64,000 nt of DNA from a bacterium. Lineage in GTDB: Bacteria; Sysuimicrobiota; Sysuimicrobiia; Sysuimicrobiales; Segetimicrobiaceae. The notes beneath the pieces are model-generated. The model made no database searches, was not told the DNA's origin, and saw only the letters and a program-made list of their open reading frames with translations. The translations under genes were made by a program, and so were the position numbers. Below are positions 1-64,000 of this stretch, in pieces. Positions within the stretch are counted from its first letter, which is position 1. Every line of letters begins with the position of its first letter. The stretch lies in contig DASYXS010000165.1 in the NCBI GenBank assembly GCA_035934535.1, positions 36-64,035 of the forward strand, written 5' to 3'.

Positions 1-275
1 ATACTCACGCGGGCGGGCGGCCCGGTGGGGCGCGCGTTTGGGCGGGTGCCGCAGCAGCCGGATCGCGGCCGTGCGCTCTCGATGGGTACCCCGGCAGCAC
101 TCATCCAAGAGCTGGCTCTTGTCACGGCGTGAGGCCAGGCGATAGCGAGGACGAAGGGATGCCGCATATTCGCGCACACTGAGAGGACCCACGTTGCCTC
201 CTGGGCGCCGGTGACCGGCATTTTGAGGCAACGGTCTTCGCTTCGGTGTCGATAATTTTGAGGCACTTCGGTCGG

Positions 276-304
276 TTGAACGCGTAATCGCAGCGTGATA
301 CCAT
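276..304 (+). promoter_or_regulatory. putative sigma70-type promoter of rnpB (TTGAAC -35, TGaTACCAT extended -10)
   Basis: TTGAAC at 276-281, a 17-nt spacer, TG at 296-297 and TACCAT at 299-304. It ends a few nt before the rnpB P1 5' strand. The -35 to -10 geometry matches the nrdR and ileS promoters in this window. Confidence 0.4.
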
Positions 305-306
305 TT

Positions 307-662
307 GGCGGGAGCAGGCCAGGCGGCCGCGGAGACTTTATGTTCTCCGAGGAAAGTCCGGGCTCCATAGGGCAGGGTGCTGGGTAACGCCCAGTGGGGG
401 CGACCCCGAGGACAGTGCCACAGAAACATACCGCCGCCGCGCGAAGCGATTCGCCTGGCGGTAAGGGTGCAAGGGTGCGGTAAGAGCGCACCAGCGGCCG
501 GGCGACCGGCCGGCTCGGCAAACCCCACCCGGAGCAAGGTCACGTAGGGGGAAATGAGGCGGCCCGCCGATCCCCGGGTAGACTGCTGGAGGCGCCGGGT
601 AACCGGCGTCCGAGAGAGATGGCCGCCCTTGACAGAACCCGGCTTATCGGCCTGCTCCCGCT
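307..662 (+). ncRNA. rnpB: RNase P RNA, bacterial type A
   Basis: Universal motifs are present: GAGGAAAGTCCGGGCTCC (349-366), GGGTGCGGTAAGAGCGCACC (473-492) and ACAGAACCCGGCTTA (632-646). P1 pairs GCGGGAGCAGGCC (309-321) with GGCCTGCTCCCGC (649-661), followed by TTTT. Confidence 0.93.
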
Positions 663-743
663 TTTCAAGCCTCCGTTTCAACAGGACGCATCGGTAAGAC
701 GTCTTGCTCAACACGCGCTAACCGCAGAGAGGATCGGTGTCCG

Positions 744-1913
744 ATGAAGGGACTTCAGTTCGCCGCCGAGTGGGCGCCCAAGCCCGACTATCGCGTCTCC
801 GACTTCGAGGAACGGACCGGCAAGGCCGTGACTGGGTCGAGCATCTGGCGGCATCCCAAGTTAGGGTTGGTGGATGTGGTCGAACCGAAACTCGGGCCGC
901 AGGGCGTGCGGCTTCATCCTCGCGCCTGCGGCGTCTGCGGCTCCGACGTGCACTTCCTGGAAACCGACAGGGACGGATACATTCTCTACCCGGGCTTGAC
1001 GAAGTTCCCGGTCGTGATCGGGCACGAGTTCAGCGGCCAGGTCGTCGAAGTCGGCGCCGAGGTCAAGGATCTCCGCGCCGGCGACCTTGTCACCGTTGAA
1101 GAGATGATCTGGTGCGGTCACTGCATCCCGTGCCGCAACGGCTGGCCGAATCAGTGCGAGAATCTCGAAGAAATCGGCTTCACGATCAACGGCGCAATGG
1201 CGGATCAGCTCGTCGTCGGCGCCAAGTACTGCTGGCCGCTCACCGCGCTCGCGGAGGCGTACGGCGGCGAGGACGCGGCCTCCGAGGCCGGCGCGTTGTG
1301 CGAGCCGACCAGCGTGGCCTACAACGGCATGTTCGTGCGCGGCGAGGGCTTCCGGCCCGGCGGGATCGTGGCGGTGTTTGGCACGGGTCCGATCGGCTTC
1401 GCCGCGATCGCGCTCGCCCGCGCGGCGGGGGCGAGCCGGGTGGTCGCGTTCGAGGTCAGCCCGATGCGCCAGGCGCTCGCGCGCAAGGTCGGCGCGGACG
1501 AGGTGCACAGCCCCGTCGATCTGGAGAAGGCCGGCTCGAGCCCGCACGCCGTCATCCTCGAGGCCAGCAAGGGCCGCGGGGCGGACATGATGGTGGAAGC
1601 CGCGGGCGCGCCGACGCGGACCGTGCCGGAGATGGAGCAGGCGCTCGCGATCGGCGGCCGGATCGTCATCATCGGCCGCGCGGCGGAGCGCGCGCCGATG
1701 TACCTCGAGCACCTGCAGACCCACGCGGCGCAGGTCTACGGCGCGCAGGGCCACTCCGGGTACGGCACCTTCCAGAACGTGATCCGTCTCATGGCGTCGG
1801 GGCGCATCGATCTGCGGCCGATCATCACGAGCCGCTTCCCGCTCGCCGAGGCGCGCGACGCGGTGCTGCGGGCGAGCAAACGTCAGGACGGTAAAGTGAT
1901 GGTCCGGATCTGA
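744..1913 (+). CDS. zinc-dependent alcohol/polyol dehydrogenase (MDR family)
   Basis: 389-aa ORF with the motifs CGVCGSDVH, GHEFSGQVVEVG and CGHCIPC, and a GTGPIG Rossmann loop. A purine-rich RBS-like GAGAGG lies upstream. Confidence 0.85.
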   Translation: MKGLQFAAEWAPKPDYRVSDFEERTGKAVTGSSIWRHPKLGLVDVVEPKLGPQGVRLHPRACGVCGSDVHFLETDRDGYILYPGLTKFPVVIGHEFSGQVVEVGAEVKDLRAGDLVTVEEMIWCGHCIPCRNGWPNQCENLEEIGFTINGAMADQLVVGAKYCWPLTALAEAYGGEDAASEAGALCEPTSVAYNGMFVRGEGFRPGGIVAVFGTGPIGFAAIALARAAGASRVVAFEVSPMRQALARKVGADEVHSPVDLEKAGSSPHAVILEASKGRGADMMVEAAGAPTRTVPEMEQALAIGGRIVIIGRAAERAPMYLEHLQTHAAQVYGAQGHSGYGTFQNVIRLMASGRIDLRPIITSRFPLAEARDAVLRASKRQDGKVMVRI

Positions 1914-2728
1914 CCCGCTACCGGCTGCTCGTCACCGACGTCGACGGCACGCTCGTCCCCGAGAACAAGATCGTGCCGCCGGGAGTGATCGACGCGATCC
2001 ACCGCGCCCAGGACCGGGGGATCAAGGTGTGCCTCGCGACCGGCCGGCCGTGGCAGGCCACGCAGCCGTTCGTGGAAGCCGTGGGCGCGGATTCGCCGGT
2101 CATCATCTACAATGGTGGGCTCGTCTACGACTTCGCGGGCGACCGCGTCCTCGCCCGGACGGCGTTGCCGCAGGCGGTGGCTCGGGCGGTGCTGCCGGTG
2201 CTGAAGCGGTTCTCTGACACCTCGCCGCTGCTTTTCCTCCACGGCCAGGTGTACGCGGAGCGGATCACGCCGCTGACCGAGCTGTACGCGCATCGGGACC
2301 GGCCGCTGGTCATCCAAAAGACGCCGAGTTTTCAGGCCCTGCTCGACGCATCGCCGGACGAGGATCCGCTGAAGATGCTGATCATTGGCGGGGCGCCGGA
2401 TCTCAAAGCGATGGACGAGGCGCTCGGAGCGCTGCCGATGCCGGTCAACCGCGTGTTCTCCCAAAAGGACTACCTCGAGATTCTTCCGGCGGGAAACAAC
2501 AAGGGGCGGGCGCTGCCGGTGCTGGCCGCGGCCGTGGGCGTGACGGTCGGCGAGACGGTCGCCGTCGGCGACGCGCACAACGACCTCGCGATGATTCAGG
2601 CCGCCGGGCTCGGAGTGGCCGTGGAGACCAGCCCGCCGGACGTTGTCGCCGCCGCGGCGTGGACGTGTCCGCCGCCGGAACGGGAAGGCCTGCGCGTTGT
2701 GATCGACCGGCTGTTCTTCAGCGAGTAA
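1910..2728 (+). CDS. Cof-type HAD-IIB family hydrolase (sugar-phosphate phosphatase-like). Start inferred at CTG 1910.
   Basis: Frame-2 translation reads (L)TRYRLLVTDVDGTLV...LATGRPW...GDAHNDLAM, i.e. HAD motifs I and IV. Catalytic DxDGT lies upstream of the first canonical start (GTG 1973). The frame opens after TAA 1892-1894 and has no ATG/GTG/TTG before the motif. Confidence 0.75.
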   Translation: MTRYRLLVTDVDGTLVPENKIVPPGVIDAIHRAQDRGIKVCLATGRPWQATQPFVEAVGADSPVIIYNGGLVYDFAGDRVLARTALPQAVARAVLPVLKRFSDTSPLLFLHGQVYAERITPLTELYAHRDRPLVIQKTPSFQALLDASPDEDPLKMLIIGGAPDLKAMDEALGALPMPVNRVFSQKDYLEILPAGNNKGRALPVLAAAVGVTVGETVAVGDAHNDLAMIQAAGLGVAVETSPPDVVAAAAWTCPPPEREGLRVVIDRLFFSE

Positions 2729-2782
2729 GGACACGGCGAGCCGGGCGGCGGGAGCCGTCCGAAGGCCGGGTAGGAGGCGTCG

Positions 2783-3562
2783 ATGAGCCGGGGGATCGCG
2801 GTGTTCGCCGGCATTCCGGCAGACGTGATTCGCGCCTCGGCGCGCGAAACCGAGGCGCTCGGCTATCAGTCGTTCTGGGTGAACCATCCGCCGATGATCG
2901 ACGGGCTGGCCGCGCTCGCCGCGGCGGCCCGCGAGACCCGCCGTCTCGACCTGGGGGTCGGCGTGATTCCGCTGCACAATCGCGGGCCGAAGAGCATCGG
3001 CGACGGGGTGCGGACGAACGCCCTGCCGCAGGACCGGTTGCTGCTCGGCATCGGGAGCGCGAATCCGGAGGCGCTGCGCCGGATGCGGGAGGGGGTCGCG
3101 GAGCTTCGCGGGTCGCTCTCGTGCCGCGTATACGCCGCGGCCCTCGGGCCGAAGATGTGCCGGCTGGCCGGCGAGCTGTTCGACGGCGTGCTGCTCAACT
3201 GGCTTACCCCAGATCACGCCCGCCGCTCCGCGGAGTGGGTGCGTGCCGGGGCCGCCGAGGCGCGGCGCCCCGCACCGCGCCTCGCGGCCTACGTTCGGGT
3301 GGCGATCGGCCCGGCCGCGCGCGCGCGCCTCGCGGGCGAGGCCGGGCGGTACGGCGCGATTCCCGCGTACGCGGCGAGCTTCAAGCGCATGGGGGTCGCG
3401 CCGATGGAGACCTGCGTCGCGGTCGACGATCCGCACGCGGTGCCGCCGGCGCTCGCCGCATGGGACGAGGCGATCGATGACGTTGTCATCCGGGTGATCC
3501 CCGCCTCCGATACCGCAGACGACCATCTTGCCGTCGTGCGGGCGGCCCGACCGGTGACGTGA
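2783..3562 (+). CDS. luciferase-like monooxygenase (LLM) family oxidoreductase
   Basis: 259-aa ORF. The N-terminus (ETEALGYQSFWVNHP, LDLGVGVIPL) is typical of LLM/F420-type TIM-barrel oxidoreductases. Confidence 0.6.
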   Translation: MSRGIAVFAGIPADVIRASARETEALGYQSFWVNHPPMIDGLAALAAAARETRRLDLGVGVIPLHNRGPKSIGDGVRTNALPQDRLLLGIGSANPEALRRMREGVAELRGSLSCRVYAAALGPKMCRLAGELFDGVLLNWLTPDHARRSAEWVRAGAAEARRPAPRLAAYVRVAIGPAARARLAGEAGRYGAIPAYAASFKRMGVAPMETCVAVDDPHAVPPALAAWDEAIDDVVIRVIPASDTADDHLAVVRAARPVT

Positions 3563-3601
3563 TGCGGGCCGGGCCGCGCCCCACGCGGCGCACGCCGACC
3601 G

Positions 3602-4462
3602 ATGCCTGAGCTTCCGTTTGTCACGGTCGTCGTCGAAAATCTCGCGCCGCTCGTGGCCGGGCGGACCGTCGAGGACGTCGTCGTCCGCGGGGTGTCGGTG
3701 TTGAAGACGGTCCAACCGTCGATCGCCGATCTGCACGGCCGGCAGATCGCCGGCGTGCGCCGGCGCGCCAAGCTCCTGTTGCTCGACGTCACGGACGGCC
3801 TCGTGCTCGTGATCCACCTCCGGCGCAACGGCCGCCTCCGCGCCGTCCCGCGCGGAACCGGGCGCACCGCGCGGGACCTGGCACTCGTGCTGGCGCTCGA
3901 TCGCGGACCGGACATCCAGATGATCGAGATGGGCCCGAAGAAGGCCGCCTCGGTCTGGCTGTGTCCCGCGGACCGCCTGGACACGGCCGGGCCCCTTGCC
4001 GGCCTCGGCATCGAGCCGCTCTCCCCCGAATTCACTCGGGCAGCGCTCGCGGGGGCGCTGCGGGGCGCGCGGATGCGCCTCAAAGCCTTTCTCGTGACCC
4101 AGCGGTACGTCGTGGGGATCGGCAACACGTATGCGGACGAGATCCTGTGGGAGGCGCGTCTCTCGCCGCAGGCGATGACGACCACCCTCGACGAGGACGA
4201 GGTGCGCCGGCTCCACCACGCGATCACCGCGATCCTCGAGCGCGGCATCGACGTCCACCGGAGCGCAGCCGCCGGCGGGCTGCCGATGAAAGAGCCGCTC
4301 GAGGGTCTCGCGGTGCACCGTAAGGGCGGCGAGCCGTGTCCGCGGTGCGGGACCCGCATCGCCGTGATCTACTACGAGGACCGAGAGACGTATTACTGTC
4401 CGGCCTGCCAGGCGGAGGGCAAGGTCTACGCGGACCGGAGGCGCTCGCGGCTGCTTCGTTAG
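3602..4462 (+). CDS. Fpg/Nei family DNA glycosylase/AP lyase
   Basis: N-terminal MPELPFV (catalytic Pro2/Glu3), an H2TH region (GIGNTYADEILWEARLSP) and a C-terminal zinc finger CPRCG...YYCPACQ. Confidence 0.88.
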   Translation: MPELPFVTVVVENLAPLVAGRTVEDVVVRGVSVLKTVQPSIADLHGRQIAGVRRRAKLLLLDVTDGLVLVIHLRRNGRLRAVPRGTGRTARDLALVLALDRGPDIQMIEMGPKKAASVWLCPADRLDTAGPLAGLGIEPLSPEFTRAALAGALRGARMRLKAFLVTQRYVVGIGNTYADEILWEARLSPQAMTTTLDEDEVRRLHHAITAILERGIDVHRSAAAGGLPMKEPLEGLAVHRKGGEPCPRCGTRIAVIYYEDRETYYCPACQAEGKVYADRRRSRLLR

Positions 4463-4472
4463 AGCGGAGGCG

Positions 4473-5663
4473 GTGAACATGCGGTACAAGTACGTCATCG
4501 TGGGCGGCGGCATGACGGCGGACGCCGCGATCGAGGGCATTCGTCAGGCCGATCCGTCGGGCTCCATCGCGCTCCTCGGGTCCGAGACACACCCGCCGTA
4601 CAATCGTCCCCCGCTGACCAAGGCGCTCTGGAAGGGACAGCCGCTCGACAGCATCTGGCGCCGCCCGAGCCCGCAGGGCGTGGATCTGCGCCTCGGCCGG
4701 ACCGTCGCGGTCCTCGATCCGCGGCAGCGGCGCGTGACCGACGATCAGGGCACGACCTACGAGTGGGAGAAGCTCCTGCTCGCAACGGGCGGGACCCCTC
4801 GGCGGCTCGACGGCGGCGACGGCGGCCGCGTCATCTACTACCGGACGCTCGACGACTATACGCGGCTTCGCGCGCTGACCGAGCAGGGTGAGCAATTTGC
4901 CGTGATCGGCGCGGGGTTCATCGGCTCGGAAATCGCGGCCGCGCTCGCGATGAACAACAAGCGTGTCGCGCTGCTCTTCCCGGGCGAGGGTCTCGGCGGG
5001 CGCGTCTACCCGCCCGACCTCTCGCGGTTCCTCAACGAGTTCTATCGGGACAAAGGCGTCGACGTGCGGCCGGGGCAGCGGATCGCCGGCGTGGAGGCCG
5101 CGGGTGACAAGACGCGCGTCCGAACGCAGAGCGGGCCGGATCTGCTCGTCGACGGCGTCGTGGCGGGCCTCGGCATCGAGCCGAACACAGGGCTGGCCCG
5201 CGCGGCGGGCCTCGAGACGAACGACGGAGTGGTCGTCGACGAGATGCTGCGCACAAGCCATCCCGACGTTTACGCGGCCGGTGACGTGGCGCTGTTTCAG
5301 AACCCCGCGCTCGGCCGCCGCATTCGCGTGGAGCACGAGGACAACGCCAACACGATGGGCAAGACCGCGGGACGGAACATGGCCGGCGAGGCCGGCCCGT
5401 ATCATCATCTGCCGTTCTTCTATTCCGATCTCTTCGACCTCGGCTACGAGGCGGTGGGGGACCTGGATCCGCGGCTCGAGACGTTTGCCGACTGGAAGCT
5501 GCCCAACCGGGAGGGCGTCGTGTACTACCTGCAGCACGGCCGGGTTCGCGGAGTGCTTCTGTGGAACACGTGGGACCAGGTGGAGGCGGCGCGGCGGCTG
5601 ATCGCGGAACCGGGGCCGTTCCGGCCCGCTGACCTCAAAGGCCGGCTGCCGGCGCACACATGA
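4473..5663 (+). CDS. FAD-dependent pyridine nucleotide-disulfide oxidoreductase (ferredoxin reductase/AIF-like)
   Basis: Two dinucleotide-binding motifs, VIVGGGMTAD and VIGAGFIGSEIAAAL, plus AAGDVA. GGAGG RBS at 4463-4467. ATG 4479 is an alternative start. Confidence 0.8.
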   Translation: MNMRYKYVIVGGGMTADAAIEGIRQADPSGSIALLGSETHPPYNRPPLTKALWKGQPLDSIWRRPSPQGVDLRLGRTVAVLDPRQRRVTDDQGTTYEWEKLLLATGGTPRRLDGGDGGRVIYYRTLDDYTRLRALTEQGEQFAVIGAGFIGSEIAAALAMNNKRVALLFPGEGLGGRVYPPDLSRFLNEFYRDKGVDVRPGQRIAGVEAAGDKTRVRTQSGPDLLVDGVVAGLGIEPNTGLARAAGLETNDGVVVDEMLRTSHPDVYAAGDVALFQNPALGRRIRVEHEDNANTMGKTAGRNMAGEAGPYHHLPFFYSDLFDLGYEAVGDLDPRLETFADWKLPNREGVVYYLQHGRVRGVLLWNTWDQVEAARRLIAEPGPFRPADLKGRLPAHT

Positions 5664-6829
5664 GCCGGCCCGAGGCGACCTTTCATCGTGACGAAGCGGT
5701 TGCCCGCGTGCTCGCCGCCTGGCGCGGCGAGATCCAAGCGCGGCTGGCGTACGAATTGCTGGCGGCGCGCGAGCGCGATCCCGACCGGGCGAAGGTGCTG
5801 CGGCGGATGGCCGAGGGCGAGCGCGGACACCGCGAGCGCCTCGAGGCGCGCCTGAAAGAGCTCGGCGCGGCCGTGCCCGATCCGGCCTCGGTGCGCCTGC
5901 CGCTGTGGACGCGTCTGCAGATCCGCCTCGCCCCGACGGAAAAGGTCCTCGCCTGGCGCGAATCGCTCGAAAACGACGAGGTCGCGGACACGTACGGCCG
6001 CCCGACCGGCGACGCGGCGACGGATCATTTGTTCGAGGAGATTCGCAAGGACGAGCGCGCCCACTCGCTGGCCGCCGACGAGATGCGCTCTGGCGCGGTG
6101 GCCGGCGTCGAAACGCCGGAAGGACACCTCAAGCGCATCCTCGGCCGGGAGCGCTGGCACCAGGCGGGATCCAGCTGGATCTCGGGCGCCGTGTACGGCG
6201 CGAACGACGGGCTCGGCGCGGTGTTCGGAATCGTGGCGGGCGTCTCCGGCGCGACCGGCGGGTCGAGCTTCGTGCTGACGGCCGGCCTCGCCGGAGCGGT
6301 TGCCTCGGCGCTGTCCATGGCGGTCGGCGCCTTTCTCGCCGAGCGCTCGTCGTCCGAAGTGGCGGCGGCCAACGTCGCCGGAGAGCGCCGGGAGATCGAG
6401 GAAAACCCCGAGGAAGAGCGGCAGGAGATGTCGCTGTTCTACCAGTTGAAGGGCCTGCCGGAGAAAGAGGCGGACGATCTGGCCGCGCGGCTCGGCGCAA
6501 CGCCGGAAACGATGCTCCGGACGATGGTGACCGAAGAGTTGGGTGGCACCGGTGAAGGCGGCAATCCCATCCAGGCCGGCATCGCGGCGGGAGTGAGCAC
6601 CGGCCTCGGGGCGTTCATCCCGGTGCTGCCGTTCTTCTGGCTGCACGGTACCCCGGCGGTGCTGTGGGCCGCGATGATCTCGCTCGTCGCGCACTTTCTG
6701 GTCGGCGCCGCGAAGTCGCTGTTCACGCTGCGCAGCTGGTGGTCGTCCGGCCTCGAGATGACCGCGGCGGGGCTGATCGTCGGCGGGGCGACCTACGCGC
6801 TCGGCGTGGTGTTCAAAGTCGCGACGTGA
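5660..6829 (+). CDS. mbfA: membrane-bound ferritin-like/VIT1 (CCC1) fusion iron transporter (MbfA type)
   Basis: The N-terminal rubrerythrin-like domain carries two ExxH motifs (EGERGH, DERAH). The C-terminal VIT1 domain has GANDGLGAVFGIVAGV plus TM helices. ATGA overlap with the upstream gene. Confidence 0.8.
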   Translation: MSRPEATFHRDEAVARVLAAWRGEIQARLAYELLAARERDPDRAKVLRRMAEGERGHRERLEARLKELGAAVPDPASVRLPLWTRLQIRLAPTEKVLAWRESLENDEVADTYGRPTGDAATDHLFEEIRKDERAHSLAADEMRSGAVAGVETPEGHLKRILGRERWHQAGSSWISGAVYGANDGLGAVFGIVAGVSGATGGSSFVLTAGLAGAVASALSMAVGAFLAERSSSEVAAANVAGERREIEENPEEERQEMSLFYQLKGLPEKEADDLAARLGATPETMLRTMVTEELGGTGEGGNPIQAGIAAGVSTGLGAFIPVLPFFWLHGTPAVLWAAMISLVAHFLVGAAKSLFTLRSWWSSGLEMTAAGLIVGGATYALGVVFKVAT

Positions 6830-6848
6830 GGATGTCCTCGGGCGCGCG

Positions 6849-7673
6849 TTGAGCGTCCGGCGTCTCCTCAATTACACGGTCGCCGCGGCGGCCGGCGTCC
6901 GGCCACGGTCCGGGTTGCTCGTTCTGCACGGGTTCTTCGGCGCCGGCCGGAATTGGACGACCGTCGCGCGCGGTCTGGCGAAAGCCCGTCCGGACTGGGG
7001 CGCGGTGCTCGTCGATCTCCGGTTGCACGGCGCGTCGCAGGGTTTCCCTCCGCCGCACACGCTAGACGGCTGCGCCGATGACCTCGCCGTCCTCACCCAG
7101 GCGCTGGACACACCGGTCCGGGCGGTGCTTGGACATTCCTTCGGCGGCAAGGTCGCGCTGACGTACCTCGCGCACCGGCCGCCCGGCCTCCGTCAGATAT
7201 GGATCGTCGACGCTGACCCGTCCGCCGGTTCACCGCTGGGCGCCGCCTGGGAGATGCTGCGGGCGGTCGAGGCGCTGCCGCCGGTGTTTCGCCGCCGCGA
7301 GGACTTCGTCGCGGCGCTCGAGCGCTCGGGGTTCGACCGCCGGATCGGGGAGTGGATGGCGACGAACCTCGAACCCGCGGAGCGCGGCTATCGATGGCGG
7401 CTCGACGTCGCGGCGCTCGAGGCGCTGCTCCGGGATTTCTTCCGGGCGGACCTCTGGAGTGTGGTGGAACAGACGCCGCCCGGTGTGGAGTTGCGTGTCA
7501 TCAGAGCGACGCGGTCGAGCGTCATCCCGGAGGCGTCGGTGGCTCGGCTGGAGGCGATCGGACGGGCGACCGGCCGCGTCTTCGTCGACCGCGTGACCGG
7601 CGGCCACTGGCTCAACGCCGACAATCCGGAGGCCGTCACGGCGCTCTTGGCGGCCCGACTCCCCGCAGCGTAG
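6849..7673 (+). CDS. alpha/beta-fold hydrolase
   Basis: LVLHGFFGAGRNW oxyanion region and the nucleophile elbow GHSFGG. TTG start as listed in the ORF track. Confidence 0.75.
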   Translation: MSVRRLLNYTVAAAAGVRPRSGLLVLHGFFGAGRNWTTVARGLAKARPDWGAVLVDLRLHGASQGFPPPHTLDGCADDLAVLTQALDTPVRAVLGHSFGGKVALTYLAHRPPGLRQIWIVDADPSAGSPLGAAWEMLRAVEALPPVFRRREDFVAALERSGFDRRIGEWMATNLEPAERGYRWRLDVAALEALLRDFFRADLWSVVEQTPPGVELRVIRATRSSVIPEASVARLEAIGRATGRVFVDRVTGGHWLNADNPEAVTALLAARLPAA

Positions 7674-7676
7674 CGC

Positions 7677-7868
7677 ATGTGCATCACGCTGATTTCCACG
7701 ACGTTCCTCTTCGAACTCATTCTCTTTGTGGTGGTGTTCTTGATGCTCCGGCTGCGCCATCCGTGGGGCGGCCGTGTTACGGCGTGGGTCGTCGCCGTCG
7801 CGTCGATCTTGTTCCTGGCGAGCTTCGCGTTCTTGGGGGTGCTCGGCCTGGGCTACGGCTGCATTTGA
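7677..7868 (+). CDS. hypothetical small membrane protein (two predicted TM helices)
   Basis: 63-aa ORF, strongly hydrophobic (LFELILFVVVFLML / VVAVASILFLASFAFLGVLGL). It is locally more AT-rich and no family was recognised. Confidence 0.35.
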   Translation: MCITLISTTFLFELILFVVVFLMLRLRHPWGGRVTAWVVAVASILFLASFAFLGVLGLGYGCI

Positions 7869-7963
7869 CCCGCGGCCCGCCCCGGCGGCCCGCGCCCCCG
7901 GGGCGAGGGAACCCTGTGCCCGTCCCGAAGTCTAGCGGCGAGACGAAATTTGCGGGGTGATGC

Positions 7964-8929
7964 GTGGCGAAGTGGACGATTCCGCCGAAAGGCGGGCACA
8001 TGGACAAGCGGACGGGCATCTATTTGCAGAACATGACGGGCCGTGAGGTGGACGAGCGCCTCGAGAAGAACGACATCCTGATCGTCCCGCTCGGCGCGAC
8101 CGAGACGCACGGCGCCCACGCGCCGCTCGGCGAGGACGTGTTCCTCGTCTGCCGGATGGCGGAAGAAGTCGCCGCGCGCACCGGCTGCACCGTCGCGCAG
8201 CCGGTGTGGTACGGGTCGCACCCGTACCACCATCTCGGCATGCAGGGTACGATCGTCATCCCCGAGGAGATCTTCGCCGGCTACGTCCGCGCGATGATCG
8301 CGGGGTTCTGGAACCTCGGCTTCCGCAAGCAGATTCTGCTGAACGGCCACGGCCAGGAGTACGTCATTCCCACGGCGATGCACCAGTTCGCGAAGAAGTA
8401 CCGCGTGCCGAGCCTGCTGCTGCTCGTCAACTGGTACCATCCGATCCGCGATCACTTCAAGCTCATCGGCGAGGGCGGCACGTACGAGACACCGTTTATC
8501 CACGGGGACGAGGTCGAGACGTCCTGGTCGCTCGCGCTGTTTCCCGACCTGATCGACATGAAGTACGCGCCCGACAACACTGTGCAGGGCTTCCTGCCCG
8601 GCGACCACGTCGACAAGGCGGGCAATTTGTTGAACCGTCCGATCAACTGGTACAGCCAGGTCGGCGCCGGCCCGATCGAGGTAAAGGCGTACATCGAGGG
8701 GGTCGTCGGCCGCAGCAGCATCGCGCGCGCCGAGAAAGCGTACCAGGGCGTGGAGCAGCTCCTCGACTACCTGGAGCGGCTGGTGACGGACGTGCACCGC
8801 ACCTTCCCGCCCGGCACGCTGCCGCCGATCGAGATGATGACGGAGCGGGATCCGCGCGAGCTCGACGCGGTGCTCAAGGGACCGCGCGCCGGCGGAAAGA
8901 GCATCTACAGCCTCGGCTATCCGCCGTGA
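7964..8929 (+). CDS. creatininase-family amidohydrolase
   Basis: LIVPLGATETHGAHAPLGEDV metal-binding signature of the creatininase/FAPy-deformylase/MftE family. ATG 8000 is an alternative start. Confidence 0.8.
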   Translation: MAKWTIPPKGGHMDKRTGIYLQNMTGREVDERLEKNDILIVPLGATETHGAHAPLGEDVFLVCRMAEEVAARTGCTVAQPVWYGSHPYHHLGMQGTIVIPEEIFAGYVRAMIAGFWNLGFRKQILLNGHGQEYVIPTAMHQFAKKYRVPSLLLLVNWYHPIRDHFKLIGEGGTYETPFIHGDEVETSWSLALFPDLIDMKYAPDNTVQGFLPGDHVDKAGNLLNRPINWYSQVGAGPIEVKAYIEGVVGRSSIARAEKAYQGVEQLLDYLERLVTDVHRTFPPGTLPPIEMMTERDPRELDAVLKGPRAGGKSIYSLGYPP

Positions 8930-9801
8930 GACTGGCGTACACGATCTCCGTCTCGCAGACGCGGTTCGCCGCGGTCGCGGCCGCCGACATCCAGGCGACG
9001 GTCCCCGCGCTCGCGGGGCTCGGCTTCGACGGCGTCGAGATGGCCATTCGCGACCCCGGACACGTCGACGTCGAGGGACTCGCGGCCGCCGCTGAGCGTT
9101 CGGGGATCGCGGTGCCGGCGGTCGGCACCGGACAGGCGTATTTGGAGGAAGGGCTGAGCCTCACCGCCTCGGAGGAGCAGGTGCGGGTGCGCGCGGCCGC
9201 CCGTCTCCTCGCGCAGGTCGCGGCGGCGCGGCGGCTCGGCGCGCTGCTCATCATCGGGCTGATCCATGGACCGATCCCGCCGGAGACCGACCGCGCGCTC
9301 GCCGAGGAGCGCCTGCTCGAGGGCCTCGGCACCGTCGCCCGGGCGGCCGGGACCGCGGGGGTGCGGCTCGTGATCGAGCCGATCAATCGGTACGAGACCA
9401 ATTGGCTGAACACCGTCGAAGAGGTGCTCGATCTGATCGATCACCTCGGCGAGGACAACGTCGGCGTGCTGCCCGACACGTTTCACATGAACATCGAGGA
9501 GGCCGACGTATCGGCGGCGCTCCGCCGAGGCGGGGCGCGCGTCTGGCACGTGCACGCCGCGGACAGCAACCGGCGCGCGCCAGGGTGGGGGCACCTCGAC
9601 TTCGGGCCGGTGGTGCGGACGCTTGGCGAGATGGGCTACGGCGGGTTTCTCTCGGCGGAGATTCTCCCGCAGCCCGGGGTGCTCGACGCTGCCTGGCAGA
9701 CGATCGCGGCGCTGCGCCCGCTCGTGCCGCATCGGGCCCGCCGGGCGCCGGAGGCGTCGCTCGGCACGTCCGGGAACGGGCAGAGCCGCGGCCCCCGCTG
9801 A
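8926..9801 (+). CDS. ketose 3-epimerase-like sugar isomerase/epimerase (xylose isomerase-like TIM barrel)
   Basis: GTGA overlap with the creatininase gene. The motifs IEPINRYETNWLNT and DTFHMNIEE match the metal ligands of the D-tagatose/D-psicose 3-epimerase family, followed by HVHAADSNR. Confidence 0.75.
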   Translation: MRLAYTISVSQTRFAAVAAADIQATVPALAGLGFDGVEMAIRDPGHVDVEGLAAAAERSGIAVPAVGTGQAYLEEGLSLTASEEQVRVRAAARLLAQVAAARRLGALLIIGLIHGPIPPETDRALAEERLLEGLGTVARAAGTAGVRLVIEPINRYETNWLNTVEEVLDLIDHLGEDNVGVLPDTFHMNIEEADVSAALRRGGARVWHVHAADSNRRAPGWGHLDFGPVVRTLGEMGYGGFLSAEILPQPGVLDAAWQTIAALRPLVPHRARRAPEASLGTSGNGQSRGPR

Positions 9802-9821
9802 GGGTCGCAGGAGGTGACGTG

Positions 9822-10745
9822 ATGCGGGAACCCTGGAGCCGCTATCTGCGTCTCGGGATTGTGCACTTCATGGCCTATCCGGCGGTCATGAAGGGGGACG
9901 GCCCGTACGTCGAGACCCTGCGCGAGATCGCCGCCGACCCGTTCTTCACGGCGGTCGAGGTCGGCTGGGTCACCGACGCGGAGCAGCGGAAGCAGGCGGC
10001 GCAATTGCTCGCGGAGGCGCACCTCGACGTCGGGTTCGGCGCGCAGTCCGCGCTGCTCACGACGAAGTCGGACCTCAACGCGGCCGACGAGAAGGCGCGG
10101 CAGAGCGCGGTCGCGCTGGTGAGGGGCTGCGTCGACCAGGCCGTCGACCTCGGCGCGCGGCGGCTGGCGGTGTTGAGCGGGCCGTACTCGGGGTCCGGCG
10201 ACGAGGCGAAGGCGGTGGACCGGCTGGTCGAGTCGCTCGCCGAGATCTGCGAGTACGGGCGCGGACGCGGGGTGGGGATTACGCTCGAGACCTTCGACCG
10301 CACGATCGAGAAGAAGGCGCTCGCCGGCCCGACGCCGCTCTGCGTGACCGTGTCGGAGCGCGTGCGGCGGACGCACCCCGACTTCGGGCTGATGCTCGAT
10401 CTGAGCCATCTGCCGCTGCTCGGTGAACGGACGCGGGACGCCCTCCTGTGCGCCCGCGACCATCTCGTGCACGCCCACATCGGCAACTGCGCGATGCGCG
10501 ACCGCGCGCACGCGGCGTACGGCGACGTGCACCCGCGGTTCGGGATCGTCGGCGGCGAGAACGACACGCCGGAAGTGCTCGAGTTTCTGCGCGTGCTCTT
10601 CGAGATCGGATACCTCGGCGGCGGCGCGGCCGGCGGCCGGCGGCCGTTCCTGTCGTTCGAAGTCAAGCCGCTGCCGGGCGAGGCGACCGCGACGGTCGTC
10701 GCGGGCACCAAGCGCGTCTTCATGGACGCGTGGGCGATGCTGTAG
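9822..10745 (+). CDS. sugar phosphate isomerase/epimerase (xylose isomerase-like TIM barrel), second paralogue-type
   Basis: AGGAGG RBS at 9809-9814. Motifs ITLETFDR, LMLDLSHL and LVHAHIGNC are typical of AP-endo2/xylose-isomerase-like TIM barrels. Confidence 0.7.
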   Translation: MREPWSRYLRLGIVHFMAYPAVMKGDGPYVETLREIAADPFFTAVEVGWVTDAEQRKQAAQLLAEAHLDVGFGAQSALLTTKSDLNAADEKARQSAVALVRGCVDQAVDLGARRLAVLSGPYSGSGDEAKAVDRLVESLAEICEYGRGRGVGITLETFDRTIEKKALAGPTPLCVTVSERVRRTHPDFGLMLDLSHLPLLGERTRDALLCARDHLVHAHIGNCAMRDRAHAAYGDVHPRFGIVGGENDTPEVLEFLRVLFEIGYLGGGAAGGRRPFLSFEVKPLPGEATATVVAGTKRVFMDAWAML

Positions 10746-10761
10746 GAGGAGGATCGACGCG

Positions 10762-11754
10762 ATGGCGACACCCCGAATCTACGTAACCCGGCCGCTGCCC
10801 GAGCCCGCGGCGCGTCTCCTGCGCGAGGCGCCGGTCGAAGTCCGCGGGTGGGACCGGGACGACACGCCGGTGGCGCGGGACGTGCTGCTGCGCGAGGTCG
10901 TCGACGCCGACGGCGTCATCTGTCTCATCACGGAGAAGGTGGATGCTGAGGTGATCGACCGGATGGCCCACTGCCGCGTGATCGCGCAGGTCGCGGTCGG
11001 CTACGACAACATCGACGTCGCGTCGGCGACGCGCCGGGGCATCTTCGTCACCAATACGCCGGGCGTGCTGACCGAGACCACCGCCGACATGGGGTGGGCG
11101 ATCCTCATGGCCACGGCCCGCCGGGTCGTCGAGGGCGACAAGTTTACGCGATCGGGCCGCTGGAAGACCTGGGAGATCATGGGCTTCACGGGGCAGGACG
11201 TGCACGGCGCGACGCTCGGCATCGTGGGGATGGGGCGCATCGGCTACGCGATCGCCCGGCGCGCGACGGGGTTTGCGATGCCGGTGCTCTACAACAATCG
11301 CACGCGGCTGCCCGAGGCGCAGGAGCGCCTCGTGAACGCGCGCCACGTGTCGCTCGACGAGCTGCTGGCGCAGTCGGACTTCGTCGTCATCTCGTGCGCG
11401 CTCACGCCGGAGACGCGGCACCTGATCAGCGAGCGGGAGCTCGGGCTGATGAAGCGCACCGCGGCGCTGGTCAACATCGCGCGCGGGCCCATTGTCGACC
11501 AGCGCGCGCTGTACCGCGCGCTGGTCGACAACAAGATCTGGGCGGCGGGGCTCGACGTGTTCGAGCGGGAGCCGGTGCCGATGGACGAGCCGCTCCTCAA
11601 GCTCGACAATGTCGTGCTGCCGCCGCATCTCGGCAGCGCGAGCGTGGCGACGCGAATCAAGATGGCGACGCTCGCCGCGGAAAACTGCCTCTTCGGCGTG
11701 CGGAGCGAGGTCCCGCCCAACGCCGTCAACCGCGAGGCCCTCGAGCACCGCTAG
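10762..11754 (+). CDS. D-isomer-specific 2-hydroxyacid dehydrogenase (glyoxylate/hydroxypyruvate reductase-like)
   Basis: GIVGMGRIGYAIARRA NAD-binding motif, catalytic region ARGPIVDQ and LPPHLGSAS. AGGAGGAGGA RBS upstream. Confidence 0.85.
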   Translation: MATPRIYVTRPLPEPAARLLREAPVEVRGWDRDDTPVARDVLLREVVDADGVICLITEKVDAEVIDRMAHCRVIAQVAVGYDNIDVASATRRGIFVTNTPGVLTETTADMGWAILMATARRVVEGDKFTRSGRWKTWEIMGFTGQDVHGATLGIVGMGRIGYAIARRATGFAMPVLYNNRTRLPEAQERLVNARHVSLDELLAQSDFVVISCALTPETRHLISERELGLMKRTAALVNIARGPIVDQRALYRALVDNKIWAAGLDVFEREPVPMDEPLLKLDNVVLPPHLGSASVATRIKMATLAAENCLFGVRSEVPPNAVNREALEHR

Positions 11755-11786
11755 TCCTCAAGGGTGCGTGACGTGTCCGCGCGCGC

Positions 11787-12554
11787 ATGTTGACGAACGC
11801 GATGAAAGCCACGATCTCGTCCGGGCGGGCGGCGATCGGTCTGTCGGTGATGATTCCCTCGCCGCAGATTGTGGAGATGGCCGGCCGGCTCGGCTTCGAT
11901 TGGGTGTTGATCGACTGCGAGCACGGCACGATCAACCGAGAATCCGTCGAGCTGATGGCGATGGCGGCGCAGGCCGGCGGGACGACGCCGATTGCGCGGC
12001 CGGCGGCCAACAGCCCGGAGGCGATCTTGCAGGTGCTGGAGGCCGGCGCCCTGGGCGTGCAGGTGCCGCACGTCAGCACCGCGGACGAGGCCCGCGCCGC
12101 CGTGGACGCCGTCAAGTACCATCCGCTCGGCTCACGGGGGCTCGCCGTCGGCACGCGCCCGGCCGGCTACGGGCTCGGCGGCTCGGCGGCCGACTACGTG
12201 GAGGCGTCGAACCGCGAGACGCTCGTCTGCGTGCAGATCGAGGACATGGATGGGCTTGCGAACCTTCGCGAGATCCTCGCGGTGCGGGGGATCGACGTCT
12301 TCTTCGTCGGGCCGTCGGATCTCGCGCAGGCGATGGGCCACCCGGGGCGGACGGACGTGCCGGAGGTCCGCGCCGCGATCGACGGCGCCTTCCGCGCGAT
12401 CCTGGCTGCCGGCAAGGTCGCGGGCTCGACCGGCGCCCCGGAGGCGATTCCCGGCCTCGTCCGACAGGGCATCCGCTACACGTACACGCACCTCACGCGT
12501 CTCTTGGCTCGGGCGGGACGCGACTTCTTGCGGTCGGCGCGCGACGTCGGGTAG
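11787..12554 (+). CDS. HpcH/HpaI family 2-keto-3-deoxy-acid aldolase
   Basis: AGRLGFDWVLIDCEHG, VRPAANSP-type and IEDMDGLANL motifs characteristic of the HpcH/HpaI/GarL aldolases. Confidence 0.85.
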   Translation: MLTNAMKATISSGRAAIGLSVMIPSPQIVEMAGRLGFDWVLIDCEHGTINRESVELMAMAAQAGGTTPIARPAANSPEAILQVLEAGALGVQVPHVSTADEARAAVDAVKYHPLGSRGLAVGTRPAGYGLGGSAADYVEASNRETLVCVQIEDMDGLANLREILAVRGIDVFFVGPSDLAQAMGHPGRTDVPEVRAAIDGAFRAILAAGKVAGSTGAPEAIPGLVRQGIRYTYTHLTRLLARAGRDFLRSARDVG

Positions 12555-12573
12555 GGCGCCGCCGCCTGCTATA

Positions 12574-12855
12574 ATGCCCCACGTGAGCATGCGGTGCCCG
12601 CAGTGCGGCCGTCCCAACGTCGTGAGCCACGTGACGATCCGCTGGGCGCACGCGCGAGGATCGCTCGTTCCCGAGCGCGGCTACTACTGCGTCGCCTGCG
12701 GCAACGCGTTCGACGAGCCCCGTCCCCAGCGCGGCTCGTTTACGTTTCGTTCGGTGCAGGTGCCGTCCGTGACGTCGGCGATCCGGCGCCTTCAAGAAAG
12801 CGCGGACGTGGTGGTCGTGCGGCACCGGACGGGGATGCGCGAGGTCATGTACTGA
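12574..12855 (+). CDS. hypothetical small zinc-ribbon protein
   Basis: CPQCG...CVACG four-Cys ribbon. Possible starts are ATG 12574, GTG 12583 or ATG 12589. A perfect TATAAT (12570-12575) lies at or just upstream of the start. Confidence 0.5.
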   Translation: MPHVSMRCPQCGRPNVVSHVTIRWAHARGSLVPERGYYCVACGNAFDEPRPQRGSFTFRSVQVPSVTSAIRRLQESADVVVVRHRTGMREVMY

Positions 12856-13445
12856 TCTTCGTGCTGGCCGTGCTGGCCGGCCTCGCGGTCGGCCGGCGGC
12901 GCGGGGGACGGCTCGTCAATCTCACCCGACTCGCGCCCCGCTGGCTGCCGCTCCTTATGCTGGCGGTCGCCGCGGTGACCGCCGCACGGGTTGCGGTTGT
13001 GCCGGTTGCGGCCGCGCGCGTCCTTGTCATCGGCGGCTACGTGCTGGCCCTCGTCGGCCTCGCCGCGAACATGGCCCTGCCGTGGCTGTGGCTCGCGTTC
13101 GCCGGCGCGGCCCTCAACACAGCCGTGATTGCGGCGAACGCCGGACGCATGCCGGTCTCCGGGCCCGTCATTCGCGCGATCTCACGGTCCCTTGTCGTCG
13201 GCGGAGCGACGGGCCCCTTCTACGTGCTGGCCGGTCCGCACACCGCGCTCGCGCCGCTCGGCGATACGCTGCCGCTCGTGGTCGGCGGCGTCGGTGTGGT
13301 CTTGAGTCCCGGCGACGCGCTGCTCGCCCTCGGCATCGCGGCTGTACTGCAGGCAGGCATGCTCCCGGGACGTGCCTCGCCGGCGCCCGAAGCCCGCGAC
13401 CTGCGGCGCGGCAACGGGGACCGTCCCGGACCGGGAGTCCGATAG
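12852..13445 (+). CDS. DUF5317-like integral membrane protein
   Basis: Multi-TM protein (VLAVLAGLAVGRRRGGRL...). The start is either CTG 12852 (CTGA overlap with the upstream stop) or GTG 12861. Confidence 0.6.
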   Translation: MIFVLAVLAGLAVGRRRGGRLVNLTRLAPRWLPLLMLAVAAVTAARVAVVPVAAARVLVIGGYVLALVGLAANMALPWLWLAFAGAALNTAVIAANAGRMPVSGPVIRAISRSLVVGGATGPFYVLAGPHTALAPLGDTLPLVVGGVGVVLSPGDALLALGIAAVLQAGMLPGRASPAPEARDLRRGNGDRPGPGVR

Positions 13446-13479
13446 CGAACACCAGTGCGGTAGTCAATAGACACCCCGG

Positions 13480-13506
13480 CCTCGCGCGATTCGACGAGGT
13501 TTTTTT
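13480..13506 (+). terminator. weak putative intrinsic terminator
   Basis: CCTCG (13480-13484) pairs with CGAGG (13495-13499), followed by a 6-T run (13500-13505). The stem is short (5 bp) and the loop is 10 nt. Confidence 0.35.
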
Positions 13507-13535
13507 GTTGTTGGCGCGCGTCTAAATGCAGGAGT

Positions 13536-13580
13536 ATGGGGGTATGTGGAGAATCGTGGGGTTTCATAGGGATAGGTGGG
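13536..13580 (+). promoter_or_regulatory. MraZ operator: five TGGGG-like direct repeats with exact 10-bp spacing
   Basis: TGGGG at 13536, TGGAG at 13546, TGGGG at 13556, TAGGG at 13566 and TGGGG at 13576, about 130 nt upstream of mraZ. Confidence 0.7.
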
Positions 13581-13610
13581 GGAGACCATCTTTTCATCCC
13601 ACGGCCCAAC

Positions 13611-13678
13611 GCGGCGTCAAGTTCGATGGTGGCCGGCCGCAGACGCTATGGCTCACGCCGTAGGCAGTCGGCCGGCGA
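13611..13678 (+). repeat. palindromic repeat family copy K (loop-expanded, 26-nt loop insert), in the mraZ 5' leader
   Basis: CGGCGTCAAGTTCGATGGTGGCCGGCCGC-[26 nt]-GTCGGCCGGCGAG. Both arms match the ileS copy (53761-53803). Confidence 0.7.
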
Positions 13679-13708
13679 GAGGTCTGGAGCGGTTGTTGAC
13701 GGCGGCGG

Positions 13709-14131
13709 ATGCTCAGGGGCGAAGCGCAGTACGCGCTGGACGACAAAGGGCGGGTGGTGATTCCGCCCAAATTTCGGGCGGTCATGGGCGACCGGATCAT
13801 CGTCACCCGGTGGACCGACCCGTGTCTTTTCGCCTTTTCCGCGCCTGAATGGCAGTCGCTTGAAGAGAAGCTCCGGACGCTGCCGTTGGGCCAGCACGAG
13901 GCGCGCCGGTACGTGCTGTCGGCGGCCGAAGATTGCGAGCTCGACCGGCAGGGCAGGATCTTTCTCGCGCCGCACCTGCGCGAGCACGCGAGCATCACGC
14001 GGTCGGTAACGATCATCGGGGTGGGGGGACACCTGGAACTCTGGAGCACCCCCGCCTGGCGCAGGCGGCTCCAGAAGGTTCGGAAGGCGCCGGAGGAACT
14101 GGCGCAGCAGCTCCAGGCGCTGACGCTGTAA
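13709..14131 (+). CDS. mraZ: transcriptional regulator MraZ
   Basis: 140 aa with two SpoVT/AbrB-like repeats (DDKGRVVIPPKFR, LDRQGRIFLAPHLR). First gene of the dcw cluster. Confidence 0.93.
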   Translation: MLRGEAQYALDDKGRVVIPPKFRAVMGDRIIVTRWTDPCLFAFSAPEWQSLEEKLRTLPLGQHEARRYVLSAAEDCELDRQGRIFLAPHLREHASITRSVTIIGVGGHLELWSTPAWRRRLQKVRKAPEELAQQLQALTL

Positions 14132-14216
14132 GTGTTGGGCAACCCGAGGGCGGCGGTGAGTCGTGCTGGCGACGGTGGCCGTGTGGATGGGTGCGTCGGA
14201 ATCCCCTCACGCGACA

Positions 14217-15176
14217 ATGCACGTTCCGGTGCTGGTGGACGAGGTGCTCGCGTACCTCGCGCCGCGGCCCGGCGCCGTCATTGTTGATGCGACGCTCGGT
14301 GAAGGCGGGCACGCGGAGGCGATTCTCCGCAAGATCGCGCCCGCCGGCCGGCTGGTCGGCTTGGACCGCGACGGCGAAGCGCTGGCGCGCGCGGAAGAGC
14401 GGCTGCGCCGGTTCGGACAGAACGTGACCCTGGCGCAGGCGAATTTCGGCGACCTGGACGAGGCGCTGAACGTGCTCGGCGTGGGGACGGTGGACGGGGT
14501 GCTGCTGGACATCGGGGTCTCGACGCGGCAGCTCATGGAGGCGGAGCGCGGATTCAGTTTCGACCGCGTCGGGCCGCTCGACATGCGCATGGATCGCGGC
14601 GAGTCCCGGACGGCCGCCGATTTGGTGAACGCGCTGCCGGAGCGCGACCTCGCCGACCTGATCTATCGCTACGGCGAAGAGCGGGCGTCGCGGAAGATCG
14701 CCCGGCAGATCGTGGCGCGGCGTCCGCTGCGGACGACGCGCGACCTGGCGCGCGCCGTCGAGGCGGCGGTGGGCGCGAGCCGCGGGCGGCTGCATCCCGC
14801 GACCCGGACGTTTCAGGCGCTGCGGATCGCGACGAACCGCGAGATCGAGTCGCTCGAACGCGCACTCCCGCAGGCGGTGCGGCGTCTCAGGCCGGGCGGC
14901 CGGCTCTGCGTGATCGCGTTCCACTCGATCGAGGACCGCGTCGTCAAGACGGCGCTCGCACGGTTCGCGCGCGGCTGCACCTGTCCACCCGGGCTGCCGG
15001 AGTGCCGGTGCGGCGGCGAGCGGCTCGTGCGGATTCTGACGAAGAAGCCGGTCACGGCGTCCGCGGCCGAAATTGCGCGCAACCCGCGCTCCCGGAGCGC
15101 GCGCCTGCGCGCGGCCGAGCGGTTGATCGATGCCGGCCGGCCGCCGGCCGGCCGGCAGAGCGGCGCCGCATGCTAG
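14217..15176 (+). CDS. rsmH: 16S rRNA (cytosine1402-N4)-methyltransferase RsmH
   Basis: HVPVLVDEVL, DATLGEGGH, DLGVSTRQL, FHSIEDRVVK and NPRSRSARLR motifs. GTG 14163 is an alternative start. The last ~16 codons derive from a repeat copy. Confidence 0.92.
   Translation: MHVPVLVDEVLAYLAPRPGAVIVDATLGEGGHAEAILRKIAPAGRLVGLDRDGEALARAEERLRRFGQNVTLAQANFGDLDEALNVLGVGTVDGVLLDIGVSTRQLMEAERGFSFDRVGPLDMRMDRGESRTAADLVNALPERDLADLIYRYGEERASRKIARQIVARRPLRTTRDLARAVEAAVGASRGRLHPATRTFQALRIATNREIESLERALPQAVRRLRPGGRLCVIAFHSIEDRVVKTALARFARGCTCPPGLPECRCGGERLVRILTKKPVTASAAEIARNPRSRSARLRAAERLIDAGRPPAGRQSGAAC
15125..15158 (+). repeat. palindromic repeat family copy F, forming the 3' tail of rsmH
   Basis: GATCGATGCCGGCCGGCCGCCGGCCGGCCGGCAG is translated as DAGRPPAGRQS. 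The ileS copy is translated as HGGRPPVGRQE. Confidence 0.5.
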
Positions 15177-15631
15177 CGCTGGAACGGCAGCACCGAGTCT
15201 ATCCGGTGCTTCTGCCGGAATCTTGGGCCGAAGGGGGGGAGGCGACCCGGCGTCGGCGGAGACGTTATCCGGTAGTTTCGGCACTCACAATCGCAGCATT
15301 CGCGGTGCTCCCGTTCATCGCATACGTCGCAGCTGTATCCAACGCCGCACACATCGGCTACCAGATCCTACACCTGTCGAAGGACATTGCCGCACTAGAG
15401 ACGGACCACGAACGTCTCCAGGCCACCGCCTCCTCCCTGAGAGCCCCGGATCGCATCGAGCGATTGGCCGTGACGCGCCTCGGCCTGCGTTCGCCCGGCG
15501 AGCACCAAATCGCCGCGATCCGGCTGCCGCACACCGCGGTCCATCCCGACGATCATCGGGCCGGAGTGTGGCAGCGGTTCGGCGCGTACTTCAACCGCAG
15601 CGAGGCGCAGGCCGCACCGGCGCCGCGATGA
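15170..15631 (+). CDS. ftsL: FtsL-like cell division protein (single TM plus coiled coil)
   Basis: Position between rsmH and ftsI. Contains a TM helix (VVSALTIAAFAVLPFIAYVAAV) followed by a heptad-like segment. The ATG overlaps the rsmH end. Confidence 0.6.
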   Translation: MLALERQHRVYPVLLPESWAEGGEATRRRRRRYPVVSALTIAAFAVLPFIAYVAAVSNAAHIGYQILHLSKDIAALETDHERLQATASSLRAPDRIERLAVTRLGLRSPGEHQIAAIRLPHTAVHPDDHRAGVWQRFGAYFNRSEAQAAPAPR

Positions 15632-17529
15632 ACCGGCGCCGTCCGTCACGGCCGCGCCGGCGCCGCCATACCGAGGACGGATCGGGGCCTCCCCGGATTC
15701 GCCTCGGCGCCACGAATCCGCGGGGTGATCGCGCCGCCCCGGGCCAGCCCGATGGCGACGCCCGCCGGCGGCTCGTCGCGTTATCGGGCGTCTGGCTCGT
15801 CGCGCTGGGCCTGCTCGCCGTCCGCATGGTCGATCTGCAGCTCGTCCGCGCCGGTGCGCTCGCGCGGCTCGCGGACCGCCAGCAGGTGGAGTCGCTGCGG
15901 CTGCCCGGCCGCCGGGGACAAATCCTCGACCAGGCCGGCCGCCCGCTCGCGATCAACGTCGAGGTCGATTCCGTCTACGCGGTGCCGAGGGCGATCGACG
16001 ACCCCGGCGCGTTCGCGCGCGCGGTCGGGCCCGCCCTCGGGCTCTCACCCGGCGGGGTGCAGGCGCGGCTGCGCCGCGGCGGCCCGTACTTCGCCTGGCT
16101 CGCGCGGCGGCAGCCCGCCGACGTCGCGGACCGCCTCCGCGCGCTCGATCTCGGCGAGACGGCCGGGATCGTCGCGGAATCGCGGCGTGCGTATCCGGCC
16201 GCGACGCTCGCCGCGAACCTCCTCGGGTTCACCGGCACCGACGACGCGGGGCTGGCGGGCCTGGAGCTCCAGTACGACCGTGTGCTGCGCGGCACCGGCG
16301 GGATCGAGGTGGCCGATCGGGACGCGATCGGCCGGGAGCTCATGCAGACGCAGCGCATCGTCACCCCGCCGCGAGACGGCGCGACGCTCGTGCTGACGAT
16401 CGACGAGGTCATCCAGCACATCGCCGAGCGCGAGGTCGCCCGCGCGGTGGAGCAGAGCCACGCCCGCGCCGGGCTGGCGATCGTCATGGATCCGGAGACC
16501 GGCGGGGTGCTTGCGCTCGCGGCGTCGCCGTCGTTCGATCCGAACCGGTATCAGGACGCGCCGCCGCGGTTGTGGAAGAGCCCCGCGGTCGCCGACGTGT
16601 ACGAGCCGGGGTCGACGTTCAAGCTGATCCTCGCGGCCGCGGCGCTCGACAGCCACGCCGTCACGCTCGCGGACCGGTGGACCGATCCGGGAAAGATTCG
16701 GATCAACGGTGCCTGGATCCATGACGCGGAACCCAACGAGCACTTCGAGTCGCTGGGCCTCGCGGACATCATCAAGTATTCCAGCAACGTCGGCGCGGCG
16801 CAGGTCGCCACGCGGCTCGGGAAGAACGCGATGTTCGCGTACATCCGCCGGTTCGGTTTCGGCCGCCCGACCGGCATCGATCTCCCGGGCGAGGCCGCGG
16901 GCATCGTGCGGCCCGTCGCGCAGTGGTACGGACCGAGCCTTCAGAACATCGCCTTCGGTCAGGGCATCTCCGTGACGCCGATCCAGCTGCTGGTCGCCGC
17001 CTCGTCGTTCGCCACGGACGGCCTCGCGGTGCGCCCGCACGTCGTCGCCGTCATCCGGGACGCCGCCGGCCGGACGATCTCGACGCCGGGCGACGTGACG
17101 CGGCGCCGGCTCATCGATGCAGGGGTGGCCGCGCAGGTGCTCGCGATGATGCGCGAGGTCGTGCGCGCCGGCACCGGCGTCAAGGCGCAGGTCGACGGCT
17201 ACACCGTGGCCGGCAAGACGGGAACCGCCCAGCGTCCCGGCCCGTCGGGCGGCTACGAACCGGGCGCGTACGTCGCGTCGTTCGTGGGCGTCGTGCCGGT
17301 GCCGTCTCCGCGCCTGGCGATCCTGGTGGTGGTCGACGGGCCGCGCGGCGTGTACTTCGGCGGCGACGTGGCGGCGCCGGTCTTCCACGAGATCGCGCGG
17401 CGGGCGCTGTGGTATCTTCGGGTGCCGCCCGAGGAGGCGCCCCAGGCGGCTTCAATGACGCCGCTACCGATGGCGGTGAGTCCGCCGGCGTGGCCGGCCG
17501 CGGGCCGGCCGGCACAGGCCCCGCGCTGA
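15628..17529 (+). CDS. ftsI: penicillin-binding protein 2B/FtsI (class B transpeptidase)
   Basis: ATGA overlap with ftsL. SxxK (GSTFK), SSN (YSSNVG) and KTGT (AGKTGTAQ) motifs are present. Confidence 0.9.
   Translation: MNRRRPSRPRRRRHTEDGSGPPRIRLGATNPRGDRAAPGQPDGDARRRLVALSGVWLVALGLLAVRMVDLQLVRAGALARLADRQQVESLRLPGRRGQILDQAGRPLAINVEVDSVYAVPRAIDDPGAFARAVGPALGLSPGGVQARLRRGGPYFAWLARRQPADVADRLRALDLGETAGIVAESRRAYPAATLAANLLGFTGTDDAGLAGLELQYDRVLRGTGGIEVADRDAIGRELMQTQRIVTPPRDGATLVLTIDEVIQHIAEREVARAVEQSHARAGLAIVMDPETGGVLALAASPSFDPNRYQDAPPRLWKSPAVADVYEPGSTFKLILAAAALDSHAVTLADRWTDPGKIRINGAWIHDAEPNEHFESLGLADIIKYSSNVGAAQVATRLGKNAMFAYIRRFGFGRPTGIDLPGEAAGIVRPVAQWYGPSLQNIAFGQGISVTPIQLLVAASSFATDGLAVRPHVVAVIRDAAGRTISTPGDVTRRRLIDAGVAAQVLAMMREVVRAGTGVKAQVDGYTVAGKTGTAQRPGPSGGYEPGAYVASFVGVVPVPSPRLAILVVVDGPRGVYFGGDVAAPVFHEIARRALWYLRVPPEEAPQAASMTPLPMAVSPPAWPAAGRPAQAPR
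17487..17518 (+). repeat. palindromic repeat family copy H, in the ftsI C-terminal tail
   Basis: GGCGTGGCCGGCCGCGGGCCGGCCGGCACAGG is translated as AWPAAGRPAQA. The arms match the family core. Confidence 0.45.
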
Positions 17530-17599
17530 GTGGTGCCGCGGGCTCGTGGGCGGCTGCGCGGCGCATTTTGATGGTATGCTGAGCTCGGAGGACTACCGA

Positions 17600-19099
17600 A
17601 TGCGCGCTACTGACCTAGTGGCCGCCTTGGCCGCGGAGGACGGCGGGGCGGCGCCGGCTGTCTCTGTGCTCGGGGACAAAGGCCGCGAGTTCGGCGGGCT
17701 CGCGCACGACTCGCGCAGCGTCCGCCCCGGCGATCTGTTCGCCGCGATCCGCGGCTTCACGCAGGACGGCCATCGCTACGCGGCCGACGCGGTGCGGCGC
17801 GGTGCTGCGGTGCTCCTCGTCGATCATCCGCTCGTCGATCTTCCCGCGACGCAGGTCGTGGTGCCGGACACGCGCCGCGCGTTTGCGGCGGCCGCGGCCG
17901 CCTTCTACCGGCATCCCTCGCGCGAACTGAACTTGTGCGGGATCACCGGCACCAACGGCAAGACTACGACGACCTTTCTCGTCGACGCCATCCTTCGCGC
18001 GGCCGGCCGGCGCAGCGCCGTGATCGGCACGCTCGGCGTTCAGTCGGACGGCGCGCCGGTGGAGTTCCATGCGACCACGCCGACCACGCCCGAGGCGTCG
18101 GACCTGCAGCGGCTCCTGCGCGAGATGCGCGAAGCCGGCGTGCAGGACGTGACGATGGAGGTGACGTCGCACGCGCTCGAGCTGGACCGGGTCGCCGGAT
18201 GCCGGTTCGTCACCGCCGTCTTTACGAACCTGACGCAGGACCACCTCGATCTGCACGGCACGCTCGAGGCGTACCGCGACGCGAAGGCCCGGCTGTTCGC
18301 GATGGTGGAACCCGACGGCGTGTCCGTCGTCAACGCCGACGATCCGTACGGCGGCGCGATGGCGCGGGCCAGCCGCGCCCCGGTGTGGACGTACGGCATC
18401 GACCGGCCGGCGCGGTTTCGCGCGGAAGGGCTCGCGCTCTCGCCGCGCGGGGCGGGGATGACGGTGGTGTGGCCGGAGGGGCGCGTGCCGGTGGCCCTGC
18501 CGCTGCCCGGCCGCTTCAACGTCAGCAACGCGCTCGCCGCCTTCGCGGTCGGGCTCAGCCGCGGCGTACCGGCGGAGACGATCCGTGGTGTGCTCGAGTC
18601 GACGCCGGGCGTCCCCGGACGGTTCGAGCCCGTCGACGAGGGCCAGCCGTTCGCCGTCATCGTGGACTACGCGCACACTCCCGACAGTCTGGAGCAGGTC
18701 CTGCGGCTCGCCGCCGAGATCTCGCCGGGGCGGCGGATCGTCGTCTTCGGCTGCGGCGGCGACCGCGATCGTACGAAGCGGCCGATCATGGGACGGATCG
18801 GGACGACGCTCGCGGACTATGCCTTCTTCACCTCGGACAATCCGCGCGGCGAGGATCCCGAGGCGATCCTGCGCGAGATCGAAGCCGGCGTGCCCGGGGC
18901 CCGCAACTTCTCGAGCGAGGCGGACCGCCGGCTGGCGATCGAGCGGGCGATCGCGCTTGCCGGGCCCGGCGACGTCGTGGTGATCGCCGGCAAAGGGCAT
19001 GAGGCCTATCAGATCGTCGGCGACCACGTGATCGATTTCGACGACCGCGCGGTCGCCCGGGAGGTGCTGCGAGCGCGGTGCGCCGGGCAGCCGCCGTGA
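17600..19099 (+). CDS. murE: UDP-N-acetylmuramoyl-L-alanyl-D-glutamate--2,6-diaminopimelate ligase
   Basis: GGAGGA RBS at 17587-17592. Contains GITGTNGKTTT and the DNPR motif (meso-DAP specificity). Position in dcw supports the call. Confidence 0.92.
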   Translation: MRATDLVAALAAEDGGAAPAVSVLGDKGREFGGLAHDSRSVRPGDLFAAIRGFTQDGHRYAADAVRRGAAVLLVDHPLVDLPATQVVVPDTRRAFAAAAAAFYRHPSRELNLCGITGTNGKTTTTFLVDAILRAAGRRSAVIGTLGVQSDGAPVEFHATTPTTPEASDLQRLLREMREAGVQDVTMEVTSHALELDRVAGCRFVTAVFTNLTQDHLDLHGTLEAYRDAKARLFAMVEPDGVSVVNADDPYGGAMARASRAPVWTYGIDRPARFRAEGLALSPRGAGMTVVWPEGRVPVALPLPGRFNVSNALAAFAVGLSRGVPAETIRGVLESTPGVPGRFEPVDEGQPFAVIVDYAHTPDSLEQVLRLAAEISPGRRIVVFGCGGDRDRTKRPIMGRIGTTLADYAFFTSDNPRGEDPEAILREIEAGVPGARNFSSEADRRLAIERAIALAGPGDVVVIAGKGHEAYQIVGDHVIDFDDRAVAREVLRARCAGQPP

Positions 19100-20601
19100 T
19101 GCCGGTCTCGATCTCCGCCGCCGATGCCGCCCGGCTTGCGGGCGGCGCGGTCGTCCACGGTGATCCCGCGGCGTTCGTCTGCGGCGCCGCGGTCGACAGC
19201 CGGGCGGTCGAGCCCGGGATGCTGTTCGTCGCGCTGCGCGGCGAGCACGCCGACGGCCACCGGTTCGTCGGCGAGGCGCTGCGCCGCGGCGCCGGGGCGG
19301 CGCTGATCGCCGCCGGCGCCCCCGCCAGCGATGTCCCCCCTGCGGGCGCGGTGCTGATCCGGACGGCCGACACGCTGCTCGGGCTGCAGCGCCTCGGCCG
19401 GGGACTGCGGGACCGCCGGCCGCTCCGCGTCGTCGGCATCACCGGCAGCGTCGGCAAGACGTCGACCAAAGAGATGACGGCGCTCGTGCTCGCGGAGCGG
19501 TTCGAGACCGCGCGGTCGCCCGAGAACTGGAATACAGAGATCGGCATCCCGCTCGTGCTCGTCAACCTGCCCGCGGCCGCCTCGGTCGCCGTCCTCGAGC
19601 TGGCGATGCGGGGGCCCGGCCAGATTCGTGAGCTCGTGGAGATCGCCCACCCGCAGATCGGCGTCGTGACGGCGATCGGCGAGTCCCACATGGACTTCTT
19701 TGAGACCCGCGAGCAGCTTGCCGCCGCGAAAGGCGAGCTGATCGAAGGCCTGCCGCCGGACGGGGTCGCGGTGCTCAACGCCGACGACCCGCTGGCGCTG
19801 AGTCTGGCCGGCCGGGGACCGGCGCGCGTGATGACGTTCGGGTTCGGCGAGGCGGACGCCACGGCCCGGGGCGTCCGCATGCGGCCGGGGGAGGGCAGCG
19901 CGTTCGTCCTGCGGGTCGGGGGAGACGAGGCCCCGGCCGCGCTGGCCGTCCCGGGGCGGCACGCGATCCGCAACGCGCTCGCGGCCGCGGCGGTGGGGGC
20001 GGCGCTCGGCATCCCCGCGGCCGAGATCGCGCGCGGCCTCGGCCGCGCGCGCGCGATGCCGAAGCGCCTGGAGGTGCTGCGGCTCGGCGGGGCCGTCGTG
20101 ATCAACGACGTGTACAACAGCAGCCCGCGCTCGATGGAGGCCGCGCTCGACGTGATGGACGAGTTTGCGGGACGGCCGCGGATCGCGGTTCTCGGCGACA
20201 TGCGCGAGCTCGGCGCCCTCTCGATGGAGGTCCACCGTCGGGTCGGACGCGAGGTGGCGCGCCGGGGAATCGACACGCTGATCGCGCTCGGCCCCCTGGC
20301 GGCGGACCTGGCCGGGGCCGCCGGCGAGGCGGGACTGCCGTGCGTCGTGCGCACGATCGCTCCCGCGGAGGCGCTCGACGCGCTGCGGCGCGAGATCCGC
20401 CCCGGCGCCGTGGTGCTGGTGAAGGGCTCGCGGGCGCTGGCGATGGAGCAGATCGTCGACGCCCTCCGGCAGGAGGCCGCGAAGGCGGCCGGAGGTCCCG
20501 CGCAGACGGGGCAGGAGGCCGCGAAGGCGGCCGGAGGTCCCGCGCAGACGGGGCACGAAGCCCCGGCCGTGGACGCCGCGGCGGGCCACCATGTCAGCTG
20601 A
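19099..20601 (+). CDS. murF: UDP-N-acetylmuramoyl-tripeptide--D-alanyl-D-alanine ligase, with an extended repeat-derived C-terminal tail
   Basis: GTGATG junction with murE. Contains GITGSVGKTSTKE and the Mur ligase middle and C-terminal domains. A ~45-aa tail follows the conserved ALAMEQIV end. Confidence 0.9.
   Translation: MPVSISAADAARLAGGAVVHGDPAAFVCGAAVDSRAVEPGMLFVALRGEHADGHRFVGEALRRGAGAALIAAGAPASDVPPAGAVLIRTADTLLGLQRLGRGLRDRRPLRVVGITGSVGKTSTKEMTALVLAERFETARSPENWNTEIGIPLVLVNLPAAASVAVLELAMRGPGQIRELVEIAHPQIGVVTAIGESHMDFFETREQLAAAKGELIEGLPPDGVAVLNADDPLALSLAGRGPARVMTFGFGEADATARGVRMRPGEGSAFVLRVGGDEAPAALAVPGRHAIRNALAAAAVGAALGIPAAEIARGLGRARAMPKRLEVLRLGGAVVINDVYNSSPRSMEAALDVMDEFAGRPRIAVLGDMRELGALSMEVHRRVGREVARRGIDTLIALGPLAADLAGAAGEAGLPCVVRTIAPAEALDALRREIRPGAVVLVKGSRALAMEQIVDALRQEAAKAAGGPAQTGQEAAKAAGGPAQTGHEAPAVDAAAGHHVS
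20470..20553 (+). repeat. perfect 42-bp tandem duplication (2 units), in frame in the murF 3' tail
   Basis: CAGGAGGCCGCGAAGGCGGCCGGAGGTCCCGCGCAGACGGGG occurs at 20470-20511 and identically at 20512-20553. It encodes QEAAKAAGGPAQTG twice. Confidence 0.97.
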
Positions 20602-20606
20602 GCGGC
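20561..20606 (-). repeat. probable palindromic repeat family copy L (reverse orientation), supplying the last codons and stop of murF
   Basis: GGCCACCATGTCAGCTGAGCGG resembles the reverse complement of the ileS copy, GGCCACCATGTAAGTCAAGCCG. Both read AGHHVS in the same frame. The left half is gapped. Confidence 0.4.
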
Positions 20607-20613
20607 GCGCGGG

Positions 20614-21618
20614 ATGACGCCGGCGCTGGCCGCGGCGTGGATCCTCGCGTGCCTGGCGGTCGTCGCGTGCGGCCGGCCGTTCATCGCGTGGCTCGCGCGC
20701 GCCGGCGCTGCGCAGCGCGTTCGCGAGGACGCGATCGCGCGTAAGATGGCCCTCGATCCGTCCGCGGCCGCGCTGCACGCCGCGAAGGCCGGCACGCCGA
20801 CGATGGGCGGCCTGCTCGTCGTCGCCGCGCTGCTCGTCGCGGGCCTCGTAGCCGGCGCCTGGGCGGGGCGCCTCGGACCGGACCTCCTCGTTGGACTGGC
20901 CGCGGTCGCGGTGTTTGCCGCGATCGGCGCGCTCGACGACGCGCTCTCGCTCGCGCGCGGACGAAACCTGGGCCTGCGCGCGCGGGAAAAGTTCGCGCTG
21001 CAGATTCCCGCGGCCCTCGCGCTCGGCGTCTACGTGCTGCGCCAGCCTCACCTCGGCGGCACGCTCGAGATTCCCGGGACCGGGGCGCGGTGGGATCTCG
21101 GCTGGGGGTATCCCGTCTTCTGCCTGATCCTCGTCGTCGGCATGGTCAACGCGGTCAATCTCACCGACGGACTCGACGGGCTGGCGGCGGGCACCGTCGC
21201 GATCGGGGCGGGGGCGCTCGCGGTGCTCGCGGCCCGCGCCGGCGCCGGACCGGCGGCGGTGATCGCCGCCGCCACGGGCGGCGCCGCGCTCGGCTTTCTG
21301 TGGCACAACGCCTTCCCGGCCGCCGTGTTCATGGGCGACGTCGGGTCGATCGGGCTCGGCGCGGCGCTCGCCGTGGCTGGGGTACTGTCCAAGCGAGAGG
21401 TGTTGACGCTGATCGTCGGGGGCGTCGCGGTCGCGGAGGCCGTGTCGGTCATGCTGCAGGTGGCCTGGTTCAAGACCACCGGCGGCCGCCGGCTGTTTCG
21501 CATGAGTCCGCTTCACCACCATTTTGAGCTGGGCGGCTGGACCGAGACACAGACGGTCGTGCGCTTTTGGCTCTGCGGTGCGCTGCTGGCCGCGGTCGGC
21601 GTGGGGTTGCGGCCGTGA
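20614..21618 (+). CDS. mraY: phospho-N-acetylmuramoyl-pentapeptide transferase
   Basis: Multi-TM protein with the motifs VNAVNLTDGLDGLA and NAFPAAVFMGDVGS, and a HHHFE loop. Confidence 0.93.
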   Translation: MTPALAAAWILACLAVVACGRPFIAWLARAGAAQRVREDAIARKMALDPSAAALHAAKAGTPTMGGLLVVAALLVAGLVAGAWAGRLGPDLLVGLAAVAVFAAIGALDDALSLARGRNLGLRAREKFALQIPAALALGVYVLRQPHLGGTLEIPGTGARWDLGWGYPVFCLILVVGMVNAVNLTDGLDGLAAGTVAIGAGALAVLAARAGAGPAAVIAAATGGAALGFLWHNAFPAAVFMGDVGSIGLGAALAVAGVLSKREVLTLIVGGVAVAEAVSVMLQVAWFKTTGGRRLFRMSPLHHHFELGGWTETQTVVRFWLCGALLAAVGVGLRP

Positions 21619-23195
21619 TCGCCGGCGGACCGCCTGCCGGCGGACTCGCCGGCAACCATGACATCAGAGCCGACGTGGTCGCGCGCCTGCGCGGCCGCCG
21701 CATCCATGTTCTCGGCCTCTCCGGCACGGAGGGCTCAACCGTCGTCGACTTTCTCCTCGCGCACGGCATCACGACGATCACCGCGCACGATCTCGCCGGC
21801 CCCGACGCGTTTCCGGGCGCGTTCCGCCGCACGCATCAATGGATGACGCCCGACGAGCAGACCGCGGCGCTCGAGCGGCTCGCCCGCGCGCCGATCACGC
21901 GCTGCTTCGGCGACCGCTACCTCGACGGCATCGACGCCGCCGAGATCATCTACGTGACCCAGGCTTGGTTTCGGCACGCCGGGAACGAGCCGGTCCGCCG
22001 CGCCCGGGACCGGGGCGTGCCGCTCAGCAGCATGACGGCGCTGTTCTTCGAGACGGTTCCCTGTCCGATCGTGGGGGTCACCGGCACGAACGGTAAGTTC
22101 ACCGTCGTGCGCCTCGCCGCGATGATGCTGGCGCGGAGCGGCCGCGCGACGTTCGAGACCGGCAACGACCGTACGCACGTGCCGATTCTGTACCGGCTCG
22201 CCGAGGTCACGCCGGAGGCGGTGCTCGTGGTCGAGATCAGCAACCGCCAGCTGGTGGGGCTCGGGTACAGCCCGCACGTCGCGGTCGTGACGAACGTCGC
22301 CGCCCATCATCTCGACGACCACGGCTCGTTCGAAGCGTACGCCGAGACGAAGCGCGGGATTCTCGCCTACCAAGGCGCGGGCGATTGGGCGCTGCTCAAC
22401 GGCGACGATCCGGTCGCGCGGGGGTTCGCCGCGGGCGCGCGCGGCCGGGTGCTCTTCTCGAGCCGCACCCGGCCGATCGACGAGGGCGCGTGCGTCGTGG
22501 ACGGCCGGATCGTGCTGCGGCTCGACGGGCGGGAGGACGACCTGGCGGACGCGCACCTGCAGTCGCCGGGGACACACACCCTTGAGAACGCGCTGGCCGC
22601 CGCCCTGGCCGCGCGCGTTGCCGGCGCCGACGCGGGCGCGATCGGCGCCGTGCTGCGCGAGTTTCGCGGCCTGCCGCACCGCCTCGCCCTCATCGCCGAG
22701 GCCGGCGGCGTCCGGTACTATGAAGATTCGCTCGCGACCAACCCGGCCGCCGCGGCGGCCGCCGTGCGCGCGTTCGACGGCCCGCTCGTGCTGCTGGCCG
22801 GCGGTATGCGGCGCAACGCGTCGGCGCAGGACTTCGCGCCGGTCGCCGAAGCGCTCGCCGCGCGGACCGTGCGCGGCGTCGTTCTCTTCGGCACGATGGC
22901 GCCGCTGCTCGCCGAGGCGATCGCCGCCGCGGGGGTGACCGCGCCGGTGGTGCGGTGCACGACGCTCGACGAGGCGGTGCCCGCGGCGCGGGCGCTCGCG
23001 CAGCCGGGCGACGCCGTGAGTCTGTCGCCCTCGTGCGAGAGCTTCGACCAGTACCGGGACTACCGCCACCGGGCGGAGCACTACCAGGCGCTGGTCGAGG
23101 CGCTTGCCCGTGACGACGCGGAGGGCGCAGCCACCCGGCCGTCCGCGGGTTCCCGCGACGGCACCAACGCGACGGGAGGCCGCTCGTGGACCTGA
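21615..23195 (+). CDS. murD: UDP-N-acetylmuramoylalanine--D-glutamate ligase (long form, atypical motifs)
   Basis: GTGA overlap with mraY. Contains VTGTNGKFT (P-loop), AHHLDDHGSFEAY and LSPSCESFDQY. Position in dcw supports the call. Confidence 0.8.
   Translation: MIAGGPPAGGLAGNHDIRADVVARLRGRRIHVLGLSGTEGSTVVDFLLAHGITTITAHDLAGPDAFPGAFRRTHQWMTPDEQTAALERLARAPITRCFGDRYLDGIDAAEIIYVTQAWFRHAGNEPVRRARDRGVPLSSMTALFFETVPCPIVGVTGTNGKFTVVRLAAMMLARSGRATFETGNDRTHVPILYRLAEVTPEAVLVVEISNRQLVGLGYSPHVAVVTNVAAHHLDDHGSFEAYAETKRGILAYQGAGDWALLNGDDPVARGFAAGARGRVLFSSRTRPIDEGACVVDGRIVLRLDGREDDLADAHLQSPGTHTLENALAAALAARVAGADAGAIGAVLREFRGLPHRLALIAEAGGVRYYEDSLATNPAAAAAAVRAFDGPLVLLAGGMRRNASAQDFAPVAEALAARTVRGVVLFGTMAPLLAEAIAAAGVTAPVVRCTTLDEAVPAARALAQPGDAVSLSPSCESFDQYRDYRHRAEHYQALVEALARDDAEGAATRPSAGSRDGTNATGGRSWT
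21621..21672 (-). repeat. palindromic repeat family copy I (reverse orientation), in the murD 5' end
   Basis: CCTGCCGGCGGACTCGCCGGCAACCATGACATCAGAGCCG resembles the reverse complement of the ileS copy, CCTGCCGGCCGACAGGCGGCCGGCCACCATGTAAGTCAAGCCG. The spacing from CCATG to the terminal GCCG is identical. Confidence 0.5.
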
Positions 23196-24361
23196 TTCAC
23201 CGGCGCGGCGCCGCGTGGGGTCTCTTTACGATCGTCCTGCTGCTCACGTGCATCGGCATCGTGATGGTGTACAGCGCGAGTTCGGTCGCGGCGCAGGCGC
23301 AGTATCATGACGGCACCTGGTTCCTGAAGCGCCAGCTGTTGTATGAGCTGATCGGGCTCGCGGGCATGTCGGCGGCGTGGCGGATCCACTACGTGCGCCT
23401 CAGGCGCTTCACGTTTCCGCTGCTGCTCGGGACGCTCGTCAGCCTCGTGCTCGTGCTGATCCCCCACGTCGGCCGCGTGGCCGGCGGCGCGCGGCGGTGG
23501 ATCTCCTTCGGCGGTCCCCTCAACTTCCAGCCGGCCGAGCTGGCCAAGCTCGCGCTGATTCTCTACTTGGCGCACTTCCTCGCCAACCGCGGATCCCGGA
23601 CGCGCGAGTTCGGCGCCGGGATGATTCCGCCGCTCGTGGTGCTCGGCCTCGCGGCGCTGCCAATCTTAAAACAGCCCGACCTCGGCTCGGCGCTGATCCT
23701 CGTCATCATCACCTTCGTGATGCTCTTTGTGGGCGGCGCGCGGCTCACGCATCTCGCCGGCGTCGGGGCGCTCGCGGTGCCGGCGGTGCTCGGCGTCATT
23801 CTGCGCGCGGGCTACCGCAGCCAGCGCCTCCTGGCGTTCCTCCACCCGTGGCGTGATCCGCGCGGCAGCGGCTTCCACATCATCCAGTCGCTGCTCGCGA
23901 TCGGCTCCGGCGGCCTCGTCGGATTGGGGCTCGGGCACAGCCGGCAGAAGTTCTTCTATCTGCCGGAGCGCCACACCGACTTTATCTTCGCGATCATCGG
24001 CGAGGAACTCGGCCTCATCGGCAGCATCGTCGTGATCGTGCTGTTCGCCTTACTCGCGGTCTGGGGATACCGGATCGCGACGCGCTGTCCCGACCGATAC
24101 GGCGCGCTGCTCGTCTCCGGGCTCACGACGATGCTCGTCGGGCAAGCGGTCCTCAACATCGGCGTCGTCTCCGGGTCGTTGCCGATCACCGGAGTCCCGC
24201 TGCCGTTCATCAGCTTCGGCGGGTCGTCGCTCGTACTGAACGACATCGCCGTCGGCATCCTCTTGAACGTCTCCCAGTACGCGCGTCCCGAAGAGGAGGT
24301 CGTCACCTCGAAATCGCGGGGCGCGATCGTCCGCCGGCACTCCGCCTGGGCCCGCGGATGA
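23186..24361 (+). CDS. ftsW: SEDS-family peptidoglycan glycosyltransferase FtsW
   Basis: 10-TM SEDS protein with the motifs QPAELAKLALILYLA, FIFAIIGEELGLIG and PLPFISFGGSS. Confidence 0.92.
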   Translation: MDLIHRRGAAWGLFTIVLLLTCIGIVMVYSASSVAAQAQYHDGTWFLKRQLLYELIGLAGMSAAWRIHYVRLRRFTFPLLLGTLVSLVLVLIPHVGRVAGGARRWISFGGPLNFQPAELAKLALILYLAHFLANRGSRTREFGAGMIPPLVVLGLAALPILKQPDLGSALILVIITFVMLFVGGARLTHLAGVGALAVPAVLGVILRAGYRSQRLLAFLHPWRDPRGSGFHIIQSLLAIGSGGLVGLGLGHSRQKFFYLPERHTDFIFAIIGEELGLIGSIVVIVLFALLAVWGYRIATRCPDRYGALLVSGLTTMLVGQAVLNIGVVSGSLPITGVPLPFISFGGSSLVLNDIAVGILLNVSQYARPEEEVVTSKSRGAIVRRHSAWARG

Positions 24362-25536
24362 ACCTCGTGCTCGCCGGCGGCGGCACGGGCGGCCATGTCT
24401 ATCCCGCGCTGGCGCTCGCCGCCGCGCTGCGCCGCCGCGATCCCGCCGCGCGGGTGCTGTTCGTCGGCAGCGGGTCGGGCATGGAGGCGTCGCTCGTCCC
24501 GGCCGCCGGCGTCCCGTTTGCCGGCCTCATGGTGCGGCCGCCGCGCAGCCGCTCGCCGCTCCGCACGGCGGTGGCGCTCGGGACCGCGGCCGTGGGATTC
24601 GTGCAGTCCGCCGCGATCGTCGCCCGGTTCAGACCCGACGCCGTCGTCGCGACCGGGGGCATCGCCGCGGCGCCGCCGGTTCTCGCGGCGTGGGTCATGC
24701 GCGTCCCCGTCGTGCTGCTCGAGGGTAACGCCGCGCCGGGGCGCGCGAACGCCTTCCTGGCGCGGTTCGCCCGCGCCGTCGCGGTGACGTCGGACGACGC
24801 GTCGGCGCGCATCCCGGGGGGCCGGGCCCTCGTGACCGGTCTTCCGGTCCGCCCGGAGATCTACTCGACGCCGCGCACGGACGGGCTCGGCGCCTTCGGA
24901 TTGGATCCCGCGCGGCGGACGATTCTGGCGATCGGGGGGAGTCAGGGCGCGGCCCGCCTCAACGCCGCCGTGGATGAGATGGCGATGCATTTGGCGGGCC
25001 GGACAGATCTCCAGGTCCTGCATCAGACCGGCCGCGGCTGGCGCGCCGGCGGCACGGCGGATCCGCCGTCCGCTCCGCTCCCGGCAACGATGACACTGCA
25101 GCCGCCGGCCGCGCCGGGATTGGAGCCCGGCATCCGGCACGTGCGGGTGCCGTACCTCGAGCAGATCGGCCTGGCGTACGCGTGCGCCGATGTGGTGATC
25201 AGCCGCTGCGGCGCCACGGCGCTGGCCGAGATCACGGCGTGCGGACTGCCGGCCGTGCTCGTGCCGTACCGCTACGCGGCCGGGGGCCACCAGGCGGAGA
25301 ACGCGGCGCCGCTCGTCCGCGCCGGCGCGGCGTCGCTCGTCGCCGACGAGGCGATGGACGGAGAAACCTTGGCCCGCGAGGTGCTCGGAATCCTCGAGAC
25401 GCCCGGCCGCCGGGACGCGATGGCCGCGCGGTCCAGGGCGCTCGGCCGTCCCGACGCCGCGGACCGGGTCCTCGCCCTGCTGGAGCGGCTCCGCAGCGGC
25501 GCCCCGGCGGCCGTGTCGAAGGAATCCCACGCATGA
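24358..25536 (+). CDS. murG: UDP-N-acetylglucosamine--N-acetylmuramyl-(pentapeptide) pyrophosphoryl-undecaprenol GlcNAc transferase
   Basis: ATGA overlap with ftsW. Contains GGTGGHVYPALA and the C-terminal RCGATALAEI...GGHQAENA. An in-frame repeat copy lies inside. Confidence 0.92.
   Translation: MNLVLAGGGTGGHVYPALALAAALRRRDPAARVLFVGSGSGMEASLVPAAGVPFAGLMVRPPRSRSPLRTAVALGTAAVGFVQSAAIVARFRPDAVVATGGIAAAPPVLAAWVMRVPVVLLEGNAAPGRANAFLARFARAVAVTSDDASARIPGGRALVTGLPVRPEIYSTPRTDGLGAFGLDPARRTILAIGGSQGAARLNAAVDEMAMHLAGRTDLQVLHQTGRGWRAGGTADPPSAPLPATMTLQPPAAPGLEPGIRHVRVPYLEQIGLAYACADVVISRCGATALAEITACGLPAVLVPYRYAAGGHQAENAAPLVRAGAASLVADEAMDGETLAREVLGILETPGRRDAMAARSRALGRPDAADRVLALLERLRSGAPAAVSKESHA
25055..25107 (-). 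repeat. palindromic repeat family copy A (53-nt long variant), in frame inside murG
   Basis: Its reverse complement is 49/53 identical to 26950-27002. Within MurG it is translated as ...TADPPSAPLPATMTLQPP... Confidence 0.9.
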
Positions 25537-27038
25537 CCGCATCCGGCAGCCATACCGACCCCGCCGCCAGCGGCCTGCCGATTGTCCGGGGCGCGCGCAC
25601 CCATTTCGTCGGCATCGGCGGAGCCGGGATGAGCGGCATCGCCCGCGTGCTGCTGGCGCGCGGCTGCGCCGTGTCCGGCTCCGACCTCCGGGAGAGCGAG
25701 ACGACGCGGCGCCTCAGGGCGGCCGGCGCGGTCGTGTACATCGGACACGCGGCGTCCAACGTCGAGGGCGCCCAGATCGTCATCGTCAGCCGCGCGGTGG
25801 CCGACGAGAACGTCGAGGTGCGCGTCGCGGTCGCGCGCGGGCTGCCGATCGTGCACCGGGCGCGGATGCTGGCCGAGCTCATGCGCGACCGCGACGCGAT
25901 CGCGGTTGTCGGCACCCACGGCAAGACGACGACGACCGCCATGCTCGGCGCGATCCTCGCGCGGGCCGGCCGGGATCCGACCGTGCTGGTCGGCGGCGAC
26001 GTCGCCGCTTTCGGCGGAACCGCGCGCGTCGGGGACGGGCGCGACGTCGTCGCGGAGGTGGACGAGAGCGACGGGTCGCTCGTCTGGGTCGCGCCGTCCA
26101 TCGCCGTCGTGACGCCGCTCGACGCCACCGACCACCTCGACTTCTACGGCTCCGAAGCGCGGCTCATGGAGACGTTCCGGCGGTTCCTCGCCGCCGTGCC
26201 GGCCTCCGGGTTCGCCGCGGTGTGCACCGACGCCCCCGCGGGCCGGGCGCTGGCCCGGGACGCGGGATCGCGCACCGTGACGTACGGGCTCGACGGCGAC
26301 CCGGCGTACCGCGGCCGGGTGCTCGAGGCCGCGGGCCACCGCACCGTCGTCGAAGCTCAGCGCGGCGACGCGGTCGTCGGCCGGATCGAACTGGCGGTCC
26401 CCGGCGCCTACAATGCGCAGAACGCGATCGGCGCGCTCGCCGTCGCGACGGAGCTCGGCATCCCCCAGGACGTCACCGCCGGGGCGCTCGCGGCGTTCGA
26501 GGGCGTCGCCCGCCGGTTCAGCGTGCGCGGCGACGTCGACGGTGTTCTCGTCGTGGACGACTACGCCCACAATCCGACCAAGGTGGCGGCCCTGCTCGCC
26601 GCGGCCCGCCGCGGCTGGCCGGCGGCGCGGATTGTGGCGGTGTTCCAGCCGCACCGGTTCACGCGCACGCAGACCGTGGGCCACCAGTTCGCGCGCGTGT
26701 TCGACCCGGTCGACGAGGTGATCGTGACCGAGATCTACGCGGCCGACGAGCCGCCCATCCCCGGCGTGAACGCGGGGATCATCGTGCGGGCCGTGAGCGC
26801 GCACCGGCCCGTCCGGTTCGTGCCCGATCTCGGCGACGCCGCGGCGCTGGTGGCCGCCGAAGCGCGGTCTGGGGACCTGGTCCTGACAATCGGGGCCGGC
26901 GATGTGTGGAAGGTCGCCGAGGACGTCACCGCGCGGCTGCGGGGACGGTCGGCGGCTCCAGTGTTATCGTTGCCGGGAGCGGAGCGGACGGCAGGTCCGC
27001 CGGCCGCGCCGAGCGGCGCGGAGGCCCCGCGTGGCTAA
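25533..27038 (+). CDS. murC: UDP-N-acetylmuramate--L-alanine ligase
   Basis: ATGA overlap with murG. Contains GIGGAGMSGIA and GTHGKTTTT. The C-terminal ~30 aa derive from a repeat copy. Confidence 0.92.
   Translation: MTASGSHTDPAASGLPIVRGARTHFVGIGGAGMSGIARVLLARGCAVSGSDLRESETTRRLRAAGAVVYIGHAASNVEGAQIVIVSRAVADENVEVRVAVARGLPIVHRARMLAELMRDRDAIAVVGTHGKTTTTAMLGAILARAGRDPTVLVGGDVAAFGGTARVGDGRDVVAEVDESDGSLVWVAPSIAVVTPLDATDHLDFYGSEARLMETFRRFLAAVPASGFAAVCTDAPAGRALARDAGSRTVTYGLDGDPAYRGRVLEAAGHRTVVEAQRGDAVVGRIELAVPGAYNAQNAIGALAVATELGIPQDVTAGALAAFEGVARRFSVRGDVDGVLVVDDYAHNPTKVAALLAAARRGWPAARIVAVFQPHRFTRTQTVGHQFARVFDPVDEVIVTEIYAADEPPIPGVNAGIIVRAVSAHRPVRFVPDLGDAAALVAAEARSGDLVLTIGAGDVWKVAEDVTARLRGRSAAPVLSLPGAERTAGPPAAPSGAEAPRG
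26950..27002 (+). repeat. palindromic repeat family copy B (53-nt long variant), in the murC 3' tail
   Basis: CGGCGGCTCCAGTGTTATCGTTGCCGGGAGCGGAGCGGACGGCAGGTCCGCCG. It is 49/53 identical to the reverse complement of 25055-25107 and shares a 26-nt identical core with 44700-44725. Confidence 0.9.
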
Positions 27039-27957
27039 GATCGAGCTCGCGCCGGTGGCCGCGGCGCTGGAGCGTCTCTGGCCGGGGTTCGTTCGCCGGA
27101 ACGAGCCGCTCGCGAAGCACGTGTCGTTCCGGATCGGCGGCCCGGCCGACATCCTCGTGCTGCCGCCGACCCTCGAGTCGCTGGACGCGGCGGTCGCGTG
27201 GCTCTACGAACACGGCGTGCCGTTTCTCGTGCTGGGCCGGGGCAGCAACGTGCTGATCGCCGACCGCGGGATCCGCGGCGTGGTGCTAAAGACCGGCCGC
27301 GGGCAGGAAGGCGTAACCTACGATGGGCCGCACGTCCACGCCGAGTGCGGGGTGAGCGTGCCCCACCTGAGCCGGCGGACGGCCGAACGGGGCCTTGCCG
27401 GGCTCGAGTTCGCGGCCGGGATCCCTGGCTCGGTCGGCGGGGCGGTGGTCATGAACGCCGGCGCGCACGGCTGTGCCGTCGCCGACGTGCTCCTCTCCGC
27501 CCGCGTTCGGACCCCGCGCGGTCTCGTCACGTGGACCGGCGCCGATCTCGGCCTGCGCTACCGGCACAGCCGGTTGCAGGACGAACCGGGGGTCATGCTC
27601 GACTGCGAGTTGATCCTCCACCCGGCTCCCGCCGCGGAGACCGTGGCCCGGCTCGAGGCGTGGCTCCGCACGCGGGCCGAGAGCCAGCCGCTGGGTCCCC
27701 CGAGCTCCGGGTGCATCTTCCGCAATCCGGACGGTGACTACGCCGGCCGGCTGATCGACGCCTCCGGCACGAAGGGCCTGCGGCTTGGCGGTGCCGTGGT
27801 AAGCGACCGGCACGCCAACTACATCCTCAACACCGGCGGTGCGACCGCGCGAGACGTGGTGGCGCTGATCGGCCAGGTGCGCGAGCGGGTCCGCTGCCAC
27901 GCCGGCACCGACCTTGTGACTGAGATCAAGATGCTCGGCGACTTCGAGGCGGCCTGA
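27031..27957 (+). CDS. murB: UDP-N-acetylenolpyruvoylglucosamine reductase
   Basis: GTG start 8 nt before the murC stop. Contains FRIGGPAD, GRGSNVL, GIPGSVGGAVVMNAG and SGCIFRNP motifs. Confidence 0.9.
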   Translation: MAKIELAPVAAALERLWPGFVRRNEPLAKHVSFRIGGPADILVLPPTLESLDAAVAWLYEHGVPFLVLGRGSNVLIADRGIRGVVLKTGRGQEGVTYDGPHVHAECGVSVPHLSRRTAERGLAGLEFAAGIPGSVGGAVVMNAGAHGCAVADVLLSARVRTPRGLVTWTGADLGLRYRHSRLQDEPGVMLDCELILHPAPAAETVARLEAWLRTRAESQPLGPPSSGCIFRNPDGDYAGRLIDASGTKGLRLGGAVVSDRHANYILNTGGATARDVVALIGQVRERVRCHAGTDLVTEIKMLGDFEAA

Positions 27958-28796
27958 TGCCGCGTCCGCCGGTGGGGGATGCCGCGGCGGTACTCCCGCG
28001 CGGGCCACGCCGGGCCGCCCCAGGGGCGCCGGCCGTCTCCGCGGGCAGCCCCGCGGCGGCCGGCAGGCGCGTGGTGCGCTTCCTCGCGGCGATCGCGTTC
28101 CTCTGCGGCGGGGTGTCCTTCGCGGGATCGAGTGTGTTCGACATCCGGTCGGTCAGTGTCGCCGGGAACCGCGCCGTCCCGGCGCCGGAAATCCTCGCGC
28201 GGGCCGGCGTCCGGACGGGGACCAGCCTTTTCACGGTCAACGCCGAGCGGATCCGCGACCGGCTGGCGCAAGACCCGCGGATCGCCGAGGTCTCGGTCGG
28301 CGTCGCCTTTCCCGACCACGTCTATATCACTGTGCGCGAGCGCACGGCCGCGGCCGCGCTGCGCGTGCCGGGAGGCTACGTTCTCCTCGGTTCGGACGGG
28401 GTCGCCATCGCGCCGTCCGGAACGCCCGGGCCGCTCCCGACGCTGAGGGTCGACGGGCTCGACCCGGCGGAGGTGCAGGCGGGGATCGTGGTCCCCTCCC
28501 CGGACGCCCGGTTCGGGGCGGAGGTCGCGGCCTCGCTTCCTGAGGTTCTGCGGCCGGACGTGGCGGCCCTCCGGGTGGACGGGGCGGGCGAAGTGGTTCT
28601 CTACACCCGGGACGGCATCGCGGTCCGCGCCGGAGCGCCGGACGGCATCCGCGATCGCCTCGCCCGCGTGGCCGACGTGCTGGCCGCGGTGCGATCGCGC
28701 GGCATGCGGGTCGAGTACGTGGACCTGCGGTTCCCCGGCAGTGTGATCGTGAAGCCCATCGGCGGCCCCGCCGGACCGGCCGGAAGGCCGGGTTAG
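27957..28796 (+). CDS. ftsQ: cell division protein FtsQ/DivIB (POTRA domain)
   Basis: TGATG junction with murB. Has an N-terminal TM helix and a POTRA-like segment (IRSVSVAGNRAVPAPEILARAGV). Position between murB and ftsA supports the call. Confidence 0.8.
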   Translation: MPRPPVGDAAAVLPRGPRRAAPGAPAVSAGSPAAAGRRVVRFLAAIAFLCGGVSFAGSSVFDIRSVSVAGNRAVPAPEILARAGVRTGTSLFTVNAERIRDRLAQDPRIAEVSVGVAFPDHVYITVRERTAAAALRVPGGYVLLGSDGVAIAPSGTPGPLPTLRVDGLDPAEVQAGIVVPSPDARFGAEVAASLPEVLRPDVAALRVDGAGEVVLYTRDGIAVRAGAPDGIRDRLARVADVLAAVRSRGMRVEYVDLRFPGSVIVKPIGGPAGPAGRPG

Positions 28797-28883
28797 CGGC
28801 AGGAGAACTTCCCCGAACGTTGAAAGAACCGCAACATATAGGGTTTGTCGACCCTTTAGTCGCAGCTGTGCTCGCAGCCGGAG

Positions 28884-30134
28884 GTGCACCCGTTGGCAAA
28901 ACGGGGGCCGCTGGTGGGCCTGGATATCGGCACCACCAAGGTCTGTGTTATCATCGCAGAACCCGATGAAGACGGGGAAGTCCACATCACCGGTGTGGGG
29001 ACGTCCCCGTCTCTTGGTGTCCGGAAGGGCGTCGTCGTCGATCTCGACGCCACCACCCGCGCGATCGAGGACGCCGTCGACAAGGCCGAGCGCATGGCCG
29101 GCATCAAAGCGGTCGCCGCGCTTGTCGCCGTGTCGGGCGAGCACATCGCCTCCCAGAACAGCCGCGGCGTCGTCGCCGTCTCGCGCTCCGACCGGGAGAT
29201 CGCCGAAGCCGACGTTTCCCGCGTCGTCGAGGCCGCCCGCATGGCGGCCATCCCCGGAAGCGACCGTGAGATCATCCATCTGCTGCCGCGCGACTTTCTC
29301 GTGGACGGCCAAGACGGGGTCCGCAACCCCGTCGGTATGTACGGCATGCGGCTTGAGGTGGAGGCCCACATCGTCACGGGCGCCAGCACGCTGCTCGCCA
29401 ATCTCTTAAAGTGCATCCAGCGCGCCGGCCTCGAGGTCGACGATCTGGTGCTCGAGCCCCTTGCCTCCGGCGAGGCCGTGCTGACGCAGGCAGAGCGCGA
29501 CCTCGGCGTCGTGCTGGTCGACATCGGCGGCGGCACGACCAGTATCGGGGTGTTCTCGGGGGGCAGCCTGTGTCATGCGACGGTGCTGCCGGTCGGCGGC
29601 AACCACGTGACCAACGACGTCGCGGTCGGACTCCGCACGCCCATCGCGGAGGCCGAGAAGCTCAAGATCCGTCACGGGTGCGCCAGCGCGTCGATGGCGG
29701 CCGAGGGCGAGCTGATCGAGGTTTTTCACATCGGGACGCGCGAGCCGCGCATCCTGCCGCGCCGCGTGCTCGGCGAGATCATCGAGCCGCGCTTCGACGA
29801 GATCTGCGGCATGATCAAAGCCCAGATCAAGCGGTCGGGGTACGCGCAGATGGTCCCGGCCGGGGTCGTCGCCACCGGCGGCGGGGCGCTGCTGCAGGGT
29901 CTCGGCGAGGCCGCTTCGGAGAAGCTCGACCTGCCGGCGCGTGTGGGCACGCCCGACGCGACCGGCAGCATGGCCGACAGCGTGCGCAGTCCGGTCTATG
30001 CGACCGGCGTGGGCCTCGTGCTGCACGCCGCGCGGCAGCGCGGACCGGTCCGGGTGATCAAGTCCGCGAACGGCGACGGCCACATGTTCGGCAAGTTGCG
30101 CCAATGGTTCCGGGAGTTCGCGCACGGGGGGTGA
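28884..30134 (+). CDS. ftsA: cell division protein FtsA
   Basis: Actin-fold motifs [10 protein letters not shown] and [16 protein letters not shown] 28893 is an alternative start better spaced from GGAGG (28879-28883). Confidence 0.92.
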
Positions 30135-30363
30135 GGGTGGGGGAATCCCCGCTTCTGCCGGCCGCCATGATCGCGGCGGGGCAGACGGCACGGCCGTCGT
30201 GACACCGCAGCAGACGCACCACACAACGCGCATTCATTCTGACACAGACGAGGCGACAACCATGGCAGAGAAACGGTGGCATCCGATCCAGCGCATGATC
30301 TCCGAGCGGCCCGGGACGGCACGTGCCGGGGACGGTGTCCCCGAACCAGCGGGAGGGGTGAGG

Positions 30364-31452
30364 ATGGCCAATCTAGATCGGGATCTCCGGCGCTACGCCG
30401 CGATCAAAGTTGTGGGCGTCGGTGGCGGCGGCAGCAACGCGGTGAACCGCATGATCAGCGCGGGACTCCGCGGCGTCGAGTTCATCGCCATCAACACGGA
30501 CGCGCAGGCCCTCGCGCTGAGCAACGCCGACCGCAAGATCCACGTCGGCGGCAAGGTCACGCGGGGTCTCGGCGCCGGCGGCGACCCGGAGATCGGCCGT
30601 CAGGCGTCGGAAGAGAGCCGCGAGGACCTCGTCGAGGCGCTCGAAGGCGCGGACATGGTGTTCGTCACGGCCGGCATGGGCGGCGGCACGGGGACCGGCG
30701 GCGCGCCGATCGTCGCGCAGATCGGGCGGGAGTTGGGCGCCTTGACGATCGGCGTGGTGACGCGGCCGTTCGGGTTCGAAGGGCGGCGGCGCGCCGCCGC
30801 CGCGGACGAAGGCATCCGCACCCTGCGGCAGCGCGTCAACACCGTCATCACGATTCCGAACGACCGGCTGCTTCAAGTGGTCGAAAAGACCGCCACGATG
30901 GTCGAGGCCTTTCGGGTCGCCGACGACGTGCTGCGCCAGGGCGTGCAGGGTATCGCGGACCTGATCACGGTGCCGGGCCTCATCAACCTCGACTTCGCCG
31001 ACGTGCGCACCATTATGGCAGAGGCCGGCTCCGCGCTGATCGGCATCGGGATCGGCACCGGCGAGGGGCGCGCGTCGACGGCTGCGCAGGCTGCGATCTC
31101 GAGCCCGCTGCTCGAGACGTCGATGGACGGCGCCCGGGGTCTGCTGATGAACATCACCGGCGGGCTCGACCTCGGGATTCACGAGGTCAACGAGGCGGCG
31201 GCGGTCGTGCAGAAGGCGGCCGACCCGGAGGCCAACATCATCTTCGGCGCCGTGATCGACGAGCGGCTCGACGGCGAAGTGCGGATCACGGTGATCGCCA
31301 CGGGGTTCGAGGCGAAGCGGCACGAGACCGAGGAGGCGATGGAGCCGACGGCGGCCGCGGTGGGCGTCGCGCCGAACGGCGGGGTCGCGAGAGACCATGC
31401 GCGGCTCGGCCTCGACGATCTCGACATCCCGGCGTTTCTCCGGAAGCGGTGA
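30364..31452 (+). CDS. ftsZ: cell division GTPase FtsZ
   Basis: Contains [17 protein letters not shown] and the tubulin signature [11 protein letters not shown] purine-rich RBS (GGGAGGGGTGAGG) lies upstream of ATG 30364. The ORF-track start 30199 would add a non-conserved N-terminal extension. Confidence 0.93.
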
Positions 31453-31515
31453 CGTTCCAAACGCCCTGACCGGCGGGCACCGCGGCGTCTGATCACCCGG
31501 CTAGACGGGGCAGAG

Positions 31516-31556
31516 CAGGGGCGGTCCGTGAGGGCCGCCCCTGACGTTGGTTTGGC
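31516..31556 (+). terminator. putative intrinsic terminator after ftsZ
   Basis: CAGGGGCGG (31516-31524) pairs with CCGCCCCTG (31535-31543), extendable to 12 bp. It is followed by ACGTTGGTTTGG, a T-poor tail. Confidence 0.5.
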
Positions 31557-31638
31557 GATGCGCCGTGGACAGTAGGGTATAACACGCGCGAGCGGGGTCT
31601 TCTTTCGCCGGCCCGCGCGCGGTGGTAGGCTTAGTTAT

Positions 31639-32715
31639 ATGGTGGTGAGTCCGGAACACTTCGCCGCCGCCCGCGCGGCCGTCGAAGCGTCTTTCCCCGT
31701 CCAGGAAGTATGGTTCCAGAACGGCCGGCCGGCGTTTACGATCGTTCCGGGCGCGGACCACAAGGCCCGGTTCTTGGAGCTTCGCGAACGCCTGCGCGGC
31801 CTCGGCGTGCTGCCGTTGATGCGGCGGCACCTGGGCGAGACGGTGATCTTGCTGGCGCCCAGGCCGCCGGAGGCGTCGACCGCCTGGCGCTGGCCGGTGC
31901 TGCTGTTCAGCGCGACGCTGGGTACGACGTTCATGGCCGGCTACCTGAACGGTTTGGGCTCATGCGTGCCGGGACTGCCCGGGCCCGTGCCGGCCGGGAT
32001 TGCCTTCGGCCTGTCGTTGATGGCGATCTTGTTCTGTCACGAGATGGGACACAAGGTGGTGTCGATCTGGCGAGGTATCGACGCGAGTCTTCCATACTTC
32101 ATCCCTATGCCGCCCATATTCGGTCTGTCGATCGGTACGCTCGGCGCGGTGATCTTTACGCGCACGCCGGCGCCGAACCGCGATGCGCTGATCGAGTTGG
32201 GGGCCAGCGGGCCGCTCGCGGGCTTCCTCGCGACAATACCGATTCTCTTTTATGGCATTACCCACTCGATCGTGATCTCCAGAGCGGCGATACTTGCTCA
32301 TCCGGGGTGCTCGCTCATCGAAATTCCGGATCCGCTTCTGATCACGCTGATGGGACACTGGCTGCTGCACCCTCCGGCGTCGTCCGTAATCATCGAACAC
32401 CCGATGTTGTTCGCCGGTTGGGTCGGACTCCTGGTGACCGCTCTCAACCTTCTGCCGGCAAGTATGCTCGACGGCGGCCATGTCACGCGCTCGGTGCTCG
32501 GTTCACGCTGGCACCTGATCCTCTCCTACATCGCGGTCGCCGTGGGCGTCGCCTTCGGCTACTGGCTGATGAGCCTGCTGGTGCTCTTTATGATCCGGCG
32601 CGGACACCCGGGGCCGCTCGACGACTGCTCCAGCGTGAGTCCGGCCCACATCGCGATGGCGGTCTCCCTGATCCCGGTGTTCGTGCTGAGCGCGGTCCGG
32701 CTGGGATTGTTCTGA
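31639..32715 (+). CDS. M50-family site-2 protease-like membrane metalloprotease
   Basis: HEMGHK zinc motif within a TM helix, a second motif LLPASMLDGGH, and multiple TM helices. Confidence 0.82.
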   Translation: MVVSPEHFAAARAAVEASFPVQEVWFQNGRPAFTIVPGADHKARFLELRERLRGLGVLPLMRRHLGETVILLAPRPPEASTAWRWPVLLFSATLGTTFMAGYLNGLGSCVPGLPGPVPAGIAFGLSLMAILFCHEMGHKVVSIWRGIDASLPYFIPMPPIFGLSIGTLGAVIFTRTPAPNRDALIELGASGPLAGFLATIPILFYGITHSIVISRAAILAHPGCSLIEIPDPLLITLMGHWLLHPPASSVIIEHPMLFAGWVGLLVTALNLLPASMLDGGHVTRSVLGSRWHLILSYIAVAVGVAFGYWLMSLLVLFMIRRGHPGPLDDCSSVSPAHIAMAVSLIPVFVLSAVRLGLF

Positions 32716-32716
32716 G

Positions 32717-33505
32717 ATGAGCGTGACCCCTCAACTCAGACAAACCGGCCAGACCGAGGCCGGCGACGGGCAGCGGCTCCTCGTCGAGGCGCGTAACCTC
32801 CAGAAGAAGTTCAAGAGCTACCACGCCGTCCGGGGCGTGTCGTTCACGTGCTACGCCGGGGAAGTGTTCGGTCTCCTCGGTCCGAACGGGGCGGGCAAGA
32901 CCACGACGATCCGCATGCTGACGACCATCTTGCGGCCCACCGCGGGCACCGCCCGGATCGCCGGCCACGACGTCACCCGCGACCCCGAGGCGGTGCGGCG
33001 CTCCATCGGTGTGCTGCCGGAGAACGCCGGCGTCTACGGGCGGCTGAGCGGGCGGGAGGCGATCCGCTACGCCGGCCGGCTGTACGGCCTCGGAGGCCCG
33101 GGGCTCGAGCAGCGGATCGTCGAAATCGCCGACGCGCTGGAGCTGACCACACACCTGGACCGGCTGACCGACACGTACAGCAAGGGCATGAAACAGAAAG
33201 TCAACGTGGCCCGCGCCCTGATCCACAATCCGCCGGTCGTGTTCCTCGACGAGCCGACCTCCGGGCTCGACGTCTTCTCCGCGCGCTCTGTGCGCGATTT
33301 CGTCCTGCGGTTCAAAGCCGAGGGGCGGTGCGTCGTCCTCTCCACCCATATGATGGAAGAAGCCGAGCGCCTGTGCGACCGCGTCGCGATCATTGCGGGC
33401 GGCCGCATTCGGGCGGAGGGCGACCTCGCCGCGCTCAAGGCGGAGACCGGGAAAGACCTGGAGGAGATCTTCATGACGATGGTCGGGCAGAGCATCGTCA
33501 CATGA
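32717..33505 (+). CDS. ABC transporter ATP-binding protein (ABC-2/NatA-like)
   Basis: Walker A GPNGAGKTT, signature YSKGMKQK and Walker B VVFLDEPTSGLD. Confidence 0.9.
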   Translation: MSVTPQLRQTGQTEAGDGQRLLVEARNLQKKFKSYHAVRGVSFTCYAGEVFGLLGPNGAGKTTTIRMLTTILRPTAGTARIAGHDVTRDPEAVRRSIGVLPENAGVYGRLSGREAIRYAGRLYGLGGPGLEQRIVEIADALELTTHLDRLTDTYSKGMKQKVNVARALIHNPPVVFLDEPTSGLDVFSARSVRDFVLRFKAEGRCVVLSTHMMEEAERLCDRVAIIAGGRIRAEGDLAALKAETGKDLEEIFMTMVGQSIVT

Positions 33506-34761
33506 TGCGGGTGGCGTGGGCCTGGATGCGGGGCGCCGGCGGAGACCGCGCCGCGCAGTCGCGGTCGCACGAGACCGGAGCCTGGATCCGGGCCGTGTAC
33601 TGGAAGGAGACGCTCGAGGCATTCCGCGACAAGCGCAGTCTGCTCGTGCTGGTCGTGCTGCCCGCCCTGATCATGCCGGTCGTGACGCTCGGCATCCCGT
33701 ATCTCGAACAGCGTCAGGCGCACATGATCCGGACGACGACGCCGGAGGTCGCCGTTCAGGGCGACGCGCCGAATCTCATCCACCTCGCGTACACGAGCAA
33801 GCTCATCACGCCGGTCCACACCGCCGACGTGAACAAGGCCTTGAAGGAGCGGCGGGTGCTGGCGGTGCTCGAGCTCCCGCCCAAGTTCGAGAGCCTCGTT
33901 GCCCGCGACGTGCAGCCGCACGTCGGGGTGCTCTACGACGCCAGCAACCCCGAGAGCGTCGCGGCCCGCGCGCGGGTGGTCGACCTGATTTCACGGTACA
34001 GTCAGACGGTCGTGGCCCGGCGACTCATCGCCCGCCGCATCAACCCGAAGGATCTCCTGCCGGTCGTGCTCGACGAGCGCAACGTCGCCACCCAGCGCCA
34101 GCTCTCCGGCCTGCTGCTGGCGAGCCTGCTGCCCTTTTTCATCGCGATGTGGGCGGTCGTCGGCGGCATGTCCCTGGCCGTGGACGAGGCGGCCGGCGAG
34201 AAGGAACGGGGCACTCTCGAGTCCCTGCTGGTCACTCCTCCGTCGCGCGAGGGGATCGTCGTCGGCAAGTTCCTCTCCGTGCTGACCGCCTCGGTGGGCG
34301 CCGTGGTCGTGGTCGTGGTCGCGATGATGGTCAGCCTGCGCTGGGGATACCCGTACGTTCTCCACACGTCTGAAAAGCTCGACGTCAGCCTTCCGGTCGG
34401 CACCGCGATCGTCATGCTGGGAGTCGCCGTGCTCTTCGCCGCGTTGATGAGCGCCGTCCAGTTGGCGATGAGCATCTATTCCAAGTCCCCGCGGGAGGCG
34501 CAGCAGTTCATCACCCCCCTCTACTTCATCACGGTCCTGCCCGCCCTCGCCGTGCAGTACATCACGGAGTGGCAGGGCCTCACATGGGCCTACGTGCTGC
34601 CGGTCCTGAACACGTTCTTCGGCTTTAGGGAACTGCTGCTCGGCACGACGAACTGGGGCCACCTCGTGCTCGCGTCGGTCTCCTCCGCCTTCTACGCCGC
34701 GCTCGCCGTCGAACTCGCCATCGTGCTGATGAGCCGGGAGTCCGTGATCTTCCGAACCTAG
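33502..34761 (+). CDS. ABC-2 type transporter permease (NatB-like)
   Basis: ATGA overlap with the ATPase gene. Has an N-terminal TM helix, a large extracytoplasmic loop and a C-terminal cluster of TM helices. Confidence 0.75.
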   Translation: MMRVAWAWMRGAGGDRAAQSRSHETGAWIRAVYWKETLEAFRDKRSLLVLVVLPALIMPVVTLGIPYLEQRQAHMIRTTTPEVAVQGDAPNLIHLAYTSKLITPVHTADVNKALKERRVLAVLELPPKFESLVARDVQPHVGVLYDASNPESVAARARVVDLISRYSQTVVARRLIARRINPKDLLPVVLDERNVATQRQLSGLLLASLLPFFIAMWAVVGGMSLAVDEAAGEKERGTLESLLVTPPSREGIVVGKFLSVLTASVGAVVVVVVAMMVSLRWGYPYVLHTSEKLDVSLPVGTAIVMLGVAVLFAALMSAVQLAMSIYSKSPREAQQFITPLYFITVLPALAVQYITEWQGLTWAYVLPVLNTFFGFRELLLGTTNWGHLVLASVSSAFYAALAVELAIVLMSRESVIFRT

Positions 34762-34921
34762 CCCCCGCGTGTGCGGACGAGGAAAACGGAGCGCCGAGGC
34801 GTTCGCAGGACTTCCCTCGGCACCCGGCCCGCGGCAACAGCATTCACAGGGAATCCCACGCGTCCACGGAAGTCGCCCCAAAAATCGGACCAATTAGGAC
34901 GTATTTTGAGGCCCTTCGTCC

Positions 34922-34950
34922 TTGAGATACAACATCTAGTATGCTACGAT
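34922..34950 (+). promoter_or_regulatory. putative promoter of nrdR-nrdJ (TTGAGA -35, TGcTACGAT extended -10)
   Basis: TTGAGA at 34922-34927, a 17-nt spacer, TG at 34942-34943 and TACGAT at 34945-34950, in a locally AT-rich region 40 nt upstream of nrdR. Confidence 0.45.
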
Positions 34951-34973
34951 TCCTTTCGCGCTAAATCTAGGAA
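34927..34973 (+). promoter_or_regulatory. candidate tandem NrdR boxes
   Basis: ATACAACATCTAGTAT (34927-34942) is 12/16 self-complementary. GCGCTAAATCTAGGAA (34958-34973) is weaker. The centres are 31 bp apart and box 1 lies between the -35 and -10. Confidence 0.35.
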
Positions 34974-34988
34974 AAAGGCCGAACGCCT

Positions 34989-35513
34989 GTGCGTTGTCCG
35001 TACTGCGGAGCCAAGGAAACCAGGGTGTTCGACTCCAGGCCGGCCGATGAGGGAGAGGGGATCCGGCGGCGGCGGGAGTGCGAATCCTGCCACCGGCGGT
35101 TCACGACCTTCGAGCGCGTCGAGCGGCTCGCCCTTCACGTCATCAAGCGGAACGGGCGGCGGGAGCGCTTCGAGCGGGCCAAAATCCTGCGCGGTCTGAG
35201 GCTGGCATGCGAAGGCAGGCCGGTCGAGGACTCGGCGCTCCAGCAGATCGCCGACGAGATTGAGCGCGCGGCGCTCGAGCAGGGGACCGGCGAGATCAAG
35301 AGCCGGGAGATCGGGGATGCCGTGATCGAGGGGCTCCGCCGGCTCGACGACGTAGCTTATGTCCGGTTTGCGTCGGTCTACCGGCGGCTGGCCGATGTCG
35401 ACCATCTTGTCGAGGAGATTCAGGCCCTGAAGGCACGCAAGCAAATGGAGGCCGAGCTGGCCTCGCAGGTTCTGCTGCTTCCGCTCACCCCGCAGCGTCC
35501 GGAGCGCAACTAA
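34989..35513 (+). CDS. nrdR: transcriptional repressor NrdR
   Basis: MRCPYCG...ECESCHRRFTTFE zinc ribbon plus an ATP-cone domain. It lies immediately upstream of nrdJ. Confidence 0.93.
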   Translation: MRCPYCGAKETRVFDSRPADEGEGIRRRRECESCHRRFTTFERVERLALHVIKRNGRRERFERAKILRGLRLACEGRPVEDSALQQIADEIERAALEQGTGEIKSREIGDAVIEGLRRLDDVAYVRFASVYRRLADVDHLVEEIQALKARKQMEAELASQVLLLPLTPQRPERN

Positions 35514-35517
35514 TCCT

Positions 35518-38500
35518 ATGTCCGCCGCCGATTCGATTAGGCCTAATTCTATCCAGGGGGAAGCACCGATGGCGATGACGTCGGACAACCAGACATCGCA
35601 GCCGTCCATCACCGCGGAGGGTACCGCCCAGATTGCCGCGCCCGCGGAAGCGCGCCGTCCGGAGCCGGCCGCGCTCCCCTCGGACACCCTGGGGTTCTTC
35701 AAGGGGGACGAGCTTCGCGCCCGCGTCTTCCACGACAAGTATGCGCTGCGCGACCCGGACGGCCGCGTGCTGGAGCCCACCCCGGTCGAGATGTGGCGGC
35801 GGATCGCCGGCGGCCTCGCCTCGGTCGAGCCGACGGCGGAAGCCCGCGAGCGCTACGCCGGCGAGTTCTACTGGCTGATGGAGAACTTCCGCTTCATCCC
35901 CGGCGGCCGCATCATGCACGCGATCGGCAACAACAAGCGCGTGACCGCGCTCAACTGCTTCCCGGCCGGTACCAAGGTGGTGACCCGGGACGGCATCCTG
36001 CCGATCGAGTTGATCAAGCCGGGGCAGGAAGTGCTGACGCACAAGAACCGCTTCCGGCCGGTGACCCACGTTCTGTACCGTGACGTCGATGAACCGTTGC
36101 GGATGCTCAAGTTCTGGTACCTGAGCGACCAACCAATACGTGCCACCGGCAGTCATCCGTTCTGGGCCTACGACGGAACCAGAGTGGGCTGGGTCGAGGC
36201 CAAAGATCTCACGACTGACCACTACATTAAGGTGGGTCGGATCGCCGAAACGCTGCCATCGTGGGATCTTGAACTTCAGAACTTCGTAAGCGATGGGATC
36301 GAAGAAATGGCTGGCATGATGTATAAGACCGCCGCGCATGTCGCCGGGCACGGCGCGAGGCGCGTTAGTCGAAGCCTGCCGATTCGGAAAGCCATCTCAT
36401 TTGATGAGCGCTTCGGCCTGTGGCTGGGCTTTTTTATGGCTGAAGGCGGCGTGAATGACAATAACGTCTACTTTACCTTCAACAGAAATGAAGCATCGTA
36501 CGCGAAAACCGTTAGTAGTTTGACCCGCGAGCTCTTTGGTATCGACGCATCGATCGACTGGCGTGAGGGCCAACCCAGTAATTGGATCCGGGTATGGATT
36601 CACAGCAAGCTGCTGGTAGAGTTTGTTCGGTCATGGTGCGGTGGTGCTACTCACGTCCACAACAAGAAACTGCCGGCCTGGTTCCTTACCGCTCCGACAT
36701 CGGTTCAAAAGGCGTTCGTCGCGGGTTTGTTCAAAGGCGATGGCGTCATTGGTCGCAACTTCATAAAGATCTTTCTCGCCAATCCGGAGCTGGTGCGGCA
36801 GATCTTCCTTCTCCTGGTGCGTTTGGGGATCGCGCCATCGATTCGCTGGGAAGGCATACTCAAATACACGCGGCACCGCGGCATGTGGATCAACATCGGT
36901 ACCCGCCGGTACATCGGAGCGATCCGCGCGTGGCTCAACGGTGATTACTCGTACGACTCGGAGTTTGAGGAGAGCCATCGCAACTACTTCTACAAGGTTG
37001 TTGATGGCGATCTGTTTGTTAAGGTCAAGCGCGCAGATTGGACAGAACCTCGTCGCGAAACCGTGTACGATCTTACTGTCGACGATGATCACTCGTTCGT
37101 TGCCGAGTTCGTCAACGTCTCAAATTGTTACGTTCTTCCCATAAAAGAAGATTCCATCGAAGCGATCTTCGAGTGGACGAAGGAAGCGGCGCGCACCTAT
37201 TCGCTCGGCGGTGGCGTAGGTGGCGACATCAGCATCCTGCGGCCCGCGGGCGCGCCGGTGAACAACTCCGCGCGCTCCAGCACCGGTTCGGTCTCGTTCA
37301 TGGAGCTGATGTCGCTTACGACCGGCACGATCGGACAGAGCGGCCGGCGTGGCGCCTTGATGATCACGATCGCCGACGATCATCCGGACGTGCTCGCGTT
37401 TACCAAGATCAAGCGCAACATGGACAAGGTCCGCTACGCGAACATCAGCGTGCGCGTCAGCGACGCGTTCATGCGCGCCGTCGAGGCGGACCAGCCGTGG
37501 ACGCTCAAGTTCAAGAACGAGCGGGTGGGCGTCGAGAGAACGGTGCAGGCACGCGAGATCTGGCGTGAATTGATTTACGGCGCTACTCATCACGCGGAAC
37601 CCGGCATCATCTTCTGGGATTCCATCAAGCGGTGGAGCACGTCCGAGTACAACAACATGAATGTAATCACGACCAATCCGTGCAGTGAGATCCCTTTGGA
37701 ACCATATGGAGCGTGCTGTCTTGGTAACCTCGGGCTCCAAGAATTCGTGCTAGACGAGTTTAGCCCCCAGGCGCAGGTGGACTGGCCCCATCTGGAGCAT
37801 GCATTGCGGCTGGCGACCCGGTTCCTAGACGACGTCCTCACATACAACGCAGACAAACATCCCCTCCCCGCTCAACGGGAAGCCAGCCTCTACTCGCGGC
37901 GCATCGGGGTCGGTTTCACCGGCCTGGGGGATATGCTGTGCAAGTTGCGCCTCAAGTACGACACGAAGGAGGCGGTAGAGTTCGTCGACCGGACGTTCGA
38001 GCGGATCAAGAACATCGTGTACGATGAGAGCGTCAACCTCGCGATCGAGAAGGGGACGTTCCCAGGGTACGACCGGGAGCAGCATCTGGGGGGCGCTTTC
38101 CTCCAGACGCTCGCGCCTGAGGTCCTCGAGCGGATTCGGGAGCACGGTCTTCGCAACGTCGCGCTGCTCACCGTGCCGCCGGTCGGAAGCGGCGCGGCCC
38201 TTGCCGGCACCACGAGCGGCATCGAACCAATCTTCGACCTGGGGTACACGCGGCGGAGCGAGTCGCTCTCGCAGCAGAAGTTCACCGTCTACCACCCGCT
38301 CGTCCGGTCGTACATGGAGCGGTTCGGGGTTGAGGATGAGGACGCGCTGCCGGAGTTCTTCGTCACCGCGCATGAGATCCAGCCCGACATGCGCGTGCAG
38401 ATGCAGGCGGCGATTCAGAAGCACATCGACCACTCGATCTCCTCGACGGTCAACTGCGCCGCGGACACGACCGAGGAAGGTGTGGCTCAGATCTACTTCC

Positions 38501-39288
38501 TCGCCTGGAAGATGGGCTGCAAAGGCATCACAGTCTACCGTGAGAATTCGCGCGAGAACATCCTGACCGCCGGTGTTAAGAAGGACAAACCGGCGCAGGC
38601 CGCCTCGGACCAGGCGGTGCCGGCAGCGGCAGAGCCGTCCGCGGCGTCGGCCGTGCTCGGCGTGTCGCACGGCGCGGAGGAGTCCCGGCCCCAGACACGC
38701 GCGCGGCCCAAGGTCACGACCGGACGGACCGAGCGGATCGAGACGCCCCGCGGCCGGATCTACGTGACGATCAATGAGGACACCAAGGGCATCTGCGAGG
38801 TGTTCGTTCAGTCGCTCGACGTCGAAGCGGATGCGGTCGGCCGGCTCGCCTCGCTTGCGCTGCGGACCGGCGCGGATTCGCGCCACGTGATCGAGCAGCT
38901 GTGGCGCGTCCAGTCCCGCGAGGTCGCGATCGACCGGTCGAGTGACGGCACCGTGGTGCGCATCACCACGATCGCGCAGGGCGTCGCGCTGGCGCTCGGG
39001 CGGGCGCTCTACGGCCCCAGCTTCAGGCCGGACCAGGTGTTCCCGATGGCGGACAGGCTGCCCGCGCCGGCCCCGAAGAACGGTAACGGTCACGGAAACG
39101 GCCACGGCACCAACGGACACGACCAGCCGGCGACGGCCGTCGCGGCACCCGCGCCGGTCGCGACCGAGACCCGCGAAATTCAGGAGCCGCTGCTGACCTT
39201 CGCCGGCGTCTGTCCGGACTGCGGCGGATCGCTGGCCTTCGAAAACGGCTGCAGCCACTGCCGGAGCTGCGGATACTCGAAATGCTAG
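35518..39288 (+). CDS. nrdJ: adenosylcobalamin-dependent (class II) ribonucleotide reductase, intein-containing precursor
   Basis: The exteins carry FIPGGRIMHAIGN, ..ALN|C-YVLP, the finger loop TTNPCSEIPL, and a C-terminal CPDCG...CSHCRSCG zinc ribbon. A 390-aa intein interrupts the ORF. Confidence 0.9.
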   Translation: MSAADSIRPNSIQGEAPMAMTSDNQTSQPSITAEGTAQIAAPAEARRPEPAALPSDTLGFFKGDELRARVFHDKYALRDPDGRVLEPTPVEMWRRIAGGLASVEPTAEARERYAGEFYWLMENFRFIPGGRIMHAIGNNKRVTALNCFPAGTKVVTRDGILPIELIKPGQEVLTHKNRFRPVTHVLYRDVDEPLRMLKFWYLSDQPIRATGSHPFWAYDGTRVGWVEAKDLTTDHYIKVGRIAETLPSWDLELQNFVSDGIEEMAGMMYKTAAHVAGHGARRVSRSLPIRKAISFDERFGLWLGFFMAEGGVNDNNVYFTFNRNEASYAKTVSSLTRELFGIDASIDWREGQPSNWIRVWIHSKLLVEFVRSWCGGATHVHNKKLPAWFLTAPTSVQKAFVAGLFKGDGVIGRNFIKIFLANPELVRQIFLLLVRLGIAPSIRWEGILKYTRHRGMWINIGTRRYIGAIRAWLNGDYSYDSEFEESHRNYFYKVVDGDLFVKVKRADWTEPRRETVYDLTVDDDHSFVAEFVNVSNCYVLPIKEDSIEAIFEWTKEAARTYSLGGGVGGDISILRPAGAPVNNSARSSTGSVSFMELMSLTTGTIGQSGRRGALMITIADDHPDVLAFTKIKRNMDKVRYANISVRVSDAFMRAVEADQPWTLKFKNERVGVERTVQAREIWRELIYGATHHAEPGIIFWDSIKRWSTSEYNNMNVITTNPCSEIPLEPYGACCLGNLGLQEFVLDEFSPQAQVDWPHLEHALRLATRFLDDVLTYNADKHPLPAQREASLYSRRIGVGFTGLGDMLCKLRLKYDTKEAVEFVDRTFERIKNIVYDESVNLAIEKGTFPGYDREQHLGGAFLQTLAPEVLERIREHGLRNVALLTVPPVGSGAALAGTTSGIEPIFDLGYTRRSESLSQQKFTVYHPLVRSYMERFGVEDEDALPEFFVTAHEIQPDMRVQMQAAIQKHIDHSISSTVNCAADTTEEGVAQIYFLAWKMGCKGITVYRENSRENILTAGVKKDKPAQAASDQAVPAAAEPSAASAVLGVSHGAEESRPQTRARPKVTTGRTERIETPRGRIYVTINEDTKGICEVFVQSLDVEADAVGRLASLALRTGADSRHVIEQLWRVQSREVAIDRSSDGTVVRITTIAQGVALALGRALYGPSFRPDQVFPMADRLPAPAPKNGNGHGNGHGTNGHDQPATAVAAPAPVATETREIQEPLLTFAGVCPDCGGSLAFENGCSHCRSCGYSKC
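35956..37125 (+). mobile_element. intein with a LAGLIDADG homing-endonuclease domain (390 aa) in nrdJ
   Basis: Block A CFPAGTKVVT, block B ATGSHPFW, LAGLIDADG motifs LWLGFFMAEGG and FVAGLFKGDGV, block F VYDLTVDDDHSFVA, block G FVNVSN followed by +1 Cys (TGT 37126-37128). The segment is visibly more AT-rich than its flanks. Confidence 0.9.
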
Positions 39289-39479
39289 GGCGTGGCGCAA
39301 AATCGAGCGCTGATAAGGTCAAAGTGAGGGATACACATCGCAAGCATCAAGAGGTTTGAGCCTGGTCCTCGATTCTGTGGCCGACGCGGGACTAGGGTGA
39401 CCGTATTGTAAGCGGCAGACCACCAAGGTGTGAGAACGGCGTTGGACTAATGGCGCGTCAACGGAGGAGAACCTTTGGC

Positions 39480-40423
39480 CTAGCGGCCCTCAACAACTCC
39501 CATAAGGCGATTGCTCGGATACCATGACGCCGCGAACTGCCACCCCGACGCGTTGAAAAGCGCGACGTACTCGTCCTCCGTCCTCTCCCGCCCCGTCCCC
39601 CAGCACATCATGTGCAGGTCGAAGAGTTTCGCGAGATGCGGCGTCTCCGGCCCGGGGACGACGTGCTCGATTACGAAGACGCGGGCGTTCCGCGGCGCGG
39701 AGCGGCGGATATTCGAGAGGATCGCGACGCATTCATCGTCATTCCAATCGTGGAGAATCATCTTGAGAGTATAGGCGTCCGCGGTCGGGATGGCCTCGAA
39801 CATATCACCCGCCACGTACCCGCAGCGGTGTTCCAATCCCATCTTCGCGGCGAGCAGTTCAGCCGGATGCTCGACCACGGCAGGCAGATCGAGGACGATA
39901 CCCGTGAGATGCGGATATGCTCTGAGGAGCGCACAGAGCAGGTGTCCCTGCCCGCCGCCGATGTCACAGATCGTACGGATGGCGGCGAAATCGTACTCGC
40001 GCAACGCCTCGAGCGTCCACGCGGACTGCAGGGCTGAGGTACTGGTCATGCCGCGGTTGAAGGTGCGCCGGTAGCCATCGTTTTGCCGAGCGTACACGAA
40101 CGCGGGAACTCCAAACTCCCGAAGAAACGCATTCTGTTTCCCGTCTCGAATCAGGTCCTTCAGGTGCCGCCAGATCAGGTAGTGCTCGGTCCCGCCGTTG
40201 AGCAGCGCTCGATCCCGGAGGGATTGGGGATGCTCAGACCGCAACAGCGCGCCGGTTGGGGTGATTGCAAAACGGCGTGACCGGTCCTCGGCCAGAAGAC
40301 CGAGCGATGCGAGCCCGCGCAGCAGCCGGTACAGGAGGCCGGCGTGGCCGCCCCGGCATACAGCGCCTGGCTTCGCCAATGGGCGACCATCATCTCGTTC
40401 ACCTGATCGGCGGGAGTGCTCAT
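39480..40423 (-). pseudogene. class I SAM-dependent O-methyltransferase (Methyltransf_2 type), disrupted by an internal deletion/frameshift
   Basis: The N-terminus MSTPADQVNEMMVAHWRSQALYA is in one frame (from 40423). The remainder (GHAGLLYRLLRGLASLGLL...DIGGGQGH...) is in another frame (ORF 39480-40379). The ~27 aa normally between these segments are missing. Confidence 0.6.
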
Positions 40424-40609
40424 CTGCCTTGGCTCAGGACTCGTTTGACCTCGGCCACTGTCCCCGTCCCTCACTGGCCGCTGCACTTCAGTACGTCGGA
40501 CGGCCCGGCCCGGTATGCCAGACTACTATTCGACCTTCACACAAGCGTACTCTGCAAAGATTCGATTAATCGCGGTCTCGGCGGCTCTTAGAGTCACCTG
40601 GCCGGCCAT

Positions 40610-41119
40610 CTAAGAGAACGGTTGTCCAAAACGTTCGCGTGAGGCGACCTGGCCGAGCGGCTTGCGCTTCTTCTTTCCGCGCCCGCCGGGAGCGGCCGGA
40701 TAGCCGAACGGTACGATCGCCAGGAGGTCAAACTCGTCCGGCACGCCGAGCAGTGACTTGGCCTCGCTCATCCCGAGGAACCCGACCCAGTTCGAGCCGA
40801 CGCCCTCCGACCAGGCCGTCAGCATCATCGACTGCACCGCCCGGCTGCCGTCCGAGACGCCGAACCGCGACGCTTTTTCGATCGCGGCCGCGATTGCGAG
40901 CGGCGCCTGCGAGATGTACGGGCCGTAAGGAGACGCCGCCGCGAGCTTCAACAACATGTCGCGATCCTGCACCACGATGAAGTGCCACGGCTGCTTGTTC
41001 TGGCTGCTGCCGGTCAGCCGTCCCGCCTCGACGATCCGTTTCACGAGATCCGCCGGCACCGGCCTGTCTTTGTAACTACGGACGGCGAGGATCGTCCGGA
41101 CCGCTTCAACAACTTCCAA
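40610..41119 (-). CDS. nitroreductase family protein
   Basis: 169 aa. Contains RSYKDRPVP...GRLTGSSQNKQPWHFIVV, typical of FMN nitroreductases. Confidence 0.85.
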   Translation of the reverse strand: MEVVEAVRTILAVRSYKDRPVPADLVKRIVEAGRLTGSSQNKQPWHFIVVQDRDMLLKLAAASPYGPYISQAPLAIAAAIEKASRFGVSDGSRAVQSMMLTAWSEGVGSNWVGFLGMSEAKSLLGVPDEFDLLAIVPFGYPAAPGGRGKKKRKPLGQVASRERFGQPFS

Positions 41120-41249
41120 GTGACGCCTCCCGTGTCGTGCTGCGGGTTAGATAGATAGTGGATCGGGAGAGTGGGGCGCACCAAGTTCCGGAGTGAGGAC
41201 GCCCCGGGGAAGGCCGTTCAGGATTCTGATCGGCCTGATACGGGTGTCC

Positions 41250-42728
41250 TCATTCCTGCATGGGGTGCGTCATATCTTCGGCGCGCACCCACGCATCGAA
41301 CTGCTCCGCCGTCACATAGCCGAGGGCCAACGCGGCCTCACGCAGACTCGTGTTCTCGTGGTGCGCCTTGAGCGCGATCTTCGCGGCATTCTCGTAGCCG
41401 ATGTGGGGGCTCAGCGCCGTGACCAGCATCAAGGAGTCCGCGACGTGCTCGCGGATCCGCGCCTCGTTCGGGGCGATCCCGACCGCGCAGTGGATCGTGA
41501 ACGAGCGGCAGCCGTCGGCGAGCAGGGCAGCCGACTCGAGCACGTTGTGCAAAATGACGGGCTTGTAGACGTTCAGCTGAAAGTTGCCCTGCGAGTCGGC
41601 GAAGGCGACGGCGTGGTCGTTTCCGTACACCTGCACGCATACCATCGTGAGGGCTTCGGACTGCGTGGGATTGATCTTGCCCGGCATGATGGATGACCCC
41701 GGTTCGTTCTCGGGGATCAGCAACTCGCCGAGCCCCGCGCGCGGTCCGGAGGCGTGCCAGCGGACGTCGTTCGCGATCTTCATCAACGCCGCGGCCAGCG
41801 TACGGAGCGCCGCGCTCACGTTGAGCATCGCCTCGTGCGCCGAGAGCGCCGCGAACTTGTTCGGCGCCGACACGAACGGGCGGCCGGTCAGTTCGGCGAT
41901 CTTGCGCGCGGCGACCTCGCCGAAGCGCGCTGGTGCGTTGATGCCGGTGCCGACGGCGGTCCCGCCGATCGCCAGCTCGTAGACGCCGGGCAGCGTCCGG
42001 CGGATCGTCGCGATCGCGTCGTCGAGCTGCGCCGTCCAACCCGAGATCACCTGGCCGAGCGTCACCGGCGTGGCATCTTGAAGGTGGGTGCGGCCGATCA
42101 TCACGATCGAGGCGTAGGCGCGGGCCTTCTGGTCGAGGACGTCGCGCAGGCCGGCGACCGCGGGAAGCAGCACGTCCTCGACCTGTTCGGCGGTCGCGAT
42201 GTGCATCGCGGTCGGAAACGTGTCGTTCGACGACTGGCTGCGGTTGACGTCGTCGTTTGGGTGGATCGGCTTCTTCGAGCCGATCGTGCCGCCGGCGAGC
42301 TGGATCGCGCGGTTGGCGATGACCTCGTTGGCGTTCATGTTCGACTGCGTGCCGGAGCCGGTCTGGAAGACCACCAGCGGGAACTCGTCGTCGAGCGCGC
42401 CCGCGATGACGTCGTCCGCCGCGCGGGCGATCAGCTCGGCCTTGCCGGCCGGCAGCTGCCCGAGCTCGAGGTTCGCGAGGGCGCAGCCCTTTTTCAGAAT
42501 CCCGAGCGCGCGAATGACCGGCCGGCCCATCCTGAAGCGGTCGACGCCGATCGGAAAATTCTCGATCGAGCGCTGGGTCTGCGCGCCCCACAGACGCGAG
42601 GCCGGGACGCGCACCTCGCCCAGCGAGTCCTTCTCGATCCGGACGTCCGCGGCGGCGCCGTGAGTCTGCGCCTCAGCCACCGCGCGTCCCGCCGCCGTGC
42701 CTGCCCCCCGTGCGGAGCTCTCGCTCAT
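41250..42728 (-). CDS. fumC: class II fumarate hydratase
   Basis: Contains [11 protein letters not shown] and the signature [16 protein letters not shown], which is fumarase-type rather than aspartase-type. The N-terminal ~28 aa are non-conserved. Confidence 0.9.
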
Positions 42729-43549
42729 CGTGCCAACCCCTCCTTGGGGCCGGTTCTAATTTCATGTTTGCCGGCCGCATGTCGGCCGGCGGTCAGATCC
42801 GACCCCGTGACTGCGGCCAGTACCATCAACGGCGCCGCGACCGCCCACATCGCCCACCGCTGCTCGGCGAAGCCGCCGATCAGCGCGCCGAGCAGGTACA
42901 CCGCCCACAGCCCCGTCATCAGCGGGGTTCCGCGCTCCGCCCCCTTCTGATGCGGGACCTCCGGCCGCCGCCGAGACGCGGCGTTCTCGGTCCCGGACGC
43001 CGCACCGGTCTGCCGACCCGGGGCGGCGCCGCGCGCCATCCAGCGGTCCAGTAGATCGCTCGCCGTGTCCGTCGCCAACGTCGTAAGCGTTCCCGTGACA
43101 TACGTCGTCGCCACGCGATGCTCGCCGACCCGCCGGACGGTCGCGCTCTGCATGCCCATCGCGGCGGACAGCAAGGCGATCAGCCAGTAGGCCGCCGGTT
43201 CGCCGATGCGCCCGCGCGGCGACCCGAAGAGCACCCACACGGCGATGGCGGCCGCCAGCACCACGGCCTCGACGCCGAGCCCGCGGGCGAGCCGGCCCGC
43301 GACCCGCGTGGCGGCCGTGCCGGCCCCGGCCCCGCAGACGAAGGCGGCAAGCGCAACAATATTGTGCATCGCGTCCGCCCAGGCTTCCCGCCCGACCGAG
43401 AGTCCGAGAAGAATCGTATTCCCCGTCATGTTCGCGGTAAAGAGGCCGAGCGTAAGGTAACCCACCGCATCGAGGCATCCGGCGGCACCCGCGAGCAGCA
43501 GCACGAGCCGCTTGCGTGGTGCCGCCGGCGCGCCGGGCGTCGTCGCCAT
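42725..43549 (-). CDS. DUF1275 (YoaK-like) membrane protein
   Basis: [29 protein letters not shown] motif and about 6 TM helices. Its stop overlaps the fumC start (ATGA). The last ~20 codons derive from a repeat copy. Confidence 0.7.
42751..42793 (+). repeat. palindromic repeat family copy E (43-nt short form), inside the 3' end of the DUF1275 gene
   Basis: CGGTTCTAATTTCATGTTTGCCGGCCGCATGTCGGCCGGCGGT is 33/43 identical, ungapped, to 53761-53803. It has a perfect 8-bp stem, GCCGGCCG/CGGCCGGC, with a 5-nt loop. Confidence 0.85.
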
Positions 43550-43613
43550 CCCGGCGCCTATTTCGCACGCCCCTCGGACGAGTCCTGGAGGCGGGAGGCG
43601 CGTCTCTGGCCTG

Positions 43614-43654
43614 CGCCGCAGGCTCAGAAGCCGGAGGTCTCTCAGCCTGCGGCG
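43614..43654. repeat. 15-bp inverted repeat (14/15 complementary, 11-nt spacer) in the DUF1275/phnD divergent spacer
   Basis: CGCCGCAGGCTCAGA (43614-43628) pairs with TCTCAGCCTGCGGCG (43640-43654). Confidence 0.8.
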
Positions 43655-43740
43655 TGAGCCAGTACACCCGGACGAGAGGAGAAGATTCTCCGCCGAAAGA
43701 ACCTGTGCGCGAATCGCCACCGTCTCGGGGGAGGAACACC

Positions 43741-44652
43741 ATGCGACTTCGCGTTACCGCTCTTGCGCTCGCCGCCGTTCTCGTGCTCGGCATCGCCGCG
43801 GCCGGCCCATCCTCGGTGCCCGCGCAGACCCGTCTGGTGATGGCGTTCGTTCCATCGGGCGAGGCGCGCACGATCCTCGAGTCCGGCAACCGCGTCTCGC
43901 ACCTGCTCGAGCTGGCGACGGGATATCAGTTTCAATCCGTCGTCGCGACGAGTTACGCGGGCGTCATCGAGGCGATGGGCGCGAATCGCGCCGACATCGG
44001 CTGGCTCAACACGTTCTCGTACGTGATCGCGCACCAGAAGTACGGCGTGGAGGTGCGCCTCGTCACGGTGCGGTTCGGGCTTCCCTACTATCGAGCGGAG
44101 ATCATCACCCAGGCCACTTCCGGCATCAACGGGCTGGCGGACCTGCGGGGGAAGCGGTTCGCCTTCGTCGATCCCGCCAGCACGTCGGGATATCTCTTCC
44201 CCGTCGCCGGCCTCAAGAAGGCCGGGTACGACCCGCAGAAGTTCTTCGGGCAGACTTTCTTCGCCGGCTCGCACAACAACGTGGTCCTCGCCGTGTACCA
44301 AGGCCGCGCGGATGCGGGGTCCGTGTTCGAAGACGCCCGCGGCACCGTGCAGAAGACCCTGCCGGACGTGATGCAGAAGGTCAAGGTGGTGTGGAAGTCC
44401 GACCCGATCCCGAACGACACCGTCAGTTTCCGGAAGGGGCTGCCCGAGGACGTCAAGGCGAAGGTCACGACCGCGCTGCTGCGGTTCTCGCAGACCCCCG
44501 CCGGCCTCGACGCGCTGAAGTCGCTGTATGAAATCGAGGCCCTCGCCGACTACAATCTGCTGGTGACGAAGTACAAGGTCAAGACCCCCACGCTCGATGC
44601 GTTCTTCGATCCGGTGCGCGACGTCCAACGGTTCGTGGGGCTGAACCCATAG
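43741..44652 (+). CDS. phnD: phosphonate/phosphite ABC transporter substrate-binding protein
   Basis: GGGGGAGG RBS, a signal peptide (MRLRVTALALAAVLVLG) and the PhnD-type motifs LVMAFVPSGE and YAGVIEAMGANRADIGWL. Confidence 0.85.
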   Translation: MRLRVTALALAAVLVLGIAAAGPSSVPAQTRLVMAFVPSGEARTILESGNRVSHLLELATGYQFQSVVATSYAGVIEAMGANRADIGWLNTFSYVIAHQKYGVEVRLVTVRFGLPYYRAEIITQATSGINGLADLRGKRFAFVDPASTSGYLFPVAGLKKAGYDPQKFFGQTFFAGSHNNVVLAVYQGRADAGSVFEDARGTVQKTLPDVMQKVKVVWKSDPIPNDTVSFRKGLPEDVKAKVTTALLRFSQTPAGLDALKSLYEIEALADYNLLVTKYKVKTPTLDAFFDPVRDVQRFVGLNP

Positions 44653-44660
44653 CGATCCGC

Positions 44661-44732
44661 GTTAATTTCATGGTGGCCGGCCGCTCGGGTTTCATGTTGG
44701 CCGGGAGCGGAGCGGACGGCAGGTCGGCCGGC
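44661..44732 (+). repeat. palindromic repeat family copy C (compound: short left half plus long variant), in the phnD-phnC spacer
   Basis: GTTAATTTCATGGTGGCCGGCCGCTCGG followed by GTTTCATGTTGGCCGGGAGCGGAGCGGACGGCAGGTCGGCCGGC. The 26-nt core is identical to copy B. Confidence 0.88.
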
Positions 44733-44749
44733 ATTCACGGGAGCATCCC

Positions 44750-45520
44750 GTGAGCGAGCCGATCCTCCGGGTAGAACACCTCAGCAAGGTCTACGAGGAC
44801 GGAACGCGGGCGCTCTCGGACGTCTCGTTCGAGGTCGCCCGCGGCGAGTTTCTCGTCATCATCGGGCTGTCCGGGTCCGGCAAGTCCACGCTGCTGCGGT
44901 GCATCAACCGGCTCGTCACGCCGACGTCCGGCCGCGTCTGGGTGGGCGGCCGCGACGTGACGGGCGCCTCGCGCGAGGAGTTGCGCGCGATCCGCCGCGG
45001 CATCGGCATGATCTTCCAGCAGTTCAATCTTGTGCGCCGCGCGTCCGTGTTGACGAACGTGCTGGCCGGCCGGCTCGGCTACGTGCCGCCCTCCTGGGCG
45101 CTCGCGAACTACTTCCCCGCGGACGCCGTCGGCCGGGCGATGCGGAACCTCGAGCGCGTCGGCATCGCGGATAAGGCGTTCGGGAGGGCGGCGGCGCTGT
45201 CCGGCGGACAGCAGCAGCGCGTCGGCATCGCGCGGGCGTTGATGCAGGAGCCGCGGCTGATCCTGGCGGACGAGCCCGTGGCGAGCCTCGATCCGGCGCT
45301 GTCGCATTCGATCCTGAACTATCTGGAGGAGCTCAACCGCAAAGACGGCATCACGATCCTCTGCTGCCTTCATTTCTTGAGCCTGGCGCGGCGGTACGGG
45401 ACCCGTATCCTTGCGCTCAAGGAAGGCCGCATTGTCTTCGAAGGCTGGCCCCACGATATCGACGAGACGCGCTTCCGCGAGATCTACGGCGAGCAGGCGC
45501 AGGAGGTCGAGATCCGGTGA
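44750..45520 (+). CDS. phnC: phosphonate ABC transporter ATP-binding protein
   Basis: Walker [10 protein letters not shown], signature [15 protein letters not shown] and Walker [13 protein letters not shown]. Confidence 0.88.
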
Positions 45521-46752
45521 CGCCCGCGCCGCCGGCGGCGCCGGACGAGAGCGTCCCGGCGTCCGGCCCGCGCGGGCCGAGCCGCGAAGCCCCTCGGACG
45601 GCGGACAAGACGGTCCGCGGTCCCGCGTTCAGGCCCGTGCCGTGGTATCGTTCGTGGCGCGCGTACGCCGGACTGCTGATCGCGGTGCTGGTCTACGCGT
45701 ACGGATGGCACGTGACCCAGATTCGTCTCGGTGAACTGTGGCGCGGGGCGGGGCTCATCCGCCCGTTCGTGGCCGCCCTCGCCACGCCGGACGTCGCCGC
45801 GCGCGAGCCGGTCGTGCAGCGGGCCGCCGGCGCCTTCTATTACGGAGGCGAGGTACCTCCGCCGCAGCCCGGCGCGGCGGAGCCGTCGCTTCGTCTGTCC
45901 CGCACCTCGGGAGCCGTCGGCGACCACGTCACCGTCCACGGGGAGGGCTTCGGGCCGGACCGCGAGGGCATGCTGTGGTGGGAGAATCAGATCGGCCAGC
46001 GCCAGCAGCTCGGTCGGTTTCGAACCGACGCGCAGGGCGGGTTTGACGCGGCGATTACGGCGCCCGAGGTCCAGGGCACGCACAACCTGATCGTCGCCGA
46101 GGTAATCACGGGGTACGGTCCGTGGCGGCCGAGCCCGACGTTTGTCGTCGTGTTCGACCGGATGGTGGAGACGGTTTTTCTGGCCCTCATGGGGACCACC
46201 ATGGGTGTCGTGTTCGCCGTGCCGCTGTCGTTTGTGGGCGCGCGCAACCTGACCCGACAACTTCCCGCGGGCGGCGCGGTCTACGGGCTGACCCGGGCGT
46301 TGTTCAACATTACCCGCTCGATCGAGGCCCTGGTGCTGGCGATCATCTTCACGGTGTGGGTCGGGCTCGGGCCCTTCGCCGGCGTGCTCGCACTCGGCGT
46401 GCACAGCATGGGGACGCTCGGAAAACTATACTCGGAGGCGATCGAAAGTATCGACGCCGGTCCGATCGAGGCGGTGATGGCGACCGGCGCGACCACGCTC
46501 CAGGTGGTCCGGTATGCGGTGGTGCCCCAGATCGTGCCGCAGTTCATCGCCTTTACCATCTACCGGTGGGACACCAACGTGCGGTTCAGCACCGTGATCG
46601 GGTTCGTCGGCGGCGGCGGCGTCGGCTTCATCCTCATGCAGTACATCAACCTGCTGCAGTGGCCGCAGGCCGCGACGGCGCTGTGGATGATCGCCCTGGT
46701 CGTCGCGGCCCTCGACTACGCGAGCGCCGTCGTCCGCGAACGCCTCGTGTGA
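45517..46752 (+). CDS. phnE: phosphonate ABC transporter permease with a long N-terminal/extracytoplasmic extension
   Basis: GTGA overlap with phnC. The C-terminal ~220 aa form a PhnE-type permease core (EAIESIDAGPIEAVMATGA). An extra ~190 aa include an Ig-like stretch, GDHVTVHGEGFGPD. Confidence 0.78.
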   Translation: MTPAPPAAPDESVPASGPRGPSREAPRTADKTVRGPAFRPVPWYRSWRAYAGLLIAVLVYAYGWHVTQIRLGELWRGAGLIRPFVAALATPDVAAREPVVQRAAGAFYYGGEVPPPQPGAAEPSLRLSRTSGAVGDHVTVHGEGFGPDREGMLWWENQIGQRQQLGRFRTDAQGGFDAAITAPEVQGTHNLIVAEVITGYGPWRPSPTFVVVFDRMVETVFLALMGTTMGVVFAVPLSFVGARNLTRQLPAGGAVYGLTRALFNITRSIEALVLAIIFTVWVGLGPFAGVLALGVHSMGTLGKLYSEAIESIDAGPIEAVMATGATTLQVVRYAVVPQIVPQFIAFTIYRWDTNVRFSTVIGFVGGGGVGFILMQYINLLQWPQAATALWMIALVVAALDYASAVVRERLV

Positions 46753-47555
46753 ACCGGGGACCGGGCGGGGGCGGCCCCGCCGGCGTCCTGCGCGCCCGCG
46801 CGCTCGAGGCGACGGGCGTCGCGCGGGCCGTGTTCACGACGCGGCAGGGCGGGACCAGCGGCGGACCGTACCGCAGCCTCAACCTGTCCTATGCCGTCGG
46901 CGACGCGCGCGCCGCGGTCGACCGGAACCGGCGGCTGGCCGCGGCGACGCTTGGGGCGGAGCCGCGACGGTTGGTGGAAGCGCAGCAGGTCCACGGGGCC
47001 GCGGCCGCGGTGGTCGGTCGCGGCGACGTCGGCCGGACGATCCCGGCCGTCGACACCCTGCTGACGGCGTCTCCGGACGTCTGGCTCGCCGTCCACATCG
47101 CGGACTGCGTCCCCGTGCTGATGCTGGACCCCGGCCGTCCGGCGGCGGCGGTCGTCCACGCGGGCTGGCGCGGGGTCGCCGCAGGCGCGGTTCCGTCGGC
47201 GGTGGCGTGTCTCCGAGCCGCCTTCGGGTGTGATCCCGCCCGATGTCTCGTGGCGGTGGGGCCGGCGATCGGCGGCTGCTGCTACGAAGTCGACCGGCCG
47301 GTCGCCGAAGCGATGCAGGGGGCGTCGTGGTGGCCGCAGGCCGCCCGGCCGGCGGCGCCGGGGAAATGGTACCTTGACTTGAGGGCGGCCGTTCGCGCGC
47401 AGCTCACCGCCGCGGGAGTGCGGCCCGACGGCATCGAGGTGACGCCGGGCTGCACCCGATGCCAGCCCGACCTGTTTTTCTCCTACCGGCGAGAGCGGGC
47501 GACCGGACGCATGGCGGCCTGCATCCGGCTGTGCGGACGAGCCCAAAGGGAATAA
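46749..47555 (+). CDS. pgeF: peptidoglycan editing factor PgeF (YfiH/YlmD, DUF152 laccase-domain protein)
   Basis: FTTRQGGTS, QVHG, HAGWRG and CTRC..DLFFSYRR motifs. The GTG overlaps the phnE stop. Confidence 0.85.
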   Translation: MNRGPGGGGPAGVLRARALEATGVARAVFTTRQGGTSGGPYRSLNLSYAVGDARAAVDRNRRLAAATLGAEPRRLVEAQQVHGAAAAVVGRGDVGRTIPAVDTLLTASPDVWLAVHIADCVPVLMLDPGRPAAAVVHAGWRGVAAGAVPSAVACLRAAFGCDPARCLVAVGPAIGGCCYEVDRPVAEAMQGASWWPQAARPAAPGKWYLDLRAAVRAQLTAAGVRPDGIEVTPGCTRCQPDLFFSYRRERATGRMAACIRLCGRAQRE

Positions 47556-47594
47556 CGCCGCTTCGTCGAATACAGCGCCCGCCGGGAAGCCTCC

Positions 47595-48290
47595 ATGGCC
47601 GATCTTGCAACCAATGTGGCGGATGTGCGCGCGCGGATCGCGGCGGCCGCGGAACGTAGCGGCCGGCGCGCCGGCGATGTGTTGCTGGTCGCCGTGACCA
47701 AGACCGTCGACGCGGCGCGGGTGCGGGAGGCCGCGGTGCTTGGACTCCGGACGTTCGGCGAGAACCGGGTCCAGGAGGCGCGCGAGAAGATTCCGGCCGT
47801 GTCCGCCGTGTCCGGCGTGTCCTGGCACCTGATCGGCAGTCTCCAACGGAACAAGGCCAAGGAGGCCGCGCGGCTATTCGACGTCATCGAGTCCGTCGAC
47901 TCGGAGGCGCTGGCGGAAGAGCTGAGCCGCCGGGCCGCCGAGCAGGAGCGGGCCGTCGACGTGCTAATTCAAGTTAACGTGGCCCGCGAGCCGCAAAAGC
48001 ACGGCGCGTCGCCGGAGGAGGCGGCGGCGGTGGTGCGCCGGACGGCCGCTTTGCCGGGGCTGAGAGTGCGGGGACTGATGACCATCGCGCCCGCCGTCTC
48101 CGACCCCGACGAGGTGCGCCCTGTGTTTCGGGCGCTCCGCGAATTGAGGGAAAATCTACAACGTGTGCTCGGGGTCGCCCTTCCCGAGTTGTCGATGGGG
48201 ATGTCGGAGGACTTCGAAGTCGCCGTCGAGGAAGGCGCGACCATGGTCCGCATCGGGCGGGCCATATTTGCTGACCGCAGCCAGACATAG
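47595..48290 (+). CDS. yggS: YggS/YlmE family pyridoxal-phosphate homeostasis protein
   Basis: Contains LVAVTKTV (PLP lysine), FGENRVQE, WHLIGSLQRNK and SMGMSEDFEVAVEEGATMVRIG. Confidence 0.9.
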   Translation: MADLATNVADVRARIAAAAERSGRRAGDVLLVAVTKTVDAARVREAAVLGLRTFGENRVQEAREKIPAVSAVSGVSWHLIGSLQRNKAKEAARLFDVIESVDSEALAEELSRRAAEQERAVDVLIQVNVAREPQKHGASPEEAAAVVRRTAALPGLRVRGLMTIAPAVSDPDEVRPVFRALRELRENLQRVLGVALPELSMGMSEDFEVAVEEGATMVRIGRAIFADRSQT

Positions 48291-48295
48291 CCGGC

Positions 48296-48319
48296 AAGAC
48301 GCAGCAGAAGACGCAGCAG
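48296..48319 (+). repeat. perfect 12-bp tandem duplication in the yggS-sepF spacer
   Basis: AAGACGCAGCAG occurs at 48296-48307 and again at 48308-48319. Confidence 0.95.
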
Positions 48320-48345
48320 CGGACGTTCCACACCGGAGGCGACAT

Positions 48346-48747
48346 ATGGGCCGGGTCATGCAGCGGATGTGGCACTTTCTGGGCTTCGGCGAGCACGAGG
48401 AAGGAGGAGTACCGGCCGAGACCGCGCCGCCGCGGGCGCCGATTTTTCGCCTGCATCCCCAGCGGTCTTTGGAGATCGTGGTGCTCGAGCCGGGGCAATA
48501 TGAAGAGGCGCAAACCGCGGCCGACTACCTCAAGACACAGCGGCCGATCGTGCTCAACCTCAGGAACGCGCACAAGGACCTGGGGCGGCGCGTCGTCGAC
48601 TTCCTGAGCGGAGTCGCGTATGCGCTGGATGGGCACATGCACCGCGTCGGAGACGAAATATTCCTGTTTACACCCGCGCACGTGTCGATTACCGCGGAGC
48701 ACATCCGCGAGGAGGCGGCGCCCCAAGGGCTCTTCCCCGTCGAGTGA
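48346..48747 (+). CDS. sepF: cell division protein SepF
   Basis: GGAGG RBS at 48335-48339. Has an N-terminal amphipathic MWHFLGF and a C-terminal SepF core (IVVLEPGQYEEAQTAADYLKTQRPIVLNL...DFLSGVAYALDG). Confidence 0.88.
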   Translation: MGRVMQRMWHFLGFGEHEEGGVPAETAPPRAPIFRLHPQRSLEIVVLEPGQYEEAQTAADYLKTQRPIVLNLRNAHKDLGRRVVDFLSGVAYALDGHMHRVGDEIFLFTPAHVSITAEHIREEAAPQGLFPVE

Positions 48748-48813
48748 GCACGCGTTTCGCTATACTGAGAGGCGCCTGCATCGCGTGACGTCCGGATTTG
48801 GAGACCGCGCGGG

Positions 48814-49865
<1,052 letters not shown>

Positions 49866-49869
<4 letters not shown>

Positions 49870-51299
49870 AGCGGCCGTTCCGACGCAAGGCGCTCGCCGT
49901 CGTGGTGCTCGCCGCCTGGGCCGCCATCATGGCGCGGCAGCTCGCCCTGCACGACGCGACGTGGCTATCCGCGATCTTCTTCGCGACCGGGCTATACGGG
50001 ACGATGCTGATGGCCTTCGCGGTGTGGCCGCGGCGTGTCCCGGGGAGCGGGGACGCCTCCCCCGCGGGCCCGGCGGCCCGCCCGTTTGTCAGCGTCATCG
50101 TTCCGGCCCGCAACGAGGAGGACGTGATCGTCGATACGGTCCGGTGCCTGTGCGCGCTCGATTACCGGGACGCTGCGGGAACGGCGGCGTTCGAGGTCAT
50201 CGTGGTGGATCACCGCTCGACGGACCGGACGGGACAGGTCCTCGACGCCCTGCGCCGCGAGCTTCCGTTTACGGTCGTGCGCCCGTCGGTCGAGGACGGC
50301 GTCGGCAAGGCGGTGGCCCTCAACGTCGGGTTCGCCGCGGCGCGCGGCGAGGCGATCTGCGTCTTCGACGCCGACGCGCGGGTCGCGCCGGATTTTCTCG
50401 CGCGGCTGATTCCGCACCTCGCGCGGCCGGGCGTCGCCGGCGTGCAGGCCCGCAAACTGGTCTACGACGGCCGGGGCAGCCTCTTGATGCGCGCCCAGGA
50501 CGACGATTATTTCGTCTTCCAGACGTTGACCCAGCGCAGCCGGCACCGGCTGGGGGGCGCCGTCATCCTCACCGGCAACGGGCTCGTCACGCGCCGCGAC
50601 GCGCTCGAGGCCGTCGGCGGCTGGAACGAGGACGCCCTCACCGAGGACATCGATCTGTCCCTGCGGTACGCGCTGCGCGGCTGGACCGTTCACTACTGCG
50701 AGGACGTGGTCGTGTGGGAGGAAGCCGTGGCCACCTGGCGTGCGCTCGTGCACCAGCGCACCCGATGGTCCGAAGGCTCGCTGGGGTGCCTGTTCGAGTA
50801 CGCGGGCGCGATGCTGCGCGCGCCGGTGCCGTGGCGGAAGCGGCTCGATTTTCTCGTCTTTCTGTCGGGATCGCTCGTGCTGGGGCTCTCGATGATCGCG
50901 AGTTACGTGTTTCTCGCGGAAGATTGGTTCCTGAACCTCACGTCGCACCGGCTTTCGGTGCTGAACGCGTTCCCCGTGGCGCAGCACCAGCCCTGGTACG
51001 CGTACTACTGGATCGTGGTCATGCTCTCCACCGTGATCGGGATCGCGGTCGAGCGGTCCCGCACCCCCATCGAGGTGCTCATTACCTCGGCCCGGTACAT
51101 GCTCTTTGCGACGCACCAGATCGTCACGCTGCCGCTCGCGTTCTACCGGTTCGTCCGCAGCGTCTTTACCGGACGGATCGAGTGGATGAAGACGGAGCAC
51201 CGCGGCCTCGGCCTCCCGTCGTTTGGGAGCCGCATCTCGGCCGCGGAGCGGGGAGCCACGAGCCCGGCGGAGGCGGTCGCGGCGACATCCCCGCCGTAA
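49866..51299 (+). CDS. family 2 glycosyltransferase, processive type (membrane-embedded)
   Basis: ATGA overlap with mtnA. Contains VSVIVPARNEE, FDADA, TEDIDLS and the Q(R)xRW motif HQRTRWSEG, with flanking TM helices. Confidence 0.8.
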
Positions 51300-51362
51300 T
51301 CGCTTGACGGCGCGCGCGGGGCGATGCAGCCGCCATAGGCGGTGCTCCGACGCAGCCCTTAT

Positions 51363-51391
51363 TTGACGCTCCCTCCGGCCTGTGCTAGAAT
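51363..51391 (+). promoter_or_regulatory. promoter of the ileS T-box leader (TTGACG -35, TGcTAGAAT extended -10)
   Basis: TTGACG at 51363-51368, an exact 17-nt spacer, TG at 51383-51384 and TAGAAT at 51386-51391. Confidence 0.65.
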
Positions 51392-51397
51392 CCGCGG

Positions 51398-51675
51398 GAA
51401 CACGCGATGACGGAGGACCGCCGCCGTGCGGCCCGGAGAGCGAGCCGGGTCGGGTGAAAGCCGGTGCGGTGCCGGCGGCAGCGATCGCCTCCCGAGGTGC
51501 CGGGCCCAGGGGATAGACACCGAGGCCTCGCCGGTATCCCCCGATAACGGGATCCGGACCAGGCGTTCCGGCTCTGCCATCCGCCGAGCGCCGGTCCGAC
51601 CGAGTGCCGGGCCCGCAGGGGCCCGGAACGAGGGTGGTACCACGGTGACCCCGTCCCTTGCCGGACGGGGTTTTG
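51398..51675 (+). promoter_or_regulatory. T-box riboswitch leader, isoleucine specifier (AUC)
   Basis: K-turn-like ATGA/CGA at the stem I base (GGAGG 51413-51417 pairs with CCTCC 51489-51493). AG-bulge AGAGCG and distal loop GGTGAAAG are present. Candidate specifier ATC at 51484-51486, followed by a purine. T-box sequence AGGGTGGTACCACGG at 51631-51645 overlaps the terminator 5' arm. Confidence 0.8.
51648..51675 (+). terminator. intrinsic terminator of the T-box leader
   Basis: ACCCCGTCC (51648-51656) pairs with GGACGGGGT (51663-51671) in a 9-bp stem with a 6-nt loop, followed by TTTT. Confidence 0.85.
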
Positions 51676-51738
51676 TCATTCCGGGCGCGCTCTCGTAGCG
51701 CGGTCCCTAGACCGGTTCTAGATCGGAGGAGTTGCTCG

Positions 51739-54700
51739 ATGGTATTCCGGCCAGTCGATCCGCGCGCGGATTTTCCGGCGCAGGAGCGCGCCATCTTAGA
51801 CTGGTGGACGCGGGAAGGCATCCTGGCCCGCTACCTCGCGAAGAACCGCGACGCGGCGGCGCGCTGGTCCTTTCTCGACGGGCCGATCACCGCGAACAAT
51901 CCGATGGGCGTGCACCACGCCTGGGGCCGGACGTACAAGGACCTGTTCTGTCGGTACCACACCATGCTCGGCCACCGGCAGCGCTACCAGAACGGCTTCG
52001 ACTGTCAGGGTCTTTGGGTGGAGGTGGAGGTCGAGAAGGAGCTCGGATTCAAGAGCAAGCGGGACATCGAGCAGTACGGGATCGCGGAATTCGTCGAGCG
52101 CTGCAAGGCGCGCGTGCTGCGGTTCGCCGGCGTGCAGACGCAACAGTCGATCCGGCTCGGCTACTGGATGGATTGGGACAATTCGTACTATACGATGTCC
52201 GATGAGAACAACTACAGCATCTGGCTCTTTCTGAAGCGGTGCTGGGAGCGCGGCCTCGTCTACAAAGGCCACGACGTCATGCCCTGGTGCCCGCGGTGCA
52301 GCACCGGCATCTCCGAGCACGAGATCGTCACCGAAGGCTATCAGGAGGTGACGCACCTCAGCATCACCGCGCGCCTGCCGATCGCCGGGCGGGCCGGGGA
52401 GTATCTCCTGGTCTGGACGACGACGCCCTGGACGCTGACGAGCAACGTCGCCGTGGCCGCGCACCCGGACCTCACCTACGTCCAGGTGAAGGAGCGCAAC
52501 GGCGCGAGCTACTACGTCGCCAAGGACCGTCTCGAGGCCACGACGGCCGGCCGGGCGAAAGTCTCGGTCGTGCGCGAGCTGCCCGGGCGCGACCTCGTCG
52601 GGTGGACCTATGAGGGGCCCTTCGACGATCTCCCGGCGCAGCAGGGCGTGACACACCGCGTCATCCCCTGGACGGAGGTGAGCGCGGCCGAAGGCACGGG
52701 CCTCGTGCACATCGCCCCGGGGTGCGGCGCCGAGGACTTCGCGCTCGGCAAGGAGCACGGCTTGGCCGTGCTGGCGCCGATCGACGAGTTCGGCGTGTTC
52801 ACGGAGTCCTTCGGGCGCATGAGCGGCCGGCACGTCTACGAGGTCGCCCCGCTGATCAAGGACGACCTCGAGCGGCGCGGTCTCTTGTACGGCGCGGACG
52901 ACCACACCCACCGCTACCCGATGTGCTGGCGGTGCGGAAGCGAGCTCGTCTTCCGTCTCATCGACGAGTGGTTCATCGCGATGGACTCGCTGCGGGAGCC
53001 GATGATGGCGGTGACCCGGCAGATCACGTGGATTCCGGAGTTCGGGCTCGAGCGGGAGCTCGACTGGCTGCGCAACATGCACGATTGGATGATCAGCAAG
53101 AAGCGCTATTGGGGCCTCGCGCTGCCGATCTACGAATGCAAGGCGTGCGAGACGTTCGAGGTGATCGGCAGCGAGCAGGAGTTGAAGGCGCGCGCCGTCG
53201 AGGGCTGGGACGCCTTTGAGGGCCACACACCGCACCGGCCGTGGATCGACGCGGTGAAGATCCGCTGCCGGAAGTGCGGCGCCGTGGTCTCGCGCATTCT
53301 CGACGTCGGCAACCCGTGGCTCGACGCGGGGATCGTGCCCTTTTCGACGATGTTCTACCGCCAAGATCCCGCGACGTGGCGCGGGTGGTTTCCCGCGGAC
53401 TTCATCACCGAGGCGTTTCCGGGGCAGTACCGCAACTGGTTCTACTCCATGCTGGTGATGAGCACCGTGCTCGAGAACCGGCCGCCGTTCCTGACGTGTC
53501 TCGGCCACGCGATGGTCCGCGACGAGACCGGGCGCGAGATGCACAAGTCCTGGGGCAACATGATCGAATTCAACGACGCCGCGGAGCGGATGGGGTCCGA
53601 CGTCATCCGCTGGCTCTACGCGGTGCAGAACCCGGCCCAGAACGTCAACTTCGGCTACGGGCCGGGCGACGAGGTCCGCCGGCGCTTCGTCCTGCCGCTG
53701 TGGAACGTCTACGCGTTCTTCGTGACCTACGCGAACCTCGACGGCTGGACACCCGGCGGCCGGCTTGACTTACATGGTGGCCGGCCGCCTGTCGGCCGGC
53801 AGGAGGCGCCGCCGTCGCCGCTCGATCGGTGGATTCTGTCGCGGCTCGCGGACGTGATCGCCACCGTCCGGGCCCGGCTCGACGCCAGCGACGTCGCCGG
53901 GGCGGCGCGGCCGATCGAGCGGTTCGTCGACGATCTCTCGCTGTGGTACGTCCGGCGCGGCCGCCGGCGCTACTGGAAGTCGGAGGGCGACGCCGACAAG
54001 CAGGCCGCGTACGAGACGCTGTACGAGGTTCTCGTCACGCTGTCGCGCGTGCTGGCGCCTTTCGTGCCGTTCCTGACCGAGGCGCTGTACCAGAATCTCG
54101 TACGCTCGGTGGACGCGCGGGCGCCGGAGAGCGTGCACCTCTGCCCGATGCCGGCGCCGGACGAAGGGGCGCGGGATCCGCAGCTCGAGCAGGGGATGCA
54201 GCAGACGCGCCATCTCGTCTATCTCGGACGCGCCGCGCGGAACGAGGCGCGGATTAAAGTGCGGCAGCCGCTTGCGTCCGCCACGCTGCTCGACCGATCG
54301 GGTACCGTGGCCGGCCGCCCCGAGCTCATCGAGCTGTTGAAAGACGAACTGAACGTGCGCGAGGTGCGGTTCGCCGGATCGCTTGGAGACATCGGTCGTC
54401 TCGAGGTCCGCCCGCGCTTCGATCTACTCGGCCCGAAGTTCGGCGGACGCATCACCGCGATCGCGGACGCGCTGCGGGCGCAGGGCCCTTCGCTTGTCGA
54501 GCAGACCCCCGACGGCGAGCCGTATCGCCTACGGTTGCCGGGCGGGGAGGAGATCGTGCTCGAGCGCGCCGAGGTCGACGTGCGGATGCGGTGGCGCGAG
54601 GGCCGCGCCGGGGCGGGCGAGGGCGGCGCGTGGGCCGTCCTCGACACCACGGTGACGGAGGACCTCGCCCTCGAGGGACTCGCGCGCGAGCTCATCCATC

Positions 54701-54969
54701 AGGTGCAGCAAATGCGCAAACAGGCGGGGCTCGAGATCGCCGACCGGATCACCCTCTACTACGAAGGCGACGACCGGCTGCCGGACCTGATCCGGAAGCA
54801 CGGCGAGACGATCCTGCGCGAGGTCCTGGCGACCTCCGCGGCTGCGGGCGTGCCCGCCGGTGCGGCGCATACGAAGTCCGTGCGGCTGGATTCGCAGACG
54901 GTGACGCTCGGGATCGCGCGGCTGGAGGCGGCGGCCGTACGGCGGACGAAGCCGGGACCGGTGCAATGA
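51739..54969 (+). CDS. ileS: isoleucine--tRNA ligase (type 2-like, ~1076 aa)
   Basis: GGAGGA RBS at 51725-51730. Has a class I aaRS core with editing-domain and zinc-ribbon insertions (CPRCSTG, CWRCGSE, CKACE, CRKCG). A T-box(Ile) leader lies upstream. An in-frame repeat copy lies inside. Confidence 0.88.
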   Translation: MVFRPVDPRADFPAQERAILDWWTREGILARYLAKNRDAAARWSFLDGPITANNPMGVHHAWGRTYKDLFCRYHTMLGHRQRYQNGFDCQGLWVEVEVEKELGFKSKRDIEQYGIAEFVERCKARVLRFAGVQTQQSIRLGYWMDWDNSYYTMSDENNYSIWLFLKRCWERGLVYKGHDVMPWCPRCSTGISEHEIVTEGYQEVTHLSITARLPIAGRAGEYLLVWTTTPWTLTSNVAVAAHPDLTYVQVKERNGASYYVAKDRLEATTAGRAKVSVVRELPGRDLVGWTYEGPFDDLPAQQGVTHRVIPWTEVSAAEGTGLVHIAPGCGAEDFALGKEHGLAVLAPIDEFGVFTESFGRMSGRHVYEVAPLIKDDLERRGLLYGADDHTHRYPMCWRCGSELVFRLIDEWFIAMDSLREPMMAVTRQITWIPEFGLERELDWLRNMHDWMISKKRYWGLALPIYECKACETFEVIGSEQELKARAVEGWDAFEGHTPHRPWIDAVKIRCRKCGAVVSRILDVGNPWLDAGIVPFSTMFYRQDPATWRGWFPADFITEAFPGQYRNWFYSMLVMSTVLENRPPFLTCLGHAMVRDETGREMHKSWGNMIEFNDAAERMGSDVIRWLYAVQNPAQNVNFGYGPGDEVRRRFVLPLWNVYAFFVTYANLDGWTPGGRLDLHGGRPPVGRQEAPPSPLDRWILSRLADVIATVRARLDASDVAGAARPIERFVDDLSLWYVRRGRRRYWKSEGDADKQAAYETLYEVLVTLSRVLAPFVPFLTEALYQNLVRSVDARAPESVHLCPMPAPDEGARDPQLEQGMQQTRHLVYLGRAARNEARIKVRQPLASATLLDRSGTVAGRPELIELLKDELNVREVRFAGSLGDIGRLEVRPRFDLLGPKFGGRITAIADALRAQGPSLVEQTPDGEPYRLRLPGGEEIVLERAEVDVRMRWREGRAGAGEGGAWAVLDTTVTEDLALEGLARELIHQVQQMRKQAGLEIADRITLYYEGDDRLPDLIRKHGETILREVLATSAAAGVPAGAAHTKSVRLDSQTVTLGIARLEAAAVRRTKPGPVQ
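53761..53803 (+). repeat. palindromic repeat family copy D (43-nt short form), in frame inside ileS
   Basis: CGGCTTGACTTACATGGTGGCCGGCCGCCTGTCGGCCGGCAGG is 33/43 identical, ungapped, to copy E and to the reverse complement of copy J. It is translated as GRLDLHGGRPPVGRQ. Confidence 0.85.
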
Positions 54970-55742
54970 GCGGCGCCGCGCGCCGCACCATCGGGGTGAT
55001 CGGCGGGATGGGGCCGCTCGCCACGGCGGACTTCTACCTGCGACTCGTGCGCGGCACTCCCGCGGCGACCGACCAGGAGCATCTCCACGTTCTGATCGAC
55101 AGCAACGTCGAGATCCCGGACCGGACGGCCGCGATCGAGGGCCGGGGGCCCGATCCCACGCCCATGCTGGTCGAGACCGCGCGCCGGCTCGTCGCGGCCG
55201 GGGCGGAGGTCCTCGTGATGCCCTGCAACTCGGCCCACGCGTTCCTGGATCGGATCCGGCGGGCGGTACCGGGCGTGCCGGTGCTGGATATTATGGAAGA
55301 GGTCGCCGCGGCGGCGGCGGCCGTGCGGCCGGTGCCGGCCTCGGTCGGTCTCCTGGCCACGGCGGGGACCGTCCGGCAGGGCCTCTATCACGCCGCGCTG
55401 GGCCGCCGGGGTATCGGCGTCCTCGTCCCCGACGCCATGGGCCAGCGGGTGGCGTCGGAGGCCATCGCGTCGGTGAAGGCCGGCGACATCGGGCCCGAGG
55501 TGCGCGGCCGGATCCGGGAGGCGGCGGAGACGCTGGTGCGCGCGGGGGCCGCGGCGGTCGTGCTCGGCTGCACGGAACTGCCGCTGATCCTGGGTCCGGG
55601 CGATCTCGCCGTACCGGTGCTGGACGGCACGGAGATTCTGGCGCGGGCCGCGATCCGGGAAGGGTTCGGGGAATATCACTCGGGGCGAGAGCGTTCGCAA
55701 AGCAGTATCGGGGCGTCGCTTGGCCCGGTCAGGAGGCACTGA
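54966..55742 (+). CDS. aspartate/glutamate racemase family protein
   Basis: ATGA overlap with ileS. Contains IGVIGGMGPLATADFY, MPCNSAH and LGCTELP, giving the two catalytic Cys contexts. Confidence 0.85.
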   Translation: MSGAARRTIGVIGGMGPLATADFYLRLVRGTPAATDQEHLHVLIDSNVEIPDRTAAIEGRGPDPTPMLVETARRLVAAGAEVLVMPCNSAHAFLDRIRRAVPGVPVLDIMEEVAAAAAAVRPVPASVGLLATAGTVRQGLYHAALGRRGIGVLVPDAMGQRVASEAIASVKAGDIGPEVRGRIREAAETLVRAGAAAVVLGCTELPLILGPGDLAVPVLDGTEILARAAIREGFGEYHSGRERSQSSIGASLGPVRRH

Positions 55743-56339
55743 ATGCGCGCACGTCGTTCTTCCAAGAAACCTGCCCGCGCAACCCCCGCGGCCCGCGCCT
55801 CCCGGCGTCCCCAGACTGCGGCCGCCCGGGCCCGCGGCCGGAGCAAGACCGCCCGCGCAGAGGCAAAAAGGCCGGTCGCCCGGAAGGCGCGCGCCGCGAG
55901 CCCGGCCGTCCCGCCGGAGCCGGCGCCCAAGCCGATCGTCCGCGCCCGCGGCCTGTCGGGTCCGCGGCTCGAGCCGTACATGCGGCGCCTCGCGGACGAA
56001 CGCCGGCGCCTCCGTCAGGAACTCGCGGAGATGGAGCAGCACCAGGTCAAGACGGAGGAGAAGCCCGTCGCGGACGTTTCGGGCAGCTACGACGACGATC
56101 TCGTCGACGTGGCCACGGAGACGTTCGAGCGGGAAAAGGGTCTGGCGCTGGAGAGCAGCGTGCAGGGCATGCTGCAGATGGTGGAAGACGCCCTGCGACG
56201 CGGCCGCAGCGGGACCTACGGAGTCTGCGACGGCTGCGGGCGGCTGATCGACGCCAACCGGCTCCGCGCGATCCCCTACGCGCGGCTGTGCATCAAATGT
56301 AAGGAGCGCGAGGAGCGGCTGCGCAGCGCGGCGCGCTGA
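55743..56339 (+). CDS. TraR/DksA-family C4 zinc-finger protein (YlyA-like) with a long basic N-terminal tail
   Basis: C-terminal CDGCG...CIKCK. The N-terminal ~70 aa are rich in R/K/A/P. It sits between ileS and lspA, as ylyA does in Bacillus. Confidence 0.75.
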   Translation: MRARRSSKKPARATPAARASRRPQTAAARARGRSKTARAEAKRPVARKARAASPAVPPEPAPKPIVRARGLSGPRLEPYMRRLADERRRLRQELAEMEQHQVKTEEKPVADVSGSYDDDLVDVATETFEREKGLALESSVQGMLQMVEDALRRGRSGTYGVCDGCGRLIDANRLRAIPYARLCIKCKEREERLRSAAR

Positions 56340-56830
56340 ACCGACGACGGGTCAGCGGCCGGGCGGCGGTACACCGGCACGCCGGGGAGTGGGCGGCCGG
56401 TGCCGCGGGTTTTCTCCTCGGGTGCGGCGGCGCGCTCGCTGCCGGCGCGGCGGTGCGCGCGTCCCTCGCGCCGGGCGTCGAACGGGTCGTCATTCCGGGC
56501 GTCCTCTCGCTCACACTTGTCCATAACACCGGCATCGCCTTCAGCCTCTTGCGCGGGCTGTCGCCGGCGGCGATCGTGGCGCTTGCCTTGACCGTTCTCG
56601 CGGTGGCCCTCTACAATAAGGACGCTTGGCCGCGGACCGTTGCGGTCCGGTGGGGGCTCGGGCTGGTGCTGGGGGGCGCCGCCGCCAACGTGGCCGAGCG
56701 GCTGCGCTTCGGATACGTCATCGATTACCTCGACGTTCACGTCTGGCCGGTGTTCAACCTGGCGGATTCCGCCATTGTCGTGGGGGCCGGGCTGCTCGTC
56801 CTGGTACTGCTCCGCGAACGGGACCGGTGA
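56336..56830 (+). CDS. lspA: lipoprotein signal peptidase II. Start inferred at CTG 56336.
   Basis: Contains VHNTGIAFS, NVAERLRFGYVIDYL and FNLADSAI (catalytic Asp contexts). The first TM helix lies upstream of the first canonical start (GTG 56453). The frame is open from 56303 and has no ATG/GTG/TTG in that stretch. Starting at CTG 56336 gives 164 aa. Confidence 0.75.
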   Translation: MNRRRVSGRAAVHRHAGEWAAGAAGFLLGCGGALAAGAAVRASLAPGVERVVIPGVLSLTLVHNTGIAFSLLRGLSPAAIVALALTVLAVALYNKDAWPRTVAVRWGLGLVLGGAAANVAERLRFGYVIDYLDVHVWPVFNLADSAIVVGAGLLVLVLLRERDR

Positions 56831-56905
56831 GTTAGGGTGGCATAGTGTCGCGGACGCCGTCCCGCGGTCCCGCGGGGCGGCTGGTGTCGCGAACGGAGGT
56901 GAAGG

Positions 56906-57736
56906 ATGAAGCCCGTGCTCTTCCAAATCGGGCCGTTTCCCGTGTCGTCGTTCGGCGTGTTCCTGCTGGCGGCGTTCGTCGCCGGCATTCTGCTGCTGCG
57001 GACACGGACGTTGCGGTGGGGGTGGGACGGCGGGGAGATCCTCGATCTGAGCCTTTATTCGATCATCGGCGGCGTGATCGGGGCGCGTATCGGGTACGTC
57101 CTCGTCAACCTTCGCGACTTTGCGGCCGACTGGGCGCGCGTGCTCACGATCTGGAGAGACGCCGGGCTCACGTTCTACGGGGCGCTCGCAGGCGGCGCCT
57201 TGGTCGCGTGGCTGTACAGCCGCCGCCGCGGGTGGAGTCTCGGATGGCTGGCCGACGCCGCGGCGCCGGGGCTCGCGTTAGGGTACGCCATCGCCATGAT
57301 CGGCACGCTGCTCTACGGGCTCAACTACGGGCGGGCCGCGTCGGTACCCTGGGCGGTCACGCTGTTCGGCGAGCCGCGGCATCCGACGCAGCTGTATCTC
57401 ATGCTCGCGTCGGTTATCATTCTGGCGATCGTGCAGCCGGCCGCGGGCCGTCCGCACGCGCCCGGGCGGGTGTTTTGGGCGTATCTTGGCCTGTACGGGA
57501 TCGCGCGGGCGGTGGTCGAGGTGTTCATGGACAGCCCCCGCGTGGTCGGGCCGCTCACGCTCGCGCAGGCGCTGAGTCTCCTTGTCGCCGTGCTATCGCT
57601 GGTGATGTGGCTCGTGCTCAAGGGACGTCCCGCGGAAACCGGACCCGCCGGCGTGGCGGGCATGGAAGCGGCACCCGACCTCGGCGACGTGGGCGGCGGT
57701 TCGCCGCCGTCCGAACCCGGTGAGCGCCGGGTCTAA
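56906..57736 (+). CDS. lgt: prolipoprotein diacylglyceryl transferase
   Basis: Contains FGVFLLAAF, GGVIGARIGYV and the HPTQLY motif. A GGAGGTGAAGG RBS lies upstream. Confidence 0.9.
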   Translation: MKPVLFQIGPFPVSSFGVFLLAAFVAGILLLRTRTLRWGWDGGEILDLSLYSIIGGVIGARIGYVLVNLRDFAADWARVLTIWRDAGLTFYGALAGGALVAWLYSRRRGWSLGWLADAAAPGLALGYAIAMIGTLLYGLNYGRAASVPWAVTLFGEPRHPTQLYLMLASVIILAIVQPAAGRPHAPGRVFWAYLGLYGIARAVVEVFMDSPRVVGPLTLAQALSLLVAVLSLVMWLVLKGRPAETGPAGVAGMEAAPDLGDVGGGSPPSEPGERRV

Positions 57737-57762
57737 TGCCGGCCGGCCGCGGGCCTGCGGTG
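57727..57762 (+). repeat. possible degenerate palindromic repeat copy G at the lgt/rluD junction
   Basis: CGGGTCTAATGCCGGCCGGCCGCGGGCC resembles copy E, CGGTTCTAAT...TGCCGGCCGC. The right arm has decayed. Confidence 0.3.
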
Positions 57763-57859
57763 CGAGCCAAAGCGCGCCGGCCGCAGTAAGATCGTAGCCG
57801 GTCCCACGATCCATCGGTTCGACGCGGCTGCGGCCGACGACGGGCGCCGGCTCGACGTC

Positions 57860-58792
57860 GTGATCGCCGCGCACGTGCCGTCGATTTCGAGATCCCGTGT
57901 CGCGCAACTGGCGGCGGGCGGCGGGGTTCGCGTAGACGAACGGCCGCGGAAGCCGGCGTTTCGCGTGCGGCGCGGCCAGGCCGTCGAGATCACGGTGCCT
58001 CCGCCGGCGCCGTCCGGCGTGCAGCCCGAGGCGATCCCGCTCGACATCGTCCTGGAAGACGCGGACCTGCTCGTCGTCAACAAGCCGGCCGGCCTCACCG
58101 TCCATCCCGCGCCCGGCCATCCGTCGGGCACGCTCGTCAACGCGCTCCTGTCGGCGGTCCGCGACCTCGCGGGGATCGGCGGCGAACTGCGGCCGGGCAT
58201 CGTCCATCGCCTGGACAAGGATACGTCGGGGCTGCTGGTGGTGGCGAAGTCGGACGCGGCGCACCGCGTTCTCGCCGCGCAGTTCAAGGCGCACACGGCG
58301 CAGCGGACGTACCTCGCCGTCGTACGCGGCCGCGTGCGCCGCGACGAGGGCACCATCGCGGCCGCGCTCGGCCGGCATCCGGTGCGGCGGACGCGCATCG
58401 CGGTGGTGGCGCGCGGCCGTCCCGCGGTGACGCATTATACGGTCCTCGAGCGATTCCGGAACGCGACGCTCCTGGCGTGCCGGCTCGAGACCGGACGCAC
58501 GCACCAGATCCGCGTTCATCTCGCGCACGCGGGGCATCCGCTGCTCGGCGATCCGGTCTACGGCCGGGCCCGAGCGCCGGAGATTGCCCGGCAGGCGCTC
58601 CACGCGGCGCGGCTCGAATTCACGCACCCGCGCACCGGGCGGCGCGTGACGTGCACGGCGCCGGTGCCGGACGATATGGTGCGCCTCCTCGCGCGGCTGC
58701 GCGCCGAGGCGGGGCAGGAGGCCGCCGGGCGACCGGGGCGGCCGGAGGTCCCGCGTCAGACGGGGGACGTTTCGGCCGGAAGCGAAGGATAG
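57860..58792 (+). CDS. rluD: 23S rRNA pseudouridine synthase RluD family. True start probably upstream of the listed GTG.
   Basis: Contains HRLDKDTSGLLVVAK and GRTHQIRVH. The S4-domain residues (FDAAAADDGRRLD) are encoded upstream of GTG 57860, in the same open frame. Confidence 0.85.
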   Translation: MIAAHVPSISRSRVAQLAAGGGVRVDERPRKPAFRVRRGQAVEITVPPPAPSGVQPEAIPLDIVLEDADLLVVNKPAGLTVHPAPGHPSGTLVNALLSAVRDLAGIGGELRPGIVHRLDKDTSGLLVVAKSDAAHRVLAAQFKAHTAQRTYLAVVRGRVRRDEGTIAAALGRHPVRRTRIAVVARGRPAVTHYTVLERFRNATLLACRLETGRTHQIRVHLAHAGHPLLGDPVYGRARAPEIARQALHAARLEFTHPRTGRRVTCTAPVPDDMVRLLARLRAEAGQEAAGRPGRPEVPRQTGDVSAGSEG

Positions 58793-58801
58793 GGCGCGGA
58801 G

Positions 58802-59356
58802 GTGGCGCGAAGCGTGGAGCGGCGGGAAAAGGCGCGGGTCATGGATCAGGAGACGATCCGGCGGACGATTACCCGCATGGCGCACGAGATCGTCGAGCGC
58901 AACAAAGGCGCGGCCGCGCTGTCCCTCGTGGGGATCCAGCGCCGCGGGGTGCACCTCGCCGAGCGGCTGGCGGCAGCCATCGCCGCGGCGGAAGGCACCG
59001 AGATCCCCGTCGGCACCCTCGACGTGAGCGCCTACCGCGACGACCGCGAGACGCGTCCCGCCGGTTCGGAAGCCGAGACCCGCCTCCCGTTCCCGGTCGC
59101 GGGCCGGCCGATCGTACTCGTCGACGACGTGCTCTACACCGGCCGCACGGTCCGCGCGGCGATCGCCGCGCTGATCGACCGCGGCCGGCCCTCCGGCATC
59201 CAGCTCGCCGTGCTGGTCGATCGCGGCCATCGCGAGCTGCCGATCCGGCCCGACTACGTGGGCAAGAACCTTCCCACCTCGTCGCGGGAGCAGGTCGCCG
59301 TTCGGCTCCGCGAGATCGACGGCGTCGACGAGGTCGTGATCGAAGAGCCGGTGTGA
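58802..59356 (+). CDS. pyrR: bifunctional pyrimidine operon regulator/uracil phosphoribosyltransferase PyrR
   Basis: Contains [18 protein letters not shown] and the PRPP motif [19 protein letters not shown] 58841 is an alternative start. Confidence 0.88.
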
Positions 59357-59359
59357 TCG

Positions 59360-61132
59360 TCAGCGCGGACCCGGCGGCGGCAGCGCCGGACTGACTCGCA
59401 GCGTTCGCTCTCCCTCGTACGTCACCGCGCCCGGCGCGGCGCCGCGCGCCTTGCGCACCTGCCGGCGCGGGACCACGTCCACCGCGACCTGCGCGGCCCG
59501 GCGGCCCTCGCTGTAATACGCGGCAACCTGCGCCGCGGCGGTCATCGCGGCCTCGGTGGGCGTCCCCGGCGTCTTGAGGACGACGTGCGCGCCCGGGATC
59601 GCGCGCGCGTGCAGCCACAAGTCGTCCGGCGCGGCGACGTGAAACGTGACGTGGTCGTTCTCCCGTGAGCTGCGGCCCGCGATGATGACCGCGCCGTCGG
59701 GGCCGTCGAACCGCCGCGGCCCCGATCGCGCCGCGGGTCGCGTACGCGGCGGCCGGCGTACGAGGCGCCGCGCGACGAGATCGGTGTGCACCTCGTAGAG
59801 ATCGTCGGCGGCGGCCGCGGTCTCGATCTGCACCAGCGCTTCGCGCAGCGCGAGCCCCGCCGCCTCGAGCGTGGCGATGCGGGAGGGAATCGCGGCCGCC
59901 GCCGCGCGCGCTTTGGCGTAGCGCCGAAAATATCGCTGCGCGTTCTCCACCGGGCCGAGGGCGGGATCGAGCGGGATCTCGACCGCGGCCCCGGCCGCCG
60001 TGTGATCGGGAACGGACACCGACGCGGCGCCGGGGGAGACCTCGCGTCCGTACGTCAGGAGCAGCTCGCCGAGGATGCGGAAGCGCTCGGCCGCCTGACT
60101 CTCCGCGAGCGCCGCCCGGTTGGCCTCGAGCGCCCGCTCAGTTTGCCGAAGGCCCGCGGCGGCCGACGCCGCGAGCGCACGCCGCCGCTCCTCGATCACC
60201 GTGCTGCCCGCCGCCGCCTCATAGTAGCGGCGCACCGCCTCGCTCATCGTCTCGACCGGAGCCGGCTCGAGCGCCGCGTACACACGGAGCGGAAGGGCGG
60301 CAAACGCGGCCGGGTGTCCGTCGCGCAGATAGAGCGTCGGGGCGAACTGCGCCGCGCGAAAGGCGCCCGCGAGGGCTTTGATCGCGCGGGTGATCGCGGG
60401 GGCGACGGCGGCCGCGTCGGCGGCGGGGACGTCGGGATCGACGCCCGCGCGGAGCGCCGCCTCGTGCGCGAGCACGGGCCCGAGTCCGAGCACGCCCTGC
60501 GCGAGGACGCGCCACACCGGCCGCTCGCCGGTGAGCAGCGGCGCGAGTGTCTCCAGCTCGATCGCCCCCAGGTGCGGCCGGTCCGCCGGCGGCAGGCGGT
60601 ACGGACGGCCCGGGGTGACCGATCGCCGCGACATGTGCTCCGTCACGACCTTCAAGGCGCCCACCACCACGCCGGACGCGCCGGCGCCGCGCACGAGGAT
60701 GAGATTGCTGTACCGGCCCATGACCTCGGCGACCAGCGTGTGCGGACCGTCCAGAGTTTCCAGTTCGAGGTAGAGGATGCGTTCAAACGGCGGCTGCTCG
60801 ACGCCGGTCAGGCGCGCATCAACCAGCCGGCTGCGCAGCAGCAGGCCGAACGACCCGAGCCGCTCACCGGGGACGTGAGGCGCCCCGAGATGGACTCGCG
60901 CGGCCTGGGGATGAATCGAGCAAAATACGTCCTGGGTCCGGCGCCCTTCGTGGAGGCCGAGGACGATCGTCTGGGGATCGGGCTGGCGCACCCCGGCCAG
61001 GCGGCGACCGGCATGCGCGTTCAGGTCCAGCGCAATCGCCGCGAGGGACAATGCGTCGAGGGCAGGTGATGGGACCGTGGCCAACGATTGCGCCTCCGGG
61101 CCGGGCCTCGTCTCGCGCCGGGCGCGGCCCAT
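59360..61132 (-). CDS. rqcH: NFACT-family ribosome quality control protein (RqcH / fibronectin-binding protein A-like)
   Basis: NFACT-N (LDALSLAAIALDL...), a coiled-coil middle and a DUF814-like C-terminus (WLHARAIPGAHVVLKT). The start is uncertain; the ORF is open up to 61222. Confidence 0.78.
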   Translation of the reverse strand: MGRARRETRPGPEAQSLATVPSPALDALSLAAIALDLNAHAGRRLAGVRQPDPQTIVLGLHEGRRTQDVFCSIHPQAARVHLGAPHVPGERLGSFGLLLRSRLVDARLTGVEQPPFERILYLELETLDGPHTLVAEVMGRYSNLILVRGAGASGVVVGALKVVTEHMSRRSVTPGRPYRLPPADRPHLGAIELETLAPLLTGERPVWRVLAQGVLGLGPVLAHEAALRAGVDPDVPAADAAAVAPAITRAIKALAGAFRAAQFAPTLYLRDGHPAAFAALPLRVYAALEPAPVETMSEAVRRYYEAAAGSTVIEERRRALAASAAAGLRQTERALEANRAALAESQAAERFRILGELLLTYGREVSPGAASVSVPDHTAAGAAVEIPLDPALGPVENAQRYFRRYAKARAAAAAIPSRIATLEAAGLALREALVQIETAAAADDLYEVHTDLVARRLVRRPPRTRPAARSGPRRFDGPDGAVIIAGRSSRENDHVTFHVAAPDDLWLHARAIPGAHVVLKTPGTPTEAAMTAAAQVAAYYSEGRRAAQVAVDVVPRRQVRKARGAAPGAVTYEGERTLRVSPALPPPGPR

Positions 61133-61208
61133 ATGTCGAAAGATCGCGTCCGAACGCGTGCGGACGAGCAAGAAGGAGATTCGCCGGGCCATGCCGGACT
61201 TCCTGACC

Positions 61209-62087
61209 GTGGCACGTAGCATGACGGGATTCGGAGCCGGAGAAATCGTTACCGGCGCGGGCCGCTACGGGGTTGAGGTCCGGTCGGTCAACCATCGGTT
61301 CTGCGAGGTGGTGGTCCGGATGCCCCGGGACTTGTCCCAACTCGAGGACCGGGTCCGCGCCCTCGTCCAGAGCCGCGTGCTGCGCGGCCGGGTGGACGTC
61401 GTGTTGGTGCGGGACGATTACGGCCGGCGGCCGCGCACGGTGAAGACCGACATGGAGCTCGCCAAGGCTTACATCGGCGCCCTGGACGGCCTGCGGCAGG
61501 CGCTGCCCGTGTCCGGCACGGTCGACCTCTCGCTGCTCCTGTCGCTGCCCGACCTCGTCAAGATCGAAGACGAGAAGGCGGATGTGGAGGCGGCCTGGCC
61601 GGCGGTCGAAAGCGGTGTCGGCGCCGCGCTCGAGAAGTTGGTGGCGATGCGGGAGGCGGAGGGCGCCCGCCTCGGAGCCGACCTGCTCGCCCGCCTGGCG
61701 CGGATGGAGGGGTTCGCCGAGGCGATTGCCGCGCGGGCCCCCGCCGTGGTCGAGGACTATCATGCCCGGCTGGAGCGCCGTGTCCAGGAGCTCGCCGGTT
61801 CGGTTGCGGTCGATCCGGGCCGGCTCGCCACGGAAGTGGCGCTGTTTGCCGACCGCTCCGACATCACGGAGGAGCTGACGCGGTTTCGCAGCCATCTCAC
61901 GCAGTTTCGCGCGACGCTTGCGGGCTCGGGTGCGATCGGACGAACGCTGGAGTTCATCGTCCAGGAAATCGGCCGGGAGGCCAACACGATCGGCAGCAAG
62001 GCGAACGATCTCGAGATCACCCGGCACGTGATCGCGATCAAAAGCGAGCTGGAGAGTCTGCGGGAACAGATTCAGAACGTCGAGTGA
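61209..62087 (+). CDS. yicC: YicC/YloC family endoribonuclease
   Basis: N-terminal (V)ARSMTGFG and C-terminal EFIVQEIGREANTIGSKAND. Alternative starts are ATG 61191 and ATG 61221. Confidence 0.85.
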   Translation: MARSMTGFGAGEIVTGAGRYGVEVRSVNHRFCEVVVRMPRDLSQLEDRVRALVQSRVLRGRVDVVLVRDDYGRRPRTVKTDMELAKAYIGALDGLRQALPVSGTVDLSLLLSLPDLVKIEDEKADVEAAWPAVESGVGAALEKLVAMREAEGARLGADLLARLARMEGFAEAIAARAPAVVEDYHARLERRVQELAGSVAVDPGRLATEVALFADRSDITEELTRFRSHLTQFRATLAGSGAIGRTLEFIVQEIGREANTIGSKANDLEITRHVIAIKSELESLREQIQNVE

Positions 62088-62108
62088 CGGGCGGAGGGCG
62101 GCGCGGCC

Positions 62109-62405
62109 ATGGATACGCGGCTCATCAATATCGGGTTCGGCAACATCGTGGCGGCCAGCCGCATCATCGCCATCGTGAGTCCGGATTCTGCGCCGATCAA
62201 GCGGATCATCCAGGAGGCCCGGGACAAGGGCATACTCATCGACGCGACCTACGGCCGGCGGACGCGCGCGGTCGTGATCACCGACAGCGGACACGTCGTG
62301 TTGTCGGCCGTTCAGCCGGAGACGGTCGCGCACCGGTTCACCAGCAAGGAGGCCGTCGAGGAAGAGGACGAAGACATCGAAGAGGAGCCGGTGGCGGGCG
62401 AATGA
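62109..62405 (+). CDS. remA: RemA/DUF370 family regulator
   Basis: [28 protein letters not shown]...[15 protein letters not shown] is highly characteristic. An acidic C-terminal tail follows. Confidence 0.9.
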
Positions 62406-62938
62406 TTCTCACCGTCAGCGGCGAAATCGGCGCGGGCAAGAGCACCGTGGCGCGCGCGCTGGCGCACGCCCTCGGGCTTCGTTATCTCTCCAGCGGTGCG
62501 ATCTTCCGGGAGGAAGCCCGCCGCCGCGGCGTCACGGTTGCCGCGCTCGGCCGCCTGGCCGAGCAGGATCCCTCGATCGATCGCGTGATCGACCAGGCCC
62601 AGGTGGCCGAGGCGCGCGCCGGTGATATCGTCGTCGAGAGCCGGTTGAGCGGCTGGCTCGTCGATGGGGATGTGCGGATCTGGCTGCGGGCGCCGGCGGA
62701 GGTGCGCGCGCGCCGCGTCGCCGCCCGCGACGGCATGCCGATCGACGCGGCGCGGGCCGACGTCGACAATCGTGAGGCCTGCGAACGCCGGCGCTACGCG
62801 GCACTGTACCAGATCGATCTCGCCGACTTGAGCCGCTATCACCTCATCCTCGACACGTCGCTCTGGGGCCCGGAGGACATCACGCACGCGATCGCCACGC
62901 TCTCTCGCGCGCTCCGGCCGCCGGTCGTCAGTGGCTGA
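62402..62938 (+). CDS. family-2 (archaeal-type) cytidylate kinase-like P-loop kinase
   Basis: ATGA overlap with rem[21 protein letters not shown]...[10 protein letters not shown]...DPSIDRVID...ESRLSGW...[14 protein letters not shown] matches the Cytidylate_kin2 pattern, not guanylate kinase. Confidence 0.7.
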
Positions 62939-63491
62939 GTCCCTGCGCGGCCGGACGGTCGTCCTCGGCGTCGCCGGCAGCATCGCCGCGTACAAGGCGG
63001 CGGTGATTGTTCGCCGGCTGCGGGAACGCGGCGCCGAGGTCTTCGTGGTGATGACGTCCGCGGCGGCGCGGTTTGTCACGCCGCTGACGTTCCGCGCGCT
63101 CTCGCAGCAGCCGGTCGTGGCGGATATGTGGGCCGGCGACGTGCCCTGGGAGGAGCCCCACGTCGTCCTCGGTGAGCGGGCGGACCTGGTGCTCGTGGCG
63201 CCGGCCACCGCCGACCTGCTCGCGCGCCTCGCCGGCGGGTTCGGCGACGATCCGGTCTCGGCGACGGTGCTCGCCACGCGTGCGCCCGTCGTCGTCGCGC
63301 CTGCGATGAGCGACGCGATGGCGCAGGCCGCCGCGGTCCAGGAGAATCTCGCGCGCCTGCGCGCCCGCGGCGTCCACGTGGTCGGGCCGGAGCGCGGGGT
63401 GCTGGCATCGGGCCGTGTCGGACTCGGCCGGATGACCGAGCCGGAGGCGATCGTCGAGGCCGTCGCCGCGATCCTCGCCGAGAAACGCTGA
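62931..63491 (+). CDS. coaC: flavoprotein, phosphopantothenoylcysteine decarboxylase-like (CoaC half only)
   Basis: GVAGSIAAYKA...VVMTSAAARFVTPLTF...APATADLLARLAGG. At 186 aa it has no CoaB (synthetase) domain. Confidence 0.78.
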   Translation: MAESLRGRTVVLGVAGSIAAYKAAVIVRRLRERGAEVFVVMTSAAARFVTPLTFRALSQQPVVADMWAGDVPWEEPHVVLGERADLVLVAPATADLLARLAGGFGDDPVSATVLATRAPVVVAPAMSDAMAQAAAVQENLARLRARGVHVVGPERGVLASGRVGLGRMTEPEAIVEAVAAILAEKR

Positions 63492-63516
63492 GGAGGGCGG
63501 ACTCACGAACGCGTTC

Positions 63517-63559
63517 GTGCCGGCCGACCGGCGGCCGACGACCATGCTGTCCCAGCCGA
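63517..63559 (-). repeat. palindromic repeat family copy J (43-nt short form, reverse orientation), containing the priA start codon
   Basis: CGTGCCGGCCGACCGGCGGCCGACGACCATGCTGTCCCAGCCG is 33/43 identical, ungapped, to the reverse complement of 53761-53803. Its internal CCATG provides ATG 63544. Confidence 0.8.
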
Positions 63560-64000
63560 CGGGCCGCCCGCCCCACTCGCCCGAGAGCCGCACGGGCGCG
63601 GAGCTCTGCGCCGACGTCCTGGTGGCGGGCGCGGCGCGCCTTGCCGATCGCCCGCTGACGTACCGGGTTCCCGAAGCCCTGAGGCCGTTCGCCGCCGCCG
63701 GCGTGCGCGCGTTGGTGCCGCTCGGGGCGCGTCGCGTGTGGGGGTTCGTCCTGGCGGTCAGGCCGTGCGGCTCCGTGCCGGTCGCGGACGGGCATGCGAT
63801 GCGGGACGTGGTCGACCTTCCCGACTCGACGCCGATGTTTTCGGAGCCGCTCCTCCGGCTCGCGCGTGACATCGCCTCCGAGACGCTGTCCTCGCTGCGG
63901 GACGCCGTGGAGTGCCTGGTGCCGCCGGAGGTGTTCAGGCAGCCCGTGCCGTCCAGGCCGCGGATGGTGCTCCGAAATCCCGCGCGGCCGCTGCCGCCGC
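63544..64000 (+). CDS. priA: primosomal protein N' (PriA), N-terminal part; runs off the window end
   Basis: ADVLVAGAARLADRPLTYRVPEALRPFAAAGVRALVPLGARRVWGFV matches the PriA N-terminal 3'-DNA-binding domain. It lies after coaC, as in Bacillus. Confidence 0.8.
   Translation, partial: MLSQPTGRPPHSPESRTGAELCADVLVAGAARLADRPLTYRVPEALRPFAAAGVRALVPLGARRVWGFVLAVRPCGSVPVADGHAMRDVVDLPDSTPMFSEPLLRLARDIASETLSSLRDAVECLVPPEVFRQPVPSRPRMVLRNPARPLPP

What the first reader, a model, noticed from the sequence alone, without database searches (positions are those of the whole stretch)
13611..63559. Interspersed ~43-nt GC-rich palindromic repeat family colonising operon junctions and ORFs
Three 43-nt segments align without gaps. 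53761-53803 versus 42751-42793 gives 33/43 identities, and 53761-53803 versus the reverse complement of 63517-63559 also gives 33/43.

All three share the architecture CGGYT..(T)TCATGKTK-GCCGGCCGC-N2-GTCGGCCGGC-RG. This includes a perfect 8-bp stem (GCCGGCCG/CGGCCGGC) and a 5-nt loop.

Loop-expanded relatives exist:
- 13611-13678 has a 26-nt loop.
- 25055-25107 and 26950-27002 are 49/53 identical to each other in opposite orientations.
- 44661-44732 shares a 26-nt identical core with 26950-27002.

Weaker copies lie at 15125-15158, 17487-17518, 20561-20606, 21621-21672, 57727-57762, 28011-28066 and 30153-30180.

That is roughly one copy per 5 kb. Nearly all sit at gene boundaries of co-directional operons or inside ORFs, and every ORF-internal copy is stop-free in the frame the host gene reads. 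This pattern is reminiscent of Rickettsia palindromic elements (in-frame in ORFs) and mycobacterial MIRUs (at operon junctions, overlapping stops and starts). I do not recognise this sequence family.
Basis: seen in the sequence. Interest (0 to 1): 0.78.

Follow-up and report, generated by a model that had tools for sequence, protein, structure and literature searches.

The report
Frame-preserving 36-nt mobile hairpin repeat
An uncultured high-GC soil bacterium carries a previously undescribed 36-base palindromic repeat that has inserted many times between genes and, without breaking the reading frame, inside essential genes, much as the Rickettsia palindromic elements do.

Summary
The repeat family is real and is an insertional element.

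- **Detection.** A model built only from copies in other metagenomes finds 10 hits of at least 10 bits in the window. Thirty dinucleotide shuffles give none.
- **Unit.** The unit is 36 nt, not 43: TTYRATTWCATGGTKGCCGGCCGC-NN-GTCGGCCGGC. It is almost always preceded by GGC and followed by a purine. Loop-expanded forms are 48 and 60 nt, so all lengths are multiples of 3.
- **Insertion polymorphism.** Syntenic relatives at 85-89% identity show clean filled and empty sites. Window copies at 42755, 44661, 53765, 15128 and 17451 are absent from relatives. The copy at 21621 is shared with one relative and absent from another. Relatives carry copies the window lacks.
- **In-frame copies.** IleS gains exactly 12 residues and MurD gains 16. 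The MurG copy encodes the only internal low-confidence loop in the predicted structure. In relatives the element also sits in frame in DnaE, GlyS, GlnA, transketolase, PurD, HolB and L10.
- **Classification.** It has no GTAG or CGTC tag, no terminal inverted repeats and no inverted dimers. No transposase was found.
Copies at 28011 and 30153 are unsupported, one alignment is off by one base, and 57727 is half of a larger copy.

It behaves like RPE and intragenic REP elements but has a different architecture. I class it as a new variant of a known kind.

The parts
13617..13676 (+). 60-nt loop-expanded copy. Same head and outer stem as the 36-nt unit, with a 24-nt mini-hairpin in the loop. Intergenic, upstream of mraZ (13709).
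   Evidence: Sequence and length. The independent HMM gives 12.8 bits on the head. The same 60-nt type recurs in L168 and L200.
15128..15166 (+). 39-nt hairpin-only relative (GCCGGCCGGCCGC/CGGCCGGCCGGC). In frame in the 3' end of rsmH.
   Evidence: Clean 39-nt indel against L001. The RNA fold z-score is -3.4. The HMM gives only 5.6 bits, so family membership is probable but not proven.
17451..17513 (+). 63-nt composite: a TTCAATGAC...GAGTCCGCCGGC head unit followed by a GTGGCCGGCCGCGGGCCGGCCGGC hairpin. In frame in the 3' end of ftsI.
   Evidence: Absent from L001 and L003. HMM 10.5 bits. Coordinates.
20564..20601 (-). Degenerate copy at the murF/mraY junction. Its TGA (20599-20601) now terminates murF, and it separates genes that overlap (ATGA) in L003.
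   Evidence: 37-38-nt indel against L003. HMM 8.8 bits, which is borderline.
21621..21668 (-). 48-nt copy inserted in frame two codons after the murD GTG start (21615). It adds 16 residues.
   Evidence: Present in the window and L001, absent from L003, where mraY and murD overlap as GTGA. HMM 26.6 bits. Fold z-score -3.7.
25053..25100 (-). 48-nt copy inside murG (residues about 233-248), in a hypervariable surface loop of the C-terminal domain.
   Evidence: 57-nt, 91% inverted match to 26946-27002. The loop is variable among orthologues. Residues 232-252 are the only internal stretch below pLDDT 50 in a model with pTM 0.89.
26957..27004 (+). 48-nt copy in frame in the C-terminal tail of murC, after the Mur_ligase_C domain.
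   Evidence: L001 has a shorter variant at the same site and L003 has none. HMM 11.0 bits.
42755..42790 (+). Canonical 36-nt copy in the spacer between the DUF1275 gene and fumC, both on the minus strand.
   Evidence: HMM 40.3 bits. The site is empty in L122/L200 and L198.
44661..44732 (+). 72-nt composite in the phnD-phnC spacer: a 5' half of one unit (44661-44684) followed by a complete 48-nt unit (44685-44732).
   Evidence: HMM 28.4 and 17.2 bits. Exactly 72 nt is absent from L122/L200 and L198.
53765..53800 (+). Canonical 36-nt copy in frame inside ileS. It encodes LDLHGGRPPVGR in the linker before the anticodon-binding domain.
   Evidence: HMM 40.6 bits. Pfam domains lie on both sides. 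Five orthologues at 89-92% identity are shorter here, four of them by exactly 12 residues. Indel against L198 and L200.
57738..57796 (-). Degenerate 59-nt loop-expanded copy in the lgt-rluD spacer.
   Evidence: L200 has an intact 60-nt copy at the same place, and L198 lacks the inner 38 nt. Coordinates.
63519..63554 (-). 36-nt copy at the coaBC-priA junction.
   Evidence: HMM 20.9 bits. Shared with L198, so it is an older insertion.

Best explanation
These are copies of a small non-autonomous mobile DNA element.

**Anatomy**
- The basic unit is 36 nt: a 15-nt AT-richer arm (TTYRATTWCATGGTK) followed by a GC-only hairpin (GCCGGCCG / C-NN-G-T / CGGCCGGC).
- Variants of 48 and 60 nt carry 12 or 24 extra bases in the loop.

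**Shown**
- New copies appear immediately 3' of a GGC (often GCCGGC) and 5' of a purine. This includes insertion after the GGC at the element's own 3' end, which gives head-to-tail arrays of period 36. It also includes insertion inside the stem of other copies, which gives nested composites.
- All length classes are multiples of three, and five of the six reading frames were seen in use.
- An insertion into a gene therefore adds 12-20 Gly/Ala/Arg/Pro-rich residues instead of destroying the gene. Such insertions survive at surface loops, domain linkers and termini of essential proteins.
- At gene junctions the element supplies or displaces stop and start codons and separates overlapping genes.

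**Inferred, not shown**
- The element is moved in trans by an enzyme encoded elsewhere in the genome.
- My best guess is a single-strand, hairpin-recognising HUH/Y1-type enzyme of the kind that acts on IS200/IS605 ends and REPs. The reasons are the lack of terminal inverted repeats, the lack of a long target duplication, the sequence-specific left junction (C^T), and the single hairpin.
For: **Family with sharp boundaries and unrelated flanks**
- 82 metagenome loci hold the exact 28-nt core.
- In 78 aligned 36-nt copies, information content falls to background outside positions -4 to +37.
- G at -1 occurs in 77/78 copies, C at 0 in 72/78, T at 1 in 66/78, and a purine at +37 in 75/78.

**Filled and empty sites between syntenic relatives (85-89% identity)**
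- Present only in the window: 42755 (36 nt), 44661 (72 nt), 53765 (36 nt), 15128 (39 nt) and 17451 (63 nt).
- 21621 (48 nt) is present in the window and L001 and absent from L003.
- L200 and L122 have their own copies at L200 2039 and L200 9652, which are absent from the window and L198.
- All four well-defined empty sites read SGC^G.

**Arrays and nesting**
- Tandem arrays of period 36 occur in L131, L143, L134, L172 and L123. Nested copies occur in L168 and at window 44661.

**Lengths**
- 36 nt (78 copies), 48 nt (4) and 60 nt (2); window copies are 36, 48, 60, 63 and 72 nt.

**In-frame insertions**
- IleS gains exactly 12 residues relative to four of the five closest orthologues; the fifth is 11 shorter.
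- MurG residues 232-252 are the only internal low-confidence loop.
- Pfam domains flank or span copies in DnaE, GlyS, transketolase, GlnA, PurD, HolB, L10, an ABC ATPase, a Zn-ADH and a histidine kinase.
- Of about 85 canonical copies, 46 lie inside predicted ORFs (19 of them at least 90 nt from both ends), 11 overlap ORF ends and 27 are intergenic. Coding density is 0.90.

**Hairpin maintenance**
- Pair 22-30 shows three C-G to G-C double changes.

**Restricted distribution**
- Copies were found only in relatives with MurG or IleS identity of about 80% or more.
- None were found in three more distant dcw loci, in viral contigs or in plasmids, and there is no Rfam match.
Against: - No transposase or other mobilising gene was found in the window or in about 0.69 Mb of related loci. 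That test was weak: tblastn with remembered IS200, IS608 and RAYT sequences, plus inspection of ORFs flanked by inverted copies.
- Orientation shows no bias relative to local GC skew (40 vs 40), and the split in the window is even: 6:6 over the 12 loci, or 6:4 among the ten model-detected copies. IS200/IS605-type single-strand insertion is expected to be biased toward one replication strand.
- A 2-3-bp target duplication (GC or GGC) cannot be excluded, because the preferred target and the element's 3' end are the same sequence.
- Most related copies were ascertained with an exact 28-nt pattern, so variation in the core and the relative abundance of subtypes are biased.
- Gene calls in the loci come from a home-made codon-usage caller. 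Only about 20 host genes were checked with Pfam or orthologues.
- RNA-fold z-scores of individual copies are mostly unremarkable against GC-rich shuffles.
Confidence: 0.75

Rival explanations
1. The copies are primarily host-selected structural elements. In this view they are REP-like mRNA hairpins that stabilise upstream messages, decouple translation, or set relative expression within operons such as dcw. Their spread reflects selection for that function rather than selfish transposition.
For: - Eight or nine of the 12 window loci lie in or beside the dcw cluster, most of them at gene junctions.
- The hairpin is preserved by compensatory change.
- REPs in other bacteria lie mostly between co-directional and convergent genes and are thought to act as RNA elements (PMC3733652).
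- Orientation is mildly biased against the local gene strand, 52 vs 29.
Against: - Copies occur in both orientations and in five reading frames, deep inside unrelated housekeeping genes.
- Junction copies are not conserved between close relatives; the same junctions are empty at 85-89% identity.
- There is no U-tract for termination.
- Tandem and nested copies are hard to explain by function.
- This view also does not explain how the copies get to new sites. It complements mobility rather than replacing it.
Confidence: 0.12
2. The copies arise without a dedicated enzyme. Mechanisms could include template switching or hairpin-primed repair synthesis, gene conversion between GCCGGC-rich sites, or filler DNA captured at breaks in GCCGGC sites (for example restriction-type cuts).
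For: - Insertions sit at GGC/GCCGGC, a palindromic site also present three times in and around the element.
- Period-36 tandem arrays could grow by slippage.
- No transposase was found.
Against: - The 15-nt non-palindromic AT-rich arm is conserved and always on the same side of the hairpin. Insert boundaries are identical at dozens of unrelated loci. That points to recognition of a defined element rather than random filler.
- Dispersal to sites megabases apart needs a mobile intermediate.
Confidence: 0.1
3. The similarity is protein-level or compositional. In this view it is a recurring Gly/Ala/Arg-rich peptide module under selection, or chance GC-rich palindromes produced by codon bias in a 70% GC genome.
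For: - The genome is 70% GC, and GCCGGC-type palindromes are common.
- Individual fold energies are not far from those of shuffles.
Against: - The same DNA sequence is found intergenically and translated in five different frames, giving unrelated peptides: FNFMVAGR.., ELHGGRP.., AGR.AAGHHEI.., PAD.RPATMK...
- Shuffles give no hit of at least 10 bits against 10 in the window.
- The exact 28-nt core is absent from viral contigs, and the loose genome scan found a true copy only in the same lineage.
Confidence: 0.03

Closest known systems
Rickettsia palindromic elements (RPE; Ogata et al. 2000, 2002, as summarised in PMC10969869 and PMC3733652)
   Same: - Palindromic interspersed repeats, a large fraction of which sit in frame inside unrelated housekeeping genes.
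- Hosts in both cases include tRNA synthetases, DnaE and repair or replication genes.
- They add a peptide segment without inactivating the protein.
- No associated transposase is known.
   Different: - The classic RPE-1 is about 100-150 bp and AT-rich, in obligate intracellular alphaproteobacteria.
- This element is 36 nt (48/60-nt variants) with a GC-only stem, in a free-living 70% GC soil lineage.
- No sequence relationship to RPEs was tested or is expected.
- The short RPE-4 and RPE-6 belong to the CGTC-tagged REPs, a tag this element lacks.
REP elements of the GTAG and CGTC super-families, and their RAYT (TnpA-REP) transposases (PMC3733652; PMC8266576)
   Same: - 20-40-nt hairpin repeats in high copy number, mostly at the 3' ends of genes or between co-directional genes, and sometimes intragenic and in frame.
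- No terminal inverted repeats.
- The left boundary is a C^T step. TnpA-REP cleaves single-stranded DNA at CT or CA dinucleotides beside the hairpin.
   Different: - There is no GTAG or CGTC tag. The unpaired arm is a conserved 15-mer.
- CGTC REP stems start with A-T pairs; this stem is all G-C.
- Copies are singletons or head-to-tail arrays, not the head-to-head or tail-to-tail dimers (REPINs, BIMEs) typical of REPs.
- About half of the copies are in ORFs, against a small minority for REPs.
- No RAYT was seen.
IS200/IS605-family ends and their miniature derivatives
   Same: - No terminal inverted repeats and no long target duplication.
- Insertion immediately 3' of a short specific sequence.
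- Hairpin next to the cleavage site.
   Different: - Those elements have two different subterminal hairpins (left and right ends) and a strong orientation bias with respect to replication.
- This element has one hairpin and no detectable bias (40:40).
MITEs (for example Correia, ERIC, QMITE of Coxiella)
   Same: - Non-autonomous and insertion-polymorphic.
- Occasionally fused in frame to ORFs.
   Different: - MITEs are defined by terminal inverted repeats and target-site duplications, and are usually 50-500 bp.
- This element has no TIRs, at most a 2-3-bp duplication, and is 36 nt.
Mycobacterial MIRUs
   Same: - Found at junctions of co-directional genes.
- Can overlap stop and start codons.
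- Some loci are tandem arrays.
   Different: - MIRUs are 40-100-bp VNTR units, essentially intergenic, not palindromic hairpins, and not scattered as single in-frame copies in ORFs.

Membership tests
REP (GTAG/CGTC super-families) | Short (20-40 nt) palindromic unit present in many interspersed copies | tested here: met
   36-nt unit with an 8-bp stem and 5-nt loop. There are 12 loci in 64 kb and 82 metagenome loci with the exact core.
REP (GTAG/CGTC super-families) | Unpaired terminal tetranucleotide tag fitting GTAG or CGTC | tested here: not met
   The consensus of 78 copies has TTYRATTWCATGGTK 5' of the stem and nothing 3' of it. No GTAG or CGTC occurs at either end. Feature definition from PMC3733652.
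REP (GTAG/CGTC super-families) | Units predominantly paired in inverted orientation (HH/TT dimers, REPIN/BIME) | tested here: not met
   Copies are singletons or head-to-tail arrays of period 36. The few inverted pairs are 0.2-2 kb apart around ordinary genes.
REP (GTAG/CGTC super-families) | Cognate RAYT gene flanked by the repeats (REPtron) | not testable with these tools
   Only about 0.7 Mb of fragments from this lineage could be read. tblastn with remembered Y1 sequences gave only chance hits. No complete genome was available.
RPE (Rickettsia palindromic elements) | Palindromic repeat inserted in frame in many unrelated protein-coding genes | tested here: met
   Hosts are IleS, MurD, MurG, MurC, RsmH and FtsI in the window, and DnaE, GlyS, GlnA, TktA, PurD, HolB and L10 in relatives.
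RPE (Rickettsia palindromic elements) | Sequence and size of the RPE families (about 100-150 bp for RPE-1; CGTC tag for RPE-4/6); Rickettsia host | tested here: not met
   Size is 36-60 nt, there is no CGTC tag, and the host is 70% GC with nearest named relatives labelled Armatimonadota. Direct alignment to RPE sequences was not done.
MITE | Terminal inverted repeats | tested here: not met
   The 5' end TTYRATT has no complement at the 3' end GCCGGC. The flanking GCCGGC is present in only about 60-75% of copies at positions -5 to -3.
MITE | Target-site duplication | tested here: inconclusive
   - The target (S)GC and the element's 3' end GGC are the same sequence, so a 2-3-bp duplication cannot be told apart from insertion without duplication.
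- A duplication of 4 bp or more is excluded at window 44661, where the flanks are CCGC vs CGGC.
IS200/IS605-type element or derivative | Insertion 3' of a specific short target, without TIR or long TSD | tested here: met
   All four well-defined empty sites read SGC^G. G at -1 occurs in 77/78 copies and C at 0 in 72/78.
IS200/IS605-type element or derivative | Orientation bias relative to the replication strand | tested here: not met
   Local GC skew in element orientation is 40 positive vs 40 negative. Where |skew| exceeds 0.03 it is 10 vs 18. In the window 6 loci are on each strand. GC skew is only a proxy for replication direction.
IS200/IS605-type element or derivative | Distinct left-end and right-end subterminal hairpins; TnpA Y1 transposase | tested here: not met
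   The unit has one hairpin. Whether a transposase exists is not testable with the data available.
MIRU | 40-100-bp units in tandem (VNTR) in intergenic regions of operons | tested here: not met
   Most copies are single. Tandem arrays occur at only a few loci, and about half of the copies are intragenic.

The most novel reading that the evidence does not exclude
This would be a distinct class of 'coding-compatible' selfish DNA.
- Its lengths would be quantised in multiples of 12 nt (36, 48, 60) and its sequence evolved to be translatable in five of the six frames.
- It would be aimed at GGC^R by a so-far unknown mobilising enzyme unrelated to RAYTs.
- Together with at least two other in-frame hairpin families in the same genomes (a 42-nt and a 24-nt unit), it would be a major, ongoing source of loop and linker insertions in essential proteins of an uncultured phylum-level soil lineage.
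Probability: 0.3. Interest if true: 0.78.

Novelty: new variant of a known kind. Interest (0 to 1): 0.62.

Why it matters
- **Generality of the phenomenon.** In-frame colonisation of essential genes by palindromic selfish DNA has been treated as a hallmark of Rickettsia, with scattered intragenic REPs elsewhere. This is a clear second case in a free-living, high-GC, uncultured soil lineage. It has recent lineage-specific insertions in IleS, MurD, FtsI, RsmH, DnaE, GlyS and GlnA.
- **A natural map of tolerated insertions.** It shows where essential enzymes accept 12-20-residue insertions.
- **A testable target rule.** The junctions GGC^T...GGC^R can be tested in the search for a mobilising enzyme.
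- **A practical warning.** Such elements inflate ORFs, shift predicted starts and stops, and create indels that confuse MAG annotation and strain comparison.
- **Selection on the element.** Multiple-of-three length classes suggest selection on the element itself for harmlessness in coding DNA. That can be tested across complete genomes.

Tried and rejected
1. **Genome-contig scan.** The gapped pattern CATGKTKGCCGGN{6,36}GTCSGCCGGC was too loose. Only L038 (MAG SMAG_U9794) was a true copy.
2. **Transposase search.** tblastn with remembered IS200, IS608 and E. coli RAYT sequences against 0.69 Mb gave only chance hits, which lay in a histidine kinase and an amidohydrolase. ORFs lying between inverted copies are CoxS-like and PdxS/PdxT genes, not transposases. 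Pfam annotation of 30 of the window's roughly 60 genes, with precomputed Pfam annotations of syntenic relatives covering most of the rest, found no transposase.
3. **Known RNA families.** Rfam matched only RNase P.
4. **Phage or plasmid origin.** There are no matches in viral contigs and only partial chance matches in plasmids.
5. **Fold energy as evidence.** Most copies are within about 2 SD of shuffles, because the background is 70% GC. It was not used as support.
6. **Replication-strand bias.** None was found.
7. **Host taxonomy.** Cluster names give only '[bacterium]'. The nearest named IleS relatives (about 59-68% identity) are labelled Armatimonadota. The idea that the host belongs to CSP1-3/Sysuimicrobiota could not be verified.
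There is no model hit and no clean indel. L003 does have a genuine copy in the ftsA-ftsZ spacer, so 30153 may be a decayed remnant.

Full report
**Setting**

The window is 70% GC with nearly all genes on the + strand. Pfam and synteny identify these features:
- RNase P RNA at 311-662.
- A complete dcw cluster: mraZ at 13709, then rsmH, ftsL, ftsI, murE, murF, mraY, murD, ftsW, murG, murC, murB, ftsQ, ftsA and ftsZ, ending at 31452.
- nrdR and an intein-containing ribonucleotide reductase.
- fumC, phnDCE, sepF, ileS (51739-54969), lspA, lgt, rluD and priA.

The organism is uncultured. The closest proteins come from soil metagenomes and MAGs labelled only 'bacterium'. The nearest named IleS relatives (about 59-68% identity) are labelled Armatimonadota.

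**Checking the observation**

- 33/43 for 53761-53803 vs 42751-42793.
- 49/53 for 25055-25107 vs the reverse complement of 26950-27002, extended by the repeat finder to 57 nt at 91%.
- An exact 26-nt core shared by 44661-44732 and 26950-27002.

Two details needed correction. The third 33/43 alignment needs a one-base shift, to 63516-63558. The expanded loop at 13611 is 29 nt, not 26.

For an unbiased test I built an HMM from 73 copies found only in other metagenomes. Thirty dinucleotide shuffles of the window give none; the best is 8.9 bits.

**Anatomy**

One scan of metagenome contigs with the exact core CATGKTKGCCGGCCGCNNGTCGGCCGGC returned 82 loci (573 kb) from a handful of soil metagenomes. 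The same pattern is absent from viral contigs. Aligning 78 distinct short copies gave these results:
- Conservation runs from about -4 to +37 and drops to background outside that range.
- The consensus is (cc)GGC | TTYRATTWCATGGTKGCCGGCCGC NN GTCGGCCGGC | R.
- G at -1 occurs in 77/78 copies, C at 0 in 72/78, and a purine after the last C in 75/78.

Head-to-tail arrays have a period of 36 nt (L131, L143, L134, L172, L123), so the unit is 36 nt. The preceding GGC is either the previous copy's end or the target.

Other length classes are 48 nt (two loop types) and 60 nt. Window copies measure 36, 48, 48, 48, 36, 60, 36, 63, 72, 39 and 59 nt, plus a degenerate copy of about 38 nt at 20564. The 60-nt form is the 36-nt unit with a separate 24-nt mini-hairpin in its loop. 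That mini-hairpin also occurs on its own.

The stem is maintained: pair 22-30 shows three C-G to G-C double changes. Single-copy fold energies are not informative against a 70% GC background.

**Evidence that the copies are insertions**

I fetched syntenic DNA from relatives:
- L001 and L003 cover the dcw cluster, with MurG 85% and 81% identical.
- L122/L200 and L198 cover fumC to priA, at 85% and 89% nucleotide identity.

Alignments show precise presence and absence:
- 42755-42790 (36 nt), 44661-44732 (72 nt) and 53765-53800 (36 nt) are present only in the window.
- 15128-15166 (39 nt) is absent from L001.
- 17451-17513 (63 nt) is absent from L001 and L003.
- 20564-20601 is absent from L003.
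- 21621-21668 (48 nt) is shared with L001 and absent from L003.
- 26957-27004 has a shorter variant in L001 and nothing in L003.
- 63519-63554 is shared with L198.
- L200 has two copies the window lacks (L200 2039 and 9652). L003 has one in the ftsA-ftsZ spacer.

In the 22.6-kb three-way comparison, this family accounts for five of the 25 indels of at least 15 nt, plus part of a sixth. All four well-defined empty sites read SGC^G.

Insertions also land inside other copies (L168 and window 44661). They land too after the GCCGGC of an unrelated REP-like hairpin, GGGACTAGCCGGC...GCGCCGGCGTC.

The family has therefore been active both before and after these genomes diverged.

**Coding copies**
- ileS: the window protein reads ...GGR-LDLHGGRPPVGR-QEAPPS.... 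Five orthologues at 89-92% identity lack this segment, four of them being shorter by exactly 12 residues. The site lies between the catalytic and anticodon-binding domains.
- murD: 16 residues are added two codons after the GTG that overlaps the mraY stop in L003.
- murG: the copy lies in a hypervariable loop. In an AlphaFold model (mean pLDDT 88.6, pTM 0.89), residues 232-252 are the only internal stretch with pLDDT below 50.
- murF: the element supplies a new TGA and splits the ATGA overlap with mraY.

Among about 85 canonical copies in the window and related loci, 46 lie inside predicted ORFs, and 19 of those are at least 90 nt from both ends. Eleven overlap ORF ends and 27 are intergenic. 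The coding fraction is 0.90. Coding DNA is therefore under-represented, but far less than for ordinary REPs or MITEs.

Pfam confirmed ten of the host genes: DnaE, GlyS, transketolase (60-nt copy), GlnA (inside the catalytic domain), PurD, HolB (48-nt copy), L10, an ABC ATPase, a Zn-dehydrogenase and a histidine kinase. Domains lie on both sides of the insert or span it with the expected extra residues.

The same DNA is read in five frames and both orientations, giving unrelated peptides. The similarity is therefore at the DNA level. The absence of the sixth frame (CCA TGA) follows from how ORFs are called and is not independent evidence.

**How it most likely works**

Shown:
- A defined 36-nt unit is added immediately after GGC and before a purine.
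- There are no terminal inverted repeats and no duplication of 4 bp or more.
- Insertion can occur next to or inside existing copies.
- All length classes keep the reading frame.

Inferred:
- Movement occurs in trans by an enzyme that recognises the hairpin plus the 15-nt arm.
- The closest mechanistic precedent is the HUH/Y1 chemistry of IS200/IS605 transposases and TnpA-REP. These act on folded single strands, use a short sequence 5' of the hairpin to select the cleavage site, and cut at CT or CA steps (PMC8266576). The left junction here is C^T.

Against this precedent:
- I found no Y1 gene, although the test was weak.
- There is no orientation bias relative to GC skew (40:40).
- The unit has only one hairpin.

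I therefore put about 0.9 on 'mobile insertional element' but only about 0.3 on the HUH mechanism. A role as an mRNA hairpin at junctions is possible as a by-product. It cannot explain the ORF copies or the lack of conservation of junction copies.

**Comparison with known systems**
- In behaviour it is closest to RPEs and to the intragenic REPs catalogued by Di Nocera et al. Those include copies in DnaE, tRNA synthetases and repair genes.
- It fails the defining tests of the GTAG and CGTC REP super-families: no tag, an all-GC stem, and no inverted dimers.
- It fails the tests for MITEs: no TIRs, and a size of 36 nt.
- It fails the test for MIRUs: it is not primarily a VNTR.
- It meets only some IS200/IS605 criteria.
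- It was found only in genomes whose MurG or IleS is about 80% or more identical to the window's. Three more distant dcw loci (21 kb each) have none. That sample is small.

**Verdict**

I class the element as a new variant of a known kind: a small palindromic selfish repeat that invades ORFs in frame. It is of moderate to high interest, because the case is clean and recent, and it lies in essential genes of an uncultured free-living lineage.

Noticed in passing
window 20468-20509 and 20510-20551; also 58710-58760 (+) and 42940-42990 (-): - A second, unrelated GC-rich palindromic repeat of about 42 nt: GCAGGAGGCCGCGAAGGCGGCCGGAGGTCCYGCGCAGACGGG.
- It is an exact tandem pair inside the 3' coding end of murF, also doubled in L003.
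- Single copies lie near the 3' end of rluD and in the DUF1275 gene region.
- 16 distinct copies of its 12-nt core were counted across the window, the related loci and L198 (about 0.7 Mb).
- L198 has a private 45-nt insertion of it after ileS.
- It also appears to insert in frame.
   Followed up: partly
window about 43600-43676; loops of 13617-13676 and 57738-57796; L200 about 16970: A 24-nt mini-hairpin (…TTTGGCTCGCGCCGCAGGCCCAR…) forms the expanded loop of the 60-nt variants. It also occurs as independent indels between the window, L198 and L200. This suggests a third small insertional hairpin family.
   Followed up: partly
related loci only, e.g. L119 6655, L130 13373, L153 5550, L184 8484: - A REP-like family, GCGGGACTAGCCGGCGGGATGCGCCGGCGTCGC: a hairpin flanked by CTAG and ending in CGTC.
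- It is found in relatives but not in the window.
- Its GCCGGC is a frequent landing site for the 36-nt element.
   Followed up: no
window 35569-39288 (+): The ribonucleotide reductase gene (Ribonuc_red_lgN, Ribonuc_red_lgC and TSCPD domains) is interrupted by an intein with a LAGLIDADG homing-endonuclease domain, at about residues 130-515. This coincides with the only marked GC dip in the window (0.57 at 36-38 kb).
   Followed up: partly
window 311-662 (+): Bacterial class A RNase P RNA (296 bits). It is the only Rfam match in the window. No tRNA genes are present.
   Followed up: yes
window 6862-6900 (+): Possible decayed copy of the 36-nt element (CTCAATTACACGGTCGCCGCGGCGGCCGGC) at the 5' end of an alpha/beta-hydrolase gene. 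It scores 8.0 bits, which is within the range of shuffles.
   Followed up: no
IleS orthologues P0141, P0144, P0145, P0146, P0160, P0174: The same IleS linker that holds the window's 12-residue insert carries other, longer and unrelated insertions in several relatives. One example is PAGRQIPPGGRQVPPG in P0146. This site looks like a recurrent hotspot or a permissive site for insertions.
   Followed up: no

Follow-up and report, generated by a model that had tools for sequence, protein, structure and literature searches.

The repeat copies of the window and their operon

The window, by which we mean the whole stretch of 64,000 nt that was analysed, has a GC content of ~70%, and since the metagenome runs that contain it come from soil, mine, wetland and sediment, its source was read as an uncultured soil bacterium. 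A compact dcw cluster occupies 13.7-31.5 kb, in the order mraZ, rsmH, ftsL-like, ftsI, murE, murF, mraY, murD, ftsW, murG, murC, murB, ftsQ, ftsA, ftsZ, with overlaps of a few bases between most adjacent genes. Outside the cluster, ten window proteins scanned against Pfam all have ordinary functions, and no transposase is found among them. The ribonucleotide reductase gene of the window (35518-39288) contains an intein. The features considered here are as follows.

24358-25536, plus strand: murG coding sequence (open reading frame of 392 aa), with the frame intact across the repeat element
25051-25128, minus strand: murG copy of the repeat, a long element of ~78 nt (nhmmer, copy alignment), encoding MurG residues 232-257
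25128-25104, minus strand: unit 1 of the murG copy (copy alignment)
25103-25081, minus strand: unit 2 of the murG copy (copy alignment)
25080-25061, minus strand: core of the murG copy, GAGCGGAGCGGACGGCGGAT (copy alignment)
25060-25051, minus strand: degenerate closing-stem arm of the murG copy (copy alignment)
25533-27038, plus strand: murC coding sequence (501 aa), 25-27 aa longer than element-free orthologues (474 and 476 aa)
26947-27004, plus strand: murC-tail copy, with unit 2, core and closing stem and without unit 1
44657-44734, plus strand: intergenic full-length copy (nhmmer, open reading frames), in the same direction as transcription
15128-15166, no strand assigned: short GC palindrome GCCGGCCGGCCG-CCGG-CCGGCCGGC, 39 nt inserted in frame in the rsmH C-terminal tail
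17492-17513, no strand assigned: GGCCGGCCGCGGGCCGGCCGGC, a short palindrome within the C-terminal tail encoded by the ftsI-like PBP gene

A sequence-only reading of the region had described a 53-nt repeat copy lying in frame inside murG, and the reading frame at 24358-25536 indeed continues through it as ...GGTADPPSAPLPATMTLQPPAAPGLEPG.... The resemblance to the murC tail that it had pointed out was reproduced as well: the reverse complement of 25055-25107 matches 26950-27002 at 49 of 53 positions, on opposite strands, and in a repeat search the two segments form inverted 57-nt arms (25055-25111 and 26946-27002; 91% complementary) with 1834 nt between them. The size of 53 nt was an underestimate. 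The element extends further to the right, because unit 1 (25104-25128) also aligns with other copies, and thus it measures ~78 nt (25051-25128).

The same repeat search returned a third copy (44675-44732). A 21-nt core, GCCGGGAGCGGAGCGGACGGC, is found without mismatch in all three (25065-25085, minus strand; 26972-26992 and 44700-44720, plus strand), with 0.04 such matches expected from shuffles, and the family profile detects them with nhmmer E values of 1.6e-18 (25054-25126, minus strand), 1.3e-14 (26947-27004, plus strand), and 1.7e-20 (44658-44733, plus strand). The murC-tail copy is translated as ...RSAAPVLSLPGAERTAGPPA... and is located ~30 nt upstream of GTGGCTAA, the conserved overlap of the murC stop and the murB start. 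The third copy is flanked by a phosphonate-type substrate-binding gene (phnD-like, ending at 44652) and an ABC ATPase gene (phnC-like, starting at 44750), so that two of the three long copies of the window are intragenic. The palindrome at 17492-17513 is plausibly related to the long family. The pattern GGCCGGCCGC followed after 3-30 nt by GGCCGGC has 4 matches, against 0.03 expected. A short palindrome in the IleRS gene (53763-53800) matches the long-element profile weakly (E = 0.33).

Architecture and dispersal of the family

According to the aligned copies, the full element of ~78 nt (GC ~75%) consists of two direct units of ~23 nt (consensus ...TTAATTTCATGGTGGCCGG), a 20-nt core, and a closing stem. 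Unit 1 has the intergenic consensus GCGTTAATTTCATGGTGGCCGGC, unit 2 (CGCTCCRRTTTCATGGTGGCCGG) is its direct repeat, and the core GAGCGGAGCGGACGGCAGGT is near-invariant among the copies. The GC-rich stem GGCCGGCCG/CGGCCGGC encloses unit 2 and the core and leaves unit 1 outside, the closing arm CGGCCGGC pairing with GGCCGGCCG at the unit 1 end. In the long element the stem comprises 8 GC-rich base pairs around a "loop" of 41 nt; the short variants are simple hairpins.

In 7 copies, pairing in the closing stem amounts to 91%, and compensatory changes occur at 2 positions (examples are GGCCGGCCG/CGGCCGGC, GGCCCGCGG/CCGCGGGC, and CGGCGG/CCGCCG). Among 500 shuffles, 3-5 do as well, and controls in a slid register are 21-66% paired. 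Part of the closing stem is broken in the murG copy. The folding energy of single copies is no better than that of shuffles of the same composition (z between -0.5 and -1.9), a comparison that is uninformative at such GC content. The RNAalifold consensus structure differs from the closing stem and shows no covariation; it was set aside and the closing stem was tested explicitly instead. Rfam has no family that matches the element, whether the gathering thresholds are applied or E values as high as 10 are admitted. Direct target-site duplications flanking the murG, murC or rsmH inserts were not found; the GGCACG motifs on both sides of the murG copy were ruled out as such a duplication, since they are conserved also in element-free relatives.

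Further copies are found on related contigs (designated L with a number), namely:

L031, 3260-3333: copy upstream of a spoVS-like gene
L032, 3981-4017: copy between uvrB and uvrA, where TTAATTT provides the uvrB stop codon
L035, 987-1061: copy within the rsmH C-terminal tail
L030, 214-258: copy in the murD tail
L030, 4094-4169: copy in the murC tail

The family is therefore interspersed, with intergenic copies (window 44657-44734, L031, L032) as well as in-frame ones (murG, murC, L035 rsmH, L030 murD). Each of the three intergenic copies runs in the direction of transcription and is placed at the 3' end of an upstream gene, and their neighbours (phnC-like, uvrA, spoVS-like) are functionally unrelated. 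The in-frame copies are read in frame -0 in murG (ADPPSAPLPATMTLQPPA), +2 in murC (AAPVLSLPGAERTAGPPA), and -2 in the rsmH tail of L035 (AGRPAVRSATGHHEIGAAGNHEINA) and the murD tail of L030. With three frames or strands used in murG, murC and rsmH and no peptide conserved, the similarity is purely at the DNA level and does not reflect a protein domain, in agreement with the sequence-only reading.

The window is covered about 10-fold in run X1. In respect to copy number, the intergenic copy was compared with the metagenomes that contain this genome, and the depth of the core is 5-9 times that of the flanks in runs X1, X2 and X4, with 6-10 distinct matching contigs per run, and in X3 it is 36 times that of the flanks, with 18 contigs. 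Unitigs branch at the murC copy into several alternative flanks. Roughly ten long copies per genome are suggested. A scan of JGI metagenomes with a 29-nt degenerate core gave two additional copies only. The 26 loci with an exact 21-nt core in GTDB representative genomes were rejected as chance matches and not copies of the element, the match being limited to 21-25 nt in each.

Among the relatives, the murC and rsmH tails occur in empty, short and long forms. The murC tail is empty in L035, L037 and L039 (MurC of 474, 476 and 473 aa, respectively), carries unit 1 with a short hairpin in L028 and L033, unit 1, unit 2 and the core in L030, and unit 2 with the core in the window. The inserts always lie upstream of the conserved ...GAEAPRG* end and of the GTGGCTAA overlap with murB. 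In the case of rsmH, the tail of L033 (...ERLIAC*) is a clean empty site, and the inserts (the 39-nt palindrome of the window, 36 nt in L037, and 132 nt including a long element in L035) are all in frame and keep the AC* end. At the murG loop, L030 has the short form, and the window and L027 have the long one.

Two processes could account for this alternation of short and long forms at orthologous sites: hairpins may have received nested insertions, or deletions between the direct units may have recurred. At the murC tail, the host tree makes a step from the short to the long form more parsimonious than the reverse. One step further, the ~45-nt module of unit 2 and core might be an active, structure-targeting element which inserts repeatedly, without target duplication, into the loops of short GC hairpins that are already present. 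We regard this as quite unlikely. If true, it would amount to a nested, hairpin-directed and frame-compatible mobility by which essential genes of a gap-less operon are systematically remodelled in their tails and loops, and it is the short/long alternation at fixed sites that we find the most interesting point of the family.

The MurG loop and the probable history of its insert

The murG product matches the E. coli and P. aeruginosa MurG of the PDB (1f0k, 3s2u) with a phmmer E value of 9e-40, and its homologues carry the Pfam domains PF03033 and PF04101. The protein shows the features of MurG, a GT28 glycosyltransferase with two Rossmann-like domains, a Gly-rich N-terminal loop (GGTGGH), and UDP-GlcNAc-binding motifs in the C domain: GGTGGHVYP, the glutamate of LAEITA, and GHQxxNA are invariant or nearly so in the MurG alignment. 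An AlphaFold2 model built with 47 homologues has a mean pLDDT of 87.5 and a pTM of 0.87, and its best fold matches are the MurG structures 3s2u, 1nlm and 1f0k (Foldseek target-normalised TM-score 0.78-0.86). The only internal segment of the model with pLDDT below 50 is 232-254, which overlaps the element-encoded residues 232-257. Residues 224-259 are modeled as coil between the confident strands 218-223 (LQVLHQ) and 260-264 (HVRVP).

In the PDB sequence alignment the insert corresponds to residues 222-244 of E. coli MurG. It follows the HQSG strand of the C domain and thus does not occupy the inter-domain hinge. The sequence-only reading had expected a surface loop between the N and C domains: the loop is borne out, as a disordered coil of the AlphaFold model, and the location is not, as the site is inside the C domain, between strands 218-223 and 260-264. 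In the model the insert is on the protein surface and compatible with the MurG fold, and the element-encoded part very probably forms a floppy surface loop. MurG with the insert very probably stays functional, as its reading frame is intact, its motifs are conserved, and independent samples retain the insert.

The linker length of about 40 aa given earlier is correct, with 40 residues from HQTG to YLEQ, versus 23 in the aligned E. coli MurG. The agreement between the excess length and the size of the element, on the other hand, turned out to be largely coincidental, as the element is ~78 nt long, the loop varies between 23 and 55 aa in the clade, and the linkers of the nearest relatives are unrelated sequences of 31-34 aa. 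Across 46 homologues, the distance from HQTG to the (Y/F)xxx segment is 23-55 residues and nothing is conserved past "RGW"; the peptide differs even at 88% overall identity. Such a variable and unconserved loop indicates that the clade had already lost structure there. A homologous peptide shared by the orthologues at the loop, which the sequence-only reading had named as evidence against an inserted repeat, is not seen. One relative has a GVPAA tandem repeat in its MurG linker.

Outside the linker, the murG nucleotide sequences of the relatives are identical to that of the window at 98.7% (L027), 93.8% (L030), 92.2% (L028), 90.6% (L033), 84.9% (L035), and 77.2% (L037). The murG copy is not restricted to this genome. 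L027, which comes from another sample and has a MurG 97% identical, carries the long element in the same frame with six substitutions of its own. In L030 the linker is another, longer one, and its 3' end bears, at the same position and on the same strand as the window copy, a remnant built like the short variants: unit 1 followed by the 8-bp hairpin GCTGGCGG-CTGGT-CCGCCGGC. This remnant agrees with unit 1 of the murC tail of L030 at 24 of 28 positions, a value reached by 2 of 500 shuffles, and has an E value of 0.011 against the family profile. The murG linkers of L028, L033, L035 and L037 contain no element remnant above chance; alignments there that looked suggestive by eye were dropped, being equalled by 85-420 of 500 dinucleotide shuffles. 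The murG of L039 gives no profile match.

The proposed search of close relatives for an empty murG site did not return a clean one, and the insertion is consequently deduced from the phylogenetic distribution only. We infer that the element would have entered murG in the ancestor of the window organism, L027 and L030 (97-94% relatives). With its 87 nt, the window linker falls short of the combined length of an L028-like linker and the element, so that older linker sequence must have been lost. Between the window and L027, 6 of 87 linker nucleotides differ, compared with 14 of 1092 elsewhere in the gene (Fisher p = 0.002), and 5 of the 6 changed linker codons are non-synonymous. The faster divergence of the linker is consistent with relaxed constraint on a putative passenger peptide.

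Over 56 shared columns, the murG copies are identical to the murC-tail copies at 48-50 positions and to the intergenic, rsmH and L031 copies at 44-48. On these identities, a derivation of the murG copy from the murC-tail lineage, by transposition-like copying or by template switching, is plausible. The grouping also speaks for a purely local event, in which inverted duplication or gene conversion (e.g. through template switching between inverted GC-rich palindromes in replication), and no transposition-like spread, produced the murG segment from the murC tail 1.8 kb downstream, with gene conversion maybe homogenising the two copies later. The inverted arrangement and the proximity of the two copies agree with it, as does the fact that unit 1 of L030 murG is nearer to the unit 1 of its own murC (24/28) than to that of the window murG (~22/30, by eye). 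However, the present murC copy of the window is without unit 1, which the murG copy has, and so it is not the direct template; moreover, a local duplication accounts for this one copy only, while the family is dispersed over unrelated loci and organisms. As the explanation of the segment it has some chance of being right, although we consider it unlikely.

Proposed origin of the murG insert and its significance

We consider it likely that the segment belongs to a family of interspersed palindromic repeats that is lineage-specific, low in copy number, similar to REP/BIME elements, and comparable in function to Rickettsia palindromic elements (RPEs). After entering murG in the common ancestor of this organism and its 97-94% relatives, with the murC-tail copy nearby or one closely related to that copy as the probable source, such a copy would have come to lie antisense within a part of the MurG C domain already disordered, length-variable and surface-exposed throughout the clade. 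A GC-rich element has open frames and is thus translated (residues 232-257), and the resulting peptide would be a neutral, fast-evolving, Pro/Ala-rich passenger. The family would occupy other permissive spots in the same manner, namely intergenic spacers and the C-terminal tails of rsmH, murD and murC just upstream of overlapping stop/start junctions. Candidate means of spread are a transposase acting in trans, template switching, and gene conversion.

The covariation in the closing stem, the almost invariant 20-nt core, and the placement of the three intergenic copies, co-oriented with transcription at the 3' ends of upstream genes, would also be expected of a functional structured nucleic acid, such as a REP-like hairpin stabilising or processing mRNA, or a protein-binding site, acting on the dcw transcript or DNA. 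We hold this to be improbable for the murG copy, which is antisense to the mRNA, has a degenerate closing stem, and evolves faster than its host gene; further, the folding z-scores are not significant, Rfam gives no match, and the genes flanking the copies are unrelated. A Pro/Ala-rich flexible MurG linker selected for its own sake (e.g. for contacts with the membrane or the divisome), with the likeness in DNA being incidental, is very improbable: some low-complexity loop of 23-55 aa is kept clade-wide, but its peptide is unconserved even among MurG proteins of 88% identity, most of the substitutions that separate the window from L027 are non-synonymous, other genes translate the same DNA into unrelated peptides, and AlphaFold2 predicts no structure there. 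An assembly artefact or chimera, which the GC-rich repeat and the break of de Bruijn unitigs at the murC copy might suggest and for which the sequence-only reading had advised a check, has a practically negligible probability, because single Logan unitigs of X1 (3018 nt), X2, X3 and X4 (four runs, two studies) cross 25051-25128 with zero differences and no sign of chimerism, and the independent Logan contig L027 from another sample has the same in-frame insert with substitutions of its own.

As a member of an interspersed palindromic family, the murG copy can be compared with several known systems. The summaries in PMC10969869 and PMC1779305 describe RPEs as interspersed palindromes found between genes and in frame within housekeeping or essential genes, at permissive surface positions; there, RPEs (Ogata et al. 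2000, 2002) are 100-150 bp long, AT-rich, confined to Rickettsiales, and reported to have a conserved peptide, and an RPE-7-like insert of 63-84 bp is mentioned in PheT. The present element is like them in having both intergenic and in-frame translated copies, in its permissive surface site, and in being shared or decayed among relatives. It differs in its size (~78 nt), its GC content of ~75%, its free-living soil lineage, and the use of at least three frames or strands with no conserved peptide, and it has no sequence similarity to RPEs; it is an analogue and not a member.

With REP/BIME elements the family shares short GC-rich hairpins, which mostly lie just downstream of ORFs in co-directional or convergent spacers, and a modular mosaic build. 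Some REPs supply stop codons, as the L032 copy does for uvrB, and some are wholly within an ORF; intragenic REPs encode 20-30 aa and lie mostly at the 3' ends of ORFs (Di Nocera et al. 2013, PMC3733652). In contrast to REPs, the 7-8 aligned copies have no conserved GTAG/CGTC tag by the stem (CGTC is present only in the murC copies of L030 and L033), the element contains two direct units and not inverted dimers, the copy number seems to be about ten and not hundreds, and no RAYT gene (an IS200/IS605-like tyrosine transposase) is known for the family. As to the REP stem-loop, an imperfect palindrome of 20-40 nt, the short variants and the 8-bp GC stem of the long element resemble it, whereas the 78-nt length of the long element, with its 41-nt "loop", and its folding energy, no better than that of shuffles, do not.

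MITEs (ERIC, BOX, Correia, Anabaena; reviewed in PMC10969869) are likewise small non-autonomous repeats that can be read within a host ORF, but the murG element is without terminal inverted repeats at its outer ends, a target-site duplication, or an identified parent IS. Inteins are also selfish DNA placed in frame in essential genes; unlike the repeat-encoded peptide, which stays in MurG and has no enzymatic machinery, they remove themselves and carry a homing endonuclease. The element is an undescribed low-copy REP/RPE-like family in a new lineage, and the in-frame translated repeat is in itself a known phenomenon.

The best reading of the murG copy is that of a palindromic element, selfish or neutral, that is tolerated in a disordered loop. 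The copy extends the occurrence of selfish DNA inside protein-coding genes beyond Rickettsia and a few proteobacteria to a high-GC, free-living, uncultured soil lineage, with an essential peptidoglycan enzyme as the host of the translated repeat. MurG residues ~224-259 (222-244 in E. coli MurG) appear as a naturally permissive insertion site. In the overlapped dcw operon the repeats gather only in C-terminal tails and in this one disordered loop, and they produce much of the length variation among orthologues. For annotation, a caution follows: in high-GC genomes, a tail or loop rich in Pro, Ala and Gly may be a translated repeat and not a feature of the protein. The two inverted copies 1.8 kb apart are, in addition, a potential source of rearrangement within the operon.

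Tails of rsmH, murF and murD

The C-terminal tail of rsmH, in the compact cell-wall and division (dcw) gene cluster, is an insertion hot spot. The inserts and sites compared in the window and in the contigs of related organisms are:

Window 15128-15166, rsmH tail
L033 ~1020-1036, rsmH tail
L035 987-1061, rsmH tail

In L033 the site is empty and clean (…ERLIAC*). The window carries a GC palindrome of 39 nt at this position, the insert in L037 is 36 nt long, and that in L035 reaches 132 nt, with the long element (the ~78-nt palindromic repeat) included. The C-terminal tails of murD also vary among the relatives (window 23100-23195; L030 214-258). The L030 tail includes a recognisable copy of the element (E = 2e-6 against the family profile; translation AAGRDEIEAAGRDD), and the tail in the window (RDDAEGAATRPSAGSRDGTNATGG) may be a decayed form of such a copy.

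The murF C-terminal tail contains a perfect 42-nt tandem duplication (window 20468-20551), translated as two copies of QEAAKAAGGPAQTG. It is a further in-frame length change in the tail of a dcw gene.

Short palindromes and unit-like matches

Window 13631-13676, GGCCGGCCGC...GGCCGGC palindrome upstream of mraZ
Window 17492-17513, GGCCGGCCGC...GGCCGGC palindrome in the ftsI tail
Window 53763-53800, short palindrome GGCCGGCCGCCTGTCGGCCGGC within the IleRS gene, translated as GGRPPVGRQ

The GGCCGGCCGC...GGCCGGC pattern occurs four times, against 0.03 occurrences expected by chance. The IleRS peptide is nearly identical to that of the rsmH-tail palindrome, and the loop containing it exceeds its counterpart in T. 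thermophilus IleRS (1ile) by 11 aa; the palindrome scores weakly against the long-element profile (E = 0.33) and may be an additional in-frame copy. In L039, an 83%-identical relative without the murG and murC copies, the ftsA-ftsZ spacer holds a match (14020-14046, E = 4e-4) resembling the ~23-nt direct-repeat unit.

RNase P RNA and the ribonucleotide reductase intein

Window 311-662, + strand, class A bacterial RNase P RNA (296 bits in Rfam)
Window 35518-39288, + strand, intein-bearing ribonucleotide reductase large-subunit gene, 1256 aa (Pfam domains)

The intein of the large subunit includes an endonuclease domain of the LAGLIDADG type (Pfam matches to Intein_splicing, Hint_2 and LAGLIDADG_3), and its position coincides with a drop in GC to 57% at 36-38 kb of the window. 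This intein is a second in-frame selfish element in an essential gene of the window, unrelated to the murG repeat.

Follow-up and report, generated by a model that had tools for sequence, protein, structure and literature searches.

A short, non-autonomous palindromic repeat of REP/MITE-like type has very probably inserted into ileS, the gene encoding isoleucyl-tRNA synthetase, on the lineage leading to the genome analysed here. The insertion lies within a 64,000-nt stretch of DNA (hereafter the window), lengthens the gene in frame and is absent from the corresponding site in related bacteria. The features found at this locus, numbered by position in the window, were:

51739-54969, plus strand: ileS, type-2 isoleucyl-tRNA synthetase of 1076 aa, intact (ORF, PDB matches, synteny, dN/dS)
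53761-53799, plus strand: net insertion of 39 nt / 13 codons as compared to orthologues, encoding R675-R687 = RLDLHGGRPPVGR (DNA alignments)
53760-53800, minus strand: full 41-nt element copy, GCCGGCCGAC AG GCGGCCGGC C ACCATGTAAG TCAA GCCGG (nhmmer)
53780-53800, no strand assigned: element hairpin, with 8-bp arms at 53780-53787 and 53793-53800 and the loop at 53788-53792 (sequence, RNA fold)
53765-53779, minus strand: non-palindromic tail of the ileS copy, CACCATGTAAGTCAA (consensus MACCATGAAATYRAA; column counts, 42 unique copies)

A clean 39-nt insertion in the IleS linker

The best PDB matches of the IleS ORF were the IleRS2 of Priestia megaterium (8c8w, E=2e-202) and the IleRS of Thermus thermophilus (1ile, E=1e-183). 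A protein search recovered orthologues at 85-92% protein identity in soil metagenomes and MAGs, whilst the nearest named relatives, at no more than 68% identity, are labelled Armatimonadota. Orthologue DNA was compared at three loci (L001, L002/L003 and L006), all of which share the gene order of the window: glycosyltransferase, ileS, racemase, DksA-like, lspA, lgt and rluD. Codon-level alignment against these loci revealed one gap only, which covers exactly 39 nt (53761-53799). With a slash marking the insertion point, the empty site of the orthologues reads CCC GGC GGC / AAG ACC GGA, and the filled site of the window reads CCC GGC GGC (CGG CTT GAC TTA CAT GGT GGC CGG CCG CCT GTC GGC CGG) CAG GAG GCG. 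This confirms a clean insertion, missing from all close orthologues found, three of which were also checked as DNA.

The window sequence from 53761 to 53803 is cggcttgacttacatggtggccggccgcctgtcggccggcagg, and its translation in the ileS frame runs ...YANLDGW TPG GRLDLHGGRPPVGRQ EAPPSP LDRWILSRL, the peptide stretch spanned at the insertion being GRLDLHGGRPPVGR. From W to LDRW, the linker measures 24 aa in the window IleS and 11-12 aa in its closest orthologues, about ten of which share the short form TPG(A/G)K(A/T)G(T/A)(P/R)SL; the commonest length among 104 relatives is 14 aa, and the window linker exceeds that of the P. megaterium IleRS2 by 12 aa. A first-pass annotation of this DNA, made from the sequence alone, had proposed an in-frame repeat copy in this linker, a linker of about 26 aa and an excess approximating the length of the element. 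The in-frame copy is borne out, by both the 39-nt gap and the profile match described below (E=7.4e-9), and the excess (39 nt, 13 codons) does correspond to the element; the linker itself measures 24 aa. The empty site that it had suggested seeking in an orthologue alignment was found at all three loci. It had also named relatives conserving the peptide without the palindrome as the case that would speak against an insertion; the inserted peptide was present in none of the 120 best IleS relatives (0/120).

The insertion is present, with no more than one difference, in contigs of three public soil runs belonging to two studies. In one of these runs, depth climbs over the ileS element, as a multicopy sequence would be expected to produce, and the contigs show no 39-nt skip joint, but contigs are uninformative on rare or persisting empty alleles. 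The dN/dS of the window ileS against insert-free orthologues is 0.12-0.15, as compared to 0.14 between two insert-free orthologues, indicating that the gene is not decaying; by this measure, purifying selection on ileS persists despite the insertion.

We then modelled IleS with AlphaFold2 from a 68-sequence alignment (mean pLDDT 72.9, pTM 0.60), obtaining a prediction of moderate quality overall and good quality around the loop. In the model, a helix at 640-667 ends at YANLDGW, a coil spans 668-693, and a second helix at 694-715 starts at LDRWILSRL. The helices beside the loop have pLDDT values of 84-97, and the only low-confidence stretch near it, 676-688 (pLDDT <50), coincides with the inserted residues 675-687. 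The 13 added residues are modelled as a disordered coil at the entrance to the anticodon-binding domain, in agreement with the first-pass annotation, which had placed the linker ahead of this domain and suggested that it be modelled. In the same 68 aligned relatives, as in the window IleS, the class I HxGH motif is replaced by GVHH (residues 57-60) and KMSKS by EMHKS (residues 600-604); GXHH is the non-canonical IleRS2 signature tied to mupirocin hyper-resistance (PMC10485003).

Unrelated inserts were observed in the same linker of two other relatives: a 21-nt tandem repeat encoding PPAGRQIPPGGRQVPPG in L004 (12023-12107), and a self-complementary insert of ~70 nt in L005 (11225-11324). Together they point to the IleS loop as a general insertion hot spot. 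Membership of these two inserts in the window repeat family, or in another dispersed family, was rejected, as only short chance matches were obtained.

A dispersed family of short hairpin repeats

The consensus of the family, derived from 42 unique short copies, is Y/GCCGGCCGAC-NN-GCGGCCGGC-M-ACCATGAAAT-YRAA-GCCGG, with conservation ending after position 41. Its 36-nt core consists of an 8-bp GC hairpin and then the tail MACCATGAAATYRAA, usually followed by GCCGG, which most family copies have at their 3' side. Elements are ~70% GC and 36-41 nt long, with long forms of ~60-72 nt that have a 25-40-nt loop (e.g. CCTGGGCCTGCGGCGCGAGCCAAAG). Copies are solitary or form head-to-tail arrays with a period of 36-37 nt and no spacers, and a CRISPR array was rejected on these grounds.

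The ileS copy agrees with the consensus at 38 of 41 positions, and its three differences imply that it is either not very recent or derived from a variant source. An nhmmer profile of the short form, built from the 42 other copies with the ileS copy left out, matches the latter on the minus strand at 53803-53758 over model positions 2-47, that is, at full length (34.9 bits, E=7.4e-9). Comparison of the copies in the window, L001 and L006 also places the true orientation of the element at ileS on the minus strand, whilst a third GGCCGGC at 53758-53764 permits an alternative hairpin pairing. The hairpin pattern occurs eight times in the 64-kb window against 0.07 expected, which, together with the full-length profile match, shows that the repeat match is not due to chance. 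The non-palindromic tail is the diagnostic part of the family, and its sharp conservation rules out hairpin convergence as an explanation. Judged by sequence, the ileS insert is a full-length minus-strand copy of this dispersed repeat family.

Scanning JGI metagenome contigs for the exact pattern gave 81 loci in 0.61 Mb, nearly all at 0.66-0.73 GC and many from samples that also hold IleS orthologues. At least 75 distinct good copies are present in ~0.8 Mb of related soil-metagenome DNA, and ~8 copies or fragments in the 64-kb window. A 16-base pattern, GGCCGGCNANCATGAAAT, was discarded as a probe of genome contigs, where it gave 119 chance matches in unrelated taxa, none with the hairpin. Besides the ileS copy, the window holds the following family members and hairpin-only sequences:

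13612-13677, minus strand: long-form copy upstream of mraZ, loop CCTACGGCGTGAGCCA... (profile search, alignment)
15135-15158, no strand assigned: hairpin-only sequence in the rsmH C-terminal tail (DAGRPPAGRQS), of doubtful family membership (nhmmer E=0.35)
17490-17516, no strand assigned: hairpin-only sequence in the C-terminal tail of a penicillin-binding protein (WPAAGRPAQ, other frame; nhmmer E=0.033)
42748-42792, minus strand: short-form copy at the start of a DUF1275 gene (nhmmer E=1.8e-12), with an orthologous copy in L006 at 2032-2075 (E=1e-13)
44655-44734, minus strand: long/composite copy between phnD-like and phnC-like genes (profile search, alignment)
57736-57800, plus strand: degenerate long-form copy between lgt and rluD (comparison with L001 and L006)
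63516-63546, plus strand: partial copy (hairpin and ACCATG) at the priA start or immediately upstream of it (nhmmer E=2.4e-4)

The occupancy of these sites differs between relatives. The phnD-phnC copy is a 72-nt insertion (~44661-44732) that L002 and L006 cleanly lack, and the long form upstream of mraZ is missing in L207 and L208, where the empty site is less clean. At the lgt-rluD site, L001 has a short form, L006 a long form and the window a degenerate long form, whilst the partial copy at the priA start has an orthologous copy in L002 (E=2.1e-5).

Several minor observations concern individual copies. In L006, the DUF1275 gene is called with its start at the ATG inside the element tail ACCATGAAAT (2047-2049), and the element-tail ATG at window positions 63544-63546 shares its frame with the priA ORF; the element may provide genes with start codons. 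It also supplies C-terminal tails in L195 and L144. A 58-nt variant with the loop CTGCCGTCCGCTCCGCTCCCGGC, common to 26947-27004 and 44690-44734 (83% identical), seems to represent a subfamily of the element or a nested form.

Intragenic copies and their reading frames

Under a strict test, in which both sides had to show an open frame of at least 150 nt with the GC signature of coding DNA, a coding ORF spans 12 of the 69 unique copies that could be assessed; a looser gene-map test returned 28 intragenic copies out of 71, giving an intragenic share of 17-40%. Pfam domains lie on both sides of the insert, or span it, in a transketolase (L176), a biotin carboxylase (L167) and CtaA-CtaB (L166), and on one side, with the insert at the domain edge, in GlyS beta (L141), DnaE (L162), NuoL (L151) and FdhD (L205). 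When compared to PDB 8cip, the transketolase copy corresponds to a 19-residue gap ahead of the PELILIATGSEV motif. In-frame copies, as read from these ORFs and domains, evidently recur in other housekeeping genes. The remaining copies are intergenic, for the most part flanked by co-directional genes, and their orientations are biased 12:5.

The consensus is open in five of its six frames, and all five are used by intragenic copies in related contigs, in both orientations, yielding the peptides AGRxAAGxHEIxAG, PADxRPATMKxKP, GRLxxHGGRPxVGR, ISWLPA and FxFMVAG; the sixth always has a TGA, from CATGAAAT. The ileS frame is in the minority among intragenic copies. Half of the common tail variants, with A at position 34, give TAA or TGA in this frame, where the ileS copy has GAC; fixation was therefore possible only for a variant without a stop.

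The first-pass annotation had suggested tolerance of, or selection for, the element in a single translatable frame, citing a copy at the rsmH 3' end with the same frame and peptide as in ileS. Given the use of five frames in both orientations, a single favoured frame is not supported, and the hairpin in the penicillin-binding protein is itself read in a different frame. The peptide DAGRPPAGRQS had been correctly read at 15125-15158, but the rsmH site holds the hairpin half only and lies in a C-terminal tail that is variable among close relatives, making it weak evidence for a shared frame. We rejected the rsmH tail as a true element copy in view of its E value of 0.35 and of the alignment with L207 and L208, in which there is no clean empty site. 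This tail (15120-15176), an indel hot spot located between AAERL(I/L)D and (G/V)AAC-stop, ranges from 0 to ~20 residues among 86-92% relatives, of which one (L207) terminates LLDVAC. Coding compatibility as a design of the element was also rejected, as five open frames out of six is, by our own estimate, close to chance for a 41-nt sequence of 70% GC.

Origin of the insert and relation to known repeats

Under the insertion that we propose, the element would have entered next to a Y/GCCG-like site, on the strand opposite ileS, and its target would have been codons of the loop joining the catalytic body to the anticodon-binding helical domain. As the net gain is 39 nt and the ileS frame contains no stop, the element would add 13 translated residues to a disordered surface loop, with which the enzyme presumably keeps functioning; the added peptide is probably a tolerated passenger without function. 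In element orientation, both clean empty sites are T/GCCG (CTT/GCCGCC in ileS, AAT/GCCGAT in phn), which suggests a target preference. The element ends are GCCGGC...GCCGG, and a 4-nt target-site duplication at T/GCCG is inseparable from these GCCG ends.

Three other accounts of the 13 residues were weighed against this insertion. They could be an ancestral functional part of IleS, such as a lineage-specific contact with tRNA or a partner, matched to the repeat by a coincidence of GC-rich sequence. Such a reading could draw on the natural variability of the linker, in which other relatives have other long inserts, and on the fixation of the insertion in several soil populations. It is, however, contradicted already by the empty sites, and further by the restriction of the peptide to this genome among the 120 best relatives, by the 11-12-aa linker of the ~10 closest orthologues, by the full-length match of the DNA to the dispersed family, AT-rich tail included, and by the modelled disorder of the segment; we consider it very improbable. 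An origin within the locus itself, with slippage or duplication occurring in a GC-rich tract, or else an assembly artefact, is less probable still. The insert does not duplicate its flanks, agrees with the family consensus at 38 of 41 positions and is carried by independent assemblies (other runs, another study) with at most one difference, even if the flanking GGCGGC/GGCCGGC tracts could promote slippage and a 21-nt tandem repeat is found in the linker of other relatives (L004).

Alternatively, the hairpin could be kept for a role at the RNA or DNA level in ileS, with the peptide as a by-product; it might terminate or attenuate transcription inside the gene, be cut by an RNase or serve as a palindrome bound by a protein. 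This is improbable, albeit the least so of the three. Either strand could form a stable GC hairpin, and the position of the intergenic copies, mainly between co-directional genes with their 12:5 bias, would be in line with such a role. Yet the stem is followed by the tail ACCATGAAAT and no T-run, and no terminator-like or promoter-like site is present in 53400-54200, which led us to reject both an intrinsic terminator and a promoter. The RNA fold of the ileS hairpin (-31.8 kcal/mol, z=-1.9 vs shuffles) is unexceptional given its composition, other copies have z ~0, no Rfam family matches the segment, and copies are found in many unrelated genes in both orientations. A known RNA family was rejected for the window as a whole, in which Rfam 15 at gathering score matched RNase P only; this sole match is a bacterial class A RNase P RNA at 311-662 on the plus strand (296 bits).

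Returning to the insertion of a mobile repeat, the family may have spread by transposition catalysed in trans, the likeliest agent being an enzyme that acts on single-stranded DNA hairpins, e.g. a RAYT or an IS200/IS605-type HUH transposase. In ~0.8 Mb of fragments, neither the surroundings of copies nor the stretches between inverted pairs yielded a transposase, and thus we infer mobility from the distribution of the copies only. In L195, L144 and L148, the ORFs enclosed by inverted pairs of the element proved to be ordinary genes, and a regular expression for HUH and YxxxNP(V/L)(R/K)AG gave no match in six-frame translations of the sampled ~0.8 Mb of fragments. That the family constitutes an undescribed class of ultra-short mobile hairpin element, with a 36-nt core (a multiple of three) and unusual compatibility with coding sequence, is a tentative idea that we regard as unlikely. 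Were it true, the element would regularly furnish essential enzymes of a soil phylum with new surface loops, and its mover would be a transposase or mechanism not yet tied to REP-like repeats.

REPs are extragenic by definition and have a GTAG head at the 5' foot of the hairpin, and their RAYT is a Y1 HUH transposase whose gene is flanked by inverted copies. The family described here shares with REPs and REPINs short GC-rich imperfect palindromes, a conserved non-palindromic flank, a high copy number, a position mostly between co-directional genes and an occurrence in clusters or arrays. It differs from REPs in that 17-40% of its copies are intragenic, in the lack of a GTAG head (position 0 is only Y) and in a conserved flank located 3' of the hairpin (ACCATGAAATYRAA). 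No RAYT gene was found in the sampled ~0.8 Mb of fragments. MITEs are usually 50-500 bp long, with clear terminal inverted repeats and target-site duplications; the element is shorter, has no more than the self-complementary GCCGGC as termini, and any duplication is inseparable from its ends, whilst like MITEs it is a non-autonomous repeat inserting in or beside genes. The bacterial MITEs Correia, ERIC, BOX and RUP are summarised in PMC10969869 as non-autonomous elements that insert in or next to genes, with occasional in-frame fusions.

In its behaviour the family resembles the Rickettsia palindromic elements (RPE), albeit in a new lineage and with a much shorter element that falls outside the RPE family. 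As outlined in PMC10969869, citing work of 2000 and 2002 (Ogata et al. 2000 Science 290:347; Ogata et al. 2002 Genome Res PMC186582), RPE are selfish palindromic repeats translated in frame at tolerated positions of many housekeeping proteins. RPE are ~100-150 bp long, ten families of them are distinguished (RPE-1 to RPE-10), and their hosts are obligate intracellular Alphaproteobacteria. Both are dispersed palindromic repeats found between genes and in frame within many unrelated housekeeping genes, both are translated as extra segments at fold-compatible positions, and both show presence/absence differences between relatives. In-frame insertion at structurally tolerated sites, as in RPE, is seen here in the ileS loop and in 11-27 further intragenic copies. 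Length, composition and host nonetheless set the family apart, at 36-41 nt (long forms up to 72), GC-rich and in an uncultured, free-living soil lineage, and its encoded peptides are too short for the helical module proposed for RPEs.

We found no publication that connects such repeats with this lineage. Selfish palindromic DNA that settles in frame in essential genes is known above all from Rickettsia, and the copies described here show the phenomenon in free-living high-GC soil bacteria as well, with a far shorter element. The natural loop insertions in IleS, GlyS, DnaE, transketolase, NuoL, biotin carboxylase and CtaA mark permissive sites in these enzymes. For annotation, repeats of this kind lengthen proteins and may supply start codons and C-terminal tails, and they can pass for lineage-specific functional motifs.

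Two further features of the window were observed. A perfect tandem duplication of the 42-nt unit GGCAGGAGGCCGCGAAGGCGGCCGGAGGTCCCGCGCAGACGG at 20468-20551, near the 3' end of the ORF at 19003-20601, would add 14 residues in frame. Upstream of mraZ, a block at ~13530-13590 contains TGGGG motifs ~10 nt apart, conserved in L207 and L208, which look like MraZ operator boxes.
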